A stretch of DNA of 64,000 bases from an uncultured Nitrososphaeraceae archaeon. GTDB lineage: Archaea > Thermoproteota > Nitrososphaeria > Nitrososphaerales > Nitrososphaeraceae. The notes below the pieces were generated by a model. The model was given only the letters and a program-made list of their open reading frames with translations. It did not search any database and was not told where the DNA came from. The position numbers were made by a program, and so were the translations under genes. Of the stretch, positions 1 to 64,000 are shown in pieces (positions within the stretch are counted from its first letter, which is position 1; each line of letters opens with the position of its first letter). Where the stretch lies: positions 160,001 to 224,000 of the forward strand of contig CAWGVG010000026.1 of assembly GCA_963825865.1 (NCBI GenBank). Reading direction: 5' to 3'.

Positions 1-443
1 TGCACCGGTGGAAAGAGTGTATGAGTATTATACAAACCCAGACAATATTAAAGAAGCTTGGCCTCAAGATATAGTAAAGGAATCAGAGAGCCTTTCTTCT
101 TCTACAAAGAATGAAGAAGGATTTGAGATGAAGGTAAAAGGTAAATACATGGGAAAAGAAGAGGAAATGCGGCTGCAGGTAGTAGACAAAGAGCAAAATA
201 GAAGACTAGTTACGCATCAGGTACAAGGACCATTTAAAAAGTGGGAGAGTATACAGGAATTTCAAGATAACGATAGTAGAACAACTCATATCCGACACAC
301 AATTGACTATGAACTTCAAACTACAGGAAAGATTGCAAATATGCTTTCAGGAGCCAAGCAGATAACAAGATGCGAGAAGGATTACAGCAAGCAGCTCAAA
401 CAGTAAAGCAAAAGTTGGAATCACATAAGGCAGGCTTAGAATA
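1..443 (+). CDS. SRPBCC/polyketide cyclase (START-like) family protein; 5' end outside window, frameshift near 355
   Basis: APVERVYEYYTNPDNI and GPFKKWESIQEF patterns are typical of SRPBCC proteins. The alternative frame supplies the C-terminal helix (DNKMREGLQQAAQTVKQKLE) to a stop at ~443. Confidence 0.7.
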
Positions 444-493
444 AGCCACTCGCACAAGAAGAAGAATAAAAGAGGTAGGAGGATAATAACAAT

Positions 494-844
494 ATGTCAA
501 GAATAAATGGACAAAAAGTAGGGCATCTTGAGATACCAGCTGATAATGTAGAAAGTCTAAATGACTTTTACTCTTCATTGTTTGGCTGGCAGTTTGAAAA
601 AGGCCAAACACAAGGATATTGGATGATAAAAAATGCTGGTATTAGTGGTGGTTTGATGCAAAAAGAAAATCCTAAACAGCTTTCAACGATGTTCATTGAA
701 GTAGAATCTATAGAAGACTACACAGATAAGGTAAATGATTTAGGAGCTAAAGTAGTAAAGGATAAGCAAGAGATATCAGAGGGTTATTATGTAGTTTTAG
801 AAGATCCTCAAGGAAATACGTTTGGTGTTTGGCAGAATAAATAG
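494..844 (+). CDS. VOC family (glyoxalase/bleomycin resistance) protein
   Basis: HLEIPAD...FYSSLFGW and EDPQGNTFGVWQ motifs. Confidence 0.9.
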   Translation: MSRINGQKVGHLEIPADNVESLNDFYSSLFGWQFEKGQTQGYWMIKNAGISGGLMQKENPKQLSTMFIEVESIEDYTDKVNDLGAKVVKDKQEISEGYYVVLEDPQGNTFGVWQNK

Positions 845-905
845 CTGCGTTCAAATTCTTTGTTATATTGTATTGACATACAGATAATGAAGTGACTAAA
901 AAAAG

Positions 906-2329
906 ATGCAACAACAAGAACAAGAACAACCAAACACATTAAATCACTTAATCACTAACAGCTCCAGAGGACATAGCTTGAAAATTCTGATAACAGGTGC
1001 CAGTGGTTTTATTGGAAGTCGCCTGGTTTCTAGACTGTGTTCTTCTCCTTCATTTCACTCAAAGAAACACGAGATCATATGCATAACAAGAAATGTAGAC
1101 TCACTTGCTGGACGCTTCAATGAACAAGTAAAAATCATCAAAGCAGATGCTAGCAATTATCTCGAATTACTAAAAGCCATGACTGGGATTGATGTAGCAT
1201 TTTATTTAATACATTCGATGGAAGGATCTTCAAAAGATTGGAAGAAATTTGCAGAACGCGATAGAGTTGCTGCCGAAAATTTTGCCAAAGCTGCTACTGA
1301 ATGTCGAGTTAAGAGAATTATTTATCTTGGCGGTTTGAATAATGAAAAAGATATTGATAGCATATCTGGTCATATGCGAAGTAGAGCTCAGGTTGGAGAT
1401 ATATTAAAAACGTCATCCGCAAAGGTCACAATATTTCAGGCTGCCGTCATTTTAGGCCAAGGAGGAGGCTCGTTTCAGATGCTACAGTATCTTGTTGAAA
1501 GACTTCCAGTTATGATCTGTCCCAAATGGGTTTTGACTAAATCACAGCCCATATCAGTAGATGACGTCGTTACCTATCTAGTTCAAACTATTGATATACC
1601 AGATACAGAGAGTAGATCCTTTGATATTGGTGGACCTGATGTGCTAAGTTATCTGGACATGATGCAAAGATATGGAAAGATGATAAATAAATCAATCAAA
1701 ATAATAATAATTCCATTTCTAACTCCAAGACTTTCTTCTTATTGGGTTGACCTAATTACTCCTCTAAAAGCCTCCCTTGCTAGGCCATTAATTGATAGCC
1801 TCAAACATGAAGCAACTGTAAAAGATGATTCAATCAAAGACATCCTTCCTCTTAAATTAAAAAGCTTTGAAGAGTCAATCAAAGCAGCAAAAGAAGAGCA
1901 AATACGAAAAGCCAAGTATACTAAAAAAGAACATGTACTTCCCATTCTCTAAATAACAAAATCCTTCTGGTATCATTATTTACTATGGCTGCCATAGGAT
2001 CGGCTTACTATATGTTAGATTCTAGACCAGAGATATTTCATGCTAACTGGCTTGTTCTAAGCGCCTTATGGTATTTTGGTATTGCATTTTCTATATACTT
2101 TGTTTCAAAGAGTGCAAGACTTGGGGCTATGACGGCAGGTATAATCGGCTGGATAACACTAGTTTTCTGGTTAACTGACAATATCTATACTATATCAAGC
2201 CACTCGTTAATTGCTAGTTCTCCAAATATGATGATGACTATAAGGAATTTCATTGGTGTGGTTATTGCAACATTTGTTGTGGCAGCATCACATAACATCT
2301 TCCATAAAATAAGGATTCATGATTTATAA
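906..2329 (+). CDS. NAD(P)-binding atypical SDR/epimerase (YbjT-like) with a C-terminal membrane domain; split by a frameshift near 1935
   Basis: ILITGASGFIG Rossmann motif, YLIHSM, LSSYWVDLITP. The downstream frame (TSHSLNNKILLVSLFTMAAIG...) is open across the junction into hydrophobic ORF 1985-2329. Confidence 0.75.
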
Positions 2330-2393
2330 AGTTAGGCACTATATTCATGTTTAGACACTTGTTTTTATACTATATTTGTATTATTAACAGAAT

Positions 2394-2972
2394 ATGGAAT
2401 GGCAGATGACGACGACACCTAAAATATTCATAGTGTATTGTACTATCGCTGGTTTTATATCAGCATGGGCAATTTCTGGACTTCTTGTAGTAATAGACCT
2501 GATATCAGGGATGCCAGCAGGTACATTCTTTGGTGTAATTGGTACTTCCTTAGGATTTACAGATCCAACCAATGCTGAATACGTAGGATTTGCTCTGCAT
2601 GTATTAACTGGAATGGCTGCTGGAAATATCTTTGGACAGATTGCATTGTTTTGGCATAAAGTTATACCATATAATTCAAGACATGGAATAACAAGCGGGA
2701 TGATAGTTGGTATGGCATTATGGATTATTCTATTTGTACCCCTTGCAACATTTGGTATACAGCCCAGATTAGACTCATATTCAAAATCAGCACCAAATCA
2801 ATATATCTATAATATAGCAAATCATTTCCAGGGCCTGTATCCTGTCATTATTGCAGGTTCATTTGTATTTCATATCATATATGGTGTATTGATGGGATTT
2901 ATCTCAGGAAGGATGGCAGAACTAAGGACATTTGCAAAGTTAAAATCTACTGCTGCAAATAGTTTACCATAA
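2394..2972 (+). CDS. Gly-rich multi-pass membrane protein with two intramembrane His
   Basis: Hydrophobic helices; GFALHVLTG and FHIIYGVLMG. Confidence 0.7.
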   Translation: MEWQMTTTPKIFIVYCTIAGFISAWAISGLLVVIDLISGMPAGTFFGVIGTSLGFTDPTNAEYVGFALHVLTGMAAGNIFGQIALFWHKVIPYNSRHGITSGMIVGMALWIILFVPLATFGIQPRLDSYSKSAPNQYIYNIANHFQGLYPVIIAGSFVFHIIYGVLMGFISGRMAELRTFAKLKSTAANSLP

Positions 2973-3488
2973 CTTTTTTTGATAGCATCATGATCACACG
3001 TTACTGCAACAAGCGTCACCACATGTCGTTGCCATCAATTTTACAGCATAATTCAAAGTAGGTTATTTTCAAAAGATGGTATATATAAGAAATAAGAACG
3101 TAAAGGTGGACCAGCAGTAAATGGAGTTAACAGTTATGACACAATAAATGTTAGAGTAATGCAAAATGCATCAGCTAAAGAGCTAGTGACGTTAATAAAC
3201 AATATGTATTAAAATAGATTTAATGAATAGCACAGCACTTTGTAGTTGCTAATTCTGTAGCCATATGTGCTGGATCTTTATTTCCTGTCTCTTCAAATAT
3301 TAAATCACCTTGTTTTCACTCTCCTCTAATGACATGCTATGATCAAACCATTTATGAAAAAGATGCACAATTTTTATAATTATCTGAAAACATTTAATTT
3401 TTCTGTCAAGTAACGGATCATGGATAATAGCCGGTGAAGTTGTCTTCAATGATTTTTAATTACAAAAGGTAGTAGAGAGTAAAAAATG

Positions 3489-3526
3489 TTTATATTGCTA
3501 TGCTGTCAATATACTGACTGGTCAGT
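3489..3526 (+). promoter_or_regulatory. TATA box followed by palindrome ACTGAC-TG-GTCAGT (3513-3526); candidate TetR operator
   Basis: TTTATAT at ~3489 preceded by an A-rich BRE-like tract. A perfect 6-bp inverted repeat lies ~25 bp downstream, ahead of a two-gene unit containing a TetR gene. Confidence 0.6.
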
Positions 3527-3567
3527 TATGTTTATTAATAGCCTTTACTAATATTACTTAATCAAAA

Positions 3568-4722
3568 ATGATGCTCAATAACAGAATTAACAGCCTTATG
3601 AGATCTCATCCTATAACTGTATCGGTGGCGGTATTGATTATAGCCACAGTAGGAGCTTTTCTCCAGACAGTAGGAGCAAGTTGGGATGTTACATCTCACT
3701 TGTTAAGACGTCCTGAAACCTTCTTCACACCTTCACATATTATGCTTTATGCAGGTGTTGGTTTATTGATTATATCTGCGATAATTAGTTCACATTTGTT
3801 GCTAAAGAATAAAGTAATTCGTACCAAGTCATTTAGCACCGCTTTCAAATTGCTTATAATAGGATCTGTAATATCACTTGTAGCCGGCCCCTCTGACTAT
3901 CTGTGGCACCAGACATTTGGAGTTGACGGATTGCTTAGCCCAACTCACCTAACTTTAGTTACGGGTATGTTGATTAATTCTATTGCCATAGTATTAGGAC
4001 TTGCTAGGATAGTTGTACATTTGCCAACAGCAAGAGAAAGGAGATTGATTAAAGCTTTAATGATTCCTGCATTCGCAGTTATGTGGCTTATGATGATATG
4101 GTATGTCTATATGTTTGCTTTACCACTTTCTAATGGAGTGCACTTTAACTTTAACCTAAATCCAGTTTATGAATCAATAATTGTTATTATTGCTTTACCT
4201 ACGATTGGTTCGATGGTTTTTATAACCGCATCTAGAACTATTGGAAGATTTGGAGCAGCTAGTGCAGTAACTGCACTATTGCTAGGAATGAACTCATTTG
4301 CAAACATAGTACCATCTAATCAATTAATGCCTTTTCTACCCTGGTATCTGATGCTTATAATACCTGCAGTAGTTTCAGATCTAATATTAAACAAGTCCAT
4401 AATAATTAGAAGATCAAAGACGATACTGAAGACGGAAAGACCTGTGATAATTTCAGGTGCAATAATTGGCTCAATGTTCTATATCCTCGGTTATCCAATG
4501 CTTCCAATAACATTTGCAGAACCGCTAAGCTATACTTTCCATTCAATGAATGATATATTAGTGAACTTTGTAAGAACCCTTCCATTGGTACTCGTTTTCA
4601 CTACAGTTCCTGGAGTCACAATGGGAATCACTGGCGCGATTATATCGACAAAGAAAATAAAAATACTACAGGCGAATATTCCAAGCAATACATTATCTGA
4701 AGTGAAAAATAATGAACTATAA
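3568..4722 (+). CDS. Polytopic membrane protein with two D-x3-H-x12-H motifs (AmoC/PmoC-like metal-site signature)
   Basis: WDVTSHLLRRPETFFTPSH (D40/H44/H57) and SDYLWHQTFGVDGLLSPTH (D110/H114/H127); about 10 hydrophobic segments. Confidence 0.8.
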   Translation: MMLNNRINSLMRSHPITVSVAVLIIATVGAFLQTVGASWDVTSHLLRRPETFFTPSHIMLYAGVGLLIISAIISSHLLLKNKVIRTKSFSTAFKLLIIGSVISLVAGPSDYLWHQTFGVDGLLSPTHLTLVTGMLINSIAIVLGLARIVVHLPTARERRLIKALMIPAFAVMWLMMIWYVYMFALPLSNGVHFNFNLNPVYESIIVIIALPTIGSMVFITASRTIGRFGAASAVTALLLGMNSFANIVPSNQLMPFLPWYLMLIIPAVVSDLILNKSIIIRRSKTILKTERPVIISGAIIGSMFYILGYPMLPITFAEPLSYTFHSMNDILVNFVRTLPLVLVFTTVPGVTMGITGAIISTKKIKILQANIPSNTLSEVKNNEL

Positions 4723-4755
4723 CAATAGTAGAACATAAGGAATAGGAAAAAAGAC

Positions 4756-5355
4756 GTGTGTCCAAAAGTTACCTCACGATACAAGACAGATATAAGAGAA
4801 AGAATAGTTCAATCTGCTATTGAATGTTTTTCCAAATATGGGTTTGATAGAACTAGGATGGATGATATATCTCAGACAGCAAATCTAAGTAAGGGAACAC
4901 TATATCTCTATTTTAAAAGCAAAGAAGATTTGTTTTATGCAATTTGTGAAAATAATCTTAAAGTGCTAAAAGAGCAATTATCTCAGATATTTGTAACAAC
5001 AAAAGATGATTTATTGTTTGATGCAGAACAGTTTTACGATAACCTCCACAAGCTGGAAAAGAGGGGGAATGAAAAAGTATTTTTTGAAATAGTAGCTGAA
5101 TCATCCCGTAATCCAAAATTACAGAGAATACTATATGAGCAAAGAACAAAAATATTTGATGTTGTTAAGGAGTATTTAGATCTTCAAGTTCAAAAGGGAT
5201 TTTTTAGAAAAGATATAGACACAGAAGCTATAGCATCAGGACTAGTAGCTCTTTATAACGGGTTAGCTGTATGTAAATTTTTGGGAATAAGTGGAAATTG
5301 GAACAAAAAGGCTTGGGTTGGAACAGTTAAAGCTATTATTACTGGTATAAGTTAA
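4756..5355 (+). CDS. TetR/AcrR family transcriptional regulator
   Basis: FSKYGFDRTRMDDISQTANLSKGTLYLYFKSKEDL HTH signature. Confidence 0.95.
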   Translation: MCPKVTSRYKTDIRERIVQSAIECFSKYGFDRTRMDDISQTANLSKGTLYLYFKSKEDLFYAICENNLKVLKEQLSQIFVTTKDDLLFDAEQFYDNLHKLEKRGNEKVFFEIVAESSRNPKLQRILYEQRTKIFDVVKEYLDLQVQKGFFRKDIDTEAIASGLVALYNGLAVCKFLGISGNWNKKAWVGTVKAIITGIS

Positions 5356-5397
5356 CGCCACTATACTGGAAGTATCTTATTAACAGAAATACCAGAT

Positions 5398-5912
5398 AGG
5401 CCAGACAGAGGTTACAATCGGTATTCCGCCAGGATGGGGAGGGACTCAAAGACTGTTAAGAATTGTTGGTCCTGCAAGAACAAAAGAACTTATCTATACT
5501 GGTAAAATGATTACAGCATGGGAAGCAGAAAGAATTGGTCTTGTTAATAAATTAGTTAGTTTGACGCCAGAAGAAGAATTAAGCGTACTAAGCGACAAAG
5601 TAGCCACTACTGCCAGAGCAACCACCACTACAGCTTCAAAAGAAGAGCAACAACAAGAAAAACAAATAGCAGATAGTAAACTAGCAAAAATTCTAAACAA
5701 AAAGTTAATGGACGAATGTCTTTGCCTTTTCAAGAGAGATTACAAAGAATAGTTTTGCTGCTGTTAAAACTAGCAAAATGTTAATCAACAAAGGAATGGA
5801 TGCAGACATTGATACGGGATTAAGGTTAGAGATTTATGGTTGGGCATTATGTTTTGCACATGAAGACAGACAAAAAATGATGTCATCTTTTTTGAATAAA
5901 GGAAAGAAATAA
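5398..5912 (+). pseudogene. C-terminal half of an enoyl-CoA hydratase/crotonase (3-hydroxypropionyl-CoA dehydratase/crotonyl-CoA hydratase-like)
   Basis: [24 protein letters not shown]...EAERIGLVN...LINKGMDADIDTGLRLE. The N-terminal half is absent and there is a frameshift near 5730. Confidence 0.8.
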
Positions 5913-6251
5913 AGAGAGAAAGGTCTTCCTTTAGAGTAATTATTTTATCTTTCTCTATCTAAGTTGTATAATTTGTTTACAGCATGTGACCAGTGACAGG
6001 GATGGTACAGTCACACGCTCAAAGTGTTATATCGCTGGGCACAGAGTGTCATATTTTAATTAGATACGTTTCTGTGTGTTATTACAAAATCAGAAGGCAA
6101 CAAGGAGGAGATATATTTTAAATATTAACAATTACAATATTCACAAAACCATAGTTCCTTCAAATCATATGCGTGTTAAAATGATGCGTGCTAAAAATGA
6201 GCAATTCTAAGATAATACTTTTTATAGTTCCCTTTTAGAAATTCAATTGTG

Positions 6252-6494
6252 TCACCACTTAAAATTAAGTGTCGATTCCTCGCTATATCCATACCATATC
6301 CTATAGATGTGATTTACTTCTATGGTGAGTATTTCCGCAAACAGGTGAGACCTTTTCCCTAATTCCTTCAATAGATATTGGTCTGACAATATCAGCCTTT
6401 CAAACTCTTTGAGAAGATCCATGTTGTAAAAGTTAAGTGAAATATTACTTTCGAATTCATGATAAGGTAAATTATTTTTTCTAATACTACGCAT
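6252..6494 (-). CDS. Hypothetical protein, possibly the 3' part of a degraded gene
   Basis: ORF track only. Confidence 0.3.
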   Translation of the reverse strand: MRSIRKNNLPYHEFESNISLNFYNMDLLKEFERLILSDQYLLKELGKRSHLFAEILTIEVNHIYRIWYGYSEESTLNFKW

Positions 6495-6772
6495 AATACT
6501 TAAAAATTTTTCGCCGCTCTGCCGCTCTCATCAACCTTTGCAGGAATTTTGTTTTCAAAATCCATACCAATTCATTCAATGATTGTTTCTGCTTGGACAT
6601 CATCTAGTTGCGTCGCACCAAAATTTTCGAAGGTACTTCCTTCTGATTTGATCGTTATTTACCATAAAACATCAGACATCCTAAGGCTAACTATATACCA
6701 AATTATCAAATGAAATTGGTAAAAATTAAGAATTGGAAATTATGCCTCCACCCTCATTTATTTAAACTATTG

Positions 6773-7491
6773 TTAATTATTTAAATCAGTAGTCTTACGC
6801 AAATACTCAGTAATTCTATCATCAAGCATTTTATATTGATTTTCGTTTATGTCTCTCTTTTGCAACAGGTATATAATATCACAACGCAAAGCATCCAAAA
6901 AGTCCAGATATTCATTTTTGTTTTTGTCTTTGTTTGTAGGTTTTGTTGTTCTACAAAGTTCGTCATATTTATTATGGATTTTTAATAAATATGTGCCCAG
7001 GAATTTTGACTGCTTTCTTCCCCTTAAAAAGCCTGGTACGGTCACTATAGCTCCAGTAGCCGCTGCTCCAGTTCCTATAGCAGTTGAGATAGTAGATAAG
7101 GAAAGGAGTTTAGTGTTATTATTATTATTTTCTTGTTGTTGAGCAGTGCCTACTACTTGGATACGGTCAAAGGGAGAGTAGGCTGCTACGGTTCCGATAA
7201 CAGATAGGGAGAATATTCCCATCATTATTATTATTTTATTCTTATTGCTACTTTTCTCTATCTTGGCGGCAAAACTGAACATAAAGCAATTCCATTATTC
7301 TCTATTAGTTCTCCCAAAATATAACCTGCAATAAATATTGATATTTGAAATTGGAAGGCTTTGATACTCTTGGATCTGAGTGCAAGCCACACAAATAGGA
7401 CCAATGGTACCAAAGACAGAATGAATGTAATACCACGCATAGAATGAAGAAAATCAGCGGAATTACTATTTACCAGCATTGTTATTTTCAA
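6773..7491 (-). CDS. Hypothetical membrane protein (two overlapping ORFs, probably one frameshifted gene)
   Basis: Hydrophobic segments; ORFs 7258-7491 and 6773-7282 overlap in adjacent frames. Confidence 0.45.
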
Positions 7492-8871
7492 ATATATTTA
7501 TCATGTCTTAAGTTCCTCCTGCTGTTGCTGTTTTTTTAACTTCCGCGTACTAATAAGATATATTGCTCCAAAGAAAAGCAATGCCACTATCGATAATGGT
7601 TCTAGGAATCCTTTTGCCAATAATCTAAAGCCAATGATTGAAGCAATGTGGTAGATAACCTGCACTAAAATAAAACCTACAAAGTTACCATTGTTAATTT
7701 TCTTTCTTGATTTTAAAATAAAGTAACTGGAATTATAGCAGCAATGAGATAAACAATAGCATCAATAAGGTTATAATAATATTGAGTTTGTAGCATTTTA
7801 AGACTGGTTCACCACTATTTAACGACCAATGCTTTATAATGATATTGAACATTAAAAGGCGAATTGCACTGAATATGATTGTTCCTCATTATGGGTCAAT
7901 AGGGTCAGTACATGAGCGTAGTGAGAAATATGAATAATACTACAAATTTATCTAACTATTAAGGACATTCTTCACCAAATCTTCTTTGTCTCACTTCTCA
8001 CCTTTTTCACCTTATGGTCCTTCCGGAGTAAGATGCTCAGAACGCGGCTGAGGCTGGAGAGGCTGCTGCAGCTCAAGATAAATTTGGAAATGCACGATTA
8101 TTTGTTTGAACATCACTAGATGATAGCCATTTATTGAAATAAGCACAAAAAGTAGGATTGAGTATTGAGAGATTCATTCGTTCATTCTAATAACAATCAG
8201 AGAATGTAAAGATATTTTCTTCACAAGGACAATATAATAAGGGATCAGAGTAAAAGAAGTTTTACTTTGAAGACCTTCTGTTCCTTCTTTTTAATGTTAT
8301 CATTTAAAGCTCTAGTATTAGTTCTGTTATTCAACGAAGTTTTTATGAAACCCCTTGTGTCAATTTTGTATATTCCTTACACATTACTCAGAAAAGACAG
8401 ATTTCCCGTTGCATTGGCGTCAAAAATTGCAACACCATAGTTTCCTATTGCCTCAAAAGTATAAGTTGCTTTTCAACTCTGTGTGTCATTCGCTGCTGCT
8501 ATAAAATCTGCTCTTCCTTTAACATAAATAACATCTCCTGGTCTTGGAATAATTAAGCCTTTTCCTGCACTGGTAACGCTTATACCTTTTGTAGTTCCAT
8601 TACCAGAGAACATTGCGTCTGTTACTTTAGTTCCATTAACGGTAACCTCCTTTTGATTAATAATCTTGAAATGCTCTCTGTATAAAGGCCAGAAAAATCC
8701 GATTAATAGTTACCAAATCTTCTTCTGTGAAGTTTGCTGTCTTTCGTTCTTCTTTTGGCTCTCACATCTTGCAAGTCTCACATTGTGAAAATGCTTGTAT
8801 TTTTGTTTCTGAATGATGAGCATCAATCATCCTGGTAATTTTCAGAAATACTCATGTGATATTATTCTTTT

Positions 8872-9519
8872 TCATTCTTCGATACCAATTGCACGTATAG
8901 GTGAACCTGAAGCGCCAACAAGTTTTAGTGGAGTGATTAAGAGCGTAAATTTTTCATTGTTGAATCTGCATAAATTACATAAATTTTCTATTACTAGAAT
9001 TTGATTTGATAGGAGCGTTTTATGAGCTATGAATCCGCTATCAGTACCTATATCAATGCTCGGACAATCTATTGCTACGGCATTAATTTTTTTCTCGACC
9101 AAATATTCTGCGGCGTCCTTTGATAAACCTGGATTATTTTTCATATAGTTATCTTTTTCCTTAATTTGCTTTTCCCATCCTGTTGAAAAGACAACAGTGT
9201 CTTTTTCTTTTATTTCATATTTACTGTTACATATTATATCATGGCTAGTAATCATTTGATTGGAATTTTTCTGTATTTTTATGAGTATGGTATTATTACA
9301 AATGTATCTATAGACTTCAACTTGATCTATGGTTGGGCCATTTGGATTGAAATGAAACGGAGCATCCATGTGTGTTCCTGTATGAGTGCTCAAGAACACA
9401 ACTTCTGAAACATATCCTTGAGTCTCAAATTTTGACCATTTTATGAAAGTAGGCACTGGATATCCAGGGAAGGTTATCATATCCGGGGTGATTTCAAGTG
9501 TAAGGTCAACTATTTTCAT
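8872..9519 (-). CDS. Cyclase family metal-dependent hydrolase (kynurenine formamidase-like)
   Basis: HTGTHMDAPFHF motif, VIENL, GASGSPIRA. Confidence 0.92.
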   Translation of the reverse strand: MKIVDLTLEITPDMITFPGYPVPTFIKWSKFETQGYVSEVVFLSTHTGTHMDAPFHFNPNGPTIDQVEVYRYICNNTILIKIQKNSNQMITSHDIICNSKYEIKEKDTVVFSTGWEKQIKEKDNYMKNNPGLSKDAAEYLVEKKINAVAIDCPSIDIGTDSGFIAHKTLLSNQILVIENLCNLCRFNNEKFTLLITPLKLVGASGSPIRAIGIEE

Positions 9520-10104
9520 ATTTTATTACGACATTTTACTACTATTATTATTTTCATTCGTCATTACCTATCTACATCACAAGCCATGATCTTAGTAGAC
9601 CTTCCTTTGAAAAGTTAAGTTTATTCTCTGTCCGGCTATTTTTAGACTTGAGTAAACTATGTAGTCAATTCGTTTGTGTAGCATCTTTCATTATAAGCAA
9701 ACTGCCATGTTCGTACAACTGAAATCGTTTGTTTAGTTTGCTCATGCTTAAATGAAAATTTTTGTTCTGCTCCAAAACTCAATGGCGATGTACTATTTTT
9801 TCTAATGTTTTTTCATCATTACTATGCACGCTATACCTCCATTTCCATTGTTATATAAGTTCGACAAACAGGAACTGAATTTTGTATTGAATTGTATAAA
9901 GAATCAGAAGCAGATGATGTAATACATCGTCACTACATATGATAATTTTTGATCTTTCATGTGCACGTCCAGAATAAATACTATCTTTTGGAATTATAGT
10001 GCGATGAATACAAAAACAACAATGGCCAAAACCCATAGAAGGTAATGGCGCAAGAAGAATACTTATAGCAAAGTAGGATGAAAACAGGAGGAATTATAAC
10101 ATTA

Positions 10105-10256
10105 ATGTATAACAAAGAATCATGCAAGGCATGTGGAAGTTATCTGACTTCTGTTTCATGTGTGAGGATTGCGAGGAGCAAATTTCATGGGTATGTAGTA
10201 AATGTGATAGAATGTATGATGTAACTCACGCGCACAATGTATTGGTTCTAAAATAA
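10105..10256 (+). CDS. Small Cys-rich zinc-ribbon protein (frameshifted)
   Basis: MYNKESCKACGSYL ... CEDCEEQISWVCSKCDRMYDVTHAH read across one indel. Confidence 0.5.
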
Positions 10257-10609
10257 CGTTAAATGGCAACGGATAATTTACCTACTTGGAACAAGCAAAA
10301 CAACAGCAACAACAGCAACAGATGATTACAAGACTGCAGCAGCAGTAAAAGCAGTTAACCCAAACCAGTCAACTGACAAGGAATTCTGGATGACAAACTA
10401 CAAATTGAAAAGACTGGTTCTGGTTTTCAAGTTGATTGGGACGTAAACGCTGTTGACTGACCTCCGAGAGTAAGTTGAGGACGTAGAGAAGACTCTTTTA
10501 GATCGAGTTCGACGGGTCCAACTTTAGCTTTCCTTATCTAGGTACTAGGAAAATTAAGACTGCAAGTCCTACGATGATTAGATAATATTCAGGGATCTTA
10601 ATTGGTTTA

Positions 10610-11709
10610 CTATACTCACTAACATTAATTCGCTAACTCACATTCCTCGATAGATACTTGACTATGTCTAGTTTGAAACGCTTTGTTCTATAGTAATTAG
10701 CTATAGCACATGTTAGATCTTGAAATCTAGGATAGTATTTTGATACAAGCAGATCATATTTTCCCTGTCTCCAGCATTCTTCGACGGCATTGAATTCAGA
10801 CGAACCTTTTGGAAAGTATATCACTTTTAGGACATCTTTACTTTTCTCTATGTATTCCCTTACAATCTCGGAGCGATAGTGTTGACGTGCTCTGTCTATA
10901 AACAGTATTAGTTTTCCACCAAACTTCTTTTGCATTTGTATGAGATAATCCAGAAAGGAGTATTGGTTAAAGAATTCATATTGACGAAAGAATTGTCTTC
11001 CATCTATAGATAGGGCACCAAATACACATGTCCTTTGATGCGATCCGGTCATTGTTACAATTGGTCGCATTCTATCTGCAGTCCACATCTTTCTTCGAAC
11101 TAACGAATCATGTATAAAGATGGATTCGTCCATAACTGTGGCTGTAAAGCCTTCAGGTATATGCGAGATTATCCTTTTAGCCTTTTTCGAAATTTATCTT
11201 TCTCTTGCTTTGATGCAGCATTAACAAATCTCATTCTGGGTACTTTAGGACTGAAACCCCATCTATGTAATAGTCGGTAGATGTGAACTTCATGATATTT
11301 GACTCCTGTTCTTTTATATATCAAATTCATCACTTCTTTAGCCATCCATCCTGACTGATTTTCTGATAGCTCTCTTCTTATCCTAGTAGATGTTTCTTTT
11401 GATACTTCTGGAGGTCTACCGGTTCTAACTCTATCTTTCAATCCATTCAAACCTTCCTTATCAAATCTCTTGAGCCATTTGTAAGCCCACCATCTAGATC
11501 TATGGAATTCCTTTTCAGCTACACTGGATGCTTCTTTCTTATCTCCTCTAACACGCCTTGCTAGTAGAATTCTTTCCCGTACGTTAGCATTCTTTTCTTT
11601 TCTATAGGCTTTGTTCAAAATTGCAGTCGACGTCAAAGCGAATACAGAGTGTACTCGTAACAGACTCAAGCTAAATTGGTGTTGACCAAGATCCTTAGAC
11701 AGTTGTATC
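10610..11709 (-). mobile_element. IS630 family insertion sequence (HTH ORF 11169-11711 plus DDE ORF 10633-11133 in the -1 frame); ends approximate
   Basis: WLKRFDKEGLNGLKDRVRTGRPP winged helix; MDES...FIDRARQH...EFNAVEECW DDE triad; A-run at the frame junction. No convincing TIRs found. Confidence 0.88.
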
Positions 11710-13175
11710 AAATTATGTTAAGCAGTCTAGTAATAGTGGTATTTATTGTTGTGCTCCAAATTTTTGTGATGTTTTGATCGATTTCAGATCCATAGTAAAG
11801 TGGATAATATAGGGTTATACCCAAGACACCTAATCCTAGAAGTACATGCGACAATTCTTTTCGGCCACGAAGCACCCCAGAAATCCCAAAAGCTTTGCTT
11901 AACCTTACCAATTGATAAAGCTATTTTTGCTAGGTTTTCATGAGCTTCGGCCAGTGTGGGTTTTATTTCTACAGCCTTCCTGACCTCCTTCATGGCCTCA
12001 TCATAATTGTCTTTTGAATATAATGCTCTGGCTTTGGAATTATGAGCCTCTGCAAATCTTAAGTTATGTTTCTTTGCAAGATCTAATGCACTATCTAAAC
12101 ACCTTATTGCATCATCATATTTTCCTTTTTCGGAATAAACATTTCCCAGATAATACCATGCATTTTTGTCATTAGGATTCTTATGTACAGCACAGCTCAA
12201 GATATCCAGAGCTTTATCATATTTGCCCATGTTGTAACATATAAGTCCTCTAACAACTAACGCATTGGCATAATTGTCATTTCTTCCTAGTGACTCGTCA
12301 TTCAGTGCTTCTGCTTCCTCATTCCTACCCATTCTTGCAAACAATAAAGCTTTCCAGGTCAATATTATAGGATTATCGGGGGATTTTTCCAAGGCGGTGT
12401 CATAGCATTGTATAGCTTCTTCATTCTTTTCATCTCGCTTTAAAGCGGCAAGGGCTTCACCCTTGTTAGCCAATGCATAGGGGTCTGATCATCCATTTCT
12501 ATAGCTTTTATTAAAGATTTAAGACCTTAATCGTACTTTTCCAGTCCGCCAAAAGCGGCACACCTGTTGGCCCAAGCTACCGCATTATTCGCATTCAGTG
12601 CTATAGCCTTGTCATAATATTTAATAGCATCATCGTACTTCTCTAAATAATAAAAAGCGTTGCCCTTGTTAATATATAGAGTATCATTCTTTATATTAAT
12701 GTCAGTCTCTTTTATTACTTTTTCAAAGTGTTTAATGGCCTCGTCATATTTACCTAAGTTCCTATACTCTGTACCCCTGTTCAACCACACAGAAGCCCTG
12801 AATACAACGCGGAAAATTGGTGACAAATCAGCCGGCGTTGCTTCGATTTTCATTTTCTATTATTCCTAAAGATTCATCATAGTATTTGACAGCCTCTTCA
12901 TATTTTCCCAAATTGGAGAGAGCTCTTCCTTTACCATTCAATGCAATAACACAGTCAGACTTTAAATCCAGGGCTTCATCAAACCATTTGACAGCCTCTT
13001 CATATTTTCGTTGGCCCAAAAGAGTCAAAGCTTTATTTGCAAACGGACTAGGGTCAAGATTTGGGCCGGCTACTACATGTACAGGTTCCATAGATTTTTT
13101 GTTTATCTCTATGGTTTTATCAAAGCATATGATAGCCTCATCGTAATTTCTGAGGTTATTCCAAGAATCCTGCAC
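11708..13175 (-). CDS. TPR-repeat protein with a C-terminal membrane anchor, split into 4 ORFs by frameshifts
   Basis: Repeated NKGxALxxLGKYEEAxxxYDxAL motifs in 12828-13175, 12527-12853 and 11784-12473; hydrophobic tail in 11708-11911. Confidence 0.85.
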
Positions 13176-13181
13176 ATGACA

Positions 13182-14996
13182 TCAAGGACGTTTTAAAGAG
13201 AATCGTAGACAGAATCTATTTCCTTCTGTTCCATGTTCAACACTTAAAAAGCTAGGGCCAAAGTTTAATGGAATTTGTGTCCAAGGGGAACACCATTTGC
13301 CTACCATAAACTCATTTTTAACAATCTTTACTTGCATCGTGCCAATTGGTAAAGTCATACATATTCATCTGCTCTGGTGTTAGGACAACTCTTGAGATCC
13401 CCTTCAATAAACCTCCAAAAGTATATTCCATCTGTAGTTTACCGATGTTGTCTTTAGTAAAGTTAAACACCTGGGTTACAGGTGTTAAGGCAGTGTCAGA
13501 AACCAACTTGCCATTCCATTTTCCAATAACTTCATCAACATTTGGTGCTTTGGCATATTGTTGATAGACTGTCTCATGATCCTCTTCTGTCATAATTTTA
13601 AGTCAAAGAATAGAAGGTATGGCTCAGGCGGCTATATTTAGGATAAGGTCGAGCCGTTATATCAATATGACGAGGTATTCTCTTTGGACCAAGCAATGAA
13701 AAATTTTCTAAATTCCAGTTATCCCTGTCATCTACTGTATTATAAAGATCATAATTCCAGTAGGTTGCATTGAGGAGATGTGCTTCTACTTGTTGAAATT
13801 GAAGATCCATATAGGCCCGTATCTGCTTTGCCTGATACGCTTCTTTTGGTTGGATATCTGTATAAAGCTGTTCCCAGTCATGGCTTCCACCAAATTCAGT
13901 TAGAAATGGAACAAGTCCTCTTGAAATGGCAGCCTCATGAAGTTCATAAAATATTTTTGGCCACTCTTTTTGTTTATTGTGCATGTTATCTGGAATGTTA
14001 AACAATGCATAAGAGATTGTCCAAGGATCATAGTAATGAAAAGAAAAAATTCCTTGTGATTTATACTGCTCTATGAATTTAGAATCCGCAGGTAACCATG
14101 TATGAAATTGTAACTCTAAACCGATGTCAGTAGCAGGGTAGACTGTCCAGTCCAAGCGAGGTTCAATGAAAACAAATGCCTTGTTATCAAATTTGTTAAT
14201 TTCCTTCAGTATGTTAGAATAAAATTCTTTTAAAATACTTTCTTCAAAAAATTGCTTGCCCAGACCAACTGGATGAGGTTCATTGAATGGAGAAAAACCT
14301 AATATTGCAGGATGCCCATTTCCATTATTAAGAGCCTTAAAAAATTTTACAGTCTGACCAACTGTTTTTTCTAAATGAGTACGCACTGGATAATTATCAA
14401 GACCCATATCTGTATTTTTTAAACTATTTTTCCAAAATGATTGCAGTGTATTTCTCACCAAGTAATTAAGATAGTACCCTGTTCGCCCAGTCTCTAATAG
14501 TATTGGGAAGACGAGTAGGTCTTACATGAAACTCATCTATTGCCAATGCCCAATCTGGAAAGCCATCTCCTCCATAATCTCGTGTGCAATATCTTGATGA
14601 AAATCTATAATGACAAATAGTCCATATGAATAAAGCACATCTAAGATTTCCTTAACAAGATTAAGGTAATTCTCTCCTTCTGGCAGAAGTTGGTCGAGGT
14701 TAGGATTGGGTGTTGGTTCTATGGCCTTCCATATGACTAGAAGTCTAACAATATTAAAGCCTAATTCTTTTAGAAGCTTGATTTCTGGCTCAACTACTCT
14801 CAATTCCTTCTTCAATTCTTGTGATGTAAGGCTTTTACTTTGAAGAGGTGATATTGGAAGATAAGGAGGTAGTTTGCTCCACGATGCAAAATTGACTCCA
14901 CGAAATAGGACAAATCTACCTTGAGTATCGCGGAACCATATGCCATCCTTGACAAAATTACGTGTGCTCAGATTTTCCAAAGATAGGTGTAGCCAT
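13182..14996 (-). CDS. Glycoside hydrolase family 5 (endoglycoceramidase-like), frameshifted, with an extra C-terminal domain
   Basis: DTQGRFVLFRGVN, GFNIVRL, IIDFHQD, acid/base FNEPH, FSFHYY, nucleophile LTEFG, WNY. Confidence 0.85.
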
Positions 14997-15331
14997 TATC
15001 TTCCTAGATATAAAGTGGTAGGTATATATACCAAGTTCAATTTTTCATGCGTCAAAATTTGATTGGAGATTAGGATAATCATCGTAACAAGTAGGGTAAA
15101 GTCAATTTACTTACCAATTTTGTTACTATGGTATAGCTCTGCTAGCCGCATGTTTTGAAAATGCAATATGGAAAAACTACTGCTGGAGATAACACGCATT
15201 AGCCCTGGAATGGTGGTATGATATCTTTAATATATTGCTAGCTTCAACAACAGTAATAAAGCATAAAGCTAACTCTCACCAAGTATACTTTGCGTGAAAA
15301 TTAATAACCCTTCTATTCCACGAGGGAAATA

Positions 15332-15846
15332 ATGAATAATTTGAGCTCATCGGTGAATAGCCTTGAATGGCGTAGAACGAAAATACAGGAGCTGGCAAGT
15401 CAGGGCTATAACCAATCAGAGATTTCTAGGATATTGCAAATAAGCCAACCTACCATTAACAGAGATATAGCATATCTCAGACAACAAGCCAAAACTAACA
15501 TCAGAAAATACATTGACAAGCCTACCAGAAGAATATGAGAAATGTCTGGTCGGATTGACAGCAATACTTAAGAGAAGCATAGAATACTTCACAGCAGACA
15601 GAAGACAGAAGAGAAAAGATTCAAGCCTTGTCTTTAGCAAAGGAATGCTATGCAATGAAGCTTGATCTATTAACTAACGTTACCGTAGTTGACGATGCAA
15701 TTAGATTTGTATATGAGAAATCATCATATAGCAGAAATGAGGATGTGAAAGAACCGAAGGAACCTGACTATAAAGATAAAGAGAATCTAGTTGAAAAACA
15801 ACAAGACGAGGAATCATCAATCATAACCATCAATCAAGTCTTCTAG
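15332..15846 (+). CDS. HTH protein resembling a terminase small-subunit-like family of Nitrososphaeraceae; frameshifted
   Basis: EWRRTKIQELASQGYNQSEISRILQISQPTINRDI HTH, continuing LPEEYEKCLVGL and ALSLAKECYAMKLDLLTN in other frames. Confidence 0.6.
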
Positions 15847-16712
15847 GAATGAATTAAACGACATTATATATCTGGAGCATATAGTTGGTGATACCTTGGT
15901 TCTGTAACAAGTAACAATATAATCTCATTTTATAGCTGTAAATTATCGACTAATGATATGTAGGCCTATCTAACAGAGCTAGATATGATACATACAAAAA
16001 ATTGAACTAGCTGCTTCTTCATAAGCCTTACTATATTTCAGAGGATAAAAAGATTTTTTGAGAGCTTACCAGGCATAGCCAAATATAGTTGGTCAACTAA
16101 ATAGTGATACTTTCCATAATATTTTATTACTCTACAGTCAACAACGGCTCGAAATTTTACAGTAAAAAAATTGTAGAAAAACTCTGACATTTCGTCCAAA
16201 CAAATAACAGATAACTAGAGCATTTATAATTAAATGAATCAATGCTTCTATACCATTCCCTACAACAATTTGAAATAAGTAGGTATGTATTTTGAGATCC
16301 ATAGTATTTTTTCCTAAGTTTCCATAAAAAATGGCATCGATAGAACTATTTCATAGATTCTTCAGTCTTAGAGTGCTGCACAGTGTAACGCTTTGCAGTA
16401 CCATTTCACTCAAAAGAAAACTAAAATGTTAAGTGTTAAAAAGATAGACAATCTTATTTCCACTAGCATAATGCAGAATGATTGGAGGTGCTAACTATCA
16501 AACTTGCAGAACCACTATCAAAAGGTAACAGTATTTGCATTACGATCAAATACTCTGCAGGTATATATGACGGTAATTATGCTCTTGGTCGTAAACCCAG
16601 AAGTGGATTTCATTTTGTACAACCTCCTTATATTAATCAACTCATATGACATGTAATACACATAACGCTTCTTTTATTCAGAACATGGAAGCTCTTCTTT
16701 TGCTGAACGATA

Positions 16713-17410
16713 TTAAATATATGGATATGAAAATGGATCAGCGACATCATGCGCAAAAGGCATATCATCTTTATGATTATAATGGCTGCAGTACCATTGT
16801 CTCAATACAGAATCTTTGTGGGTCAAATCTGTTGCCCTGCAGATCATAGCCAGCACCACTAAAAACATTCGAACATGCACGAATACCAAAAAGAGGGTGC
16901 TCTTGTTCAAATTGTAGATCCCTTCCTCCACTTAGAGGATATGTCTTGCAGCATCCTTCACACTCTACGCTTCCATCTTTACCAAAAGGATGGTCCGGTT
17001 TTGGAGACAGACTGTTCTGAAAAACGTCCTTCAAATTCACTTCGATCTCCAATTGCAGGGCGAATTTCATTTTTGTGAAAGCCGCACTCTGGACCTCCCA
17101 ATCCGCTGTTGACTATCATTTGTGGAGATGAGTTACCATCCTTTAAATAGACGAATATTGGTTCATAATCATAGGTATGTGATGCCATCATACAGCTTTG
17201 ATAACCCCAGTAAAAGAAATACTGTATACATGTCTCTCGTGTGTCATCTTTTGCAACAAATCTATAATATGCTCCGGCAGGATCACCACTCAGACACTCA
17301 TGCGAGTAAACTATTGGTTTGTATTTAGTTGCTATTTCGTAATCAAAATATACTCTATATCGAGGAAGAACGTAGAGTTTGTTATCATTCATGTTGCTAT
17401 TAATACCCAT
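16713..17410 (-). CDS. Cys/aromatic-rich hypothetical protein, three overlapping ORFs (frameshifted)
   Basis: CIQYFFYW...HTYDYEPIFVYL; adjacent-frame ORFs overlap. Confidence 0.5.
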
Positions 17411-17647
17411 GGTTAGTTCAATACAAATGGTAATTTTATTAAAGTATTGCTACATAGTCCGAACCAACGGGCTTAATGCGCAAGGATATGATATCTTTTA
17501 TTATGATCATCATGTTTAACTCCAATTCTGTAAAGGGCTTGCCAATGCCTCTTGTCATTTATCTTATTCTTTAAATCTGTCTTCGTTATCGACAAGAAGT
17601 TCATGACCTCTAGTTCCTATTCCATGTGAACCTTCAATGATTGCATC

Positions 17648-17830
17648 TCATACTAACAGCTGTATATTCCATTTGTCAATATGATATACTTTAGAATGGA
17701 AAAGTCTTAGAGCACTCTCATTTAGTCCTATAAAATGTAAGATAAAGTGTGTAACTCCAATATCTGTATAGGTCCCAATACCCCTAGATATCTTTTCAGG
17801 ATTTCCTATAGTAATGCCTTGGTGATACAC
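17648..17830 (-). pseudogene. C-terminal remnant of an LLM-class flavin-dependent oxidoreductase
   Basis: IGNPEKISRGIGTYTDIGVTHFILHF resembles the LLM C-terminus. Confidence 0.5.
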
Positions 17831-17934
17831 GTTCCGTATGCAAGGTTTCAACTAAGTTAATCTCTCCAGCCTGCCAGTGTATAGAGCAACACATCCAGTT
17901 CAACATCACTTTCAATTAACATGCATGTATTACC

Positions 17935-18228
17935 ATGGGGACAGTGTTTAGATTTAAGGATTTGCCAGGTAGCTGGAGAAAAAGAGTTCAAGAGTCTATA
18001 AAGGATTTTTCTCCTGACACTAAAGACAGTGTCCTAAACATAATAGATTCTTGGCAAGATACAAAATCAGAAGAAAAACTAAAAGAACTGTTAGGTCATG
18101 ATAAGGCTGAAAGTTTGATAAAGAAGATTACTAGAAGAACAACAACAACAAAAAACAAATCTGCATTAACTTCTGACCAGCAGAATCAGGTAAAGGATAT
18201 GTTCAGAGAATCCCTGACCTTTGACTAA
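17935..18228 (+). CDS. Hypothetical protein
   Basis: Intact 97-aa ORF with protein-like composition. Confidence 0.55.
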   Translation: MGTVFRFKDLPGSWRKRVQESIKDFSPDTKDSVLNIIDSWQDTKSEEKLKELLGHDKAESLIKKITRRTTTTKNKSALTSDQQNQVKDMFRESLTFD

Positions 18229-18231
18229 ACA

Positions 18232-18380
18232 CTATATTTCTGTGGTAATCCAACGATATTGATTAAAGTAGCAATCTCCATTCGTTCTAACATCCTCATG
18301 CTTGTGTTCCTCGATATCCCACATCCAAAATGGTTTGTTTTGCAATCTTTCAGACAGTTTAGATTGTTGTAATGTTGCCT
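18232..18380 (-). pseudogene. N-terminal fragment of a terminase large-subunit-like protein
   Basis: KLSERLQNKPFWMWDIEEHKHEDVRTNGDCYFN resembles the N-terminus of terminase-like proteins recalled from Nitrososphaera genomes. Confidence 0.5.
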
Positions 18381-18388
18381 CTAGGGTT

Positions 18389-18888
18389 TCAGTTGGTTGA
18401 GTTTGAGCCATGCTTCCACCCAAGGAATCCCCAGTTTGACCAACCGTTGTTTGGGGCTGTTTGCCATACATTGAAAATCTCATTAGTAAAGCGTTCTGCA
18501 AAAACCTCTAGCCTCCCATCAGCATTTGAACCTATAGCCGGCTGTCCTCCTATTCTAAAGCTGTTCAAAATTGCCCAGTTTGACCAACCGTTGTTTGGGG
18601 CTGTTTGCCAAATATGATGTTTAGTTCTATCGTTTCGTACAACAAATACCTCCAATCTGCCATCTGCATTATGACCAACAGCTGGTGGAACTGAAAGCAG
18701 CAAGTCCAAGACCCAGGGAATCCAGTTAGACCACCCGGACTGGACTTGTCTGCCAAATTTGATAAAGATTGCCATCTGACCAAATTGCAAATACCTCCAA
18801 CCTTCCGTAAGTTCCTTCCTACAGACGGAGTTGAAGATAAATTTCCGCCCAAAGAAGCCCATTGTGTCCATTGTGTCCATCCAGTCAC
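18389..18888 (-). pseudogene. PLL-like lectin beta-propeller repeat fragment
   Basis: Repeats of NADGRLEVF...WQTAPNNGWSNW; 36-bp DNA repeat at ~18431 and ~18576. Confidence 0.75.
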
Positions 18889-19521
18889 TTCACGTGTACC
18901 TGGGATCGATTACTAAATAAACATTGATGATGAAAATTATTGTATAACGTAATGACCATTGCAGAAGCTTACCTTTATTGTATAGTTCCAGAATTACTGG
19001 CTTTAAATTCGTATGTTCAAATTGTTATGGCGAGTCCTTACATTATTAGTAACTGCCAAACAAAAAAATAGGAAATGCCATAGTAGATGAACATAGAAAG
19101 CCTGAGTCAGCATTTCAATTAACTGGACATAATAACATAGTTGACAAAAATAAATTAAGTCAAAGCGAACGTAATAAAGAAGAGACTGCATGTTCTAGGT
19201 CAACCTTGATAGAATAACATGGGTACTCATAATTGCGCTTTCCATCTTTGCTGTTGTCTGTTTCAAATTCGTCGCAGTAATATCATAACTAAGCCGACTA
19301 GATGAAAAATACAAAACTTCAGAACGAGCTTTATTTTCTTACTCTCATTCTGCCACCATCATTTTTCCATATTATTGGTTGAAGGATCACAACATGTTCA
19401 CCCTGTAAGGTATGTAAAGTATTGTTCATATCGTTTGGAGCTCTATTTTGAGCACGATTTTCACGTGATAGAATAAGCAACTCTTAAGAACTGATGGTAG
19501 CCTTTCTATAATAGAATATCT

Positions 19522-20741
19522 ATGAAAAGGTCTTCTCATTCTTCACAAAAGGTGTCAGCCAGGATTAGTCATATCCTAGGCAATTGGGTCATCGGCGCCC
19601 AGGAAGAACGAGCATCACTCAATCAATCTTTCCAACTAGAAAGCTTGCTCCCACATTTTACAGATTTGCCCCCACCTAAAAGTAACGCTCCATATCATCT
19701 TGATCTAGCAGACGTTATATCACAGGACGAAATAAAGTCGATAAATGAAAATGGCAATATTTCTTTTCATGCTGTTGGTGATACAGGTGGGATCAATAAC
19801 GCAACATATCAACAAATCAACGCAGAGGCTATGGAAACAGATTTTTCTAACCAAACAAACAACAACCCACTTTCTTTTATCATTTAGGAGATGTAGTTTA
19901 CTATGCCGGTGAAGCTAACCATTACTATGGTCAGTTTTATGAACCATATCAATATTACCCAAAACCAATATTTGCAATACCTGGTAATCATGACGGACTC
20001 ACACTTGGGGATCCCTCTAGTTCTTTAGCAGCATTTATTGACAATTTTTGTGCTGATGAACCTCACGTTACTAAGGATGCCGGTAGTATTACACGAGATG
20101 CCATGACGCAACCTTATGTTTACTGGACACTTAATGCACCATTTGTCACCATTGTAGGTCTATATTCAAATACTGATGAATTTGAAGGCGATTTTGATCA
20201 GAATCAAGTAAAGTGGCTTGTTAATGAGCTAAAAACAGCATCGAAAAACAAAGCATTGATAGTAGCTGTACACCATCCTGCTTATTCTGGAGATAGTGCT
20301 CGTGGTGGCAGCCATAAGGTTGCAAAAACCTTGGATGATGCTTTCGACCAGGCTGCTAGAAGAGCAGACCTAGTGTTATCTGGACACGTTCACAATTATC
20401 AACGCTTCACGCGTGTTTTCGATGGAGAACAAGTACCATATATTGTAGCTGGTGCAGGCGGATATCCTGCTCAACATTATTTGTTGAGAGACCCTGATGG
20501 AAACAAGATCGAAGTCCCTTCGAATTTCAGTAGCAGAAATGGAGTGAACCTAACCTTGGAAAATTATTCAGACAATCGTTTTGGCTATTTGCTCTTGCAT
20601 GTAACAGATAAAATCATAAAAGGTGAATATACTGCAACAGCGTATCATAATGAAGCATTTCATGCAGAGTCTGAACAGGTTGATAATTTTGAACTTGATT
20701 GGCGGCACCACAAATTAAAGAGAGGTGGTTCTATACCCTAG
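19522..20741 (+). CDS. Calcineurin-like metallophosphoesterase (purple acid phosphatase-like), frameshift near 19875
   Basis: GDTGG, HLGDVVY, PGNHD, HHP and GHVH motifs in order. Confidence 0.9.
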
Positions 20742-21102
20742 ATATTTTTTCCCAGGAAAATATCCAGAGCTCATTCCGATCTTCAAATATACTTGGTTTG
20801 GGCTGCCTTCCTCTTCACGGTAAGTTGTACTAATACCTTAACATGTTTTATTTCATGATCCTTTGCGTGATGTCACAAACACAATATTCAGATGAGCCAT
20901 CAGTGTTATCAACAGGATATATTAGTTTTTTAGTTTTATAGTTTGGTATAAGCCAATCATAATTAAGCAAAATCCTAAACGTCAATATGAAAGTGCAGAT
21001 CAATATAGCATATGACATCAGAATTAAGGAATAAGTGGATAAGTATAGAATGAAACCATTATACACTATATTAATTGTTGACAGCATTATTACTATCATT
21101 AT

Positions 21103-21121
21103 TTAATGCCCTGCAATACTA
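21103..21121 (+). promoter_or_regulatory. Weaker copy of the shared island promoter motif upstream of nnrD
   Basis: TTAATGCCCTGCAATACTA, 15/19 to consensus GCAWTRCASTGYAWDCCTA. Confidence 0.35.
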
Positions 21122-21145
21122 TGATTATGATGTGAACTGTGTATC

Positions 21146-22110
21146 ATGCCTGAAGAAATAATATCAGTTACCCCAAAGCTCATCCGAGAGATTTTACCTC
21201 CACGTCTAGTATACTCGAAAAAAGGAGACAACGGCATAGTCCTTGTCATTGGCGGAAGTGGAATCTATCACGGTGCACCATTGCTTAGCACCTTAACTGC
21301 TTTGAGATCGGGAGTTGATCTTGTTTATACAGCAGTTCCAAAGTCAAATGTTGCACTTCTGAGATCTTTCTCCCCTAATGTCATAGCCTTGCCTTTTCCT
21401 AATGACAGATTTACCAGGCGATCTGCTAAGCAGTTGCTAAAAATGCTCCCAAAGAAACCAGATGTTGTTGCTATAGGAATGGGTATGGCTATAGAAAAGC
21501 CAGCATCTTTGGTATATATGGTAAAAGAATTAAAAAACAGGAAACAAAGTTACTGCTAGATGCTTCTGCTCTTATACCAGAAATTCTTGATCATATATCT
21601 GGAACTGATACAATTGTCACTCCACACTTTGGAGAGTACAAAAGACTATTTCAAAAGGAGAAGAATTATTGTGATGAGATAATGGATACAACAACAACTA
21701 CAATACAGGAACAAGCATCAAATGCATACAACTTGGCAAAAAAGTATGGAATCACAATAATTCTCAAAGGAAATAATAATATTATTTGTAATGGTAGTCA
21801 TCCAGAGAAGCATGATGAGGAAGAGGAGAAACCTTTAGCAGTGATTAAGAGGACTACGCCTGCAATGACTGTAGGTGATTGTGGCGATGTCCTATCTGGT
21901 GTAGTAGCAGGATTGCTTACAAAGATGCAAGATTCTTTTTCTGCATCAATTTCAGGTGTTTATCTTTGTGGAATAGCAGGAAGTTTAGCATATAAAAGAG
22001 TAGGATTGCACATGGTTGCAACTGATTTGATAGAAGAATTACCTAATGCTATGAAAACATTTGACAAAATCAATTCTAAACCGCAACCTTTTTCTAAAGT
22101 GAGAGAATGA
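21146..22110 (+). CDS. nnrD: ADP-dependent NAD(P)H-hydrate dehydratase, frameshift near 21540
   Basis: KGDNGIVLVIGGSGIYHGAP, LLDASAL, TPHFGEY, ILKG, GDVLSG. Confidence 0.9.
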
Positions 22111-22312
22111 GACAGGTATAATAATAAAATCAGCTAAGAGGATTTTCAGTTTTTCTTAATAATATCCACGCAATTAGTCTTTGGCATTATCCTTTGAGAA
22201 GTATTATGAAACGCCGTACTACAATACAATCTCCAGTCAACATAATAGAATTATACAGCTAGCTGAAGACACTATTTAACATACCATCATCATTAATTAG
22301 TTGTGCCGCCAT

Positions 22313-24332
22313 TTATGAGATAACGATTCTTGCATCAAGTACTTTACATCCCATTCCTTGCTCGAAAACTATTAGTGGATTGATTTCTATCTCTTGTATT
22401 TCGGAAAAATCTGTAACAAGTTGTGACATACGTTGTATGCATTCAACTATGGATTCTATATCTGATGGTTCCTCTCCTCTTGCTCCTAAAAGGATCTTGT
22501 TGACTTTTGTTGATTCTATCATATGGCGTGCACCCAATTCCTTTATTGGTGCAAGTCTAAAAGAAACGTCTCTAAAGATTTCTACATATATTCCTCCTAA
22601 TCCAAACATAAGCAAAGGGCCAAACTGATGGTCACGTTTCATTCCTATGATGACTTCCTTGCCATTTCTTATGAACTCCTGAATGTTAATTCCTACTATA
22701 CTTGCATCAGCTTTTGCTTTTCTAACATTCTGCATTATTCTTTGAAATGCATCTCTTACTTCCTGAGCATTTCTCAAATTAAGTTCAACACCTCCGACAT
22801 CAACCTTGTGCACAATATCTGGCGAAGATATTTTGAGTACAACAGGATAGTCAATCTCTTCAGATAAATTAACGCAATCGTCTTCATTGGTCGCTAACCT
22901 GGATTTAGGAATCTGAAATCCATAAGATTTTACTATTTGCATTGCTTCAGTTTCGTGTACATAATTTCTTCCTTTTTCCTTGACTTTAGCAAATAATGTT
23001 CTAACCTCATCTTTGGAGACGTCAAATTGTTTGATTCCTGTCCTTGGTCTTGCTATCCAAGATCTGTATTCTTGCATAGCAACAATAGCTCTTGCTGAAG
23101 ATTCAGGAAAAGAGTACTGTGGTATTTTATTTTCATCAAGTTTCGCTAAGGCATTTTCAATTCCAGAAATTGCCATCATACAAGACAAAATTGTTTTTTC
23201 TTTGAATTCCTTGTTTATCTTTATCGTGATTTCAGCCAAGGATTCCATATCAAGCATCATCTGCGGAGTAGATATGACAATGCATGAATCCACGTTCGGA
23301 TCTCCAAGTACAGCTCTGAGTGCATTTTCATATCTCGTATGATCTGCATCGCCAATTATGTCAATTGGATTGATTAGTGATGCTGTTTTTGGAAGCATTT
23401 TTCTAAGTTCATTGATAGTCTTTTCGCTTAATTTGCTCAGCTTCAAATTATATTTTGCTGCCGCATCTGCAACTATTATGGCAGGACCTCCTGCGTTTGA
23501 AACTACTACGGTACCAACACCTCTTGGAATTGGCTGGTACGCAAACGCTATTGCATAGTCAAATAACTCTTCTAAAGTTTCAACCCTTAGGACCCCGCTC
23601 TGCGCAAAAATCGCTTTATATGTTTCTTGAGAGCCTGCTAACGCACCTGTATGTGATGCGATAGATTTAGCTCCAATAGTGGATTCTCCTACCTTCAGTG
23701 CAAGTATAGGTTTTCTTTTCTCTATTTCTCCCGTCACATAAGAAGAAATTTCTATAAATTTTCTACCATCGACCAGATCTTCAATGTACATTAAAATGAC
23801 TTCCGTAGAATCATCATTTCCAAGCATAGTAAGGAGATCATTTTCGTTCAGATCTGCCTTGTTTCCTAAACTAATCACTTTTGAGAATCCCATATTCCTC
23901 ATTTTTGCATATTCGAGCATAGCGACACAAATTGCGCCACTCTGAGAAACAAGTGCTATGCTACCAGACTTTGGCATTCCTTTGGTAAAACTTGCATTTA
24001 ACGAAACATACTTTGAATCCAGCAGAAATTATGACTGCGGCCCTTACTCCTTTCTTACCACAGTCTTCCGTTACTTGAGGCACAATACTGCTTGGAGTAA
24101 CTATTACTGCAAGATCGATAGGGTAGCCTATATCAAGTATATTTTTGTAACACTTTAAACCCAATATTGTATCACTTGAAGGATTAACAGGATACAATTT
24201 GCCCTTGAAACCTCCAGACAAGATATTAGCTATAACAGCATTGCCAACGCTGCCTTCTCTATTTGATGCACCTATAATCGCCACACTTGTAGGAGAGAAT
24301 ATATTTTCAACAGTCATAGATAGATAAGACAA
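22313..24332 (-). CDS. ADP-forming acyl-CoA synthetase (acetate-CoA ligase alpha+beta fusion) with an internal deletion at ~24010
   Basis: VAIIGAS, IISAGFK, VSQSGA, SLGNKAD, ASHTGALAG phospho-His, ATP-grasp HKVDVGGV. The expected GPNCLG segment is missing. Confidence 0.9.
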
Positions 24333-24682
24333 TCCTTATAGTATAAATTAGTTAGATAAAACTAGGATGAGTTCCAAAAAGTTATCTTTAAATTTTGCTC
24401 TTTTTCAGTCTATGCTCAAGATTTTAAGGCTCAACTTTATACACATGCGGAAGTTTCTGGTACATCTTTCTTTGAATCGTAGTTGATAAAAAGAGTAAAG
24501 GCACAATTAGAATAATAATAATAATGCCAATAGATACAATACAAGTTTATGTTTTTTTTAGAAATCATTAGTCTGGTTTTTGTCTTAATTGTTATTCCCT
24601 TCTAAAGTCATTCCTTCAATAGTCGTGGTCTGTAATAACCGCTTCGATAAGAAATCATAATCTAGTTACAATTATCACATAC

Positions 24683-24707
24683 GCTTGCAGTGCAATGCAC
24701 AACATTC
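24683..24707. promoter_or_regulatory. Shared island motif GCTTGCAGTGCAATGCACAA-C-ATTC
   Basis: 20 bp identical to 44164-44183; lies just before TATATG and the CBS gene. Confidence 0.75.
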
Positions 24708-24747
24708 GAATATATGTCATTATAGAATCAAATGATCAGAATAAGAG

Positions 24748-25300
24748 TGTGAGTATTGAATCAATTCCAGTATCTAGTCTTATGAGTAAAAGCGTGAAAA
24801 CAGAAACATCAGATCAAAATATCCGGGCAGTTTGTAGAATAATGCATGAAAACAATATTGGAAGTGTAGTTATTGTAAATCATGGTAATGACGACAAAAA
24901 CAGCAATAACAACAATAAACCAGTAGGCATAATCGCAGAAAGAGATATTGTACGGATAATAGGAACACTAGAGCCATCTTTACTCAAAGTACCTGCACAT
25001 GAACTAATGAGCAAACCATTGATTACAATATCCCCAAATAACTCCGTTAAAGAGGCAATGCATACTATGCAAGTGAAGAATATCCGTAGAATAGTAGTAG
25101 TTGAAAAAGAAGGAAAAGGTAATAATAACAATAAGATGGTTGGAATAATCACCAATAAAGACATATTCAAAGCAATAATGAAAAATCAGTCTGATACCTA
25201 GTATATTAAACGTTGAATTACTAACACAACACAAACCTGTGTATGAACAATTTACTGAATATTGGTTTGGTGACATTCTTCATAGGCGCAGATATCATTT
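24748..25300 (+). CDS. CBS-domain protein (C-terminal frameshift; start approximate)
   Basis: MHENNIGSVVIV...VGIIAERDIVR and KNIRRIVVV...VGIITNKDIF CBS pair. Confidence 0.88.
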
Positions 25301-25345
25301 AACATACTTAAATAATCCTAAATAGCCTATGAGTAAGGTAGCATA

Positions 25346-25660
25346 ATGTCTAAAACCAGTTCTGGTTCAGATCAATACAATAAAAGTGTATTTCCTTTTT
25401 ATAGTAGATTTTCCATAAATATCTTTAAAGCTTTTGCTCGAGCGTTATCAAACTCAACACAATTTAACACAGATGTTGTGGCTGAAAAGGATGATCTAGT
25501 AGCGCCAAACTCTAGTAAGCCTCTTAATAGTGCATTAACAGAAAGTCATGACAAAAGCCTGATTGAATTTAACTCAGGACACGTTGGCCTGATGATAGGA
25601 AAAAAAGCTCATAAAGAACTCTGGCCCAAAGTAGGAGAATGGATAAAGAACCACTCATAA
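25346..25660 (+). pseudogene. Internally deleted paralog of phaC (first ~40 aa fused in frame to last ~60 aa)
   Basis: The N-terminus matches the start of 33147-34602 (RALSxSTQFN) and the C-terminus matches its end (KDDLV...GHVGLMIGK.AHKELWPKVG.WIKNHS). Confidence 0.85.
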
Positions 25661-25869
25661 ATAAGATCGCATTTTAATATAAGATGGCATTTTCCCACCA
25701 AGATTGTGAAGAACGCCCTTTTTATAACCGTAGCATTAATTGGAAATAAAATTTTTAGATTACCAAATCGCTTTTTAGAGGAGAGTTTAGATTGGGTACT
25801 TGGCATTGAGATGGAAGTTATCTTCAATGGCTAATGAAGATGAGAAGTTATTGCTGGCGAAATAGTGCA

Positions 25870-26005
25870 GACCTCAGAGAGAAGAATCTCGATTTGATGG
25901 TGGTTGGAACAAGAGGAAGATCAGGATTTAAGAAACTATTACTTGTAAGTGATGCATTTTCAGTAGTAACTTATGTACATTGTCCTGTTATAGTAGTAAT
26001 GCGAC
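25870..26005 (+). pseudogene. Universal stress protein C-terminal remnant
   Basis: DLMVVGTRGRSGFKKLLL...VVTYVHCPVIVV. Confidence 0.75.
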
Positions 26006-26035
26006 TGGAAGTGGTGATGGTAATGGTCATCATTA

Positions 26036-27058
26036 CTAATGTTGCGTTGGAGACACAGACAATACTTGGATTCGGCTATTATCACGATCGACGAGGTATC
26101 CTTTACCAGCTAACCCTAAGTCAAAATCAACTGAATTATGTAGATGACCACTAGTAGCTATGCCAAGAGGCCCCAATTTATTGATGAATTTGCCATCTTG
26201 ACTAAATTCCTGTATGCGATCATTGCCACTATCAACTACCCACACATGACCTATTGCATGATCTACAAATACATCAGTTGGAAAATACAGCTGACCATTA
26301 CCTCTACCAAGAGAACCCCAAGACATAATGAATTTGCCATCTGGGGTAAACTTATCAATATGGTTATTGCCAAAGTCAGCTACATATACATTACCAAATC
26401 CATCAACATCAAGACGACTTGGGTTAACAAATTGCCCTTCTCCTGTACCAAAAGAGCCGAAAGACATAATGAATTTGCCATCTGGGGTAAACTTATCAAC
26501 ACGGTTATTTCCAGTATCAGATACGTATACGTTACCTGTCTTAAGATCTACTGCAATACCGGTAGGAGTGATAAACTGTCCTGGGCCAGAGCCAGAAGAA
26601 CCCCATTTTGTAATGAACTTACCATCAGTTGCATTAAACTCCTGGACTCGTGCATTAGCTCCATCTGTCACATATATGTGACCTCGACCCTCATCTATGG
26701 CAGCCTCTATTGGGCTATTGAACTGTCCTGGGCCAGAGCCAGAAGAACCCCATTTTGTAATGAACTTACCGTCTATTGCATTAAGCTTTTGTATACGGTT
26801 ATTTCCAGTATCAACTACATACACATTACCTTTAAAGTCTAAATCTATACCTGATGGACTATCAAACTGACCATTACCTGATCCACGGGAGCCCCACGTA
26901 TTAACAATAGTCAGCGCATAAGCATATGAGGACATAGTAGCTGTAATTAAAAGCACAATTTGTACTATTGCTACTGCTCCTGATAATAAGATCCGCCTGG
27001 TGTTATTGTTGTTAAATTTTTCTGTTGATTTAGACCATAGAAGATAATCTATAATCAT
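26036..27058 (-). CDS. NHL-repeat six-bladed beta-propeller protein with N-terminal signal/TM helix
   Basis: Repeated WGSxGSGxGQFxxPxGI...VYVxDTGNNRI; near-identical internal DNA repeats at ~26321/26462 and ~26575/26721. Confidence 0.92.
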   Translation of the reverse strand: MIIDYLLWSKSTEKFNNNNTRRILLSGAVAIVQIVLLITATMSSYAYALTIVNTWGSRGSGNGQFDSPSGIDLDFKGNVYVVDTGNNRIQKLNAIDGKFITKWGSSGSGPGQFNSPIEAAIDEGRGHIYVTDGANARVQEFNATDGKFITKWGSSGSGPGQFITPTGIAVDLKTGNVYVSDTGNNRVDKFTPDGKFIMSFGSFGTGEGQFVNPSRLDVDGFGNVYVADFGNNHIDKFTPDGKFIMSWGSLGRGNGQLYFPTDVFVDHAIGHVWVVDSGNDRIQEFSQDGKFINKLGPLGIATSGHLHNSVDFDLGLAGKGYLVDRDNSRIQVLSVSPTQH

Positions 27059-27606
27059 GTGAATATAAACAATAGGGTAACGGTGTTCCTCTTTGATTAG
27101 CGATGAATTAGTAGAATTTGTAAGCGAAAGAACTCAAGACTGGAAAAGCACTAGGATTTAGAGAAGAGCCAACAAATTCGGCTTGCGCAGGATTGGAAGG
27201 TACTGAAGGAGATAACGGATATGATCAGGGGTATGTAGGTGCACATGTTCACATATCAAATTTAATATCTGTTCCAATATTCATTCTTCTTGGTGGTACA
27301 AGAATAGGTCTCTTTGCTGGAGCATTATCAGATTATTATTGCCTTCTTCTCCTCTTAGGAAGATTTTCTAATAGTATTTGCTATTTGATAAACAATTAGA
27401 CCATTCGTTGTCAGAGACATAAATGTTCATCTGTTTGTATAAGTTGATAGCCTACTCGTCATTTTAATGTATTTCTTTAAAATTATCTATGCATATATGT
27501 AAATAATAACAATAACAAGTAGATACACTACTAAATATCAAGAATAGATAGCATGCCAGTGCAATAAGTAAATATGATGAACATCTTAAATTTGCAATAA
27601 GAATAG

Positions 27607-27707
27607 TTAACCTTCAGCAATATCCATAAGCCGTAAAAGGATTCTCCAAATCTGCCATGACGTTTTAATCTATCGTGAGTATCGTCACCTACTCTTATCA
27701 TTTTCAT
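27607..27707 (-). pseudogene. Small ribbon-helix-helix/antitoxin-like protein with a short deletion
   Basis: MKMIRVGDDTHDRLKRHGRFGESF...LRLMDIAEG. Confidence 0.45.
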
Positions 27708-27779
27708 TCATAATGTATACACCACACGATAAGGAGTATGATTTTAGTGTCTTGCAATACAATACACTGCATAGATGTG

Positions 27780-28010
27780 GTGTTCTTCCACACTTTGGTT
27801 TATCCTTTAATCCTACCATACCTTCTTTGTTATATCTGTCAAGTCAATATGAAGCACAAGGCTTACTTCTATGGAGTTGTTGTACTACATGAGTAGGTAC
27901 TTCTCCATCAACTTCTACTCTCAGAGTAAGCAATAATCTCTCCTTCACCTTGGGATTATATTCTCTTTTGTATAGCTCTGTTAATTCTTTTTTTGAAACA
28001 GTCAAACAAA
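27780..28010 (-). mobile_element. IS630 transposase N-terminal remnant
   Basis: NPKVKERLLL...LHRSKP...RYNKEGMVGLKDKPKCGR, homologous to ORF 11169-11711; contains stops. Confidence 0.7.
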
Positions 28011-28103
28011 TTTAGCAATGTGATGTAGCAAATAGCTTTTCCATGCAAGATAGTCAAAAATTATCTAAGAACATCTGCTAAGTGGTATATGAAAACACAA
28101 CTA

Positions 28104-29123
28104 CTACAAGAATTCAAGATATGACTCTGCTAGTTTTAAATGGTCTTCTGATTCTCTAACATATTCCATTCTTTTGTTTGTGAATATTTTTTCGTTTCTT
28201 GCACTGAAAAGAGATACTTTGGCTCTTACACACGCTTTGTAACACATTAAAAAGTAAACTAATCCTGATAATTTAACATCATTGCTTTTCATTATATACT
28301 GTGAAATGAAGTATTTCCTAAGGTCGTCTCTTTTGTGATAGTCCAAGTCCATAGAAAGATGCGCCACATCTTCTGCAACGTCCGCATATCTTAAAAAGTC
28401 ATTGAATTCTATTCTATCATATAGATAAAATTTATTTTTTATGATGAAAATATTTTTCAGATACAAATCACCATGTATATCGCGAATTCTGTTTCCTGCA
28501 ATTCGACTATAAAATAAGGCATCATTATTTTTAATAAATGAATTTAGTTTCTTCTCAAACTTTGAATCGACTGTTGACTTTAACTTTGCAAGAGTCTGAA
28601 AATTCTCAGCAATCTTTTTTTTCATGAACTTTGGCTGACCAAAACACTTAATTGTATCATTTGTTGGTGTCAGGCGATGGAATTTAACTAGTGTTTCTGT
28701 TAGGTTTCCAACAGTTTCTAGACCAACTTTGCCTGCAGCAATAAGGTTATCCATACGAAATTCCTGCGGCATCTGTCTCATCTTAAGCGCATATTCTACT
28801 GCTTTTCCGCTTTCTTGTAGATTTACCATTTTAACAATGTTACTATTTTCTTCTTTGATGATTTTTACAACTTCTATATACATACTGCCACACAGGGTTT
28901 TGTTTAATATCAATTCTTTCTCACAAGTTTTTCTTCTCTTTGCCAATGTGGAAAAATCGAGAACTTTACCAAATTTTAGTGCCTTTTTTATCTTATATGC
29001 GTAGGATCCGGTAAGACATACCCAGGAGATATGAGTTTCTTCTATCTTGATATTTGATACCTTATGGGAGTATACACTTTTTTCTAGAAGAGCTGAAATT
29101 AATTTTTGTTGATTTGAACTCAA
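28104..29123 (-). CDS. Aminoglycoside-phosphotransferase-like kinase (N-terminal half of the Rv2004c-type bifunctional family)
   Basis: ETHISWV, AYKIKK, LDFSTL, IRDIHGDLYLKNI, YDRIEFNDFLRYADVAEDVA. Confidence 0.88.
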   Translation of the reverse strand: MSSNQQKLISALLEKSVYSHKVSNIKIEETHISWVCLTGSYAYKIKKALKFGKVLDFSTLAKRRKTCEKELILNKTLCGSMYIEVVKIIKEENSNIVKMVNLQESGKAVEYALKMRQMPQEFRMDNLIAAGKVGLETVGNLTETLVKFHRLTPTNDTIKCFGQPKFMKKKIAENFQTLAKLKSTVDSKFEKKLNSFIKNNDALFYSRIAGNRIRDIHGDLYLKNIFIIKNKFYLYDRIEFNDFLRYADVAEDVAHLSMDLDYHKRDDLRKYFISQYIMKSNDVKLSGLVYFLMCYKACVRAKVSLFSARNEKIFTNKRMEYVRESEDHLKLAESYLEFL

Positions 29124-29632
29124 TTTTTTGTTTCATTTTTTAATATTCGATTCGCTATATCTATTGAGTTCTTATTTGCAGACTGTTGACTTGTATCAAC
29201 TACAATATGCTTTTCTTTTATTGATTGATATCTCATTCTCATCTTTTTGTAGATAGAAATATCGGCATCTGAATAATCATTTTTTCTGTTTCTCAGTCTT
29301 GAAATTGCAATATGTTCAGGGCAAGTGCATTCAACGATACTTATTTGTGGTGATGAGATCAAATTCAACTTTTTCTTTAACTCTTTTCGAGATTTTTCTG
29401 TATTGAAAGTAGCATCAAGGATGCAATTTATTCCCGCATCATTCAAATATTTTGCTAACAACAACATGACATCGTAAATTAACTTTTTTTCCTGTTTTCT
29501 ATAGGTTGGCTTTGATATCAGTTCCTTTCTGATCTTATCTGTAGATAGAATAACTGCTCTAATTAACGGTGCGAGCTCCTTTGCTAGACTGGTCTTTCCG
29601 ACGCCAGGCAAACCACAAACAATAATTATCAA
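29120..29632 (-). CDS. AAA_33-type P-loop kinase
   Basis: CGLPGVGKT Walker A, STDKIRKEL, ILDATF, SDAD; overlaps the start of the APH-like gene. Confidence 0.9.
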   Translation of the reverse strand: MIIIVCGLPGVGKTSLAKELAPLIRAVILSTDKIRKELISKPTYRKQEKKLIYDVMLLLAKYLNDAGINCILDATFNTEKSRKELKKKLNLISSPQISIVECTCPEHIAISRLRNRKNDYSDADISIYKKMRMRYQSIKEKHIVVDTSQQSANKNSIDIANRILKNETKN

Positions 29633-30007
29633 GTTCCGTTAAAAAATACTGTTCTGTTAACTTATTTAGGGTACTCACAAATTAAAATATTGTATTTAGA
29701 AAAGACGACTACTATAACTTCGTAATGTGATGACAATTAAATGTCAGATATTATATCAAGAGCTGACGTTAAATATTTTACTTCAGATAATGCTATAGAA
29801 TCTTTGACAACTGCAATAGGAATCAAGTCTTATTATTATTATTCGTCTGCATTGCAGTTTAGATGATCTGTCATTATATTAATATTTATCAGGTATGCTG
29901 GTATCCTAGCAGGATATGAATTTTAATTAGAGCTTCTTTTTAACTAAAAATGCGTATGTCCTGTATTGGTAGTAAAGTGAATTAGATAGTATACCACAAA
30001 TCTTTGC

Positions 30008-30439
30008 CTATCTTACTATGACAACCGGGCACTTTGCATAATGAGTAACCTTATATGAAGCACTTCCCATGAGAAATTCTTTGGAAGCTTTAACTCCTCT
30101 GCTACCTATCACTATTGTATCTACTTTTTGTTTATCTGCTATACGTAATATCTCTTCTGCAACATCATTTCCTCTGGACTCGATGACATCGATAGAGGTA
30201 ATTACTGATGATTCCTTTGCTCTTGACTTGTATTTTTGCAACATCTCTAGATCTCTTTGTTCTAATTCTTTCAAGATCGAATGGCCAATACTAACGAATT
30301 CTTCGAGCACATGTACAATTAGTAATCCAGATCCACATTTTTTAGCCAGATAAGATGCATATTCAAAAGCCTTTTCTGCGTACTCAGAACCATCAACAGC
30401 AACAAGAATTTTTGATATCATTTGCTTATTATTTTGCAC
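30008..30439 (-). CDS. Universal stress protein
   Basis: ILVAVDGS...IVIGSRG...MGSASYKVTHYAKCPVVIVR. Confidence 0.95.
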   Translation of the reverse strand: MQNNKQMISKILVAVDGSEYAEKAFEYASYLAKKCGSGLLIVHVLEEFVSIGHSILKELEQRDLEMLQKYKSRAKESSVITSIDVIESRGNDVAEEILRIADKQKVDTIVIGSRGVKASKEFLMGSASYKVTHYAKCPVVIVR

Positions 30440-31150
30440 ATCTAGCAGATATATGTGTGTGAATTACATATTATAAATTTAATTTGAGTTAATTTGCTTT
30501 CTTCTCACTCACATTCACATCTATACTATATGGTCAAAGTAAATGTGCAATAATGTAACCTGTAAGCAGTTTACCATTGTCTCCTATCTCCTTCAAGCAG
30601 ACCACTACCAATGTGAATTCTATCTATATGTTTTGACATTTCAGCTTTATCTTTGAACTGTGATTGACAATAAGGACAAATTATTTTTGTTGCCTCTCCT
30701 TCAATTACATTAGCAGGCAATTCAACTTCAGCAAGGTCTAACTTATCGCTTGGAACATTTCCTACTATGGACTTAAGGGTTATAATTCCTGTAATACTAT
30801 TTCCTCCCGCTTTCTTTACTGCCAATCTTCTAATGTGTTTGGTTCTCATCAATAGTACTGCATCTTTAACGGATTCTTCTTCAGCAATGGTAATTAGTGG
30901 AGAACTCATTATGTCTTTCAATGTGACCTTAAAGGGGCCTTTATTTTCAGCTACTACACGATATAATATGTCCCTTTCAGTTACAATTCCAATCGGCTCA
31001 TTTGAATTCTTGCTAGTAACCAGAACACTCAAAACATCTTTATCTCGCATTAATTTTGCTGCTTCAGCAACAAGGGTGTCTTCAGATAGAGTTACATAGT
31101 TTTTTTCAGCAATACTTTCAACCTTTTGCGATAGATAAGAATTAGCATAC
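30036..31150. repeat. Copy A of a duplicated CBS-ZnF + USP module (copy B at ~37917-39100)
   Basis: Co-linear, highly similar DNA including the intergenic spacer. Confidence 0.9.
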
Positions 31151-31152
31151 AT
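30571..31152 (-). CDS. CBS-pair protein with a C-terminal C2H2 zinc finger
   Basis: IGIVTERDIL CBS motif; CPYCQSQFKDKAEMSKHIDRIH. Confidence 0.9.
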   Translation of the reverse strand: MYANSYLSQKVESIAEKNYVTLSEDTLVAEAAKLMRDKDVLSVLVTSKNSNEPIGIVTERDILYRVVAENKGPFKVTLKDIMSSPLITIAEEESVKDAVLLMRTKHIRRLAVKKAGGNSITGIITLKSIVGNVPSDKLDLAEVELPANVIEGEATKIICPYCQSQFKDKAEMSKHIDRIHIGSGLLEGDRRQW

Positions 31153-31464
31153 CCAATAAATATCATGATAATTACCTTATATTATTATATGCGTTTTTGC
31201 TGTCCAAAACATATATTACAAAATCAGATCCTTGCATTGTCATTGTCATAGACTTACTTCCTAACACTTTATGATATAGTCTTTACTAGTTACTATGGGA
31301 TATTAATAATGATGAGAATGGTAGCAATATAATATATAATTGAGGCTTGGACATAATTCTAGATTCGTATTTTTGGCAATGTTGCCATAGATAAGTAAAA
31401 AACAAAAAGATGTTTCCAATCTGACATTACTTAAAAATTCAAATAAAAATACTTCACAGATTCT

Positions 31465-31995
31465 CTAATGTACAATCAGTACACAGGGCAGCTAGACCTC
31501 TCAGCAATAGCTCTAGATATACTTCCTAATACCTTAATCTTTGATATTCCACTTAAGCCTACAGCTCCTACTACTATCAAGTCTACTTTTTCTTTATCTG
31601 CAAATTCAGTTATAGTATTTGGTATAGAAATTCCTCTGCCTCCAACAAAAACTTCTGTTCTTATAGTAAAATTACTATTACTACAGTTTGTCTTACTCTC
31701 ATATTTTTTCTTTCTTTTAGCTAGTATTTCTATCGCACTTGACTTTATTGATTCATGCATTTCTTCAATATAATCAGAAAGTGAAATCTTTTCACCAGTT
31801 TTAAGTGAACGCATTGGTTTTTCAAATCCGAGTGGAACAGGAAAGATCTGGAATAACATATAATATTATAATTTTTGTCTTGTTATTACTACTACTAGTG
31901 TTACTAGACGTAGATTTTACAAGGTTAATCGCATGCTCTAGGGCTTTATCTGCTGGCTTGGAACCATCAATTGGAACTAGGATTTTACTATACAT
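31465..31995 (-). CDS. Universal stress protein (frameshifted)
   Basis: MYSKILVPIDGSKPADKALEHA ... DLIVVGAVGLSG...LGSISRAIAERSSCPV. Confidence 0.85.
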
Positions 31996-32477
31996 GGGTC
32001 AATATCAACTATGCTAGAATGGTGTCAATCCTTTAGGTATTTTATATCATTCGATATAGTGTGATCTTTCTATAATTAACTAAAATGGAGTCATCGCCTG
32101 CTCTCTTAAATATTCCCAGTCAATTGTTGTTGGTAAATATTTATCCTAAAACCAAATCTTGAAGAAGAGGAAATGTCCTACTAAACTGCTCTTTTGCTGC
32201 ACTTTTAGAAACCAAAATGGAAAAGGCGATTCATTGGGTCAGAATACAAAATGCTAAAAAGTCAGTCATGGCATAGAAAGATGTATTAAGTTTTGATTAT
32301 CCCATAGATCAAATATTTGCTGCTATGTTCATTATGAAATTAGATCGCAAATAAGCCTTAAGTAGAACACCTAGTTTGAATAGAACACTTATAACAGTTG
32401 AAAATATGTTATAGCTTTCACATTATTCTGAAGTGCTTATATTTGATCAAGTATCATATAGCAGCACTAGTGAATGA

Positions 32478-32636
32478 CTGATACTGATAATAACTGGGAT
32501 TTGTGCAGTTTGTGGTAAGTTCCAAAAACACGAAAAATTCAAACGATCAGATAAAAGAGATAATGCTGCGTGGAACTTTGTTCTATGTGATGCCTGTAAA
32601 AAGAGAGGAGAAAATATGCCAAAAATCAGACCGTGA
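32478..32636 (+). CDS. Small CxxC-CxxC zinc-ribbon protein (below ORF-track cutoff; start uncertain)
   Basis: GICAVCGKFQKHEKF...VLCDACKKRGENMPKIRP*. Confidence 0.5.
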   Translation: MILIITGICAVCGKFQKHEKFKRSDKRDNAAWNFVLCDACKKRGENMPKIRP

Positions 32637-32819
32637 TGGCGACGATGATAATATTTGTTGGTTTTTTCATAATAGAGGCCAAATACATAGACAAACATTT
32701 TCGAGATCAAGTCACAAAGCAGTCGTATGCAGGTGTAAAAGATGTTACTTACATTGTAGCACTATTATCCATTCATATTATAATTTGGTCATGCCACTAA
32801 ACACGTTTTAATGGTTACA

Positions 32820-32985
32820 AGTCCTGCTGGAAATGGATTAACATTTATTTCTACAAAGACAAATCAAATATTGAACAGGTGCAGGCTCCTTGGGGATTGG
32901 ATATTGATAGCAATGAGAAATTAGCATATGTTGCTAACAGAGGAAATGATTACGTTACTGTTGTCGACATTCCAACACAAATATG
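32820..32985 (+). pseudogene. YVTN-type beta-propeller remnant
   Basis: LAYVANRGNDYVTVVDI. Confidence 0.4.
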
Positions 32986-33146
32986 AAGGATAATCATAAT
33001 ACCATAACCCCTTATTCTTATAATGCAAAGGGTAGAAAAATGGTAGAAGAACTAAACCCGCAACTTCTGATAAAAAAGGAAATATAAAAATCATGATAAT
33101 GTTCTAACATAAGTATGATGATGACAATGGAGTTATTGAAACTTGT

Positions 33147-34602
33147 TCATGAATGATTCTTTATCCATTGCCCTACTTTGGGCCAGAGTTCTTTGTGGGC
33201 ATTTTTTCCTATCATCAGGCCGACATGCCCTGAGTTATATTCAATGAGGCTCTTGTCATGGCTTTCTGTCAATGCATTATTAAGAGCCTTACTAGAGCGG
33301 GTGCCACTAAATCATCCTTCTTGGCCACAATATTGAGGAATGGCATATTGATATTCTTCAATTAATCAATTGCCATATCATATTCGATTATTGTTATTAT
33401 AGTCTGTCTCTTCTATTCTCATTTTACTTTTGATAAGTAAATTTTGTTTATAGCAATACTCTACGAATTCTCTGTATATTTCACCTATTATCGGAGGACT
33501 ATCATATAGCCATGTCTCTGTTGCAAAGAATTCTGCTATTGACTCTAAACTACGAGGCTGTTCAAAGAAGTGGAAATATTTATGACTATATTCAATAGGG
33601 TTTCTAAGGATAAATGCGGCATTTAACACTATCCCAGGCAGATTTCCAAATGTATCCAGAAGATAATTTTCCTTCATGGATTTAGTCCAAACAGCAAGTA
33701 AAGAATTATCAAGATCAAAATCTCCTGGTGTAGCAATAGTGATCAGATTCTTTACTTTTTCAGGATGAAGAGCAGAATAGATAAGTGCAAGATCACCACC
33801 CCAGCAATAACCAAACAAAGATACTTTATCTAGATTTCGTAATCTTTCTTATAAAATCAACAGACTTGTCCATGTATTTATTAACAAAATGACCTATCGT
33901 CAGACTCTTATCATATGCAGATGGCGTTCCCCAATCTGTTGCAAAAATATCAAGCCCAGATTAATAAATTTCCCATAACACTCACTTCGGGTAAGAGATC
34001 TAGAATATAATGTCTATTTATAAAAGCGTAGATTACAAGTATTGGAGTAGTATTCTTTTGACTTGTCGAGCTAACTTCTTTTTCAGTAAAGTAGGGTTGT
34101 AGGTTAGTAGGTGCCTATTATAACGAAATAGTGAGTAATTCTCTATCTCACAAATCTTCTGCGAAGGAGTACGATATAACGTATCTCTAATTGGCTCTAC
34201 AAAATCATTATTCCAAACTGAGGACCTATTGGATAAATGCTGATATATCTTCCCTAGACCGGTGCTTTTGGCTAATTCTGAATAGCTGGCAATAGTATCC
34301 GAAAGTGTGTTGACGAATCTTTCTTCCCTGAACTTTTCATCAAAGGTCCTACGAATTCTGCTTCTTAAGATTTTATCTAACTCAGATAGATCCTTCCAAG
34401 ACTTGTCGTATTCCGAAATTGTATTAAGATATATTGGATACGCATTCACAAAGGCATTAGACAATTCTATGTTAAATTGAGTTGAGCTTGATAATGCTCG
34501 TAAAAAAACATCAGACATATTTGTCATAAAAAATCCATCATATAAAGGAAAAATACTTTTGTTGTTATCGTATTTATCTGAAGTGAAATTGGATTTGGCC
34601 AT
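33147..34602 (-). CDS. phaC: Class III polyhydroxyalkanoate synthase with a ~140-aa N-terminal extension; several frameshifts
   Basis: RTPS...LFRY, YAFINRHYILDL, DWGTP, lipase box GYCWGG, WLYDSP, KDDLV, GHVGL (Cys-Asp-His triad). Confidence 0.9.
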
Positions 34603-34727
34603 TATATGTTCTTCTAACTAAATCTTACCTGCCAATTACATATAAAGTTAAGAATAGAAAACTTTACATCTTTTCTTTGCTTCTTTTCTCTCAGAAGCAA
34701 GAAATAATTCTATGGCTGGTAAATACA

Positions 34728-34760
34728 CAGCATTGCACTATATACATACTTTGTATATAG
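34728..34760 (+). promoter_or_regulatory. Shared island motif plus TATA box upstream of a small membrane protein, divergent from phaC
   Basis: GCATTGCACTATATACATACTTTGTATATA aligns without gaps to the hsp20 promoter. Confidence 0.6.
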
Positions 34761-34798
34761 TGTCCTATTGCAGTACATACTTGGGGCGATACAAGAAA

Positions 34799-34999
34799 AT
34801 GTCTACTACTATAGGAATGCTGGTAGGAACGATATTTCTAGTGGTCCTGATGGGCAGTCTTGTTTTGATTCCTATGGCTGTATATGGCATTACTGTGGGA
34901 AGCCTACCGCCAGTAATCCCGGTACCGCCATTACCATTACCTGCACCATACCTAATCAAATACGTTCCACCATCACTCTATCAGGTAACAAGTCCATGA
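34799..34999 (+). CDS. Small single-TM protein with a Pro-rich tail
   Basis: MSTTIGMLVGTIFLVVLMGSLVLIP...LPPVIPVPPLPLPAP; preceded by motif and TATA box. Confidence 0.5.
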   Translation: MSTTIGMLVGTIFLVVLMGSLVLIPMAVYGITVGSLPPVIPVPPLPLPAPYLIKYVPPSLYQVTSP

Positions 35000-35277
35000 A
35001 GTGCTTTATTTTTTATTTTTACAAAAAACTTCAATTACATTACGCATTACATAGAATACCTTTTTTCTGGTAAATGCATAAACCTAACTTTCACAAATGG
35101 TTTTTTGTGTTGGTTTTTTTATGAGACAAGCGAATAGATCATTTTGATTCATGTCCTTATTCAATATTTGCTATATCTTCTGATTTATAAAGCGTCTATT
35201 GGTACTAAAAAGCAGCAAAATAATTTTAAACCATAACCTTTTTCTCTAATAAAGGAAGTGATAGAAACAATAAAACT

Positions 35278-35821
35278 TTGACATTTCTATATAAAAAAAT
35301 CCTTGTACCATATGATGGTTCTAAACCATCAGAAAATGCATTGCAACAAGCAATACAATTAGCTGAATCTTTCGTTTTCAAGTGGAACTACTACAGAAAA
35401 TATACAAATATTATTAATACACATAGTAGAGGAAATTCATATTCGTATTCCCAATCTCTACTTTGGGCTAAGAATACTTGCTGGCAAGTCTATGAAGAAA
35501 TTCTTCGAGGAAGTATATGAAGATATGAAAAATGAATCTTTGAAAATGCTTGATGATACGAAGAAACGAATTGAGTCAAGCATTCCTGTAAATAACAACA
35601 ACAAAAAAGATAGGACAATAGCATCTATATCTGTTAATCCCCAAGTAGTAATAGGAAATCCAGCTGAAGTTATTATAGATGTTGCCAATAATAAGGAAAA
35701 AGTAGATTTAATAATCATGGGAAGTACTAGTTTGAAAGGAATTTCCAAGGTAAGAGTTTTAGGAAGTGTTTCTCGTGCAGTATCTGAAAATGCAAATTGC
35801 CCAGTGATGCTTGTTCATTAA
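35278..35821 (+). CDS. Universal stress protein (frameshifted)
   Basis: KILVPYDGSKPSENAL ... GNPAEVI...DLIIMGS...LGSVSRAVSENANCPVMLVH. Confidence 0.88.
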
Positions 35822-36689
35822 CTAAACAATATTTTCGTTTGTCCATCTTAGGTCCGTCCAAAGATTCTAAACTGATATATAGTAGTTGGTTATGTAGAAT
35901 TTCTTTTTGGTGTACAGGGACACTTATTCGTAGTTGGAGAATATATTTAAAAAAGCAAAAGAGTAATTTCTAATTATAAAAACAGTAGATCTGCACACAC
36001 ACCTTATGGCAAAATATGGAGAATTAAAAAGGAATTTTTAAACTATTGGTTTCTGACCATTATGAATTCCTCTAGTTCCGCTTTTATTTGCCCCCTGCTG
36101 CTGACACTATTATCTCTCGCTTCACGCAGTCTAGGCTGACTATATTATGTAAGGTTATAATTTGAAAAGCTATATGTTGCATAATAAATATCGCTTCTAT
36201 TTATTATGCCCCATGAAGTTAATATTATGTTAGATAAATCATAAATCTCGAATGACCTAAATCTGGATGTAGTTTAATAGTTAAATAAAAAGTAGATGTA
36301 TAAAGTAACCGAATTCAAATTTGTCTAAAATTAAAGCTAAAAATTGTTACTTATACGATGCATGGCACTGTGTGCTATCTACTAAAATATCCCTAAAGGT
36401 CATATTTTCTATCATATATAGCAGTAAAATCCACTTCGCAGATGATTCCTTTATTGTTTACAAGGTAACAGACAACAGCACATAGTACCTATCTAATCGA
36501 GAAGTGATGATAAAAATATTCAATTAAGAAAATAAAGCTAACCTGCAATTTAGGTTATCCTCCAAGTATATCGCCTAACAATCCACCTAATTCCTACGAC
36601 AATTACTACCTGAGAAGAAACGAAATTCATTTATCAAAAATAATGATGCCTTATTTTATAGCCGAATTGCACAGTCAGGATTCGGGATA

Positions 36690-36815
36690 TACATCTTATG
36701 AAAGGATAGAATTCAACGACTCTCTGAGATATGCAGATGTTGCACAAGATGTGGCTCATCTTTCTATGGACTTGGATTATCACAAAAGAGATGATCTTAT
36801 GAAACACTTCATTTG
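36690..36815 (+). pseudogene. Short inverted relic of the APH-like kinase gene
   Basis: YERIEFNDSLRYADVAQDVAHLSMDLDYHKRDDL, near copy of ~28310-28430. Confidence 0.8.
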
Positions 36816-36906
36816 ATGGTATATAAGTTAATTGCTACTAGGATGCAGTCTTAATGTCGCGATTGTTATATCTTTATCTACCTACATCTTACTGATAAGA
36901 AAAAAA

Positions 36907-37548
36907 TTACTCGCCGTGTTTCTCTGTCTGTAAATTACAAATGAATTCTCTAGAATCCATAACCAATCCATAATACTCCTTTACTTTACCCAGAGTCGAG
37001 TCGTATCTCTTTTTATTGATTGAGGCCGTAGAATCAGAAATCAGAATTACATCATACCCTCTGTTGAATGCGTCTCTTAAAGAGGATTCTACACTAATTG
37101 TTGTATCGATTCCACAGAAGATAAGTGTGTCTACCTTTATGCTCTTTAACCATACTTCTATCTCTGTATACTGAAATGCAGAATCTCTCCTCTTTATTAT
37201 TATGTGGTCTTTGTCGGTTGGCTTGATTTCATCAATGATATCCGCATCCCATGTGCCTCTAACGCAAATAGGCTTCTTCATTATCCTTTCTTCTCTGGAC
37301 TCTGGCAGAATTTTGTGGGCCTTTGTTAAAAGATCTATTCCAGACGGCTCGCGTACTGCCTGTGTATAAAAGATTGGAATTTCCGATCTCCTGCATATAT
37401 CAATGAGATGACAAACGCTACTGATCACTTGTCTGTAGTTTGAAATTTCAATTCCTAAGGCATCATAAGAACCACCCTTGCTAGCAAAACCATTTTGCAT
37501 GTCTATCACTACTAGGGCTGGAGTCACTTCGTAATTTTTTATCTTCAT
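36907..37548 (-). CDS. Isochorismatase-family cysteine hydrolase (RutB-like)
   Basis: VIDMQNGF, GTWDA, KRRDSAF, GIDTTISVESSLRDA. Confidence 0.9.
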   Translation of the reverse strand: MKIKNYEVTPALVVIDMQNGFASKGGSYDALGIEISNYRQVISSVCHLIDICRRSEIPIFYTQAVREPSGIDLLTKAHKILPESREERIMKKPICVRGTWDADIIDEIKPTDKDHIIIKRRDSAFQYTEIEVWLKSIKVDTLIFCGIDTTISVESSLRDAFNRGYDVILISDSTASINKKRYDSTLGKVKEYYGLVMDSREFICNLQTEKHGE

Positions 37549-37807
37549 ATTTTAGAATGCTGCCTCCATAACTTTCGGTAATAGGAATATATTGATTTAA
37601 TGGCATATGCCGCCAAGGTAGGCAACTTCCCTGCGAAATTTTACGTTAATATATATGCATCTTGAGCGACAGTCTAACGATAAATGATTCGAGTCACGCT
37701 ATTAAGAATTGAGACAATAATCAGAAGTGAAATACTAACTGGAATGCAGTGATTGGAATATAGTCTAATTATCTAAATACTAGCATATACATATTTACAA
37801 TAAAGGT

Positions 37808-37905
37808 ATGGAAAATACAACGACAAAGACGTCAACAGGCTCGCGTGTTCTCGTACCCCATGATGGATCAGAAATGTCTGACAAGGCATTGAATAAAGCT
37901 ATAGC
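37808..37905 (+). pseudogene. Universal stress protein N-terminal remnant
   Basis: RVLVPHDGSEMSDKALNKAI, then breaks into the opposite-strand USP. Confidence 0.65.
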
Positions 37906-37914
37906 TCTCAACTC

Positions 37915-38350
37915 TTCGCATAATGAGTAATCTTATATGAAGTATTTCCCATGAGAAATTCATTGGAAGCTTTCAATCCCCTGCTACCAACTACTATTGT
38001 GTCTGCCTTCTGTTCATCTGCTAAACGTAATATCTCTTCTGCAACGTCATTTCCTCTTGACTCGATTACATCTACAGAGATAGATGCGCTGATTCTTTTG
38101 CTCTTGACTCGATTACATCTACAGAGATAGATGCCGCTGATTCTTTTGCTCTTGACTTGTATTTTTGCAACAACTCTAGATCGTTTTGTTCTAATTCTTT
38201 TAAGATTGAATGGCCAACACCGACGAATTCTTCAAGCACGTGTGCAATTAGTAATCCACATCCACATTTTTTAGCCATGTAAGATGCATATTTAAAAGCA
38301 TTTTCTGCGTGCCTAGAGCTATCAACAGCAACAAGAATTTTTGATATCAT
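37915..38350 (-). pseudogene. Universal stress protein paralog of 30008-30439; 3'-truncated, with an internal 48-bp tandem duplication
   Basis: MISKILVAVDSS...; tandem units at 38054-38100 and 38101-38148; terminal CPVVIVR lost. Confidence 0.85.
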
Positions 38351-38506
38351 GTGGATGTCTTTATAATTTTGTATAACTCGCAGATATATGTGTGTACGTA
38401 ATCTATAAATATTATAAATTTTATTTGTGTTCCTTTCTTCCCATTCACATTCATATTTATACAACATGGTCAAACTAAATGTGCGGAAAGTTAAGCTGTG
38501 ATCACT

Positions 38507-39110
38507 TTACCATTGCCTCATATCTCCTTCAAGCAGACCACTACCAATGTGAATTCTATCAATATGTTTTGACATTTCAGCCTTGTCCTTAAACTGCGAT
38601 TGACAATAAGGACAAATTATTTTTGTTGCCTCTCTTTCAATTACACTAGTAGGCAATTCAACTTCAGCGAGGTCTACCTTGTCGCTTGGAACATTTCCTA
38701 CTATGGACATAAGGGTTACAATTCCTGTAATATCATTACTGCCTCCTGCTTTCTTTCTTACCACCAATCTCCTAATGTGTTTGCTTCTCATCAATAGTCA
38801 CTGCATCCTTGACAGATTTTTCTTCAGCAATTGTAATTAGTGGAGAACTCATTACGTTTTTCAATGTAACCTTAAAGGGGCCTTTATTTTCAGCAACGAC
38901 ACGATATAAGATGTCTCTTTCAGTTACAATTCCAATGGGCTCATTTGAATTTTTGCCAGTAGCAACAACCATAACGCTCAAAACATCTTTATCTTTCATT
39001 ACTTTTGCTGCATCACCAACAAGAGTATCTTCAGGTAGGGTTACATAGTCTTTTTCCGCAATACTTCCAATTTTTTGCGATAGATGGGAATTTGAATACA
39101 TATAATACAT
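38507..39110 (-). CDS. CBS-pair + C2H2 zinc finger protein, paralog of 30571-31152 (frameshift near 38790)
   Basis: Near-identical translation to 30571-31152. Confidence 0.9.
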
Positions 39111-39305
39111 ACAATGGGATTATAATTTATTACTATCTGTGTTTAGATGGCAGATTTTTCGATATTTGTCTATGCTGCTGTGTAGTTACAAAAGAAGTAA
39201 GCTAGCTGACGCCAAACTCTAGAATCAGCAAGAATATGCTTGTATAGTTTGGCCTTGTATCCCAGTAATTTTTGATATTTCTATTCATTTAGCACACAAA
39301 GCAAT

Positions 39306-40646
39306 TTAATTTGTAAAGTATAACTGTGACAAATCCTGTCGCACCTTGCCCAGAATCTCTGTTACCTTGTCATTACTGGTTGTTTTTAAATGACTAGTAG
39401 TCGGAGTCATCGTCATCATCGCGTCTATGGTCTTTATCATCCCTTTGGCCAGGTCTTCTGCAGAGTAGGATCTACTCAATAAATTAAGATATGTCTGTCC
39501 AACATTTAAGATATCATTCTCAGTTAAACCAAGCTGTAAAAGTTTCGTTAGCATGTTACCTGTGAAGGGACTAGCCCCAAGAATCTTAAACATATTTTCT
39601 CGCTTCTCCTTGAGTATCTGAATCTGTAAGTTGAGCCTTTCCTTCTCGGATTCAAAGCCCAGTTTAGCATCGTATTGAGTTTCTATGTCATTGAAGAACT
39701 TGTCAACCGCCAGCCAGTGGTCTATCCCGTTTGAGTTCGTAATTTCTAGTATTGTTTGGAGCAACCTTCTCAGCTTCTTTGAGCCAAATCCGAGATTTTC
39801 CAGTTGGTTGTACACAGACAGGTTTTCTGAATGTAAATTGATTGCATGTCGAAGTGAATAGTCCTGCTGTATAAGTTTTGCAAAGTTCTTTTCCATTTCA
39901 CCTATTGAGATCTCCAACGCTCGTCGATTATGAGCTAGATATTGAATGCCATCAAATTCTGCAAGCACCTTTTCAGGTTCGTATCCATATTCTGCAATGC
40001 TTCTAACACTTTTTGCAAATTTCGGAACATCCCCAGTTATGGAAATTTTATGTTTGTCCAATTCTTGCTTTGCATCAAAATATGACTTCATCTCCTCATT
40101 GGCTTTTCTTTTTTGCTCCAAAGCCCAATCCCGACCTTTTTCGCATTCTGACTTCTGCTCTTCTAAGGTGGATATCTGATCCCTTAATTCTTGCAGTTTA
40201 TAGTCCAATTCTATTTTCTTGACTGTCTGCTGATTTATGTAAGCTTCAATTTCAGGTAGTGGAACTTGATCTGAAAATTTGACAAGGCCTTCAATACAAG
40301 TGACAATTTTACTTGGCGTGGCTCCTAGCCTCTCGCATTTTTTGTATATATCAGATATAAAATGCTCAGCAGTTTCTCCGTCTATACCCTGCTCACTCAA
40401 TATTTTCATAGTTCTAAAACCAATTGCACATTGAGCCGGAGAAAGACCAGCAATTTTGAGTGATTTTGCTAATTCTCTCAGCGCATCTGCTTCATATTTA
40501 CCAAGAGTATTTGTCCACTCGTTGATTATGTTACTCACCGCCCCCGTGCTTATGTTGTTGTCCCGTGCTATGGCATCTCGGCTAAGGCCTTGGAGCCATT
40601 GCATGATAACTCGTGATTTTATCGTTTCTGGAATTGCTGCAGGCAT
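39306..40646 (-). CDS. N-terminal HTH + long coiled-coil protein of unknown function
   Basis: WLQGLSRDAIARDNNISTGAVSNII HTH; heptad-rich E/K/Q/L segments. Confidence 0.8.
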   Translation of the reverse strand: MPAAIPETIKSRVIMQWLQGLSRDAIARDNNISTGAVSNIINEWTNTLGKYEADALRELAKSLKIAGLSPAQCAIGFRTMKILSEQGIDGETAEHFISDIYKKCERLGATPSKIVTCIEGLVKFSDQVPLPEIEAYINQQTVKKIELDYKLQELRDQISTLEEQKSECEKGRDWALEQKRKANEEMKSYFDAKQELDKHKISITGDVPKFAKSVRSIAEYGYEPEKVLAEFDGIQYLAHNRRALEISIGEMEKNFAKLIQQDYSLRHAINLHSENLSVYNQLENLGFGSKKLRRLLQTILEITNSNGIDHWLAVDKFFNDIETQYDAKLGFESEKERLNLQIQILKEKRENMFKILGASPFTGNMLTKLLQLGLTENDILNVGQTYLNLLSRSYSAEDLAKGMIKTIDAMMTMTPTTSHLKTTSNDKVTEILGKVRQDLSQLYFTN

Positions 40647-40705
40647 ATTCGTATTCTACTTATATAAGAAATAGTGACATCAGTTTATATATTTATCATA
40701 TGCGC

Positions 40706-40790
40706 CTTCAAATAGCACGTCAAATGTGTCATTAGGCCGTCAAATAGCACGTCAAATACGCCGTCAGATCCGTCAAATAGCATATTTGAA
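40706..40790. repeat. Array of CGTCAAAT direct repeats upstream of the HTH/coiled-coil gene
   Basis: Copies at 40706 (CTTCAAAT), 40718, 40738, 40750, 40762 (CGTCAGAT) and 40771; inverted ATTTGA at 40784. Confidence 0.85.
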
Positions 40791-41433
40791 CTCAAAAGAC
40801 CGTGTAACGACGAGGTGTTACCTCAGCTAACAAATCCAAAATTGAACATAACGTAAAGTTATAACCTATACTTGAAAAGCATCTTAACCATAGCTCTGTA
40901 AAACTTTCCAGAATTGAACGGTATATAATGCCTTCTATACTTTATCTGCTATAGAATACTTGATCAAATATAATCAGTTTGCATCAGTTTGCGGAACTAA
41001 TTCAGTGGCATTACTACTACTCATCTTATTACATTAATGATGTAATTAACAATATAAAGTAACCAACCACCAATGCTCCGAACCAAGACTCACTCCAAGA
41101 GTATTTCTTAATATTACACTTTCAATCGCTGCCCAACCTTTGAATAATGTAATGTAATACCAACCTCATTCTGTTTCTACAGATGAATGTGGATAGATTG
41201 TATTTAATCATACGCTCATCGACTAAGAACACTGTCGACCTATTCAAAATGAGATATCAACTAAGAGTTGACAGAACCGTCTAAACTGAAGCCTCTGAGT
41301 AAGGTCGTAAGTAAAGATGCTGAATATTCTATTCTAAGCTCAACGTTAGTAGTTCACTATAAGAAAAAACAAAAAAAGGACATATGAAAATTTATAACGC
41401 TTCTAAATAGGATATTACAGTAAGAATAATAAC

Positions 41434-42054
41434 TTGGATGACCAATTTGAGAATAATAATATTACTTTAAAGGAGAACTCAGCATCTCCTAGAAAGACTC
41501 GAAGCATTACCTTTAGACTAGACTCTTCTGTAATAGATGAACTGCAACGCGAAGCAGACCAAAAGGAAATATCACTTAATGTTTTAGTGAATCAGACTCT
41601 AAAAAGGTATGCAGAATGGGATAGATATGAAAGCAGAATTGGCATGATGCCTGTGCCCAAGGTAATGTTATCTTCTTTAATTGACAAATCTGTCAAAATA
41701 GCCAATGATATCGAAATCAAAGATATAGAAACTTACAGGGACGAAATTATAAAATCTGCTGCTGAAATCGCATTTAGCATAATGAAAGATTCTGTATTAT
41801 TTATGAGGAAACAATACAATTTGTGGGCAGTTCTCTCAGTACTGGAACAATACATGAATGTATCAGGAATAAAATCTGACCATAGGATAGATGGTGGTGG
41901 AAGGAAACATGTATTCATAATACAGCATGAGCTTGGTGAGAATTGGTCATTATTTACAAAAGAACTGTTGAAGCTTATCTTCGAAAACCTTGCCAAAGTT
42001 AAAGTTGAAGTCAGTATAACCCCAAACACAACTGTGGCTGAAGTTATACTTTAG
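41434..42054 (+). CDS. Protein with an N-terminal ribbon-helix-helix DNA-binding domain
   Basis: TRSITFRLDSSVIDELQREADQKEISLNVLVNQTL. Confidence 0.75.
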   Translation: MDDQFENNNITLKENSASPRKTRSITFRLDSSVIDELQREADQKEISLNVLVNQTLKRYAEWDRYESRIGMMPVPKVMLSSLIDKSVKIANDIEIKDIETYRDEIIKSAAEIAFSIMKDSVLFMRKQYNLWAVLSVLEQYMNVSGIKSDHRIDGGGRKHVFIIQHELGENWSLFTKELLKLIFENLAKVKVEVSITPNTTVAEVIL

Positions 42055-42113
42055 AGAACGAATCTAATTTTTCTGATGTCTATACACGTTTGTTTTTATC
42101 AATAACAAACTTA

Positions 42114-42134
42114 AGCAATACAGTGCAATCCTAC
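42114..42134 (+). promoter_or_regulatory. Shared island motif upstream of the CBS-HPF gene
   Basis: AGCAATACAGTGCAATCCTAC versus TGCATTGCACTGCAAGCCTAC (minus strand of the 44160-44180 site). Confidence 0.65.
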
Positions 42135-42227
42135 ATATTATTTACCACGATGAATCATATAACTTGGTATGACACTAATAGTTATACAGGTAGAGGATGA
42201 ATAATATAGTCCTATCTATATGAAGCA

Positions 42228-42824
42228 ATGCTTCCATCAGAAAGGATAGGGAGGGAGTCTATTGGGATTGATAACAAATCGATCAGACTTGACTTCTCTG
42301 TAATTGGTGTTGCAGATAATGATGATGGCGAAAATATAACAATATCAAATGTAGATGATAGTTTGCGATCATTGACTGGTTTGATGGTTGATAGAAACTC
42401 TACTTATTCAGTCGTAAAGGCTTTGGGTAACCTTCGAGGAATCATCACATATGGGGATATAATTGCATTACTGGCTGAACGTATCGAGGAAAGTATTCCA
42501 GTATACATCATTGGCTTGCCAGATGATCCGTTCGATGCAGAACTGGTTAAATCAAAATTTGCCAGCATTATCAGATTGCTAAGAAAAATATCTCCAGAAA
42601 TAGAAGAAGCCAGATGCCATATAAAAATAAGAGACATAGAAGTAGAAAGAAGAAGAAGATATGAAGTTGATGCGAACATAATTACATCTTACAGAAGGCA
42701 TACATATACCAATACAGGATGGGATCTGGCAACTATATTTGATCAGATGAGCGATAGCCTCAAGAACAATCTTGCACACAGGCCATCACAAAAACAAAGA
42801 GAATCTGTAAGGCATGCGCGGTAG
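42228..42824 (+). CDS. CBS + C-terminal HPF/RaiA-like domain protein (ribosome hibernation factor-like), probably N-terminally truncated
   Basis: LRGIITYGDII CBS motif, then VYIIGLP...KFASIIRLL...EARCHIK...RYEVDANI...GWDLATIFDQMSDSLK (HPF-like strand/helix order). Confidence 0.65.
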   Translation: MLPSERIGRESIGIDNKSIRLDFSVIGVADNDDGENITISNVDDSLRSLTGLMVDRNSTYSVVKALGNLRGIITYGDIIALLAERIEESIPVYIIGLPDDPFDAELVKSKFASIIRLLRKISPEIEEARCHIKIRDIEVERRRRYEVDANIITSYRRHTYTNTGWDLATIFDQMSDSLKNNLAHRPSQKQRESVRHAR

Positions 42825-42913
42825 GACAAGAAAGTTAAATGAAGTCGTTAATACTATTGATGCTATTCAGCAGCAAGCAATAGTATACTTGCAAGTGTCG
42901 CATAATAACAACT

Positions 42914-43352
42914 ATGAGTGTATTTGAAGTTGAATCAAAACAAGGAATAAGAAAATGTTGATAATAAAGATATGGTATTTGAATACTTTAGGCTTATCAA
43001 GAATAAAGATATTGAACAGCTGATGAATCTATTTGCTGACTACGCAATAATTTATGAACCCTTCAGCAAATTAACAGAAGGATTAAAAGGTAAATCAGCT
43101 ATCGAATCATTCCTCAGAGTTTCACTTATGGCCAATGATGCATTGCAGACATCATATTATCATTGAAAAAGAAAATCAAAAAATGACATGGAGAAGTCAT
43201 GTAATAGTAAAATTATTACTGCATTAGTAACATTTGAAAGAGGAGACACAATGAAAGCCAGATTTACGTTTGAATTTGGTTCAAATGGCAATAATCATGT
43301 TTTTGATTCAAAACGGAAAAAGATAAAGGCTTTGCATATGCAGTTTATCTGA
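42914..43352 (+). CDS. SnoaL/NTF2-like protein (frameshifted)
   Basis: YFRLIKNKDIEQLMNLFADYAIIYEP...KGKSAIESF...KIKALHMQF. Confidence 0.75.
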
Positions 43353-43374
43353 TAACAATCTCTCTTCTCCTTCT

Positions 43375-44121
43375 TTATCCAGCATATTTGCTCATTATCT
43401 CTGCTACCTCATCATCGCTAACCTGTGAGAAGTTTTGATAAAATGCTCCAACAGCTTCAAATAATTCAGGTGCATGCAAAACAACTACCTTATCTACCAT
43501 TTGCCTTAGTTTGTTTACGGTATCCCTAGGCGCTACAGGTACTGCGACTATGAGTTCTTTGGGATTTTGCCTTCTTATCCACTCTATAGCAGCAAATATT
43601 GTTGCACCGGTAGCTATACCATCGTCAACTAAAACTATGGTTTTACCTTTTATGTCATAGTAGTGACCCTTAGTTGCTCTGAATCGTCTAAGCCGACGCT
43701 CTATTTCTTTCATCTGTGCAGATATCTGTTCGTCTATGTATTCTTGAGATACCCTTAACGTTTTAATGATGTAGATATTTGGAAAAAACGTACCATCATG
43801 CATCACAGCACCAATTGCAAGCTCTAGTTGTAAGGAGCTCCAATTTTCCTTGAAACCACAATATCTAATTTAGCATTGAGAGCAGATGCAATAACATCTC
43901 CAGTTATCACACCACCCCGAGGAATAGCGAGTATGATTAGTTGTTGTTCTTGTTGGCTATCTTTTTCTCCTCTTACTTCCATCTCGGTTAAGGACCTCAA
44001 CTTTTCAGCAAGTACATTTGCCTGCTTGTCTTCTGTCTAGAAATAAGGCACGAGTATCATTGTTGCTATTTTCTATAGTTATTTGTATCATATTATTATT
44101 TTCTTCTGAAATTGTTGACAT
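43375..44121 (-). CDS. Phosphoribosyltransferase family protein (Rv0571c/Rv2030c-like), frameshifted
   Basis: ILAIPRGGV, ELAIGAV, VLVDDGIATGAT PRPP motif, AVPVAP, AVGAFYQNFSQVSDDEV. Confidence 0.92.
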
Positions 44122-44151
44122 GAGACTAGGATAATTATTGATTTAACAATA

Positions 44152-44188
44152 TTATAAAAGTAGGCTTGCAGTGCAATGCACAAAATTC
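44152..44188. promoter_or_regulatory. Shared island motif in the divergent PRTase/thermosome promoter, adjacent to TTTTATAA on the minus strand
   Basis: GCTTGCAGTGCAATGCACAA-A-ATTC at 44164-44188. Confidence 0.75.
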
Positions 44189-44236
44189 TAATGATTAAAG
44201 CAATGCTTTACTTGTACCATTATACAGGAATATTAT

Positions 44237-45933
44237 ATGGCGTCAATTCAAACTACGGCTGGCGGAATGCCAGTTTTAATTTTAAAGGAAGGAACTAAAG
44301 AAAATAAGGGCAAAGAAGCACAGAAAAACAACATTACTGCGCTAAACTGGTCGCAGAGATAGTGAAGAGTTGTCTGGGCCCACGTGGCATGGATAAGATG
44401 CTTGTCAGCACAATTGGAGATGCAACAATTACAAATGATGGTGCAACAATTCTAAAGGAAATAGATGTTGAGCACCCAGCAGCAAAAGATGATGGTTGAA
44501 GTTGCCAAGTCTGTAGATAATGAAGTAGGTGATGGAACAACTTCTTCTGTTATTTTCAGCAGGCGCTTTACTTGAAAAAGCCGAGGATTTGATTAACAAG
44601 CATGTCCATCCATCAGTAATAGTTGATGGTTACGATGCTGCATCTGAACAAGCACTGAAATTATTACAAAAAATTGCAGTTAAAGTGGATGTAAAAGACA
44701 AAGAACTTTTGATGAAGATAGCAAGGACTAGTATGTATTCAAAGCTTAGTATCAGAAGACAGCCCTGCTTTAAGTCAAATTGCTGTAGACGGCAAACAGA
44801 AGAACAAGGTGAGCAGAGAAAAGGCAACAACACGAGAATGGTGATGATAGATCTAAAAGTAGACCTGGATAATATAAAGGTCGAAAAGAAAGCAGGTGGG
44901 TCTATACATGATACTAAATTGATCAAAGGTATGGTACTTGACAAGGAAGTTGTTCATGCAGGTATGCCAAAGCGAGTTGAAAACGCCAAAATTGCATTGA
45001 TTAATTCAGCACTTGAGATTGAAAAGACCGAAATGAGTGCTGAGATCCGTATTAATGAGCCACAGCAGATGCAAATGTTTCTTGAAGAAGAGAATAAGAT
45101 GCTAAAATCCATGGTTGATAAGATAAAGACAGCAGGCGCTAATGTCGTAATATGCCAGAAGGGTATCGATGACATGGTACAACATTACCTTTCAAAAGCA
45201 GGTATTCTTGCAGTAAGACGTGTAAAGGAAAGTGATATGTACAAACTATCAAAGGCAACAGGTGCCAAAATAGTAAATAATCTTGATGATCTGATGGAGA
45301 AGGATTTTGGCTCTGCTGATTTAGTCGAGGAACGCAAGATTGAAACTGACAAATGGGTCTTTATAGAAGGGTGCAAAAATCCCAAGGCAGTCACAATTCT
45401 GGTAAGAGGCGGCTCACAGAGAGTAGTTGATGAAGCTGAGCGATCTATACATGATGCTTTGATGGTAACAAAAGATGTTTTGGAAAAACCACAAATAGTT
45501 GCAGGTGGCGGTGCTCACAGAAGCATATATTGCAAATGAATTGAGAGAATGGTCAAGCAGTATAGAAGGAAGAGCACAGCTAGCAGTTCAGAAATTTGCA
45601 GATGCACTTGATTCAATTCCATTAACTCTTGCAGAAAATGCTGGTATGGATCCAATTGATACTATGGCTGAACTACGAGCAAAACAGAACAAAGGAGCCA
45701 AATGGACTGGAGTGGACGTCAGAAATACGGTAGTTACTGATATGTATAAACAGGATGTGCTAGAACCACTTGTAGTTAAGGAACAAATCATAAAATCTGC
45801 TACAGAAGCAGCCTGTATGATTATTAAGAGTAGATGATGTAATTGCTGCAAGCAAGTCAAAGACGCCCCCTATGCCTCCAGGAGCTGGTGGCCTGGTGGA
45901 ATGGGTGGAATGGGTGGAATGGGTATGGAGTAA
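44237..45933 (+). CDS. ths: Thermosome (group II chaperonin) subunit, multiple frameshifts
   Basis: [43 protein letters not shown]-repeat tail. Confidence 0.95.
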
Positions 45934-47129
45934 AAAAAGGCTCTCCTTATTTTTGGAGCAAATGATAAGAGCATAGCATACTTGAGAGATCTATGTTATA
46001 CCATTAACTTATCGCTTTGATGATCCATCATCTTTGAAATCTATAATACGCTACTCGACAAGCTTTGGAGGATCTTTTAATAGCACATGGTAATCGCGAT
46101 CCTTATCGACTTTGTTTATATACTTGACATAATAATCAAACCATTTTGAATATTTTGACTGAGTGAATATGGAATGATAAGTGCAATATCAAGATAATCC
46201 TAGAATAATTGTAATATCATGATAACGCTTGTCTAAACATATATATTCTGTTTGAAGACAATTAAGCTGAAGGAACTGGATCAGGAAGAACAACCAGAAG
46301 AAATAGTTTGAATCGAATTATTATTATGATAATAGGACTAAAAGAAAGATTCTAGAATTAGGTCCCCAAAGGGTGCAAGTAATTCCGTAGTTGTTGTTGT
46401 TTTATTAACAGAATCCTTGTTTTCCATATATGTACAGGTATTATAATTACTTCGTGTCTTCTTTAAGTTTTATTTTTTTATTATTTTTTCTATCTATTAT
46501 CATCTGTTTTACCAAAGACCTATGACAATGGTTCTCGTCTTTACAATGGCATCTCTTTGAAATATCATAGTATCTGTAAATCAGTAGCATTGGCGATTGG
46601 TTACTCCAATGCCTTACCAAAGCCCACAGTAGTATATGCCGAAAGTAATGCAATGAATGAAAGAGCAGAAAATAATAATAATAATACGTAAACGTTTGTG
46701 AACCCGTTGTGTAATCCAGCAGTGTTAATAATATTATTATTAATCCATCTATGTCTAACTTATCTTCTGTCCTGATTAAGGATATGCTTATCTACTACCG
46801 CTAAAAGTAGTAAAATAACTTAAATGATGTCTCTTTTTCAAATAAACGATGAGACAGAAACAAAAAGAACACATTAAATCTGAATAAGAAAATCTAAAAG
46901 GATGTAGTAATAATCAACAAAACCACACAGTATTCGGTAAGTTCAATCGATGCAAGTTATATTGAAGGAGTCTCTCTTTTCCGTAAACAATTGAAGTAGG
47001 AGGACATGAATCAAAATGATTCTATTGTAATCAAGGAAAATTTATCAACCATATTCTTTTTTATCCTTTTACTATGAAAATCACAGTAACACTGAATACG
47101 ACCTCTCTAGAATATTAAGCAAATAATCG

Positions 47130-48016
47130 ATGCCTGAACAGATTCCCATTAGTGATTTAAAGGTAAAGCACTATATGACCACAAATCCAGTTACCATAAA
47201 CTCCAATGTTAATTTTGCAGGAGGCATTGCGGTCATGGTTATCAAAGGGATCGGTAATTTAATTGTAAAACGAAATCAAAGAGCTGTAGGTATTCTTACC
47301 GAAAGGGAAATCATCCAGCACTTGTCTTATTATAAAGAAATACCAAGTAAATTACTGGATAATATGATTCTCCAACCATTTTTTACAGTTGCATCCTAAT
47401 ACTATGGTTCTCCATGCGAGCAAGAATAATGATTGAAAAGAAAGGTAGAATATTGGTGTTTGATGAGAAATGATGATGATAATGAAAATAAAAGTGACGA
47501 TGATGCTAATCACCAAGAAGAAGAAAAACAACAACGGCATAATAAGAATGAGAAATTAGTTGGAATTATTATAGCTTCAGATATGGTAAGAGCATTTGCT
47601 ACTCAGACAACTACTAGTCCATCTTTGGAACCAATTATGACTAGAAGGATTTTTAGTGTTGACGTTAATAATAATATCAGTAGAGCTGTAGATATAATGT
47701 GGAAGAAAAGGTCGGAAGTGTGATGGTTAACAAAGATGAGAGGCGATATGGAATATTTACTGAAAGAGATCTTTTAACAAAAGTATTATCAAAGGAAGTT
47801 AGTCTACAGGAAAGAATTGGAGATTATTGCTCAAATGAATTGATAACTGCAAAAATTGGAAAATTTGGAATAACTGCACTTGAAGCTGCAGACATTATGC
47901 GCATCGCAAAGATAAAAAGGCTACCATTAAGAAGTGATGACAAGGTTGTGGGAATAATAACTGCAAGGGATTTAGTAGAACTGTATAAGGCCAATCATGA
48001 TATGAAGGAGCGATAA
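47130..48016 (+). CDS. Four-CBS-domain protein (frameshifted into 3 ORFs)
   Basis: VGILTEREI, VGIIIASDMV, YGIFTERDLL, VGIITARDLV. Confidence 0.85.
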
Positions 48017-48309
48017 GCATCAAAAATCCTGTTGAGGAATATTAAAGTATTAGATAATAGTCTTAATCGAGATAACGAGGTTTTGGGAGTTCTCGGTCCA
48101 AATGGTACATATAGAAACTACGATTCAAGTGCTCTACTTTTGGCATATTTTCCTTGATCCATGCGTATAGAAGATATTCCAATTTCTCTAAGTCAAATAT
48201 TTTACTTCGTTGTAAATCCATATATTCAGCGGCAAGATGACTATCACTTGCAATAATGAGCCATTAATTGGAGTGATTTCTGTTACAGTTATCAGATTCT
48301 ACAGCTTCA

Positions 48310-48675
48310 TCTGAAGGAGAATATTTAACGTCAGCTAACGATATATCTTCCGACACTTAGAATTACCATCAAGTTACGAAGCTGAAAGTCATATTTTCTG
48401 ACGACAATACTTTTATTTGTGTGTATCCTAAAAGCAAGCTGAACAGCATCGTGTTTTTAATGGAGCTTGATAATAATAATTTGCGGTTTGCCAGGCGTAG
48501 GAAAGAGCAGTCTAGCAAAGAGAGTTGCACCTTAATTAGAGCAGTCGTTTTATCCACAGATAAAATCAGAAAGGAGTTGATATCAAAGCCGACCTATAGA
48601 AAACAAGAAAGAAACTTGATTTACGATATCATGTTGTTGCTAGCAAGGTATTTGCATGACGCTGGAATAAATTGT
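48310..48675 (+). pseudogene. Inverted relic of the P-loop kinase 5' half and its upstream DNA
   Basis: LIRAVVLSTDKIRKELISKPTYRKQE copies ~29420-29630; 48310-48365 resembles the reverse complement of ~29735-29790. Confidence 0.85.
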
Positions 48676-48899
48676 AATAATCGCTTCCATTACAGGTGTA
48701 ATGAAAAATTGTACATGATATTTTCTACAACTTAGCAACAATCAAGGAAGGACAATAGAAAAAGGTTAATTTTATTGCGATGGAAACTATAATCCCATTA
48801 ACTATCACATATCAGAAAGAACAAACCTTACGATGAGGACCTTTTCTTAGATGGTAACGAGATTCTCGCAACAACTAACGAAAGCATAGCGAGATCAAT

Positions 48900-49049
48900 G
48901 GGATTCTTGTGCAGGAAATGGTCACGGGGACAATAATTGGTTCCAAGCAAGAGCCTGGCTTTGGAGTTGTAGTGATGTTTGGAATGGGTGGATTTTTTGA
49001 GGAAGGTGAAGGATGCAAGGTAGTAGATGTCAGGATGGGTCTTTCTTAG
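48900..49049 (+). pseudogene. C-terminal remnant of an ADP-forming acyl-CoA synthetase
   Basis: LVQEMV...IIGSKQEPGFGVVVMFGMGG...EEGEGCKVVDVRMGLS*. Confidence 0.7.
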
Positions 49050-49084
49050 TTAGCGAAAAATCATTTATTTGGAACTGATGTTGA

Positions 49085-49636
49085 TCACTCGTTGAATTCT
49101 CCCTTCTTTTTTAGAAATATGACTATTGTGACCAATATGCCAACAATTCCAGGCATGAGGATAACTAAAAAGAAAAAGTTCCATGGAAGCCTACAAGCAA
49201 GGGAATCTGCAATAACAGAAGCTGATATAGTTATAAAAGCAAAGCCTATCGCAGTTAAAAGGTTAGCCCATTTGTTATGGATTAGAACCAAGACCGATGA
49301 CATTGAAAAGGGCACAAGAAGAATTCCTACTGTAATGACCACCTCTATCTGAGATTCTTGCGGATTTAGGCTAAATCCAAATGAACATTTTTTCTCTGCC
49401 ATGCTAAAGACAGAAGAAGAAATTGATGACTCGGAAGCAATGGAAAAGAAGATGAATATGGCCCCAATCACACTTGCATTAACCAGTAGAAGTGTATAGT
49501 TGACAGTCAAAAAAACACCTACCAGATTTTGCTGAGTGTGAATAACGCAAGAGCAAAGAAAATAAAATATTGAACCTATGATCATAACGTTAAGATCCAG
49601 TAAAGGATAATTGATAGTAGGCTTTCTTGTTTGCAC
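49085..49636 (-). CDS. Hypothetical membrane protein
   Basis: Several hydrophobic helices. Confidence 0.5.
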   Translation of the reverse strand: MQTRKPTINYPLLDLNVMIIGSIFYFLCSCVIHTQQNLVGVFLTVNYTLLLVNASVIGAIFIFFSIASESSISSSVFSMAEKKCSFGFSLNPQESQIEVVITVGILLVPFSMSSVLVLIHNKWANLLTAIGFAFITISASVIADSLACRLPWNFFFLVILMPGIVGILVTIVIFLKKKGEFNE

Positions 49637-49679
49637 TTTGATCCTTTTCTTGCACTAAAGGTTTAGTACGTCTCTGATA

Positions 49680-49905
49680 AATAGACAATTCTTTCATTAA
49701 TTTTGATCTCTAATTTGTTTACTCGTCTATTTATTGTAATGTAGTCTGGTACAGATGGTACTTTCTTATTAGGGTGAGCTTTGGCTACTACACCTTCATC
49801 TTGTCTGTATGGAAGGTGAAAATAAACTCGCATATAACCAAGTAGTTGATGAACAAAAGAATTTGGGTACCTATAGGATGCACCTTCATTCCCTTCATTC
49901 ATATT
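49680..49905 (-). mobile_element. IS5 family transposase N-terminal remnant
   Basis: YRYPNSF...YFHLPYRQDEG...PDYITINRRVNKL. Confidence 0.8.
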
Positions 49906-51083
49906 ATCTATACTAATTAACATTAGCAAACACTGTTAACATGTTAACACATTAACATTCACCAAGAATTTAGATCATCCTATATAATGAGGCGTAGTTT
50001 CTGAACCGAAGACATATAACAAACCATCACGGGACCCCATAAACATCATATTACTTGCAATGACTGCTGAAGAGTCTATCATGTTCATAGTTGTGCTTGG
50101 CCGGAAGAATATATCACTGGCTTTGCATATAAAATTAAATGAGTTAATTTTCTAATAACTAAGTTAATAACCCTTTTTTACATTGGAAATCGATCTTGAG
50201 AGTGATCAATTATTGATTATTAGCATATATACTGCCTACTTGTCATAGCAATAGTTGCTGTCTTTGGGCTATTGGTAATGTCTCTCGAAGCAAAATCTGC
50301 ATTCGGTCAATGGGTACTACCATCAGAACTAGAGTATGCCTACAAACAAGGATACCTCAAATCTAATGTTACCTTAGATGAACAAGATATCGATTAAAAA
50401 TGACAATAGCAACAACAACATCAAAAAACGTATGCAACAACAAGAGACAAAATTTAATTAGATGCATCTATTCTAAAAAAGCTGCCAATAGAAGAGATGC
50501 AAATGGAGCACAAGTAATGTATAGCGCATTTTTATCATACGCACATATAAAACGATATTTTTGCTTCTTAAGATTATTAATACATACAGATTATACAGTC
50601 TTAAAAAATCATATGCGCTTGTATATGTCATAGGGACCTAAGCTATCAATCCTTTTACTTCTTACTTTTTAATTTTATATATATAATTAACAACCAAAAT
50701 GATGACAATGGATAATAATAATAATAGCCTTGACTTGAAAGGAGTAATTGTCCTAAATATAGGAAGAAATAAAAAATTGGTGAAAAACGCTAATGGATCA
50801 TTTGCACTATTCAACACGGAAACGCACGATGTAGAGATGACGGGTAATAATAGCGATCATATAGAAGTAGTTGCCTATCATGGAGTTTCTGGACAATGAC
50901 AAGAAGAGGACCAAACAAAAGGTAGTAATAATAATAACAATTCTCTCAAAATATACTCTTTAGTGATACGAATAGGTGGCAACAAAGATGACGATGATAA
51001 TCCAGCGAAATATAGAGCAACGATACGACCGTGTTTTTTCATATGGTTTTATTATCCAGTCCGAATTCACATTCTACCTACAA

Positions 51084-51324
51084 TATGGCAGCAATAGATG
51101 ATGATGAGTATGCCGTAATGGCTGATATATTAAAGGTATGTAAGAATGGGTGCACAAAAGAAAAGATAATAGAGGAAACGCATTTGTCCCACGATCAGCT
51201 AAGAAGAATTACAGCAGAGATGGTAGACAAAGAGTTCTCGCAATATATTGAACATCAGCAAGTCTATATTACAACAGATAAAGGATACATATTTCTTGAT
51301 AAAAGACAGCGATCAAATAACTAA
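51084..51324 (+). CDS. Small winged-helix (ArnR1/HTH_45-like) regulator
   Basis: MADILKVCKNGCTKEKII...LSHDQLRR...YITTDKGYIFL. Confidence 0.75.
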
Positions 51325-51531
51325 AGGTAGAAGCATTTCAAGAGCATATTTTATACTCCTTCTATTGCACCTTTCGTTCTTGTTATATGAAATCTTAACA
51401 TTTTCATAATGTTTCTAACACAGAATTATATTCCTCAAACCACATCAATATGTGTATGAGATGTTAGATGGTTCTTTCAAAAAATGGAGACACTTACACA
51501 AATTTTACAATATCAATGGAAAACAAAGAGA

Positions 51532-52575
51532 AGATTTCTTGCGAAATTAGCAGCTATAGTCTAACACCCTACTTGTTTTAGCCGTCTTCTTAGATTGAAA
51601 TGCTGTCAGACTGTATAACTCTGAAGTTCAGGAGACCGGATATTATATCAGTATACGTTATTGTACTTCCTTAATCTGTTTCTAAATTTAGTACCCATTA
51701 TTCCAAACTTTTTGATTCTACATATGGTATGTTCTACTATGATCCTTAGCCTAGAATGATTCTTGTTGTAAGTTCTTTCATCACATGAAAGCAATGTACC
51801 CTTTTTCTTTTGATACCAATAGATACTTTACAGTGGGAAAGTCCTTTTCAATGCCAAGATAACCAAGATCAACTATGTTTTCAACTTGTGATGGAGTTAT
51901 AGAATGATTGTGTTTGTAAATGTCATAATCATGTTTTCTTCCACTTCTGTGACCTGTCTTATGCAGTATCAATCCTTCATGGTTTACCATCAATTGTGTC
52001 TTGACAGTATGTTTCTTCTTTCTACCTGAATAGTAACTCTTCCTTCTTCTTTTGTTCTTAGGTCTTGGAATTTCTTGTTCTGTAGAGTCTATGAAAGCCT
52101 TGAATCCAGGAAAATACTCTTCTACTTCATCTATAGTTCTTAATCTCCTAGTGATGTTTGTATATCTTCTTTGGCAATGGAATACACTCCTTGATAAGTG
52201 GTTCCATCATTGATATATCTCTACAAACATTGCTTTGATCAAGGTAAACAGAAATCCTGATAATGTATATGTAATGTATAATCTGTAGTATACTAGAAGC
52301 ATAACGAATCTTTCTTTAACTTTAAAGTTAAATGGTCTACCAGCACCTATATCCCGTATTCTCGTCCTTGATAGAAGACGTCTTCTTTCGTGCTCTTCGT
52401 AGTTATGTTCAATTTCGTTACAAATGGATTCAAATTCAGATACAGTTACTCCGTAAATGACCTGAATATCAAAGGTTTCTTACATAATTTGCTATAGGAC
52501 ATCAAAGAGCTTGTCAGATAGATATCCTATGTGAAGAGGAATATAGCTCTTAGCTTCTAATTACACAAGAGATTT
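51532..52575 (-). mobile_element. IS5-family element (HTH_Tnp_4 + DDE_Tnp_4 type transposase), degraded
   Basis: FIDSTEQEIPRP...YYSGRKKKHTVK, HDYDIY, DLGYLG, RIIVEHTI. Imperfect 19-bp TIRs at 51532-51550 and 52557-52575 (15/19). Confidence 0.85.
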
Positions 52576-52702
52576 AGATAATAGATGAAATTGAATTTGA
52601 ATTACAGACTCAAAATATGCTATCCTTACCGCATACAAGGATAGGCTGGTATAAAAATATCCGTACTTTGGTTAGACAGTTATATCTATACCTCTGGTTA
52701 AT

Positions 52703-53635
52703 CTATTTTCTCTTGGGAGCACTTGTGTAATGTATATCTTCTTTGAATTTTTCATTTAGTTTATTCATTCTCGCTTGATAGCCTTTATTGTACTCTATCT
52801 CTTCTGGTACAAGTGTTGCAGGATGGATAAATCCTTGTTTACGCATAATCATTGCTCTCTCAGCTGCCCACATTCTTTGCAACTCCCAATCTGCCGTGCC
52901 AAAGCCATCATGAGGACCTATTAGTTTCCCATTGTGCATACTGAATACTAAACAAGATACAATTGGTATCGCATAATTTACGCTTGCTGCAGAATTTAGT
53001 TTAACAGGCATAAGAGGCATATGATGGCTCCCCCTCGTATTTCCTGATACATAATAAGGGTCGTTAAAAGCACTGCATGCTTCCTCCGTTGCTGGAAAGT
53101 TCTTTTGCGTTCTTACTATTGATATCGGATCGTCTTTGCCCACATAAGTTCCTGCAATGTTGTGTAACCTGTCAGTCGATGACGATACAATCTGTTCGTC
53201 TCCGTCAGACGATAAAATAGAATGTACTACATATCTTCCAGGATACATTAATGAAGTTTCAAGTTCAGGCTTGTCGGCCCATAGTTTTAGTTCTGCAACT
53301 TTACCAGTCATCACATCTAAGACTCGAAATATTGCTCCGGCTGCAAGTTTTTCGTTAATTAGTATGCCAGTATTACTTCTTGCATCAACAAAGGTCCTCC
53401 AGAATGGAAAATTAAAGGCACCAGGCTCTGTCTTGTCTGCAGCAAATATGCAAAAGACTTCGCTTGGACGTTCTTCCATTTCTATCTCTGCAACGCCAGG
53501 TCCCATTCCCTTTACATTACCTGAAAATGCGTCTTTTAGAAGATCTTGTCCTGCACCATAAAGCCCTTGTTCTTTTGCGATTTTCGTACCTTGTGTGAAT
53601 GCGTCCCAAGCAAGTTTGTGGATCTTTTGGTTATC
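52703..53635 (-). pseudogene. fbp: Class V fructose-1,6-bisphosphate aldolase/phosphatase lacking its N-terminus
   Basis: IHKLAWDAF, GLYGAGQDLL, GNVKGMGPG, DKTEPGAFN, YVGKDDP, RGSH. The N-terminal KADVG motif is absent. Confidence 0.9.
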
Positions 53636-54106
53636 TCAGTTTTTTATGATTGTTCACGTTTATCAAAAACCTGTATGATGGTACTAGGATATACTGTGAG
53701 TACCCTCCATCATTCCACGAAGATAGTCCAGGCCACTTTGGGTTTATACATAGCTGTTCGTCTCCATTTTTACAATGAAAGCAAATTCCACATCCCCATC
53801 CTCCAAACACGGCCACTAGATCGCCTATATCTAAAACTCCTCTTGGAACAGAATTTCCTAGTTCTTCAATCCAACCCGCCACTTCATGTCCTGGCGTAAT
53901 TGGTAATTGTATTGGAATGATATCCTTCCACTGACCATTTATCAGATGTAAATCGCTGTGACATAGGCCTGCTGCTACTTTAACTAAAACTTGCTCTCTT
54001 GTAGATATCCTTGGTTTTGGAGTATTGTCTATAGATAGCGGTTTTTGGTATTCCTTGCAGAACGAATAGTGTTAGCATCCTTATTCTTGTCCGTTATTTT
54101 GTTCAT
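53631..54106 (-). pseudogene. Zinc-dependent alcohol dehydrogenase, N-terminal GroES-like domain only
   Basis: GLCHSDLH, PGHEVAG, CGICFHCKNGDEQLC; Rossmann domain missing. Confidence 0.88.
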
Positions 54107-54383
54107 AGATATATCTCCATTGTGTCATAGTAATAATATGCTCAGATATATCTCCCCGTTTAGCCATTTTTTAGTAGTAGTTAGCACAGAGAGTGCCATG
54201 CACTGCGTAAATAATAACAACGATTCACTTTGCAACCAATACAGGGAGAAAGATTTCCATCATTACCGATTTAAAGATCCTGCTTTTTAGCTACTGTTAT
54301 AATCTTTGCCTGTGCTAGTAGTTGTCTATAACAAGAGAAAAAAAAGAAAGCAAGTAAAAAGTCCTTCATAACATGTTGTCTTG

Positions 54384-55034
54384 CTATTCTATGTTTATCG
54401 GCTTTCCTTTGGGTTTTGCCTGTTGTTTTTTGTCAAATATTATTTCAAGTATTCCATTTTTGTAAGCTGACTTGGCTGTTTCGATATCTGTTTCAGGAGG
54501 AATCTCAACAACCTCCCGGTATTTTCTTTTCCCTGGATCAGTGGTTGTTACCTCTACTGAATTACCATAAACATTTACCCTGATATTCTCTTTGTTAACA
54601 CCTGGCATTTCTACTATTACCTTGACTTCTCTATCCGTTGTTGTTACATCTGCCAAAGGCTCTCTTTCAGATGATATAAGGGGCCTAGCAGTGAGAAAGC
54701 CACCTCCTCTACTATTACTGAATTGTGATTTAACATTACCAAATTCTCTTATCCTAGGTTTACCATCAGGTCCAATTGTCATTGAATATCCATAAACGAA
54801 GGGCCCATACTCTCTCACCTTACCTCCAGGTCCTTCATATTCTTTTATTAAATCCTTTGGTGCCTTAGTCTCTATCTCTTTAAACTGTTCTTCAAATTGT
54901 CCTTCCATTTGTCTTCTCATCTCTTCCAAACCTCTGAACATTTCGCCAAAACCAAATTGCCCTCTGGCTCTACTACCACCAAGGAATCTTCTAAACCAAT
55001 CAAATGGCTCTATATCGTCGCGTTCAGAATTCAA
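54384..55034 (-). CDS. hsp20: Archaeal small heat-shock protein Hsp20
   Basis: GPFVYGYSMTIGPDGKPRIREFGN, REPLADV, EMPGV, YKNGILEI. Confidence 0.95.
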   Translation of the reverse strand: MNSERDDIEPFDWFRRFLGGSRARGQFGFGEMFRGLEEMRRQMEGQFEEQFKEIETKAPKDLIKEYEGPGGKVREYGPFVYGYSMTIGPDGKPRIREFGNVKSQFSNSRGGGFLTARPLISSEREPLADVTTTDREVKVIVEMPGVNKENIRVNVYGNSVEVTTTDPGKRKYREVVEIPPETDIETAKSAYKNGILEIIFDKKQQAKPKGKPINIE

Positions 55035-55072
55035 TTATTATTATGACACCATCTCAAAGGTACATTGTAAAG

Positions 55073-55112
55073 TTATATAACAATTAGGTATACACTGTAA
55101 TGCACAATATTC
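55073..55112. promoter_or_regulatory. Shared island motif plus TATA box (minus strand) in the hsp20/glycosyltransferase divergent promoter
   Basis: TACACTGTAATGCACAATATTC at 55091-55112; minus strand reads TTGTGCATTACAGTGTATACCTAATTGTTATATAA. Confidence 0.7.
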
Positions 55113-55259
55113 ATAGGCTATATATGGCTATCACATCTAGAATATGGTGGGCTATTATGACCATGACGTATGCATCAACTCTTGGACTGAATTATTTCAA
55201 AAAAAATCATCATATCGTATTTGTCATGTATGCATACAATTTACTGGAAATGATATCCA

Positions 55260-56525
55260 TTGATTAACACAAAAAAAACGACACGAGTTTTGATGGTTAC
55301 CACCGAGTATCCTCCTATGCAAGGAGGTGTAGGACGATATTCAGCTAATTTGGCAAATTCACTCCAGAAACTTGGATTGAATGTTTTTGTTGTATGTAAT
55401 GAAAAGGGTAATGGGGATATTTATGGACTATCTCCTTCCAATACACACAATTCCGATGTCCTTTTAAAGGCAATAGCCGAATCAAAACCGGATATAGGAC
55501 ATGTACAGTATGAACACGGGCTATATGGTTTGGTTTTGGATCCTATAAATCCTAATAAGATTAGTACCAACATAGATTCTTTTTATGCTAGGTGTAATAT
55601 TCCAATTGTCACAACGTTTCACTCTGCGTATAATTTCAAGCAGTGGATGGAATTGGCTGCAACAACAGAAGGCAAACATGGAATTAACAAATATATGCAT
55701 CTCCCTATCAACTATTGGAAACGCCTTTTAAATTATCGGTCCTTCAGTCGGCTCAACAAAGAAAAGCTTGCAATGAGCCGGGCAGGCATAGTTTTTTCAC
55801 AATATCTATCAAACCTCATTGGTGGCAGCAGCAATTGTTGTGATGTAATTTATCATGGTGCTGAACCATCTTCTAAAATAACTTCTCCCCCTTCCAAGAG
55901 ACATGCAAGGGCTAGGTTTTCACTCCCAGAAGGACCACGAATTGCTTTGGCACTTGGTCATAAGACAGCTACAAAAGGTTGGGATATCTTCGAGAAAATG
56001 AATATACCCGATGGATGGGTTGTAGTGGCCAATGCCTCTAGAAATCACTACAATAAGGAGAACATTAGTTTACGATTTAACAACAAGCAGAGCCAAAGTT
56101 TAATCGATCTACAAGGGGATTTCATTACTGAGGAAGATCTATCGTATCTATTATATGCTGCAGACGCTGTGATCCTGCCATATAAGGTATGTTCCGGGTC
56201 AGGTGTAATGTTTGATGGTCTTGCCCATGGGCTGCCATTTGTTGCAACGCAGTTGGGCTTTTTCAAGGAATTTTCTACAAAAGGATTAGGCATAACTATC
56301 AAGAGAGATCCTGCTGAATTTGCCTACGCTCTCAAAGCTCTTGATAAAGACTATGAAGCATACTTACAAAGAGTCAATAGCTTTAAGGAAAAACTAAAGT
56401 GGGATCTAATTGCTGCTCAACATGCTTCACTATATAGACGGATTATAAATCCAGGAACACAATTAGTTATAAACACTTTTAATTCAAAAAAAAGCATAGA
56501 TAATCAATTAGATAAGGGACATTAA
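55260..56525 (+). CDS. GT4-like (GT-B) glycosyltransferase
   Basis: EYPPMQGGVGRY, VTTFH, ADAVILPY...SGVMFDGLAHGLPFVAT. Confidence 0.88.
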   Translation: MINTKKTTRVLMVTTEYPPMQGGVGRYSANLANSLQKLGLNVFVVCNEKGNGDIYGLSPSNTHNSDVLLKAIAESKPDIGHVQYEHGLYGLVLDPINPNKISTNIDSFYARCNIPIVTTFHSAYNFKQWMELAATTEGKHGINKYMHLPINYWKRLLNYRSFSRLNKEKLAMSRAGIVFSQYLSNLIGGSSNCCDVIYHGAEPSSKITSPPSKRHARARFSLPEGPRIALALGHKTATKGWDIFEKMNIPDGWVVVANASRNHYNKENISLRFNNKQSQSLIDLQGDFITEEDLSYLLYAADAVILPYKVCSGSGVMFDGLAHGLPFVATQLGFFKEFSTKGLGITIKRDPAEFAYALKALDKDYEAYLQRVNSFKEKLKWDLIAAQHASLYRRIINPGTQLVINTFNSKKSIDNQLDKGH

Positions 56526-56693
56526 TTCAGAAATTATTTTTTAGATTATATCGATGATGATGATGGCGATGGATGACGATGCAGTTCTTAATTTGCTTGT
56601 TCATTACAAGCAACATGACCATGCAATTTTTTGAACTGCATAGCGGAATAGATTCAGTATTTATAGGCATAATTAGATAGACGTATAATCGAC

Positions 56694-57733
56694 ATGAAGA
56701 CAAAACTAGCCATAAATGGTTTTGGAAGGATAGGTAGGAGTTTTATCAGAGTTGCCTTAAAAGATAGAGAATTCATGCAATTAATTGACATAGTGGGCAT
56801 AAATGATACGGCAGATGCCAAGACTCTAGCACATCTTTTAAAATATGATTCAGTATTTGGAAGATTTGACGGTACGGTAGAAGTTAATGACAATGGTAAT
56901 ATTGACATTCTTCTGATAAACAACTTACCAATAAGTGTTATTTCTGAGAAAGACCCAGCCAGCTGCCTTGGAAGAGCAAGGGTATAGATATTGTCCTAGA
57001 ATCGTCAGGAAAATTTAATGATGCAAAAGAAGCACAAAAACACATTGAAGCAGGCACAAAGAAAGTCATTATTTCAGCACCAGCTAAACAACCAGATGCA
57101 ACAATATTAATGGGTATAAATGACAAATCGTATAATAGCGATAAACATAATGTCATTTCAATGGCATCTTGCACCACAAATTGCTTGGCTCCAGTAATCA
57201 AAGTTCTCAATGATACGTTTGGTATTGAGAGTGGGTATATGACCACCACTCATGCATATACAAATGATCAGCGTCTTTTGGACTTACCACACAAGGATTT
57301 AAGAAGGGCAAGAGCGGCAATGATGTCCATAATCCCAACAACTACTGGAGCAGCAAAGGCCATAGGTGGTATAATCCCGGAGTTAAATGGGAAGATAGAC
57401 GGTATGGCGTTACGAGTTCCTGTAAGCGATGGTTCGATAGCAGATATGGTCCTGAAATTGAAAAGGGACGTCACAAGAGAACAAGTGAACAACGTATTAA
57501 AGGAAGCATCTGAAACTAAATTGAAAGGAGTTATGGGGGATACAGAAGAGCCCATCGTGTCAGCAGATATTATCGGTGATCCACATTCCTCGATTGTTGA
57601 TGGTCTAAGCACTATGGTTTTAGGAAATAACAGCAATATCGTAAAAGTATTATCTTGGTATGACAACGAGTGGAGTTTTGCCTGCAGGCTAGTCGACCTA
57701 ATAAAGTTAATTGCCCATAAGATGCAGCCTTAG
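56694..57733 (+). CDS. gap: Type I (bacterial-type) glyceraldehyde-3-phosphate dehydrogenase, frameshift near 56965
   Basis: AINGFGRIGR, LLKYDS, ASCTTNCL, TTTGAAKA, WYDNEW. Confidence 0.95.
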
Positions 57734-58030
57734 TGGCGCTATTGTTATATTTTTATCAATCTTTTATTCTACCGATAGAGATTCTCCATAGTGTTTAATG
57801 AATTTCATTTTTTTATACCTGTAAATGGCGAATAAAGTCTCTGGAATCCGTAACCAATCCTCAATATTCCTTTGCCTTATCCCGAGTAGTATTTTCTTCC
57901 TCATTATATCGCTCGTGGTAAAAGCCATGAGAATGTACACATACACTTTTACTTCGCTCTTTTAAAAATATACTGGCTATTTGTATTATACTTGAAGCAA
58001 GCGCGCATAAACGGGAACATATAACTACTA

Positions 58031-59195
58031 AGTGAAGTGTCTGAATTTATGTCGTTATTTGTTCATTACATAACCTAGATTTGGAAATAGTTAAAGCTTA
58101 GCAAAGGAGATATTTTCATTCTGTGAATCATCCTTTCAAACTCAAACTTACCATAGGACAGAGGAACAAATTAAAGTCATTTATGAAGAATACGGGTAAC
58201 AAAAAAGAATACCGCAGGCTACTGGCTATACTCCAAAAAGCTGAAGGTAGAACTTACGAAGACATAGCAAATGAACACGGAGTCAGGCAGCAGGTCTGTA
58301 CAGAGATGGGTTGCTGCCTATATCCAAAGTGGGATAGATAGAATAAAGATGAAGAAACCTGGCGGAACAAAATCTGGCATAACAGATGAAAACAGAGAGA
58401 TTATTCTATCAGCATTATTTAACGACCCGCACATCTTTGGTTATCTTAGAAATACATGGAGTCTGAGATCACTTGCAAACTGTCTGACAAATGAGCTAGG
58501 AATCCCAATCAGTTTCAAGCACATGCAGCGAATAACAAAAGATTTAGGAGTTAGGTGCAAAAGGCCAAAACTGGAATTGCTACATGGAGGAGAGGATTAT
58601 GAAGAGGGAAAAGAGAAAGTGCAAAACTACAAACAGATAGCTTCAGCTCTGAAAAAAAGGGAGTTGTAGTAGCATTTGAAGATGAGACTATTATAACACA
58701 GAAACCTTGTATTCGAAAATCCATGAGTTTTGAAGGTGAGCAACAAAGGATAGAACATACTGGTAGTAGAAAGAAGTTCTCTGCATACATATCCATGGTA
58801 TGGCCTGAAGAGAAATTAATGACGTATGATTTCTATGATAAAATGGATTCTACGAATACTATCGACCATCTAGAGAATCTCAAGACAAACATTATGAAAA
58901 ATGATTGGTGGAAAAGACTGGTACTCATATGGGATAACGCTTCATATCATGTAAGCCTAATGGTACGGAATTATATCAATGCACAGAGAAAGAAGACTGG
59001 GCTGACCATAATCCACCTTCCAAAGAAAGCACCATACCTAAATCCGAATGAAAGGAAAGTAAACCAGCAAATAAAGTCAGATGTATGTGCGAATAGATTC
59101 TATGAACATATGGAAGACCAGAAAGCTGCAGTATCAGAATATTTGGACAAACGATTTGGAAGATGGTATGACGACATTAGTTATGACACTTGACT
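58031..59195 (+). mobile_element. IS630 family insertion sequence with ~26-bp imperfect TIRs and TA duplication
   Basis: Left AGTGAAGTGTCTGAATTTATGTCGT versus right reverse complement AGTCAAGTGTCATAACTAATGTCGT; flanks cTA and TAg; A7-G slippery run at ~58652; FEDE, WDNASYH, LNPNE DDE motifs. Confidence 0.92.
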
Positions 59196-60384
59196 TAGGA
59201 GCAATATATTCTATTCTATTAGCGTAAATCGTATTGATTTGATCAAGACCAGGATCAATCCTCAAAGGGTTTTTAGCATTCATTATGTTATTATCATATA
59301 TTTTATTGGCAGAGGAATTGCTAACTAAAACAATACCCGATTTGCCATTTGAAACTGTATTGTTGTATATCTCATTATTGTGTGACCGAGAAACGTGAAT
59401 AGCCCTATTCTGATCATATATATAATTGTCCCTGGCAATAGAATTAGTCACATTTCTACTAAATGCTATTCCAGATCCTGTGTTATTGTAGACTACATTT
59501 TTTTCAAAAAGTATGTTATAGCAATCTTGCGAACAGATTATAGCTGTACCATTATTATTATATACAGTGTTATTTCTAATTACCATATCATGAGTTCCTG
59601 TATGTGGATCTATGCCATAATGACCCATATCATGAACTTTATTGTTTTCAATAACCATGCCTCCTACACCTACTGAATAAAAGCCAAAATATAGATGGTG
59701 TATATCATTATTTCTTATTACACTACCATGTCCTGCCAAATGATAATGAATTCCAGATGTTCCAGTACCCCATCCTCCTTCATACCCTAAATATGCAATC
59801 TCTGAGTTTGTAATATCTGTTGTACCTGTTGCTTCCTTTTCTACTCTAATATATGGCCTTGGAGCTCCTGGATGAGTTATTTTTCCAGAAGTTTCTCTTG
59901 AACCATAACTTTGACCATAATCATTTGTTTGTGGATTCCATGAAGTTACCTTTACCGAATCTATCTTCAGGCTACCAAATACTTCTATTGGATATGCAGT
60001 CGTTCCATCTGCTATTATTTTTAACCATGTAGTATCTTTGGAATCAACGATAAATGTGGCGTCATTAGCAATTGTGATCCCTGCATTTAGCAGCCAGACT
60101 CCGTCGGCTTGTTTGTCTAAAACACTATCATCGTTAAGCTGATTGTCTATATCACTTAGACTTGTTGATTTACATCCTATTGTAATTATTCTACCAGAAG
60201 AGTCATAGCTAATGCAGCTTTCATTAGAGGAAGTTGAATTAAGAGCATTAGACTCAGTGGTTATTGTCATCTCTTGTGCGACCGCAGGATCAATAAAAGC
60301 CAATAAAGTTAATGGAAGAAACGTAAATAAAACATATCTCAGAGGTGAAAAAAATGTTTTACTTTTCAAATGGACTGTTACCAT
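59196..60384 (-). CDS. Secreted right-handed parallel beta-helix protein (AlgG/NosD-like), 3' end interrupted by IS630
   Basis: Signal peptide; SEIAYLGY, YFGFYS, YGIDPHTG, repeated IxNNxVYNN. Confidence 0.85.
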
Positions 60385-60947
60385 AATTTATCACAGCAGA
60401 TAAATAAGATTTGCTCACTTGAAGAGAATCCTTTAGGTGTGCCCTGTAATTGAGTAAGCAATAAGGAGGCAGACTTTGTCAAATTATAACAATATGTCGG
60501 TATTACGTCAACAACAATCACAAAAGAGTAGGAAGAAGGTAAAAAAAAGGAATCAATTTTGTCTTAAACCATTTTCCCAAATATAATATCTTTCCAAGAG
60601 CAATATCTACGCAGGCTTTATCTAGAGCCACCAGTCACAATAGTCCATAAGAAAAACGAGATGTTGAGAGTTTATGAACAATCTGACTTTATTGATTGGA
60701 AAGTAATCTCTTTTCCGGCATTTAACAGAGAAATTTATTCATAATAATAGAATCAAGATTCATACACCTGATTTTATTTTCATCAACATGAACTCCGCCA
60801 CTTAGTAGATAAATTCTGCTTTCTCAAGAAGAAAATTTTAGCATAGTCTCAAATGATAACTGTTGTGAGAAATCATATTCGACATGAGATATTAAGCTAG
60901 GTTGGTCTACTATAAATTAAAAACACCTCTTTTCAGTGCGACTTTGG

Positions 60948-61615
60948 TTACTCTGTTTTATCATCTTCAAACGCCTTCGGGAAATATTTTCTTATGACTT
61001 TGTCCATATCAATTTTCAGGAAAGTATAGATAATGATAATAGTAATCGAAACGCTAACAATTATTGATATTATAATATTGAATGGGTCAATGTTATTATT
61101 ATTATTGTATGCAAACCTATCAATAAAGGGTTTACCTAAATAAACTGCTCCCCATATAACTATTTCATTTATAATGAGTTTACTTGCAAACGTAGAGATA
61201 ACAAATTTCCATGGACTGTATCTTGCAAGTCCTAAAGAGACATACACGATATCGTCTGGTATTGGTGTTATTGCAGCAATAATTGCGCCTTCCAACCGTA
61301 CCTACTAGCTAATTTTTGAAGAGGAATTATTTTTTTCTTAATAGGGCTTCCTCTTTTAAGAAAGATATTGTGTCCATAATATATTGAATAAAAAATTATG
61401 GTCTTTGCTATAATTATTCCAATAGCACTACATACTGCAATAAAGTTTGGATTTAGTTTTTTATCAAATACTGATATAACAAGAATAGGATATACGGGAA
61501 TTGGGACGAATATCAAGATATTTGTAATAAAGCTTACAAGCAGTATTCCAAAATATACAAACTGATTATCTAGTAATTCAAATGGTACTATAGCGTCCTC
61601 AATATTAAATGCCAA
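60948..61615 (-). CDS. DedA/VTT (SNARE-associated) membrane protein, frameshifted
   Basis: IFVPIPVYP, AAITPIPDDIVYVSLGLARYSPWKF. Confidence 0.8.
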
Positions 61616-62124
61616 CGATAATCATGACTACAGAGACTCTTAAGTAGATTCCGAGGTATTGTAGCATTAGTGCTAGGATCAATTCCAGATGATCTTCCTC
61701 ATAGAGGTATTCTTGAATTCATTATTGTTAAATCACACACAAGTGGAAATATCCGCACCATAAAGACTAACTATTTCCACTAGATCGACCAAAACCAAAT
61801 TCGTGCTCAAAATTAGTTCAAAACTATCATAGCTAAATGGAGATGGAGGAAATAGTGGAAATATTTTACTAACTCTTGTTGCGAGGAATAAGGAGTACAT
61901 TGGAAGCATTAGTAATAACTGGAAATTAAAAAATTGGGATTAAGACATTTTTACCACAGTAGCATAAGAAGCATCTGGCAGCGACATAGCAACATTTCAG
62001 TGCATTCTTCCAATTTAAATAACCTTAATCCATACAGGACAAATTGAATGTGATTCGCAATTACCAAAAAAAATATTATTATATTTTGAAGTGATGTACT
62101 ATATTAAAAATAAAAAAGATAATC

Positions 62125-64000
62125 ATGAATCCACAAACAAAACCTGCAGAAGTAAGAGTAGATTTTTCATTTAAGAGAGAAGTATTCTTCATCGTTGCTG
62201 GAGCCCTGATGGGTGCCATAGTTATGGCAATTCCCTTTACCTTTCCTTTTACAGGACGTGGTTCAGGATATGCGCTCACGTGGATAGTATTTGGGCACAT
62301 TGTTGGTGTATATTCGCCCATCTCATCGGTTATTATTGCTGGAATATTAATTCACATAGTAACTGGTATCTCAATTGGTATAATATCTGGAGTATTTTTG
62401 TATAAGACAAACATCTTGAATATAAGTAAACCATCAAATGGTTTACGCTATGGATTATTAGTTGGTACTCTTGTTTATTTGATTTTTGCTATTCCAGTAG
62501 GGCAATTTCTTCTAAATCCAGAATTTGGACATACTTTGTCAAACGGTGGTAATGTTGGTAAAAATAACAATAATAATAATAACGTTAATGTCAATAACAA
62601 CATAGCAGGCTATAAAGAAGAAGAAAAAAGTTCAACAGGACAAAGCGGAGGAGGAGGAGTAGAAAGAGGAAAACAGGTAGAAAAGACCTAACAACATGAC
62701 AACAACGTTCTCAAATATTCAATTGAATTCTACAATCTATTCTATTTCGATTAACCTGCTATTTGGAATTACATTAGGCCTATTTTCTTCCTTTTTGTCA
62801 ATAAAGTTCGGCTCCAGATATAGATGTCCTGCTTGCGATATATCATTTTCAAGAATTGACATTCTTCAGAGTCATTTAGAGCATGTCCATGGTGACAAGC
62901 CAATAAATAGAAAAAGAATAGTTGTTTTAGGAGGAGGATTTGCAGGAGTCAGCTGTATTAAGAAAACTGCAAACGAAATTTCAAACTAATGTAGGTATTG
63001 AGATTACAATGGTAAGTAAGGATAATTACATGCTATTTACACCCATGCTTCATGAAGTAGCATCAGGAATGATAGAAACAAGGCATATTGTGACACCTAT
63101 CAGAGCATTTTGTAATAGGTCACGATTCTATTCTGCCATAGTAGAAGATATAGACCTAAAAAATAAGAAAGTTATGATTAGATCCTCCACATCCACAAGT
63201 AAAACTGATAGATTAATAGAGGATCATATTTCGGAATTGAACAGCACTAGGTCTTTGTATTACGATTATCTTGTAATAGCGTTAGGAAGTGAAACAAAGT
63301 TTTTTGGAATGTCTGATGCACAACAAAATGCATTTACTATAAAGAGCTTAGATGATGCGATAAATCTTAGAAATCATATTATATATTTACTTGAACAATC
63401 AGACCAATTGCCTGACAACGATACCGCCACTACCAGTAATAATACTTACAAAGATCTTCGAAAAAAATTGTTAACTTTCGTTGTAGTAGGAGGAGGTTTT
63501 GCAGGAGTAGAAACAGCAGGCGAAATAAATGATTTCGTTAAGGATTCTGCAAAAGATTATTACCATAATATAGATTCAAACAACATAAGAACTATACTAA
63601 TACAATCTGGTGACAGACTATTACCAGAAATGAGTGCAGAATTAGCCGCGTTTGCGTTAGAGAAACTACGTAATAGCGGAGTTGAAGTTATTCTCGATAC
63701 TCGCATAGTGGGGGCCACATCAAATAGTGTAAAGTTAGGTAATGGTACTATAATACCAACAAGGACAATAGTTTGGTCTGGCGGTGTATCTCCTAATTCT
63801 CTAATCGCTAATCTGCCATGCCAGCATGATAAGAGTGGAAGAATAGTTGTCGATAAATATTTGGAAGTATCTCAGTTTAGAAATGTTTATGCACTTGGAG
63901 ATTGTGCTTATATAATAAATCCTAATACAGGTAAAATATACCCTACTACAGCACAACATGCTATAAGAGAAGGTTCTGTTGTAGCAAAAAACATCGTTGC
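62125..64000 (+). CDS. Membrane domain + C2H2 zinc finger + type II NADH dehydrogenase-like flavoprotein; frameshifted, runs off the window
   Basis: TM helices, CPACDISFSRIDILQSHLEHVH, then VVLGGGFAG, FTPMLHEVASG, YDYLVIALG, VVGGGFAGVE, YALGDCA, TAQHA. Confidence 0.85.

Follow-up and report, generated by a model that had tools for sequence, protein, structure and literature searches.

We judge the region at positions 21,103 to 64,000 of the window (the whole 64,000-nucleotide stretch that was analysed) to be a real, partly conserved growth-arrest and energy-stress neighbourhood. We favour, with a probability of roughly 0.55, the reading that this is one of the copies of a chromosomal neighbourhood which is common to some other Nitrososphaeraceae genera and which gathers genes for growth arrest and for survival of energy shortage. 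The gene families are identified, they occur at excess density, and they are partly conserved in three other genera. In what follows, G000 is the present genome (4.98 Mb) and C-numbers are its contigs unless another G-label precedes them; G001 is a complete genome from a different genus, and G008 and G012 are from further genera of the same family. The host is an ammonia oxidiser, as supposed in an earlier note made from the sequence, with an intact archaeal amoA at C11.

Gene content of the region

Fifty ORFs between 21146 and 63998 were scanned with Pfam (60 window ORFs in all Pfam scans together), and they agree with the family list of the earlier note (USP, CBS, kinase pair, PRTase, Hsp20, thermosome, PhaC and others). 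The features, with their strands, are:

21146..22110 (+), NnrD (NAD(P)HX dehydratase); Carb_kinase, two ORFs, one frame change at ~21523-21538
22313..24332 (-), ADP-forming acyl-CoA synthetase; CoA_binding, Succ_CoA_lig, Ligase_CoA_2, ATP-grasp_5; two ORFs
24695..25201 (+), CBS-pair protein; CBS E 5.6e-26, two stretches, ORF unbroken
25346-25660 (+), chimeric remnant of a PhaE N-terminus and a PhaC C-terminus, by tblastn
25834-26154 (+), USP C-terminal remnant; USP profile positions 100-140 of 141 only
28104-29123 (-), APH-like kinase, 339 aa; no Pfam match, ORF unbroken
29120-29632 (-), AAA_33 P-loop kinase; AAA_33 E 1e-21, ORF unbroken
30008-30439 (-), USP; Usp E 1.2e-29, full profile, ORF unbroken
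30571-31152 (-), CBS pair with C2H2 zinc finger; CBS E 3.3e-24, zf-C2H2_4, ORF unbroken
31476..31995 (-), USP in two frames; Pfam matches at C26:191479 and C26:191840
33142..34602 (-), PhaE-PhaC (class III PHA synthase); full coverage, frame change at ~33834
35278..35821 (+), USP in two frames; Usp profile positions 2-28 and 70-141
36612-36825 (+), APH-like fragment; q190-277 of 339 only
36907-37548 (-), isochorismatase-family gene; Isochorismatase E 2.7e-39, ORF unbroken
37914..39144 (-), duplicate of the USP and CBS-finger module; each gene frame-broken, with tblastn matches in two frames each
39306..40646 (-), HTH/coiled-coil protein, 446 aa; weak HTH_23 match
41434-42054 (+), CopG/RHH-like protein, 206 aa; weak CopG Pfam match
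42228-42824 (+; this is the ORF, homology begins at 42072), CBS-HPF/RaiA protein, by AlphaFold plus Foldseek
42972-43166 (+), SnoaL-like small ORF; weak SnoaL Pfam match
43375..43806 (-), phosphoribosyltransferase, the ORF being the C-terminal part only; Pribosyltran positions 84-139 of 158
44237..45894 (+), extra thermosome subunit; Cpn60_TCP1, several frames
47130..48016 (+), CBS protein in three ORFs; CBS matches, one in-frame stop, one frame change
48467..48777 (+), second AAA_33 kinase fragment; q1-92 of 170 of the 29120-29632 protein, two frames
51031..51324 (+), winged-helix protein; HTH_45 E 1.3e-8
51530..52577 (no strand), insertion sequence of ~1.05 kb, a broken copy; 42 genome copies at ≥94% nt identity
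52703-53647 (-), FBP aldolase/phosphatase, second copy; FBPase_3, ~60 N-terminal residues missing
53631-54135 (-), Zn-ADH N-terminal fragment; ADH_N only, abuts the FBPase gene
54384-55034 (-), Hsp20; Pfam, ORF unbroken
55260-56525 (+), GT4 glycosyltransferase; Pfam, ORF unbroken
56694..57733 (+), type I GAPDH; Gp_dh_N, Gp_dh_C, one frame change at ~56955
58027..59197 (+), IS630-like element; DDE_3, three ORFs, like its other copies
60948..61615 (-), VTT/DedA-like membrane protein; VTT_dom in both ORFs, one frame change
62125..63998 (+), membrane segment, C2H2-finger segment and NDH-2-like flavoprotein; Pyr_redox_2 E 8.4e-42, extends beyond the window

The proposed pair of an APH-like and a P-loop kinase is present as an operon whose genes overlap by 4 nt. 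The second gene is identified by its AAA_33 match, and the first by homologues named 'aminoglycoside phosphotransferase family enzyme' and by its nearest ESM-Atlas clusters, which bear APH PF01636, in one case together with AAA_33; the bacterial fusion of the two makes up 15% of the members of one Atlas cluster. The two genes are neighbours in G024, G011 and G013 as well. Of 24 other family genomes, 8 have the APH-like gene; none of 16 genomes from the order's other families has it, G001 lacks it, and in G008:C40 and G002:C5 tblastn with the window's proteins detected no USP in the 20-27 kb examined around it. The CBS-finger gene adjoins or neighbours it in G011 and G002, the isochorismatase gene adjoins it in G019, and in G024 and G019 the kinase genes have homologues of the winged-helix protein, a candidate local regulator, beside them.

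The CBS-HPF protein retrieved neither a Pfam match nor a PDB sequence match, and its proposed identity is borne out at the level of the predicted fold. When the AlphaFold model of its C-terminal domain was searched with Foldseek, each of the top 12 PDB matches was a hibernation factor of the HPF/RaiA/pY or RafH kind (TM up to 0.80, for V. cholerae HPF; best E 9.3e-6). Full-length homologues have 311-342 aa, and their residues 1-93 are without a counterpart in the window. The USP/CBS array of G008:C19 again has CopG-like and SnoaL genes, and the G001 island has the CopG-like one.

Many genes have copies elsewhere in the genome. The NnrD region is repeated at C42 (97.8% nt identity), the CBS-pair protein at 24695-25201 has paralogues at C3 (69% aa) and C15 (52%), PhaE-PhaC and the USP at 35278-35821 have C15 copies (83% and 98% nt identity), the thermosome subunit shares 80% aa identity with an intact C39 copy, and the Zn-ADH fragment has copies at C3 and C5 (84-87% nt). 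The three ORFs at 62125-63998 are collinear with C20:10149-11974 (66-80% aa identity), and a GxGxxG motif was seen by eye in the ORF 62696-62989. Type I GAPDH is confined to the window and the C5 cluster, and the one other homologue found in the genome, at C21, is distant. The 446-aa HTH/coiled-coil protein has 20 tblastn matches in the genome, the C57 copy being 87.5% identical, and this multi-copy family is possibly element-associated. As for the insertion sequences, a 312-aa frame is open in 14 of the 42 copies of the ~1.05-kb element, and metagenome contigs from three of four runs join 51528 to 52576 with the element absent; most of the 13 copies of the IS630-like element share 98-99% nt identity, and none has a single long open frame.

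Frame breaks and true fragments

About a dozen genes of the region are split over at least two frames, and several are true fragments. The split genes align with intact references in two frames: NnrD (Carb_kinase profile positions 1-79 and 140-241 of 242) with the C8 paralogue of 288 aa (q3-130, q126-286), the USP at 31476-31995 with its 179-aa G001 orthologue (q10-32, q60-175), PhaE-PhaC with a 519-aa G001 ORF (q17-301, q300-517), and GAPDH with its G001 reference (q9-90, q90-346). A G012 reference for the USP at 35278-35821 and the C5 paralogue of the VTT/DedA-like protein likewise align in two frames, the CBS protein at 47130-48016 matches its C3 paralogue (209 aa) at q1-169 and q169-206, and the thermosome gives three collinear frame segments and a short fourth match in tblastn. 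PhaC is assigned to class III by TIGR01836 (E 2.5e-36), with a score under the model's cut-off because the ORF is merely a piece.

We would like to note that indel errors of the assembly, and not gene decay, probably account for most of these single frame breaks. The assembly carries ~0.4-1 frame-breaking indels per kb, RpoB, AtpA and SufB included; these three genes and one of the aconitase family are split and have a single locus each, and among 55 single-locus G012 orthologues 19 are split (~0.40 per kb). Singleton columns among insertion-sequence copies comprise 48 indels and 57 substitutions, and over 8.1 kb, 33 gap letters and 38 substitutions separate the window from seven near-identical X1 contigs. 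After 44340, soil metagenome contigs from all four runs have one more T, and adding it raises the thermosome N-terminal identity from 52.8% to 90.5%; among the matches listed, this is the one site at which the assembly-error reading is shown directly, and a second site, 44488, has support from part of a single run. Since indels affect even RpoB, AtpA and SufB, and since the thermosome is corrected in this way, most of what the earlier note called remnants are probably sequencing artefacts, and some truncations are real. The acyl-CoA synthetase lacks ~110 nt against the C42 copy (blastn jumps from C42:35463 to C42:35574) and q112-146 against the intact C21 paralogue (715 aa). FBPase covers positions 107-361 of the 361 of FBPase_3 in the ORF and 60-361 in a six-frame scan, and its alignments to the G001 and C60 references start at q62-65. 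By tblastn, residues 1-44 of the PhaE/PhaC remnant resemble a PhaE-like ORF and residues 56-104 the PhaC C-terminus at 33150-33296.

It is very improbable, in our estimation, that real inactivation of genes is under way on a large scale in this genome and that the region is a true graveyard of decaying pseudogenes. Such decay would fit the dozen or so split genes, the structural truncations, the mere 56% of the genome under ORFs of at least 100 aa, the completeness of 81.8%, and the fact that long homopolymers are not the sites of the frame breaks. However, the break rate is equal in the essential single-copy RpoB, AtpA and SufB, thermosome homology is restored by a base present in independent metagenome contigs, USPs are intact in complete or high-quality relatives (nearly all USP Pfam matches in five of them are full length), and the relative G012 is likewise low in ORF cover (0.58). 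The coding density reported for Nitrosocosmicus, 74-77%, is also low.

Density of USP and CBS loci

The eight USP Pfam matches that the genome scan placed in the region merge into five loci (25834; 30008; 31476-31995; 35278-35821; 37914-38473) instead of the six genes or remnants first counted, and only one of the five has an unbroken full-length ORF. The seven CBS matches merge into four loci, which with the CBS-HPF protein make up the five CBS proteins claimed. Genome-wide, hand-merging of the Pfam matches left 37 USP and 38 CBS loci. In simulations, at least five USP loci fell within any one 43-kb window with p ~0.01 and at least four CBS loci with p ~0.12, while at least nine of the 75 loci together fell within 43 kb in 0 of 10,000 trials (p<1e-4); the clustering is thus non-random. 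One duplicated module (37914-39144 against 30032-31196, 82% nt identity) accounts for two of the USP and two of the CBS loci, so these density events are not independent, and it counts against our favoured reading that duplication of USP/CBS modules supplies a large part of the statistical excess.

At least four USP/CBS clusters, this region among them, occur in a 4.98-Mb genome rich in paralogues and insertion sequences: C3:154-198 kb holds ~13 CBS and 3 USP loci, four USP loci lie in C5:58-69 kb, the C5 cluster bringing together GAPDH, ADH, USP, Hsp20 and VTT genes, and C15 carries additional clusters. These families are partly as dense elsewhere, which speaks against the region being unique. 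Outside the window, 22 of 48 paralogues from 11 of the region's families lie within 10 kb of a USP, CBS or Hsp20 locus, against a genome share of 17%, these loci being non-independent through segment duplication; for the control families, beta-helix and NHL, the count is 0 of 11.

Conservation in related genomes

A survey of synteny recovered similar clusters in other genera of the family. In G001, ~70 kb (1295-1365 kb) hold seven USP Pfam loci (seven in 57 kb, simulation p ~5e-5), a CopG-like gene, PhaE-PhaC, two Hsp20, CBS genes, type I GAPDH (60-68% aa), GT4 (48%) and FBPase (86%), and the Hsp20 and GT4 of the present region align at full length with their orthologues there (61% and 48%). 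In G008:C19, ~33 kb hold six USP matches, ~10 CBS or CBS-finger matches, CopG-like and SnoaL genes, and 40 kb of G012:C12 hold GAPDH, CBS, four USP and the APH-like gene. In both G000 and G001, one of the two FBPase genes is in the island. Family-wide, the larger gene set is not conserved, with FBPase within 5 kb of Hsp20 in at least 3 of 31 family genomes among the matches listed. Against our reading, besides the limited spread of the APH-like gene, related genomes may retain synteny without functional coupling, no stress role is evident for the NHL, beta-helix, GT4 and membrane proteins, and FBPase, ADH, the CBS-HPF N-terminus and the acyl-CoA synthetase are truncated, such that this copy may be partly non-functional.

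Alternative explanations

A possible, if rather improbable, explanation is that there is no functional unit, and that in a plastic region USP and CBS genes expanded by tandem and segmental duplication, insertion sequences piled up paralogues and debris, and the metabolic genes came along through shared gene-order ancestry. Paralogues elsewhere for nearly all island genes (47-98% identity), the internally duplicated USP and CBS-finger module, two insertion-sequence families of 42 and 13 copies, real fragments (APH, AAA_33, PhaEC, USP, ADH, FBPase), a genome size of 4.98 Mb where the relatives searched have 1.2-4.2 Mb, and the generality of USP clusters across the family all fit it. What it does not account for is that the same unrelated families come together again in G001 and in the diverged C5 and C3 clusters of G000, that the beta-helix and NHL controls do not co-locate (0/11), and that the island copies of FBPase and GAPDH are extra isozymes, not housekeeping copies. 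That the island is cargo or the remains of an integrated mobile element seems highly unlikely: the window has no tRNA that we could find, none of 22 Phage_integrase matches lies in it (the nearest is at C26:120994), its GC content is that of the genome, its flanking genes are syntenic with G012, and 0 of 20 Pfam-scanned ORFs of the G001 island carry a mobile-element hallmark. This holds even though the region has insertion sequences and a multi-copy HTH gene, a Phage_integrase gene (C3:203003) lies 5 kb from the C3 cluster, and the top-20 arCOGs of thaumarchaeal integrated elements, as given in PMC6563490, include UspA (16), CBS (13 + 9 + 9) and CopG/RHH (9).

Taken in full, the reading of the earlier note would make the region a single co-regulated low-oxygen or dormancy regulon, an archaeal functional counterpart of the mycobacterial DosR regulon or the Burkholderia lxa locus switched on as a block by hypoxia, which we consider unlikely. 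Consistent with it are the C-terminal HPF fold, the bacterial fused APH and AAA_33 cluster, and a NAPRTase in the G001 island; pncB2 is DosR-regulated. The note's comparisons also check out as far as the sources give them: the Burkholderia lxa locus has six USPs, alpha-crystallin, Zn-ADH and PHA synthase (PMC3721108), and Rv2004c is a DosR-regulon phosphotransferase (review PMC8701281), adding to the overlap with the DosR members that the note names. In sponge-associated Thaumarchaeota, UspA, HSP20 and CBS genes are reported to rise under in situ hypoxia (preprint 10.1101/2023.02.27.530229), a result that fits our favoured reading too. In contrast, none of the 60 scanned window ORFs matches a response-regulator or histidine-kinase Pfam family, in agreement with the note's own statement that DosR/DosS-type genes are missing from the window; the genes lie on both strands and appear to form many separate transcription units; the genome has at least three other USP/CBS clusters; and many stresses induce USP, CBS and Hsp20. 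K-mer and palindrome enrichment found no motif common to the island promoters, the only enriched motifs belonging to one USP subfamily outside the island or to coding sequence, and no shared regulator was found for the region. With no common control element found, 'regulon' is used of this region hypothetically, and low oxygen is just one possible trigger.

Proposed role and comparison with known systems

As a growth-arrest neighbourhood, the region might work as follows. Ammonia or oxygen shortage with a falling adenylate charge would cause nucleotide-binding USP and CBS proteins to switch state; the CBS-HPF protein, and perhaps some stand-alone CBS proteins, would block the small ribosomal subunit; Hsp20 and the extra thermosome subunit would hold proteins; and PhaE-PhaC would store carbon and reductant. 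Central metabolism would be adjusted by the second-copy FBP aldolase/phosphatase, type I GAPDH, the NDH-2-like protein and the ADP-forming acyl-CoA synthetase, as well as by the NAD repair and salvage genes (NnrD and the isochorismatase family). In our favoured reading, the neighbourhood has been amplified in this genome into several diverged copies and invaded by insertion sequences.

The likeness to the DosR regulon consists of very common stress families and a few specific ones; the parallel stands at the level of families only, and we regard it as analogy, not homology of the regulon. The CBS-HPF protein, with CBS and a predicted C-terminal HPF/RaiA fold, thereby resembles HibA/AHA, archaeal hibernation factors published in 2026, and its block of the ribosome would be like theirs. 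AHA is described as an archaeal hibernation factor in PMC13728122; according to PMC13324472, HibA combines four CBS with HPF/RaiA, HPF/RaiA-only forms occur mainly in DPANN and Nitrososphaerales, and 10% of archaeal genomes have CBS-module gene clusters.

Gene content and extent of the island

The study genome is an assembly of 4.98 Mb in 62 contigs with a GC content of approximately 0.35, an estimated completeness of 81.8% and an estimated contamination of 2.8%, and, in the search set of 41 genomes, no other belongs to the same genus. An intact archaeal amoA gene is found on contig C11, and the organism is therefore an ammonia-oxidising archaeon. Soil and rhizosphere metagenome contigs (20 runs, 8 studies) match parts of the region at 99% identity or more. 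RNA runs were looked up as well, and none is listed for the organism or for the stretch. The following features are referred to in the text by name:

10608-11730 and 58027-59197, IS630-like elements (DDE_3 + HTH)
13598-14980 (-), GH5 cellulase-like gene, as two ORFs
28104-29123, APH-like kinase gene
30008-30439, the sole full-length unbroken USP ORF of the island
39306-40646 (-), gene for a 446-aa HTH/coiled-coil protein
42228-42824, CBS-HPF gene
51530-52577, insertion sequence of approximately 1.05 kb
62125-63998 (+), NDH-2-like flavoprotein gene and the segments upstream of it

A Pfam search with 50 ORFs from the 21146-63998 stretch, with other evidence for the APH-like and CBS-HPF proteins, recovered every family that the earlier note had listed for the island. 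Its count of five CBS proteins, CBS-HPF included, was reproduced, and its six USP genes or remnants came down to five USP loci, obtained from eight matches to PF00582 above the Pfam gathering score. PhaC was provisionally assigned to class III by TIGR01836 (E 2.5e-36), with a score of 125 bits against a cut-off of 365 bits, the ORF being only a piece of the gene. The PhaE-like part lacks any family match in profile searches, and the whole PhaE-PhaC locus aligns end to end, in two frames, with a 519-aa ORF of G001, a complete genome from another genus of the same family. In G001, the PhaE-like and PhaC parts form that single 519-aa open frame (L057:5735-7294, a stretch of G001:C1 at approximately 1340.7-1342.3 kb), which suggests that PhaE and PhaC may be fused in the class III PHA synthase of this lineage.

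The left flank (1-21 kb) encodes NmrA-like, TetR, cyclase, TPR and metallophosphatase products, an IS630-like element and the GH5-like gene, and is unrelated to the island. Genome scans retrieved no USP or CBS Pfam matches on the window's contig outside the window; given this and the unrelated left flank, the USP/CBS part of the island is bounded at approximately 24.7-48 kb. The GH5 cellulase-like family is unusual for an ammonia-oxidising archaeon.

Two further genes deserve mention in their own right. The 446-aa HTH/coiled-coil gene, which sits between a duplicated USP + CBS-finger module (CBS-finger being a CBS pair with a C2H2 zinc finger) and a CopG-like gene, retrieved 20 tblastn hits across the genome, with the C57 copy 87.5% identical, and may be part of an undescribed repeated element. 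Upstream of the NDH-2-like flavoprotein lie a membrane segment and then a C2H2-finger segment with a GxGxxG motif; this layout is collinear in the window and in a second copy (C20:10149-11974), and the three segments may be one long fused gene split by frame errors.

Frame breaks and probable assembly errors

The reading frame changes at least once in about a dozen island genes (NnrD, PhaEC, three USPs, the second CBS-finger gene, thermosome, a CBS gene, VTT, GAPDH and NDH-2). Single-base frame breaks were located at the following approximate window positions:

21.53, 33.83, 35.39, 38.80, 44.34, 44.49, 44.56, 45.52, 47.71, 56.95, 61.29 and 62.95 kb

Splitting of this kind is found genome-wide. 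G012, a relative, has 55 conserved genes whose match in the study genome is a single locus, and 19 of these (approximately 35%) are split, at approximately 0.40 breaks per kb; the count was limited to single-locus orthologues, since neighbouring paralogues such as AtpA/AtpB and SufB/SufD inflate it when they fall into one locus, and individual cases were checked by eye. The split genes include A-type ATPase subunit A, SufB (89-96% identical), an aconitase-family subunit and a glutamine amidotransferase, and the single RpoB locus (Rpb2_6 domain) is in three pieces. No organism is viable without genes of the types listed here, each of which is single-copy in this genome and found in two or three frames:

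C44:25097-26220, RpoB
C28:25948-27673, A-type ATPase subunit A
C22:55676-57072, SufB

An alignment of 41 copies of the 1.05-kb insertion sequence contains almost as many singleton indel columns (48) as singleton substitutions (57). Across 8.1 kb, seven near-identical contigs from X1, one of four soil metagenome runs compared to the window, show 33 gap letters and 38 substitutions relative to it. Contigs from all four runs have one more T than the window after position 44340, and with this base inserted in silico the thermosome N-terminus goes from 52.8% to 90.5% identity with the C39 copy. Among the indels listed for the parts of the window with metagenome cover, the sites directly contradicted by other data are 44340 and, in part, 44488. 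USP matches are nearly all full length in five relatives versus about one-third of 47 in the study genome. Low ORF cover alone is a lineage trait: it is found in G012 too (0.58), and a coding density of 74-77% is reported for Nitrosocosmicus. If the breaks are errors, they are not of the classic homopolymer type, as both the frame breaks and the singleton indels of the insertion sequence fall mostly outside runs.

The broken genes of the island are thus probably for the most part an assembly problem. The assembly carries approximately 0.4-1 frame-breaking indels per kb, and pseudogene or gene-loss calls made from it are therefore untrustworthy without read support. The island tally of approximately 16-19 breaks in 43 kb is not above the genome-wide rate, and the island is therefore not a graveyard.

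Truncations and insertion sequences

Some lesions represent real damage. The FBPase gene is short of approximately 60 residues at its N-terminus and adjoins the N-terminal piece of an ADH gene (junction at 53.64 kb), and the ADP-forming acyl-CoA synthetase (ACS) lacks approximately 110 nt that the C42 copy has (gap at 24.01 kb). The CBS-HPF gene lacks the first approximately 93 residues of its full-length homologues (311-342 aa), homology reaching upstream to 42072 at most and residues 1-93 of the 342-aa homologues being missing. Leftover fragments were found of a second APH-like gene (36.6-36.8 kb) and a second AAA_33 gene (48.5-48.8 kb), as well as a PhaE/PhaC chimera and a USP C-terminus (25.3-26.2 kb).

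The 1.05-kb insertion sequence has 42 genome copies at 94% nucleotide identity or more, with a 312-aa frame open in 14 of them; the 70-aa ORF in the window copy retrieved no Pfam family. Three of the four soil metagenome runs have contigs that lack it, and the insertion is therefore polymorphic in nature. There are 13 copies of the IS630-like elements, most approximately 99% identical. All are divided into three ORFs in the same way, without one long open frame; a programmed frameshift or a common defect may be the cause.

The CBS-HPF protein

The CBS-HPF protein retrieved no family match and no sequence match to any solved PDB chain. An AlphaFold model of its 198-aa ORF contains one CBS unit and a C-terminal domain at residues 92-183. 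When these residues were searched against the PDB with Foldseek, the top 12 matches were all hibernation factors (HPF, RaiA, pY or RafH; best E 9.3e-6), among 21 matches at E <= 0.001. Two archaeal hibernation factors, HibA (Nat Commun 2026, PMC13324472) and AHA (EMBO J 2026, PMC13728122), are described as having four CBS domains followed by a C-terminal HPF/RaiA domain, with the CBS domains of HibA spanning residues 1-269 (PMC13324472). Similar to these factors, the window protein has a CBS module and then, in the predicted model, a C-terminal domain of HPF/RaiA fold. In contrast to the four-CBS N-terminal module of HibA, only one CBS unit was modelled in the window ORF, and a 301-aa paralogue on contig C3 has two Pfam CBS stretches. 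Because the C-terminal fold is common to them but the CBS units are fewer, we regard the CBS-HPF protein, on the basis of its model, as HibA-like and not as a member of this group of factors; it may bind hibernating ribosomes at the 30S decoding region.

The APH-like and AAA_33 kinase pair

The AAA_33 P-loop kinase was confirmed by Pfam, and its gene overlaps the APH-like gene by 4 nt. The APH-like protein itself has no Pfam match at E 0.01 and a weak match to APH(3') (E 0.084). Homologues of the protein bear the name aminoglycoside phosphotransferase family enzyme. The ESM-Atlas clusters closest to it carry APH (score 0.98), and one combines APH with AAA_33. The gene was found in 8 of 24 other genomes of the family and in none of 16 from the order's other families. 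Its neighbours in these relatives are all island components, namely AAA_33 (G024, G011 and G013), the CBS-finger gene (G011 and G002), a winged-helix gene (G024 and G019), an isochorismatase (G019), a CopG-like gene (G008), and USP and CBS genes (G012).

Clustering in the study genome and in relatives

The earlier note had proposed weighing the island against the genome-wide density of USP and CBS genes. Pfam matches merged by hand gave 37 USP and 38 CBS loci genome-wide, and simulations based on these placed at least five USP loci in some 43-kb window in approximately 1% of cases, at least four CBS loci in approximately 12%, and at least nine combined loci in 0 of 10,000. The combined clustering is thus above chance. 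The USP + CBS-finger module is, however, present twice in the island (82% nucleotide identity), so the excess density is inflated, and the island is not the only such cluster. A stretch of contig C3 (154-198 kb) is denser than the window, with approximately 13 CBS and 3 USP loci, an Hsp20 and the CBS-HPF paralogue. It ends 5 kb from a 389-aa tyrosine-integrase-like ORF (C3:203003-203566), and it is a better candidate than the window for a mobile or CBS-module cluster. Contig C5 (58-69 kb) has four USP loci beside an Hsp20, with GAPDH, ADH and CBS genes approximately 20 kb upstream, and contig C15 has PhaEC with a USP as well as a CopG-like, SnoaL, CBS and USP group.

Almost every island gene has paralogues elsewhere in the genome, at 47-98% identity. 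The NnrD-ACS segment has a 97.8%-identical copy on C42, and intact copies were found of the thermosome (C39), FBPase (C60), NnrD (C8) and ACS (C21) genes.

The possibility, raised in the earlier note, that the cluster is absent from relatives did not hold. G001 has seven USP loci in 57 kb (p approximately 5e-5 by simulation), and similar clusters are found in G008 (contig C19, six USP loci in 32 kb) and G012 (contig C12, four in 27 kb); USP clusters are general in the family. The G001 cluster contains CopG-like, PhaE-PhaC, type I GAPDH, GT4, FBPase and CBS genes, two Hsp20 genes, and further genes for an M50-CBS protease, a NAPRTase and an SSF-USP transporter. Its FBPase is 86% identical to that of the window, and none of the 20 of its ORFs that were scanned against Pfam carries a mobile-element hallmark. 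Its genes map in the study genome to the window and to contigs C3, C5 and C60, which suggests one ancestral neighbourhood that may have been multiplied or dispersed there.

The FBPase and GAPDH of the island are extra copies. Two full FBPase genes each are present in the study genome, G001 and G015, versus one in most of the 31 genomes, and type I GAPDH is found in the study genome only in the window and on C5, with a distant homologue on C21. Among the Hsp20 matches listed, at least 3 of the 31 genomes have an FBPase gene no more than 5 kb from an Hsp20 gene, and the wider island arrangement is confined to a few genera.

We would also like to note that a nicotinate phosphoribosyltransferase gene is located in both the G001 cluster (L057:12668-14122) and the C3 cluster (C3:162635-164057). 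Taken with the NnrD and isochorismatase-family genes of the window, it hints at a theme of NAD repair or salvage.

Upstream motifs and candidate regulators

We compared 25 island and 102 family-wide upstream regions to 2090 controls by k-mer (7-9) and palindrome enrichment. No island-wide upstream motif was detected by this crude method, which weak or degenerate motifs would escape. The enriched strings were rejected as a shared operator, being the coding start and the palindrome TTTTAACTAAAA of one USP subfamily outside the island. This palindrome has 12 sites in the genome versus approximately 7 expected, of which approximately 8 lie directly upstream of genes of that subfamily, mostly 10-24 nt from the called ORF start, and may serve the subfamily as a promoter or operator element. 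Example sites are as follows:

C5:60299
C46:63751
C55:8257
C61:38461
window 29938

One 18-mer, which extends by eye to 19 nt, is present in identical form at 35138-35155 (-) and 47003-47020 (+) and nowhere else in the genome. It lies upstream of a USP gene and a CBS gene, respectively, at a distance of approximately 120 nt, with a possible GGAGG-ATG start inside it. It is either what is left of a duplicated 5' end or a site common to both genes, and we prefer the duplication remnant over an operator. The CopG-like (41434-42054) and winged-helix (51031-51324) proteins, which recur in relatives, are the sole candidate local regulators.

Interpretation of the region

Ammonia-oxidising archaea are the leading nitrifiers in many soils, and they have long spells without substrate or oxygen to survive. 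What the earlier note observed is confirmed, and its interpretation is supported in part. We favour the reading that the region is a partly conserved growth-arrest or energy-stress neighbourhood, with a probability of roughly 0.55. A serious rival, if a somewhat unlikely one, is that duplication and synteny have brought these genes together without functional coupling, a reading to which the doubled module and the many paralogues lend themselves. Of the 48 paralogues of 11 island families outside the window, 22 lie within 10 kb of a USP, CBS or Hsp20 locus against a background of 17% of the genome, these loci not being independent of one another; by comparison, 0 of 11 beta-helix and NHL paralogues do so.

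The stronger proposal of the earlier note, that this is a hypoxia regulon equivalent to DosR, seems to us quite improbable. The sole expression evidence touching the hypoxia idea comes from a distant lineage, two sponge Thaumarchaeota in which UspA, HSP20, CBS and PII genes are reported in a preprint as up-regulated under hypoxia (10.1101/2023.02.27.530229). On the other side, no response-regulator, HisKA or HATPase family was detected by Pfam among 60 window ORFs, with a lower size limit of 60-80 aa, in agreement with the earlier note's remark that DosR/DosS-type two-component genes are missing from the window. A more ambitious version of the stress reading, unlikely when taken as a joint claim, is a dedicated and convergently evolved hibernation island in the soil ammonia oxidisers of this family, with genes jointly induced on energy or oxygen shortage and amplified as a soil adaptation. 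The USP and CBS proteins in it would sense adenylates, next to a short CBS-HPF protein that silences ribosomes, chaperones, PHA storage and a second set of isozymes for central metabolism; control would lie with the island-encoded CopG-like and winged-helix proteins and not with a two-component system, and the several island copies would be an adaptation of a large-genome lineage to fluctuating soil conditions. Under the favoured reading of a growth-arrest or energy-stress neighbourhood, the HibA-like silencer, USP/CBS sensors, chaperones, polymer storage and spare isozymes form a concrete gene set for soil metatranscriptomes and cultured relatives, and the CBS-HPF protein would add a shorter form, from Nitrososphaeraceae, to the recently described hibernation factors of archaea.

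Comparison with known systems

The DosR regulon of Mycobacterium tuberculosis includes many USPs, an alpha-crystallin, a CBS protein, a PRTase and an HPF-like protein. What defines it is a two-component regulator together with a DNA motif, and its member genes are scattered. The family list of the island overlaps with it (USPs, alpha-crystallin, CBS, PRTase, HPF-like and APH/P-loop kinase), a comparison of family names only. In contrast to DosR, neither regulator nor motif was found for the archaeal island, and its kinase is encoded by two separate genes. The mycobacterial Rv2004c is, as the earlier note had stated, listed in a review as a phosphotransferase of the DosR regulon (PMC8701281).

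Thaumarchaeal integrated elements are reported to often carry UspA, CBS and CopG/RHH genes (PMC6563490), and the window is similar in concentrating these genes together. It differs in having no integrase, tRNA target or compositional shift and in being syntenic in content with the chromosomes of other genera; with no tRNA and no Phage_integrase match in the window, we rejected a mobile-element reading of it. Archaeal CBS-module (CM) genes are described as "often arranged in gene clusters", in 10% of archaeal genomes, and HPF/RaiA-only proteins as mostly from DPANN and Nitrososphaerales (PMC13324472). The island resembles what these accounts contain on CBS-module gene clusters and HPF/RaiA-like proteins in Nitrososphaerales (PMC13324472; PMC13728122). 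We found no description of a USP/CBS island in Thaumarchaeota or Nitrososphaera in the literature, supplements apart, and the CM-cluster and phyletic figures of the HibA paper may bear on this.

The lxa locus of Burkholderia cenocepacia is a contiguous locus of tens of genes that includes USPs, alpha-crystallin/Hsp20, Zn-ADH, PHA synthase and electron-transfer proteins, with low-oxygen induction shown by transcriptomics and deletion (PMC3721108), in agreement with what the earlier note had stated about it. Similar to lxa, the island gathers several USPs (five loci), Hsp20, PHA synthase (PhaE-PhaC) and ADH in one contiguous cluster of 43 kb, the ADH being truncated to an ADH_N fragment. The lxa locus is bacterial and its induction is shown, whereas the archaeal cluster is known here from genes alone; the archaeal ADH is a mere fragment, and the gene order is not homologous. 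The archaeal cluster also adds CBS proteins, CBS-HPF, a thermosome subunit, gluconeogenic isozymes and the kinase pair to the content that it shares with lxa.
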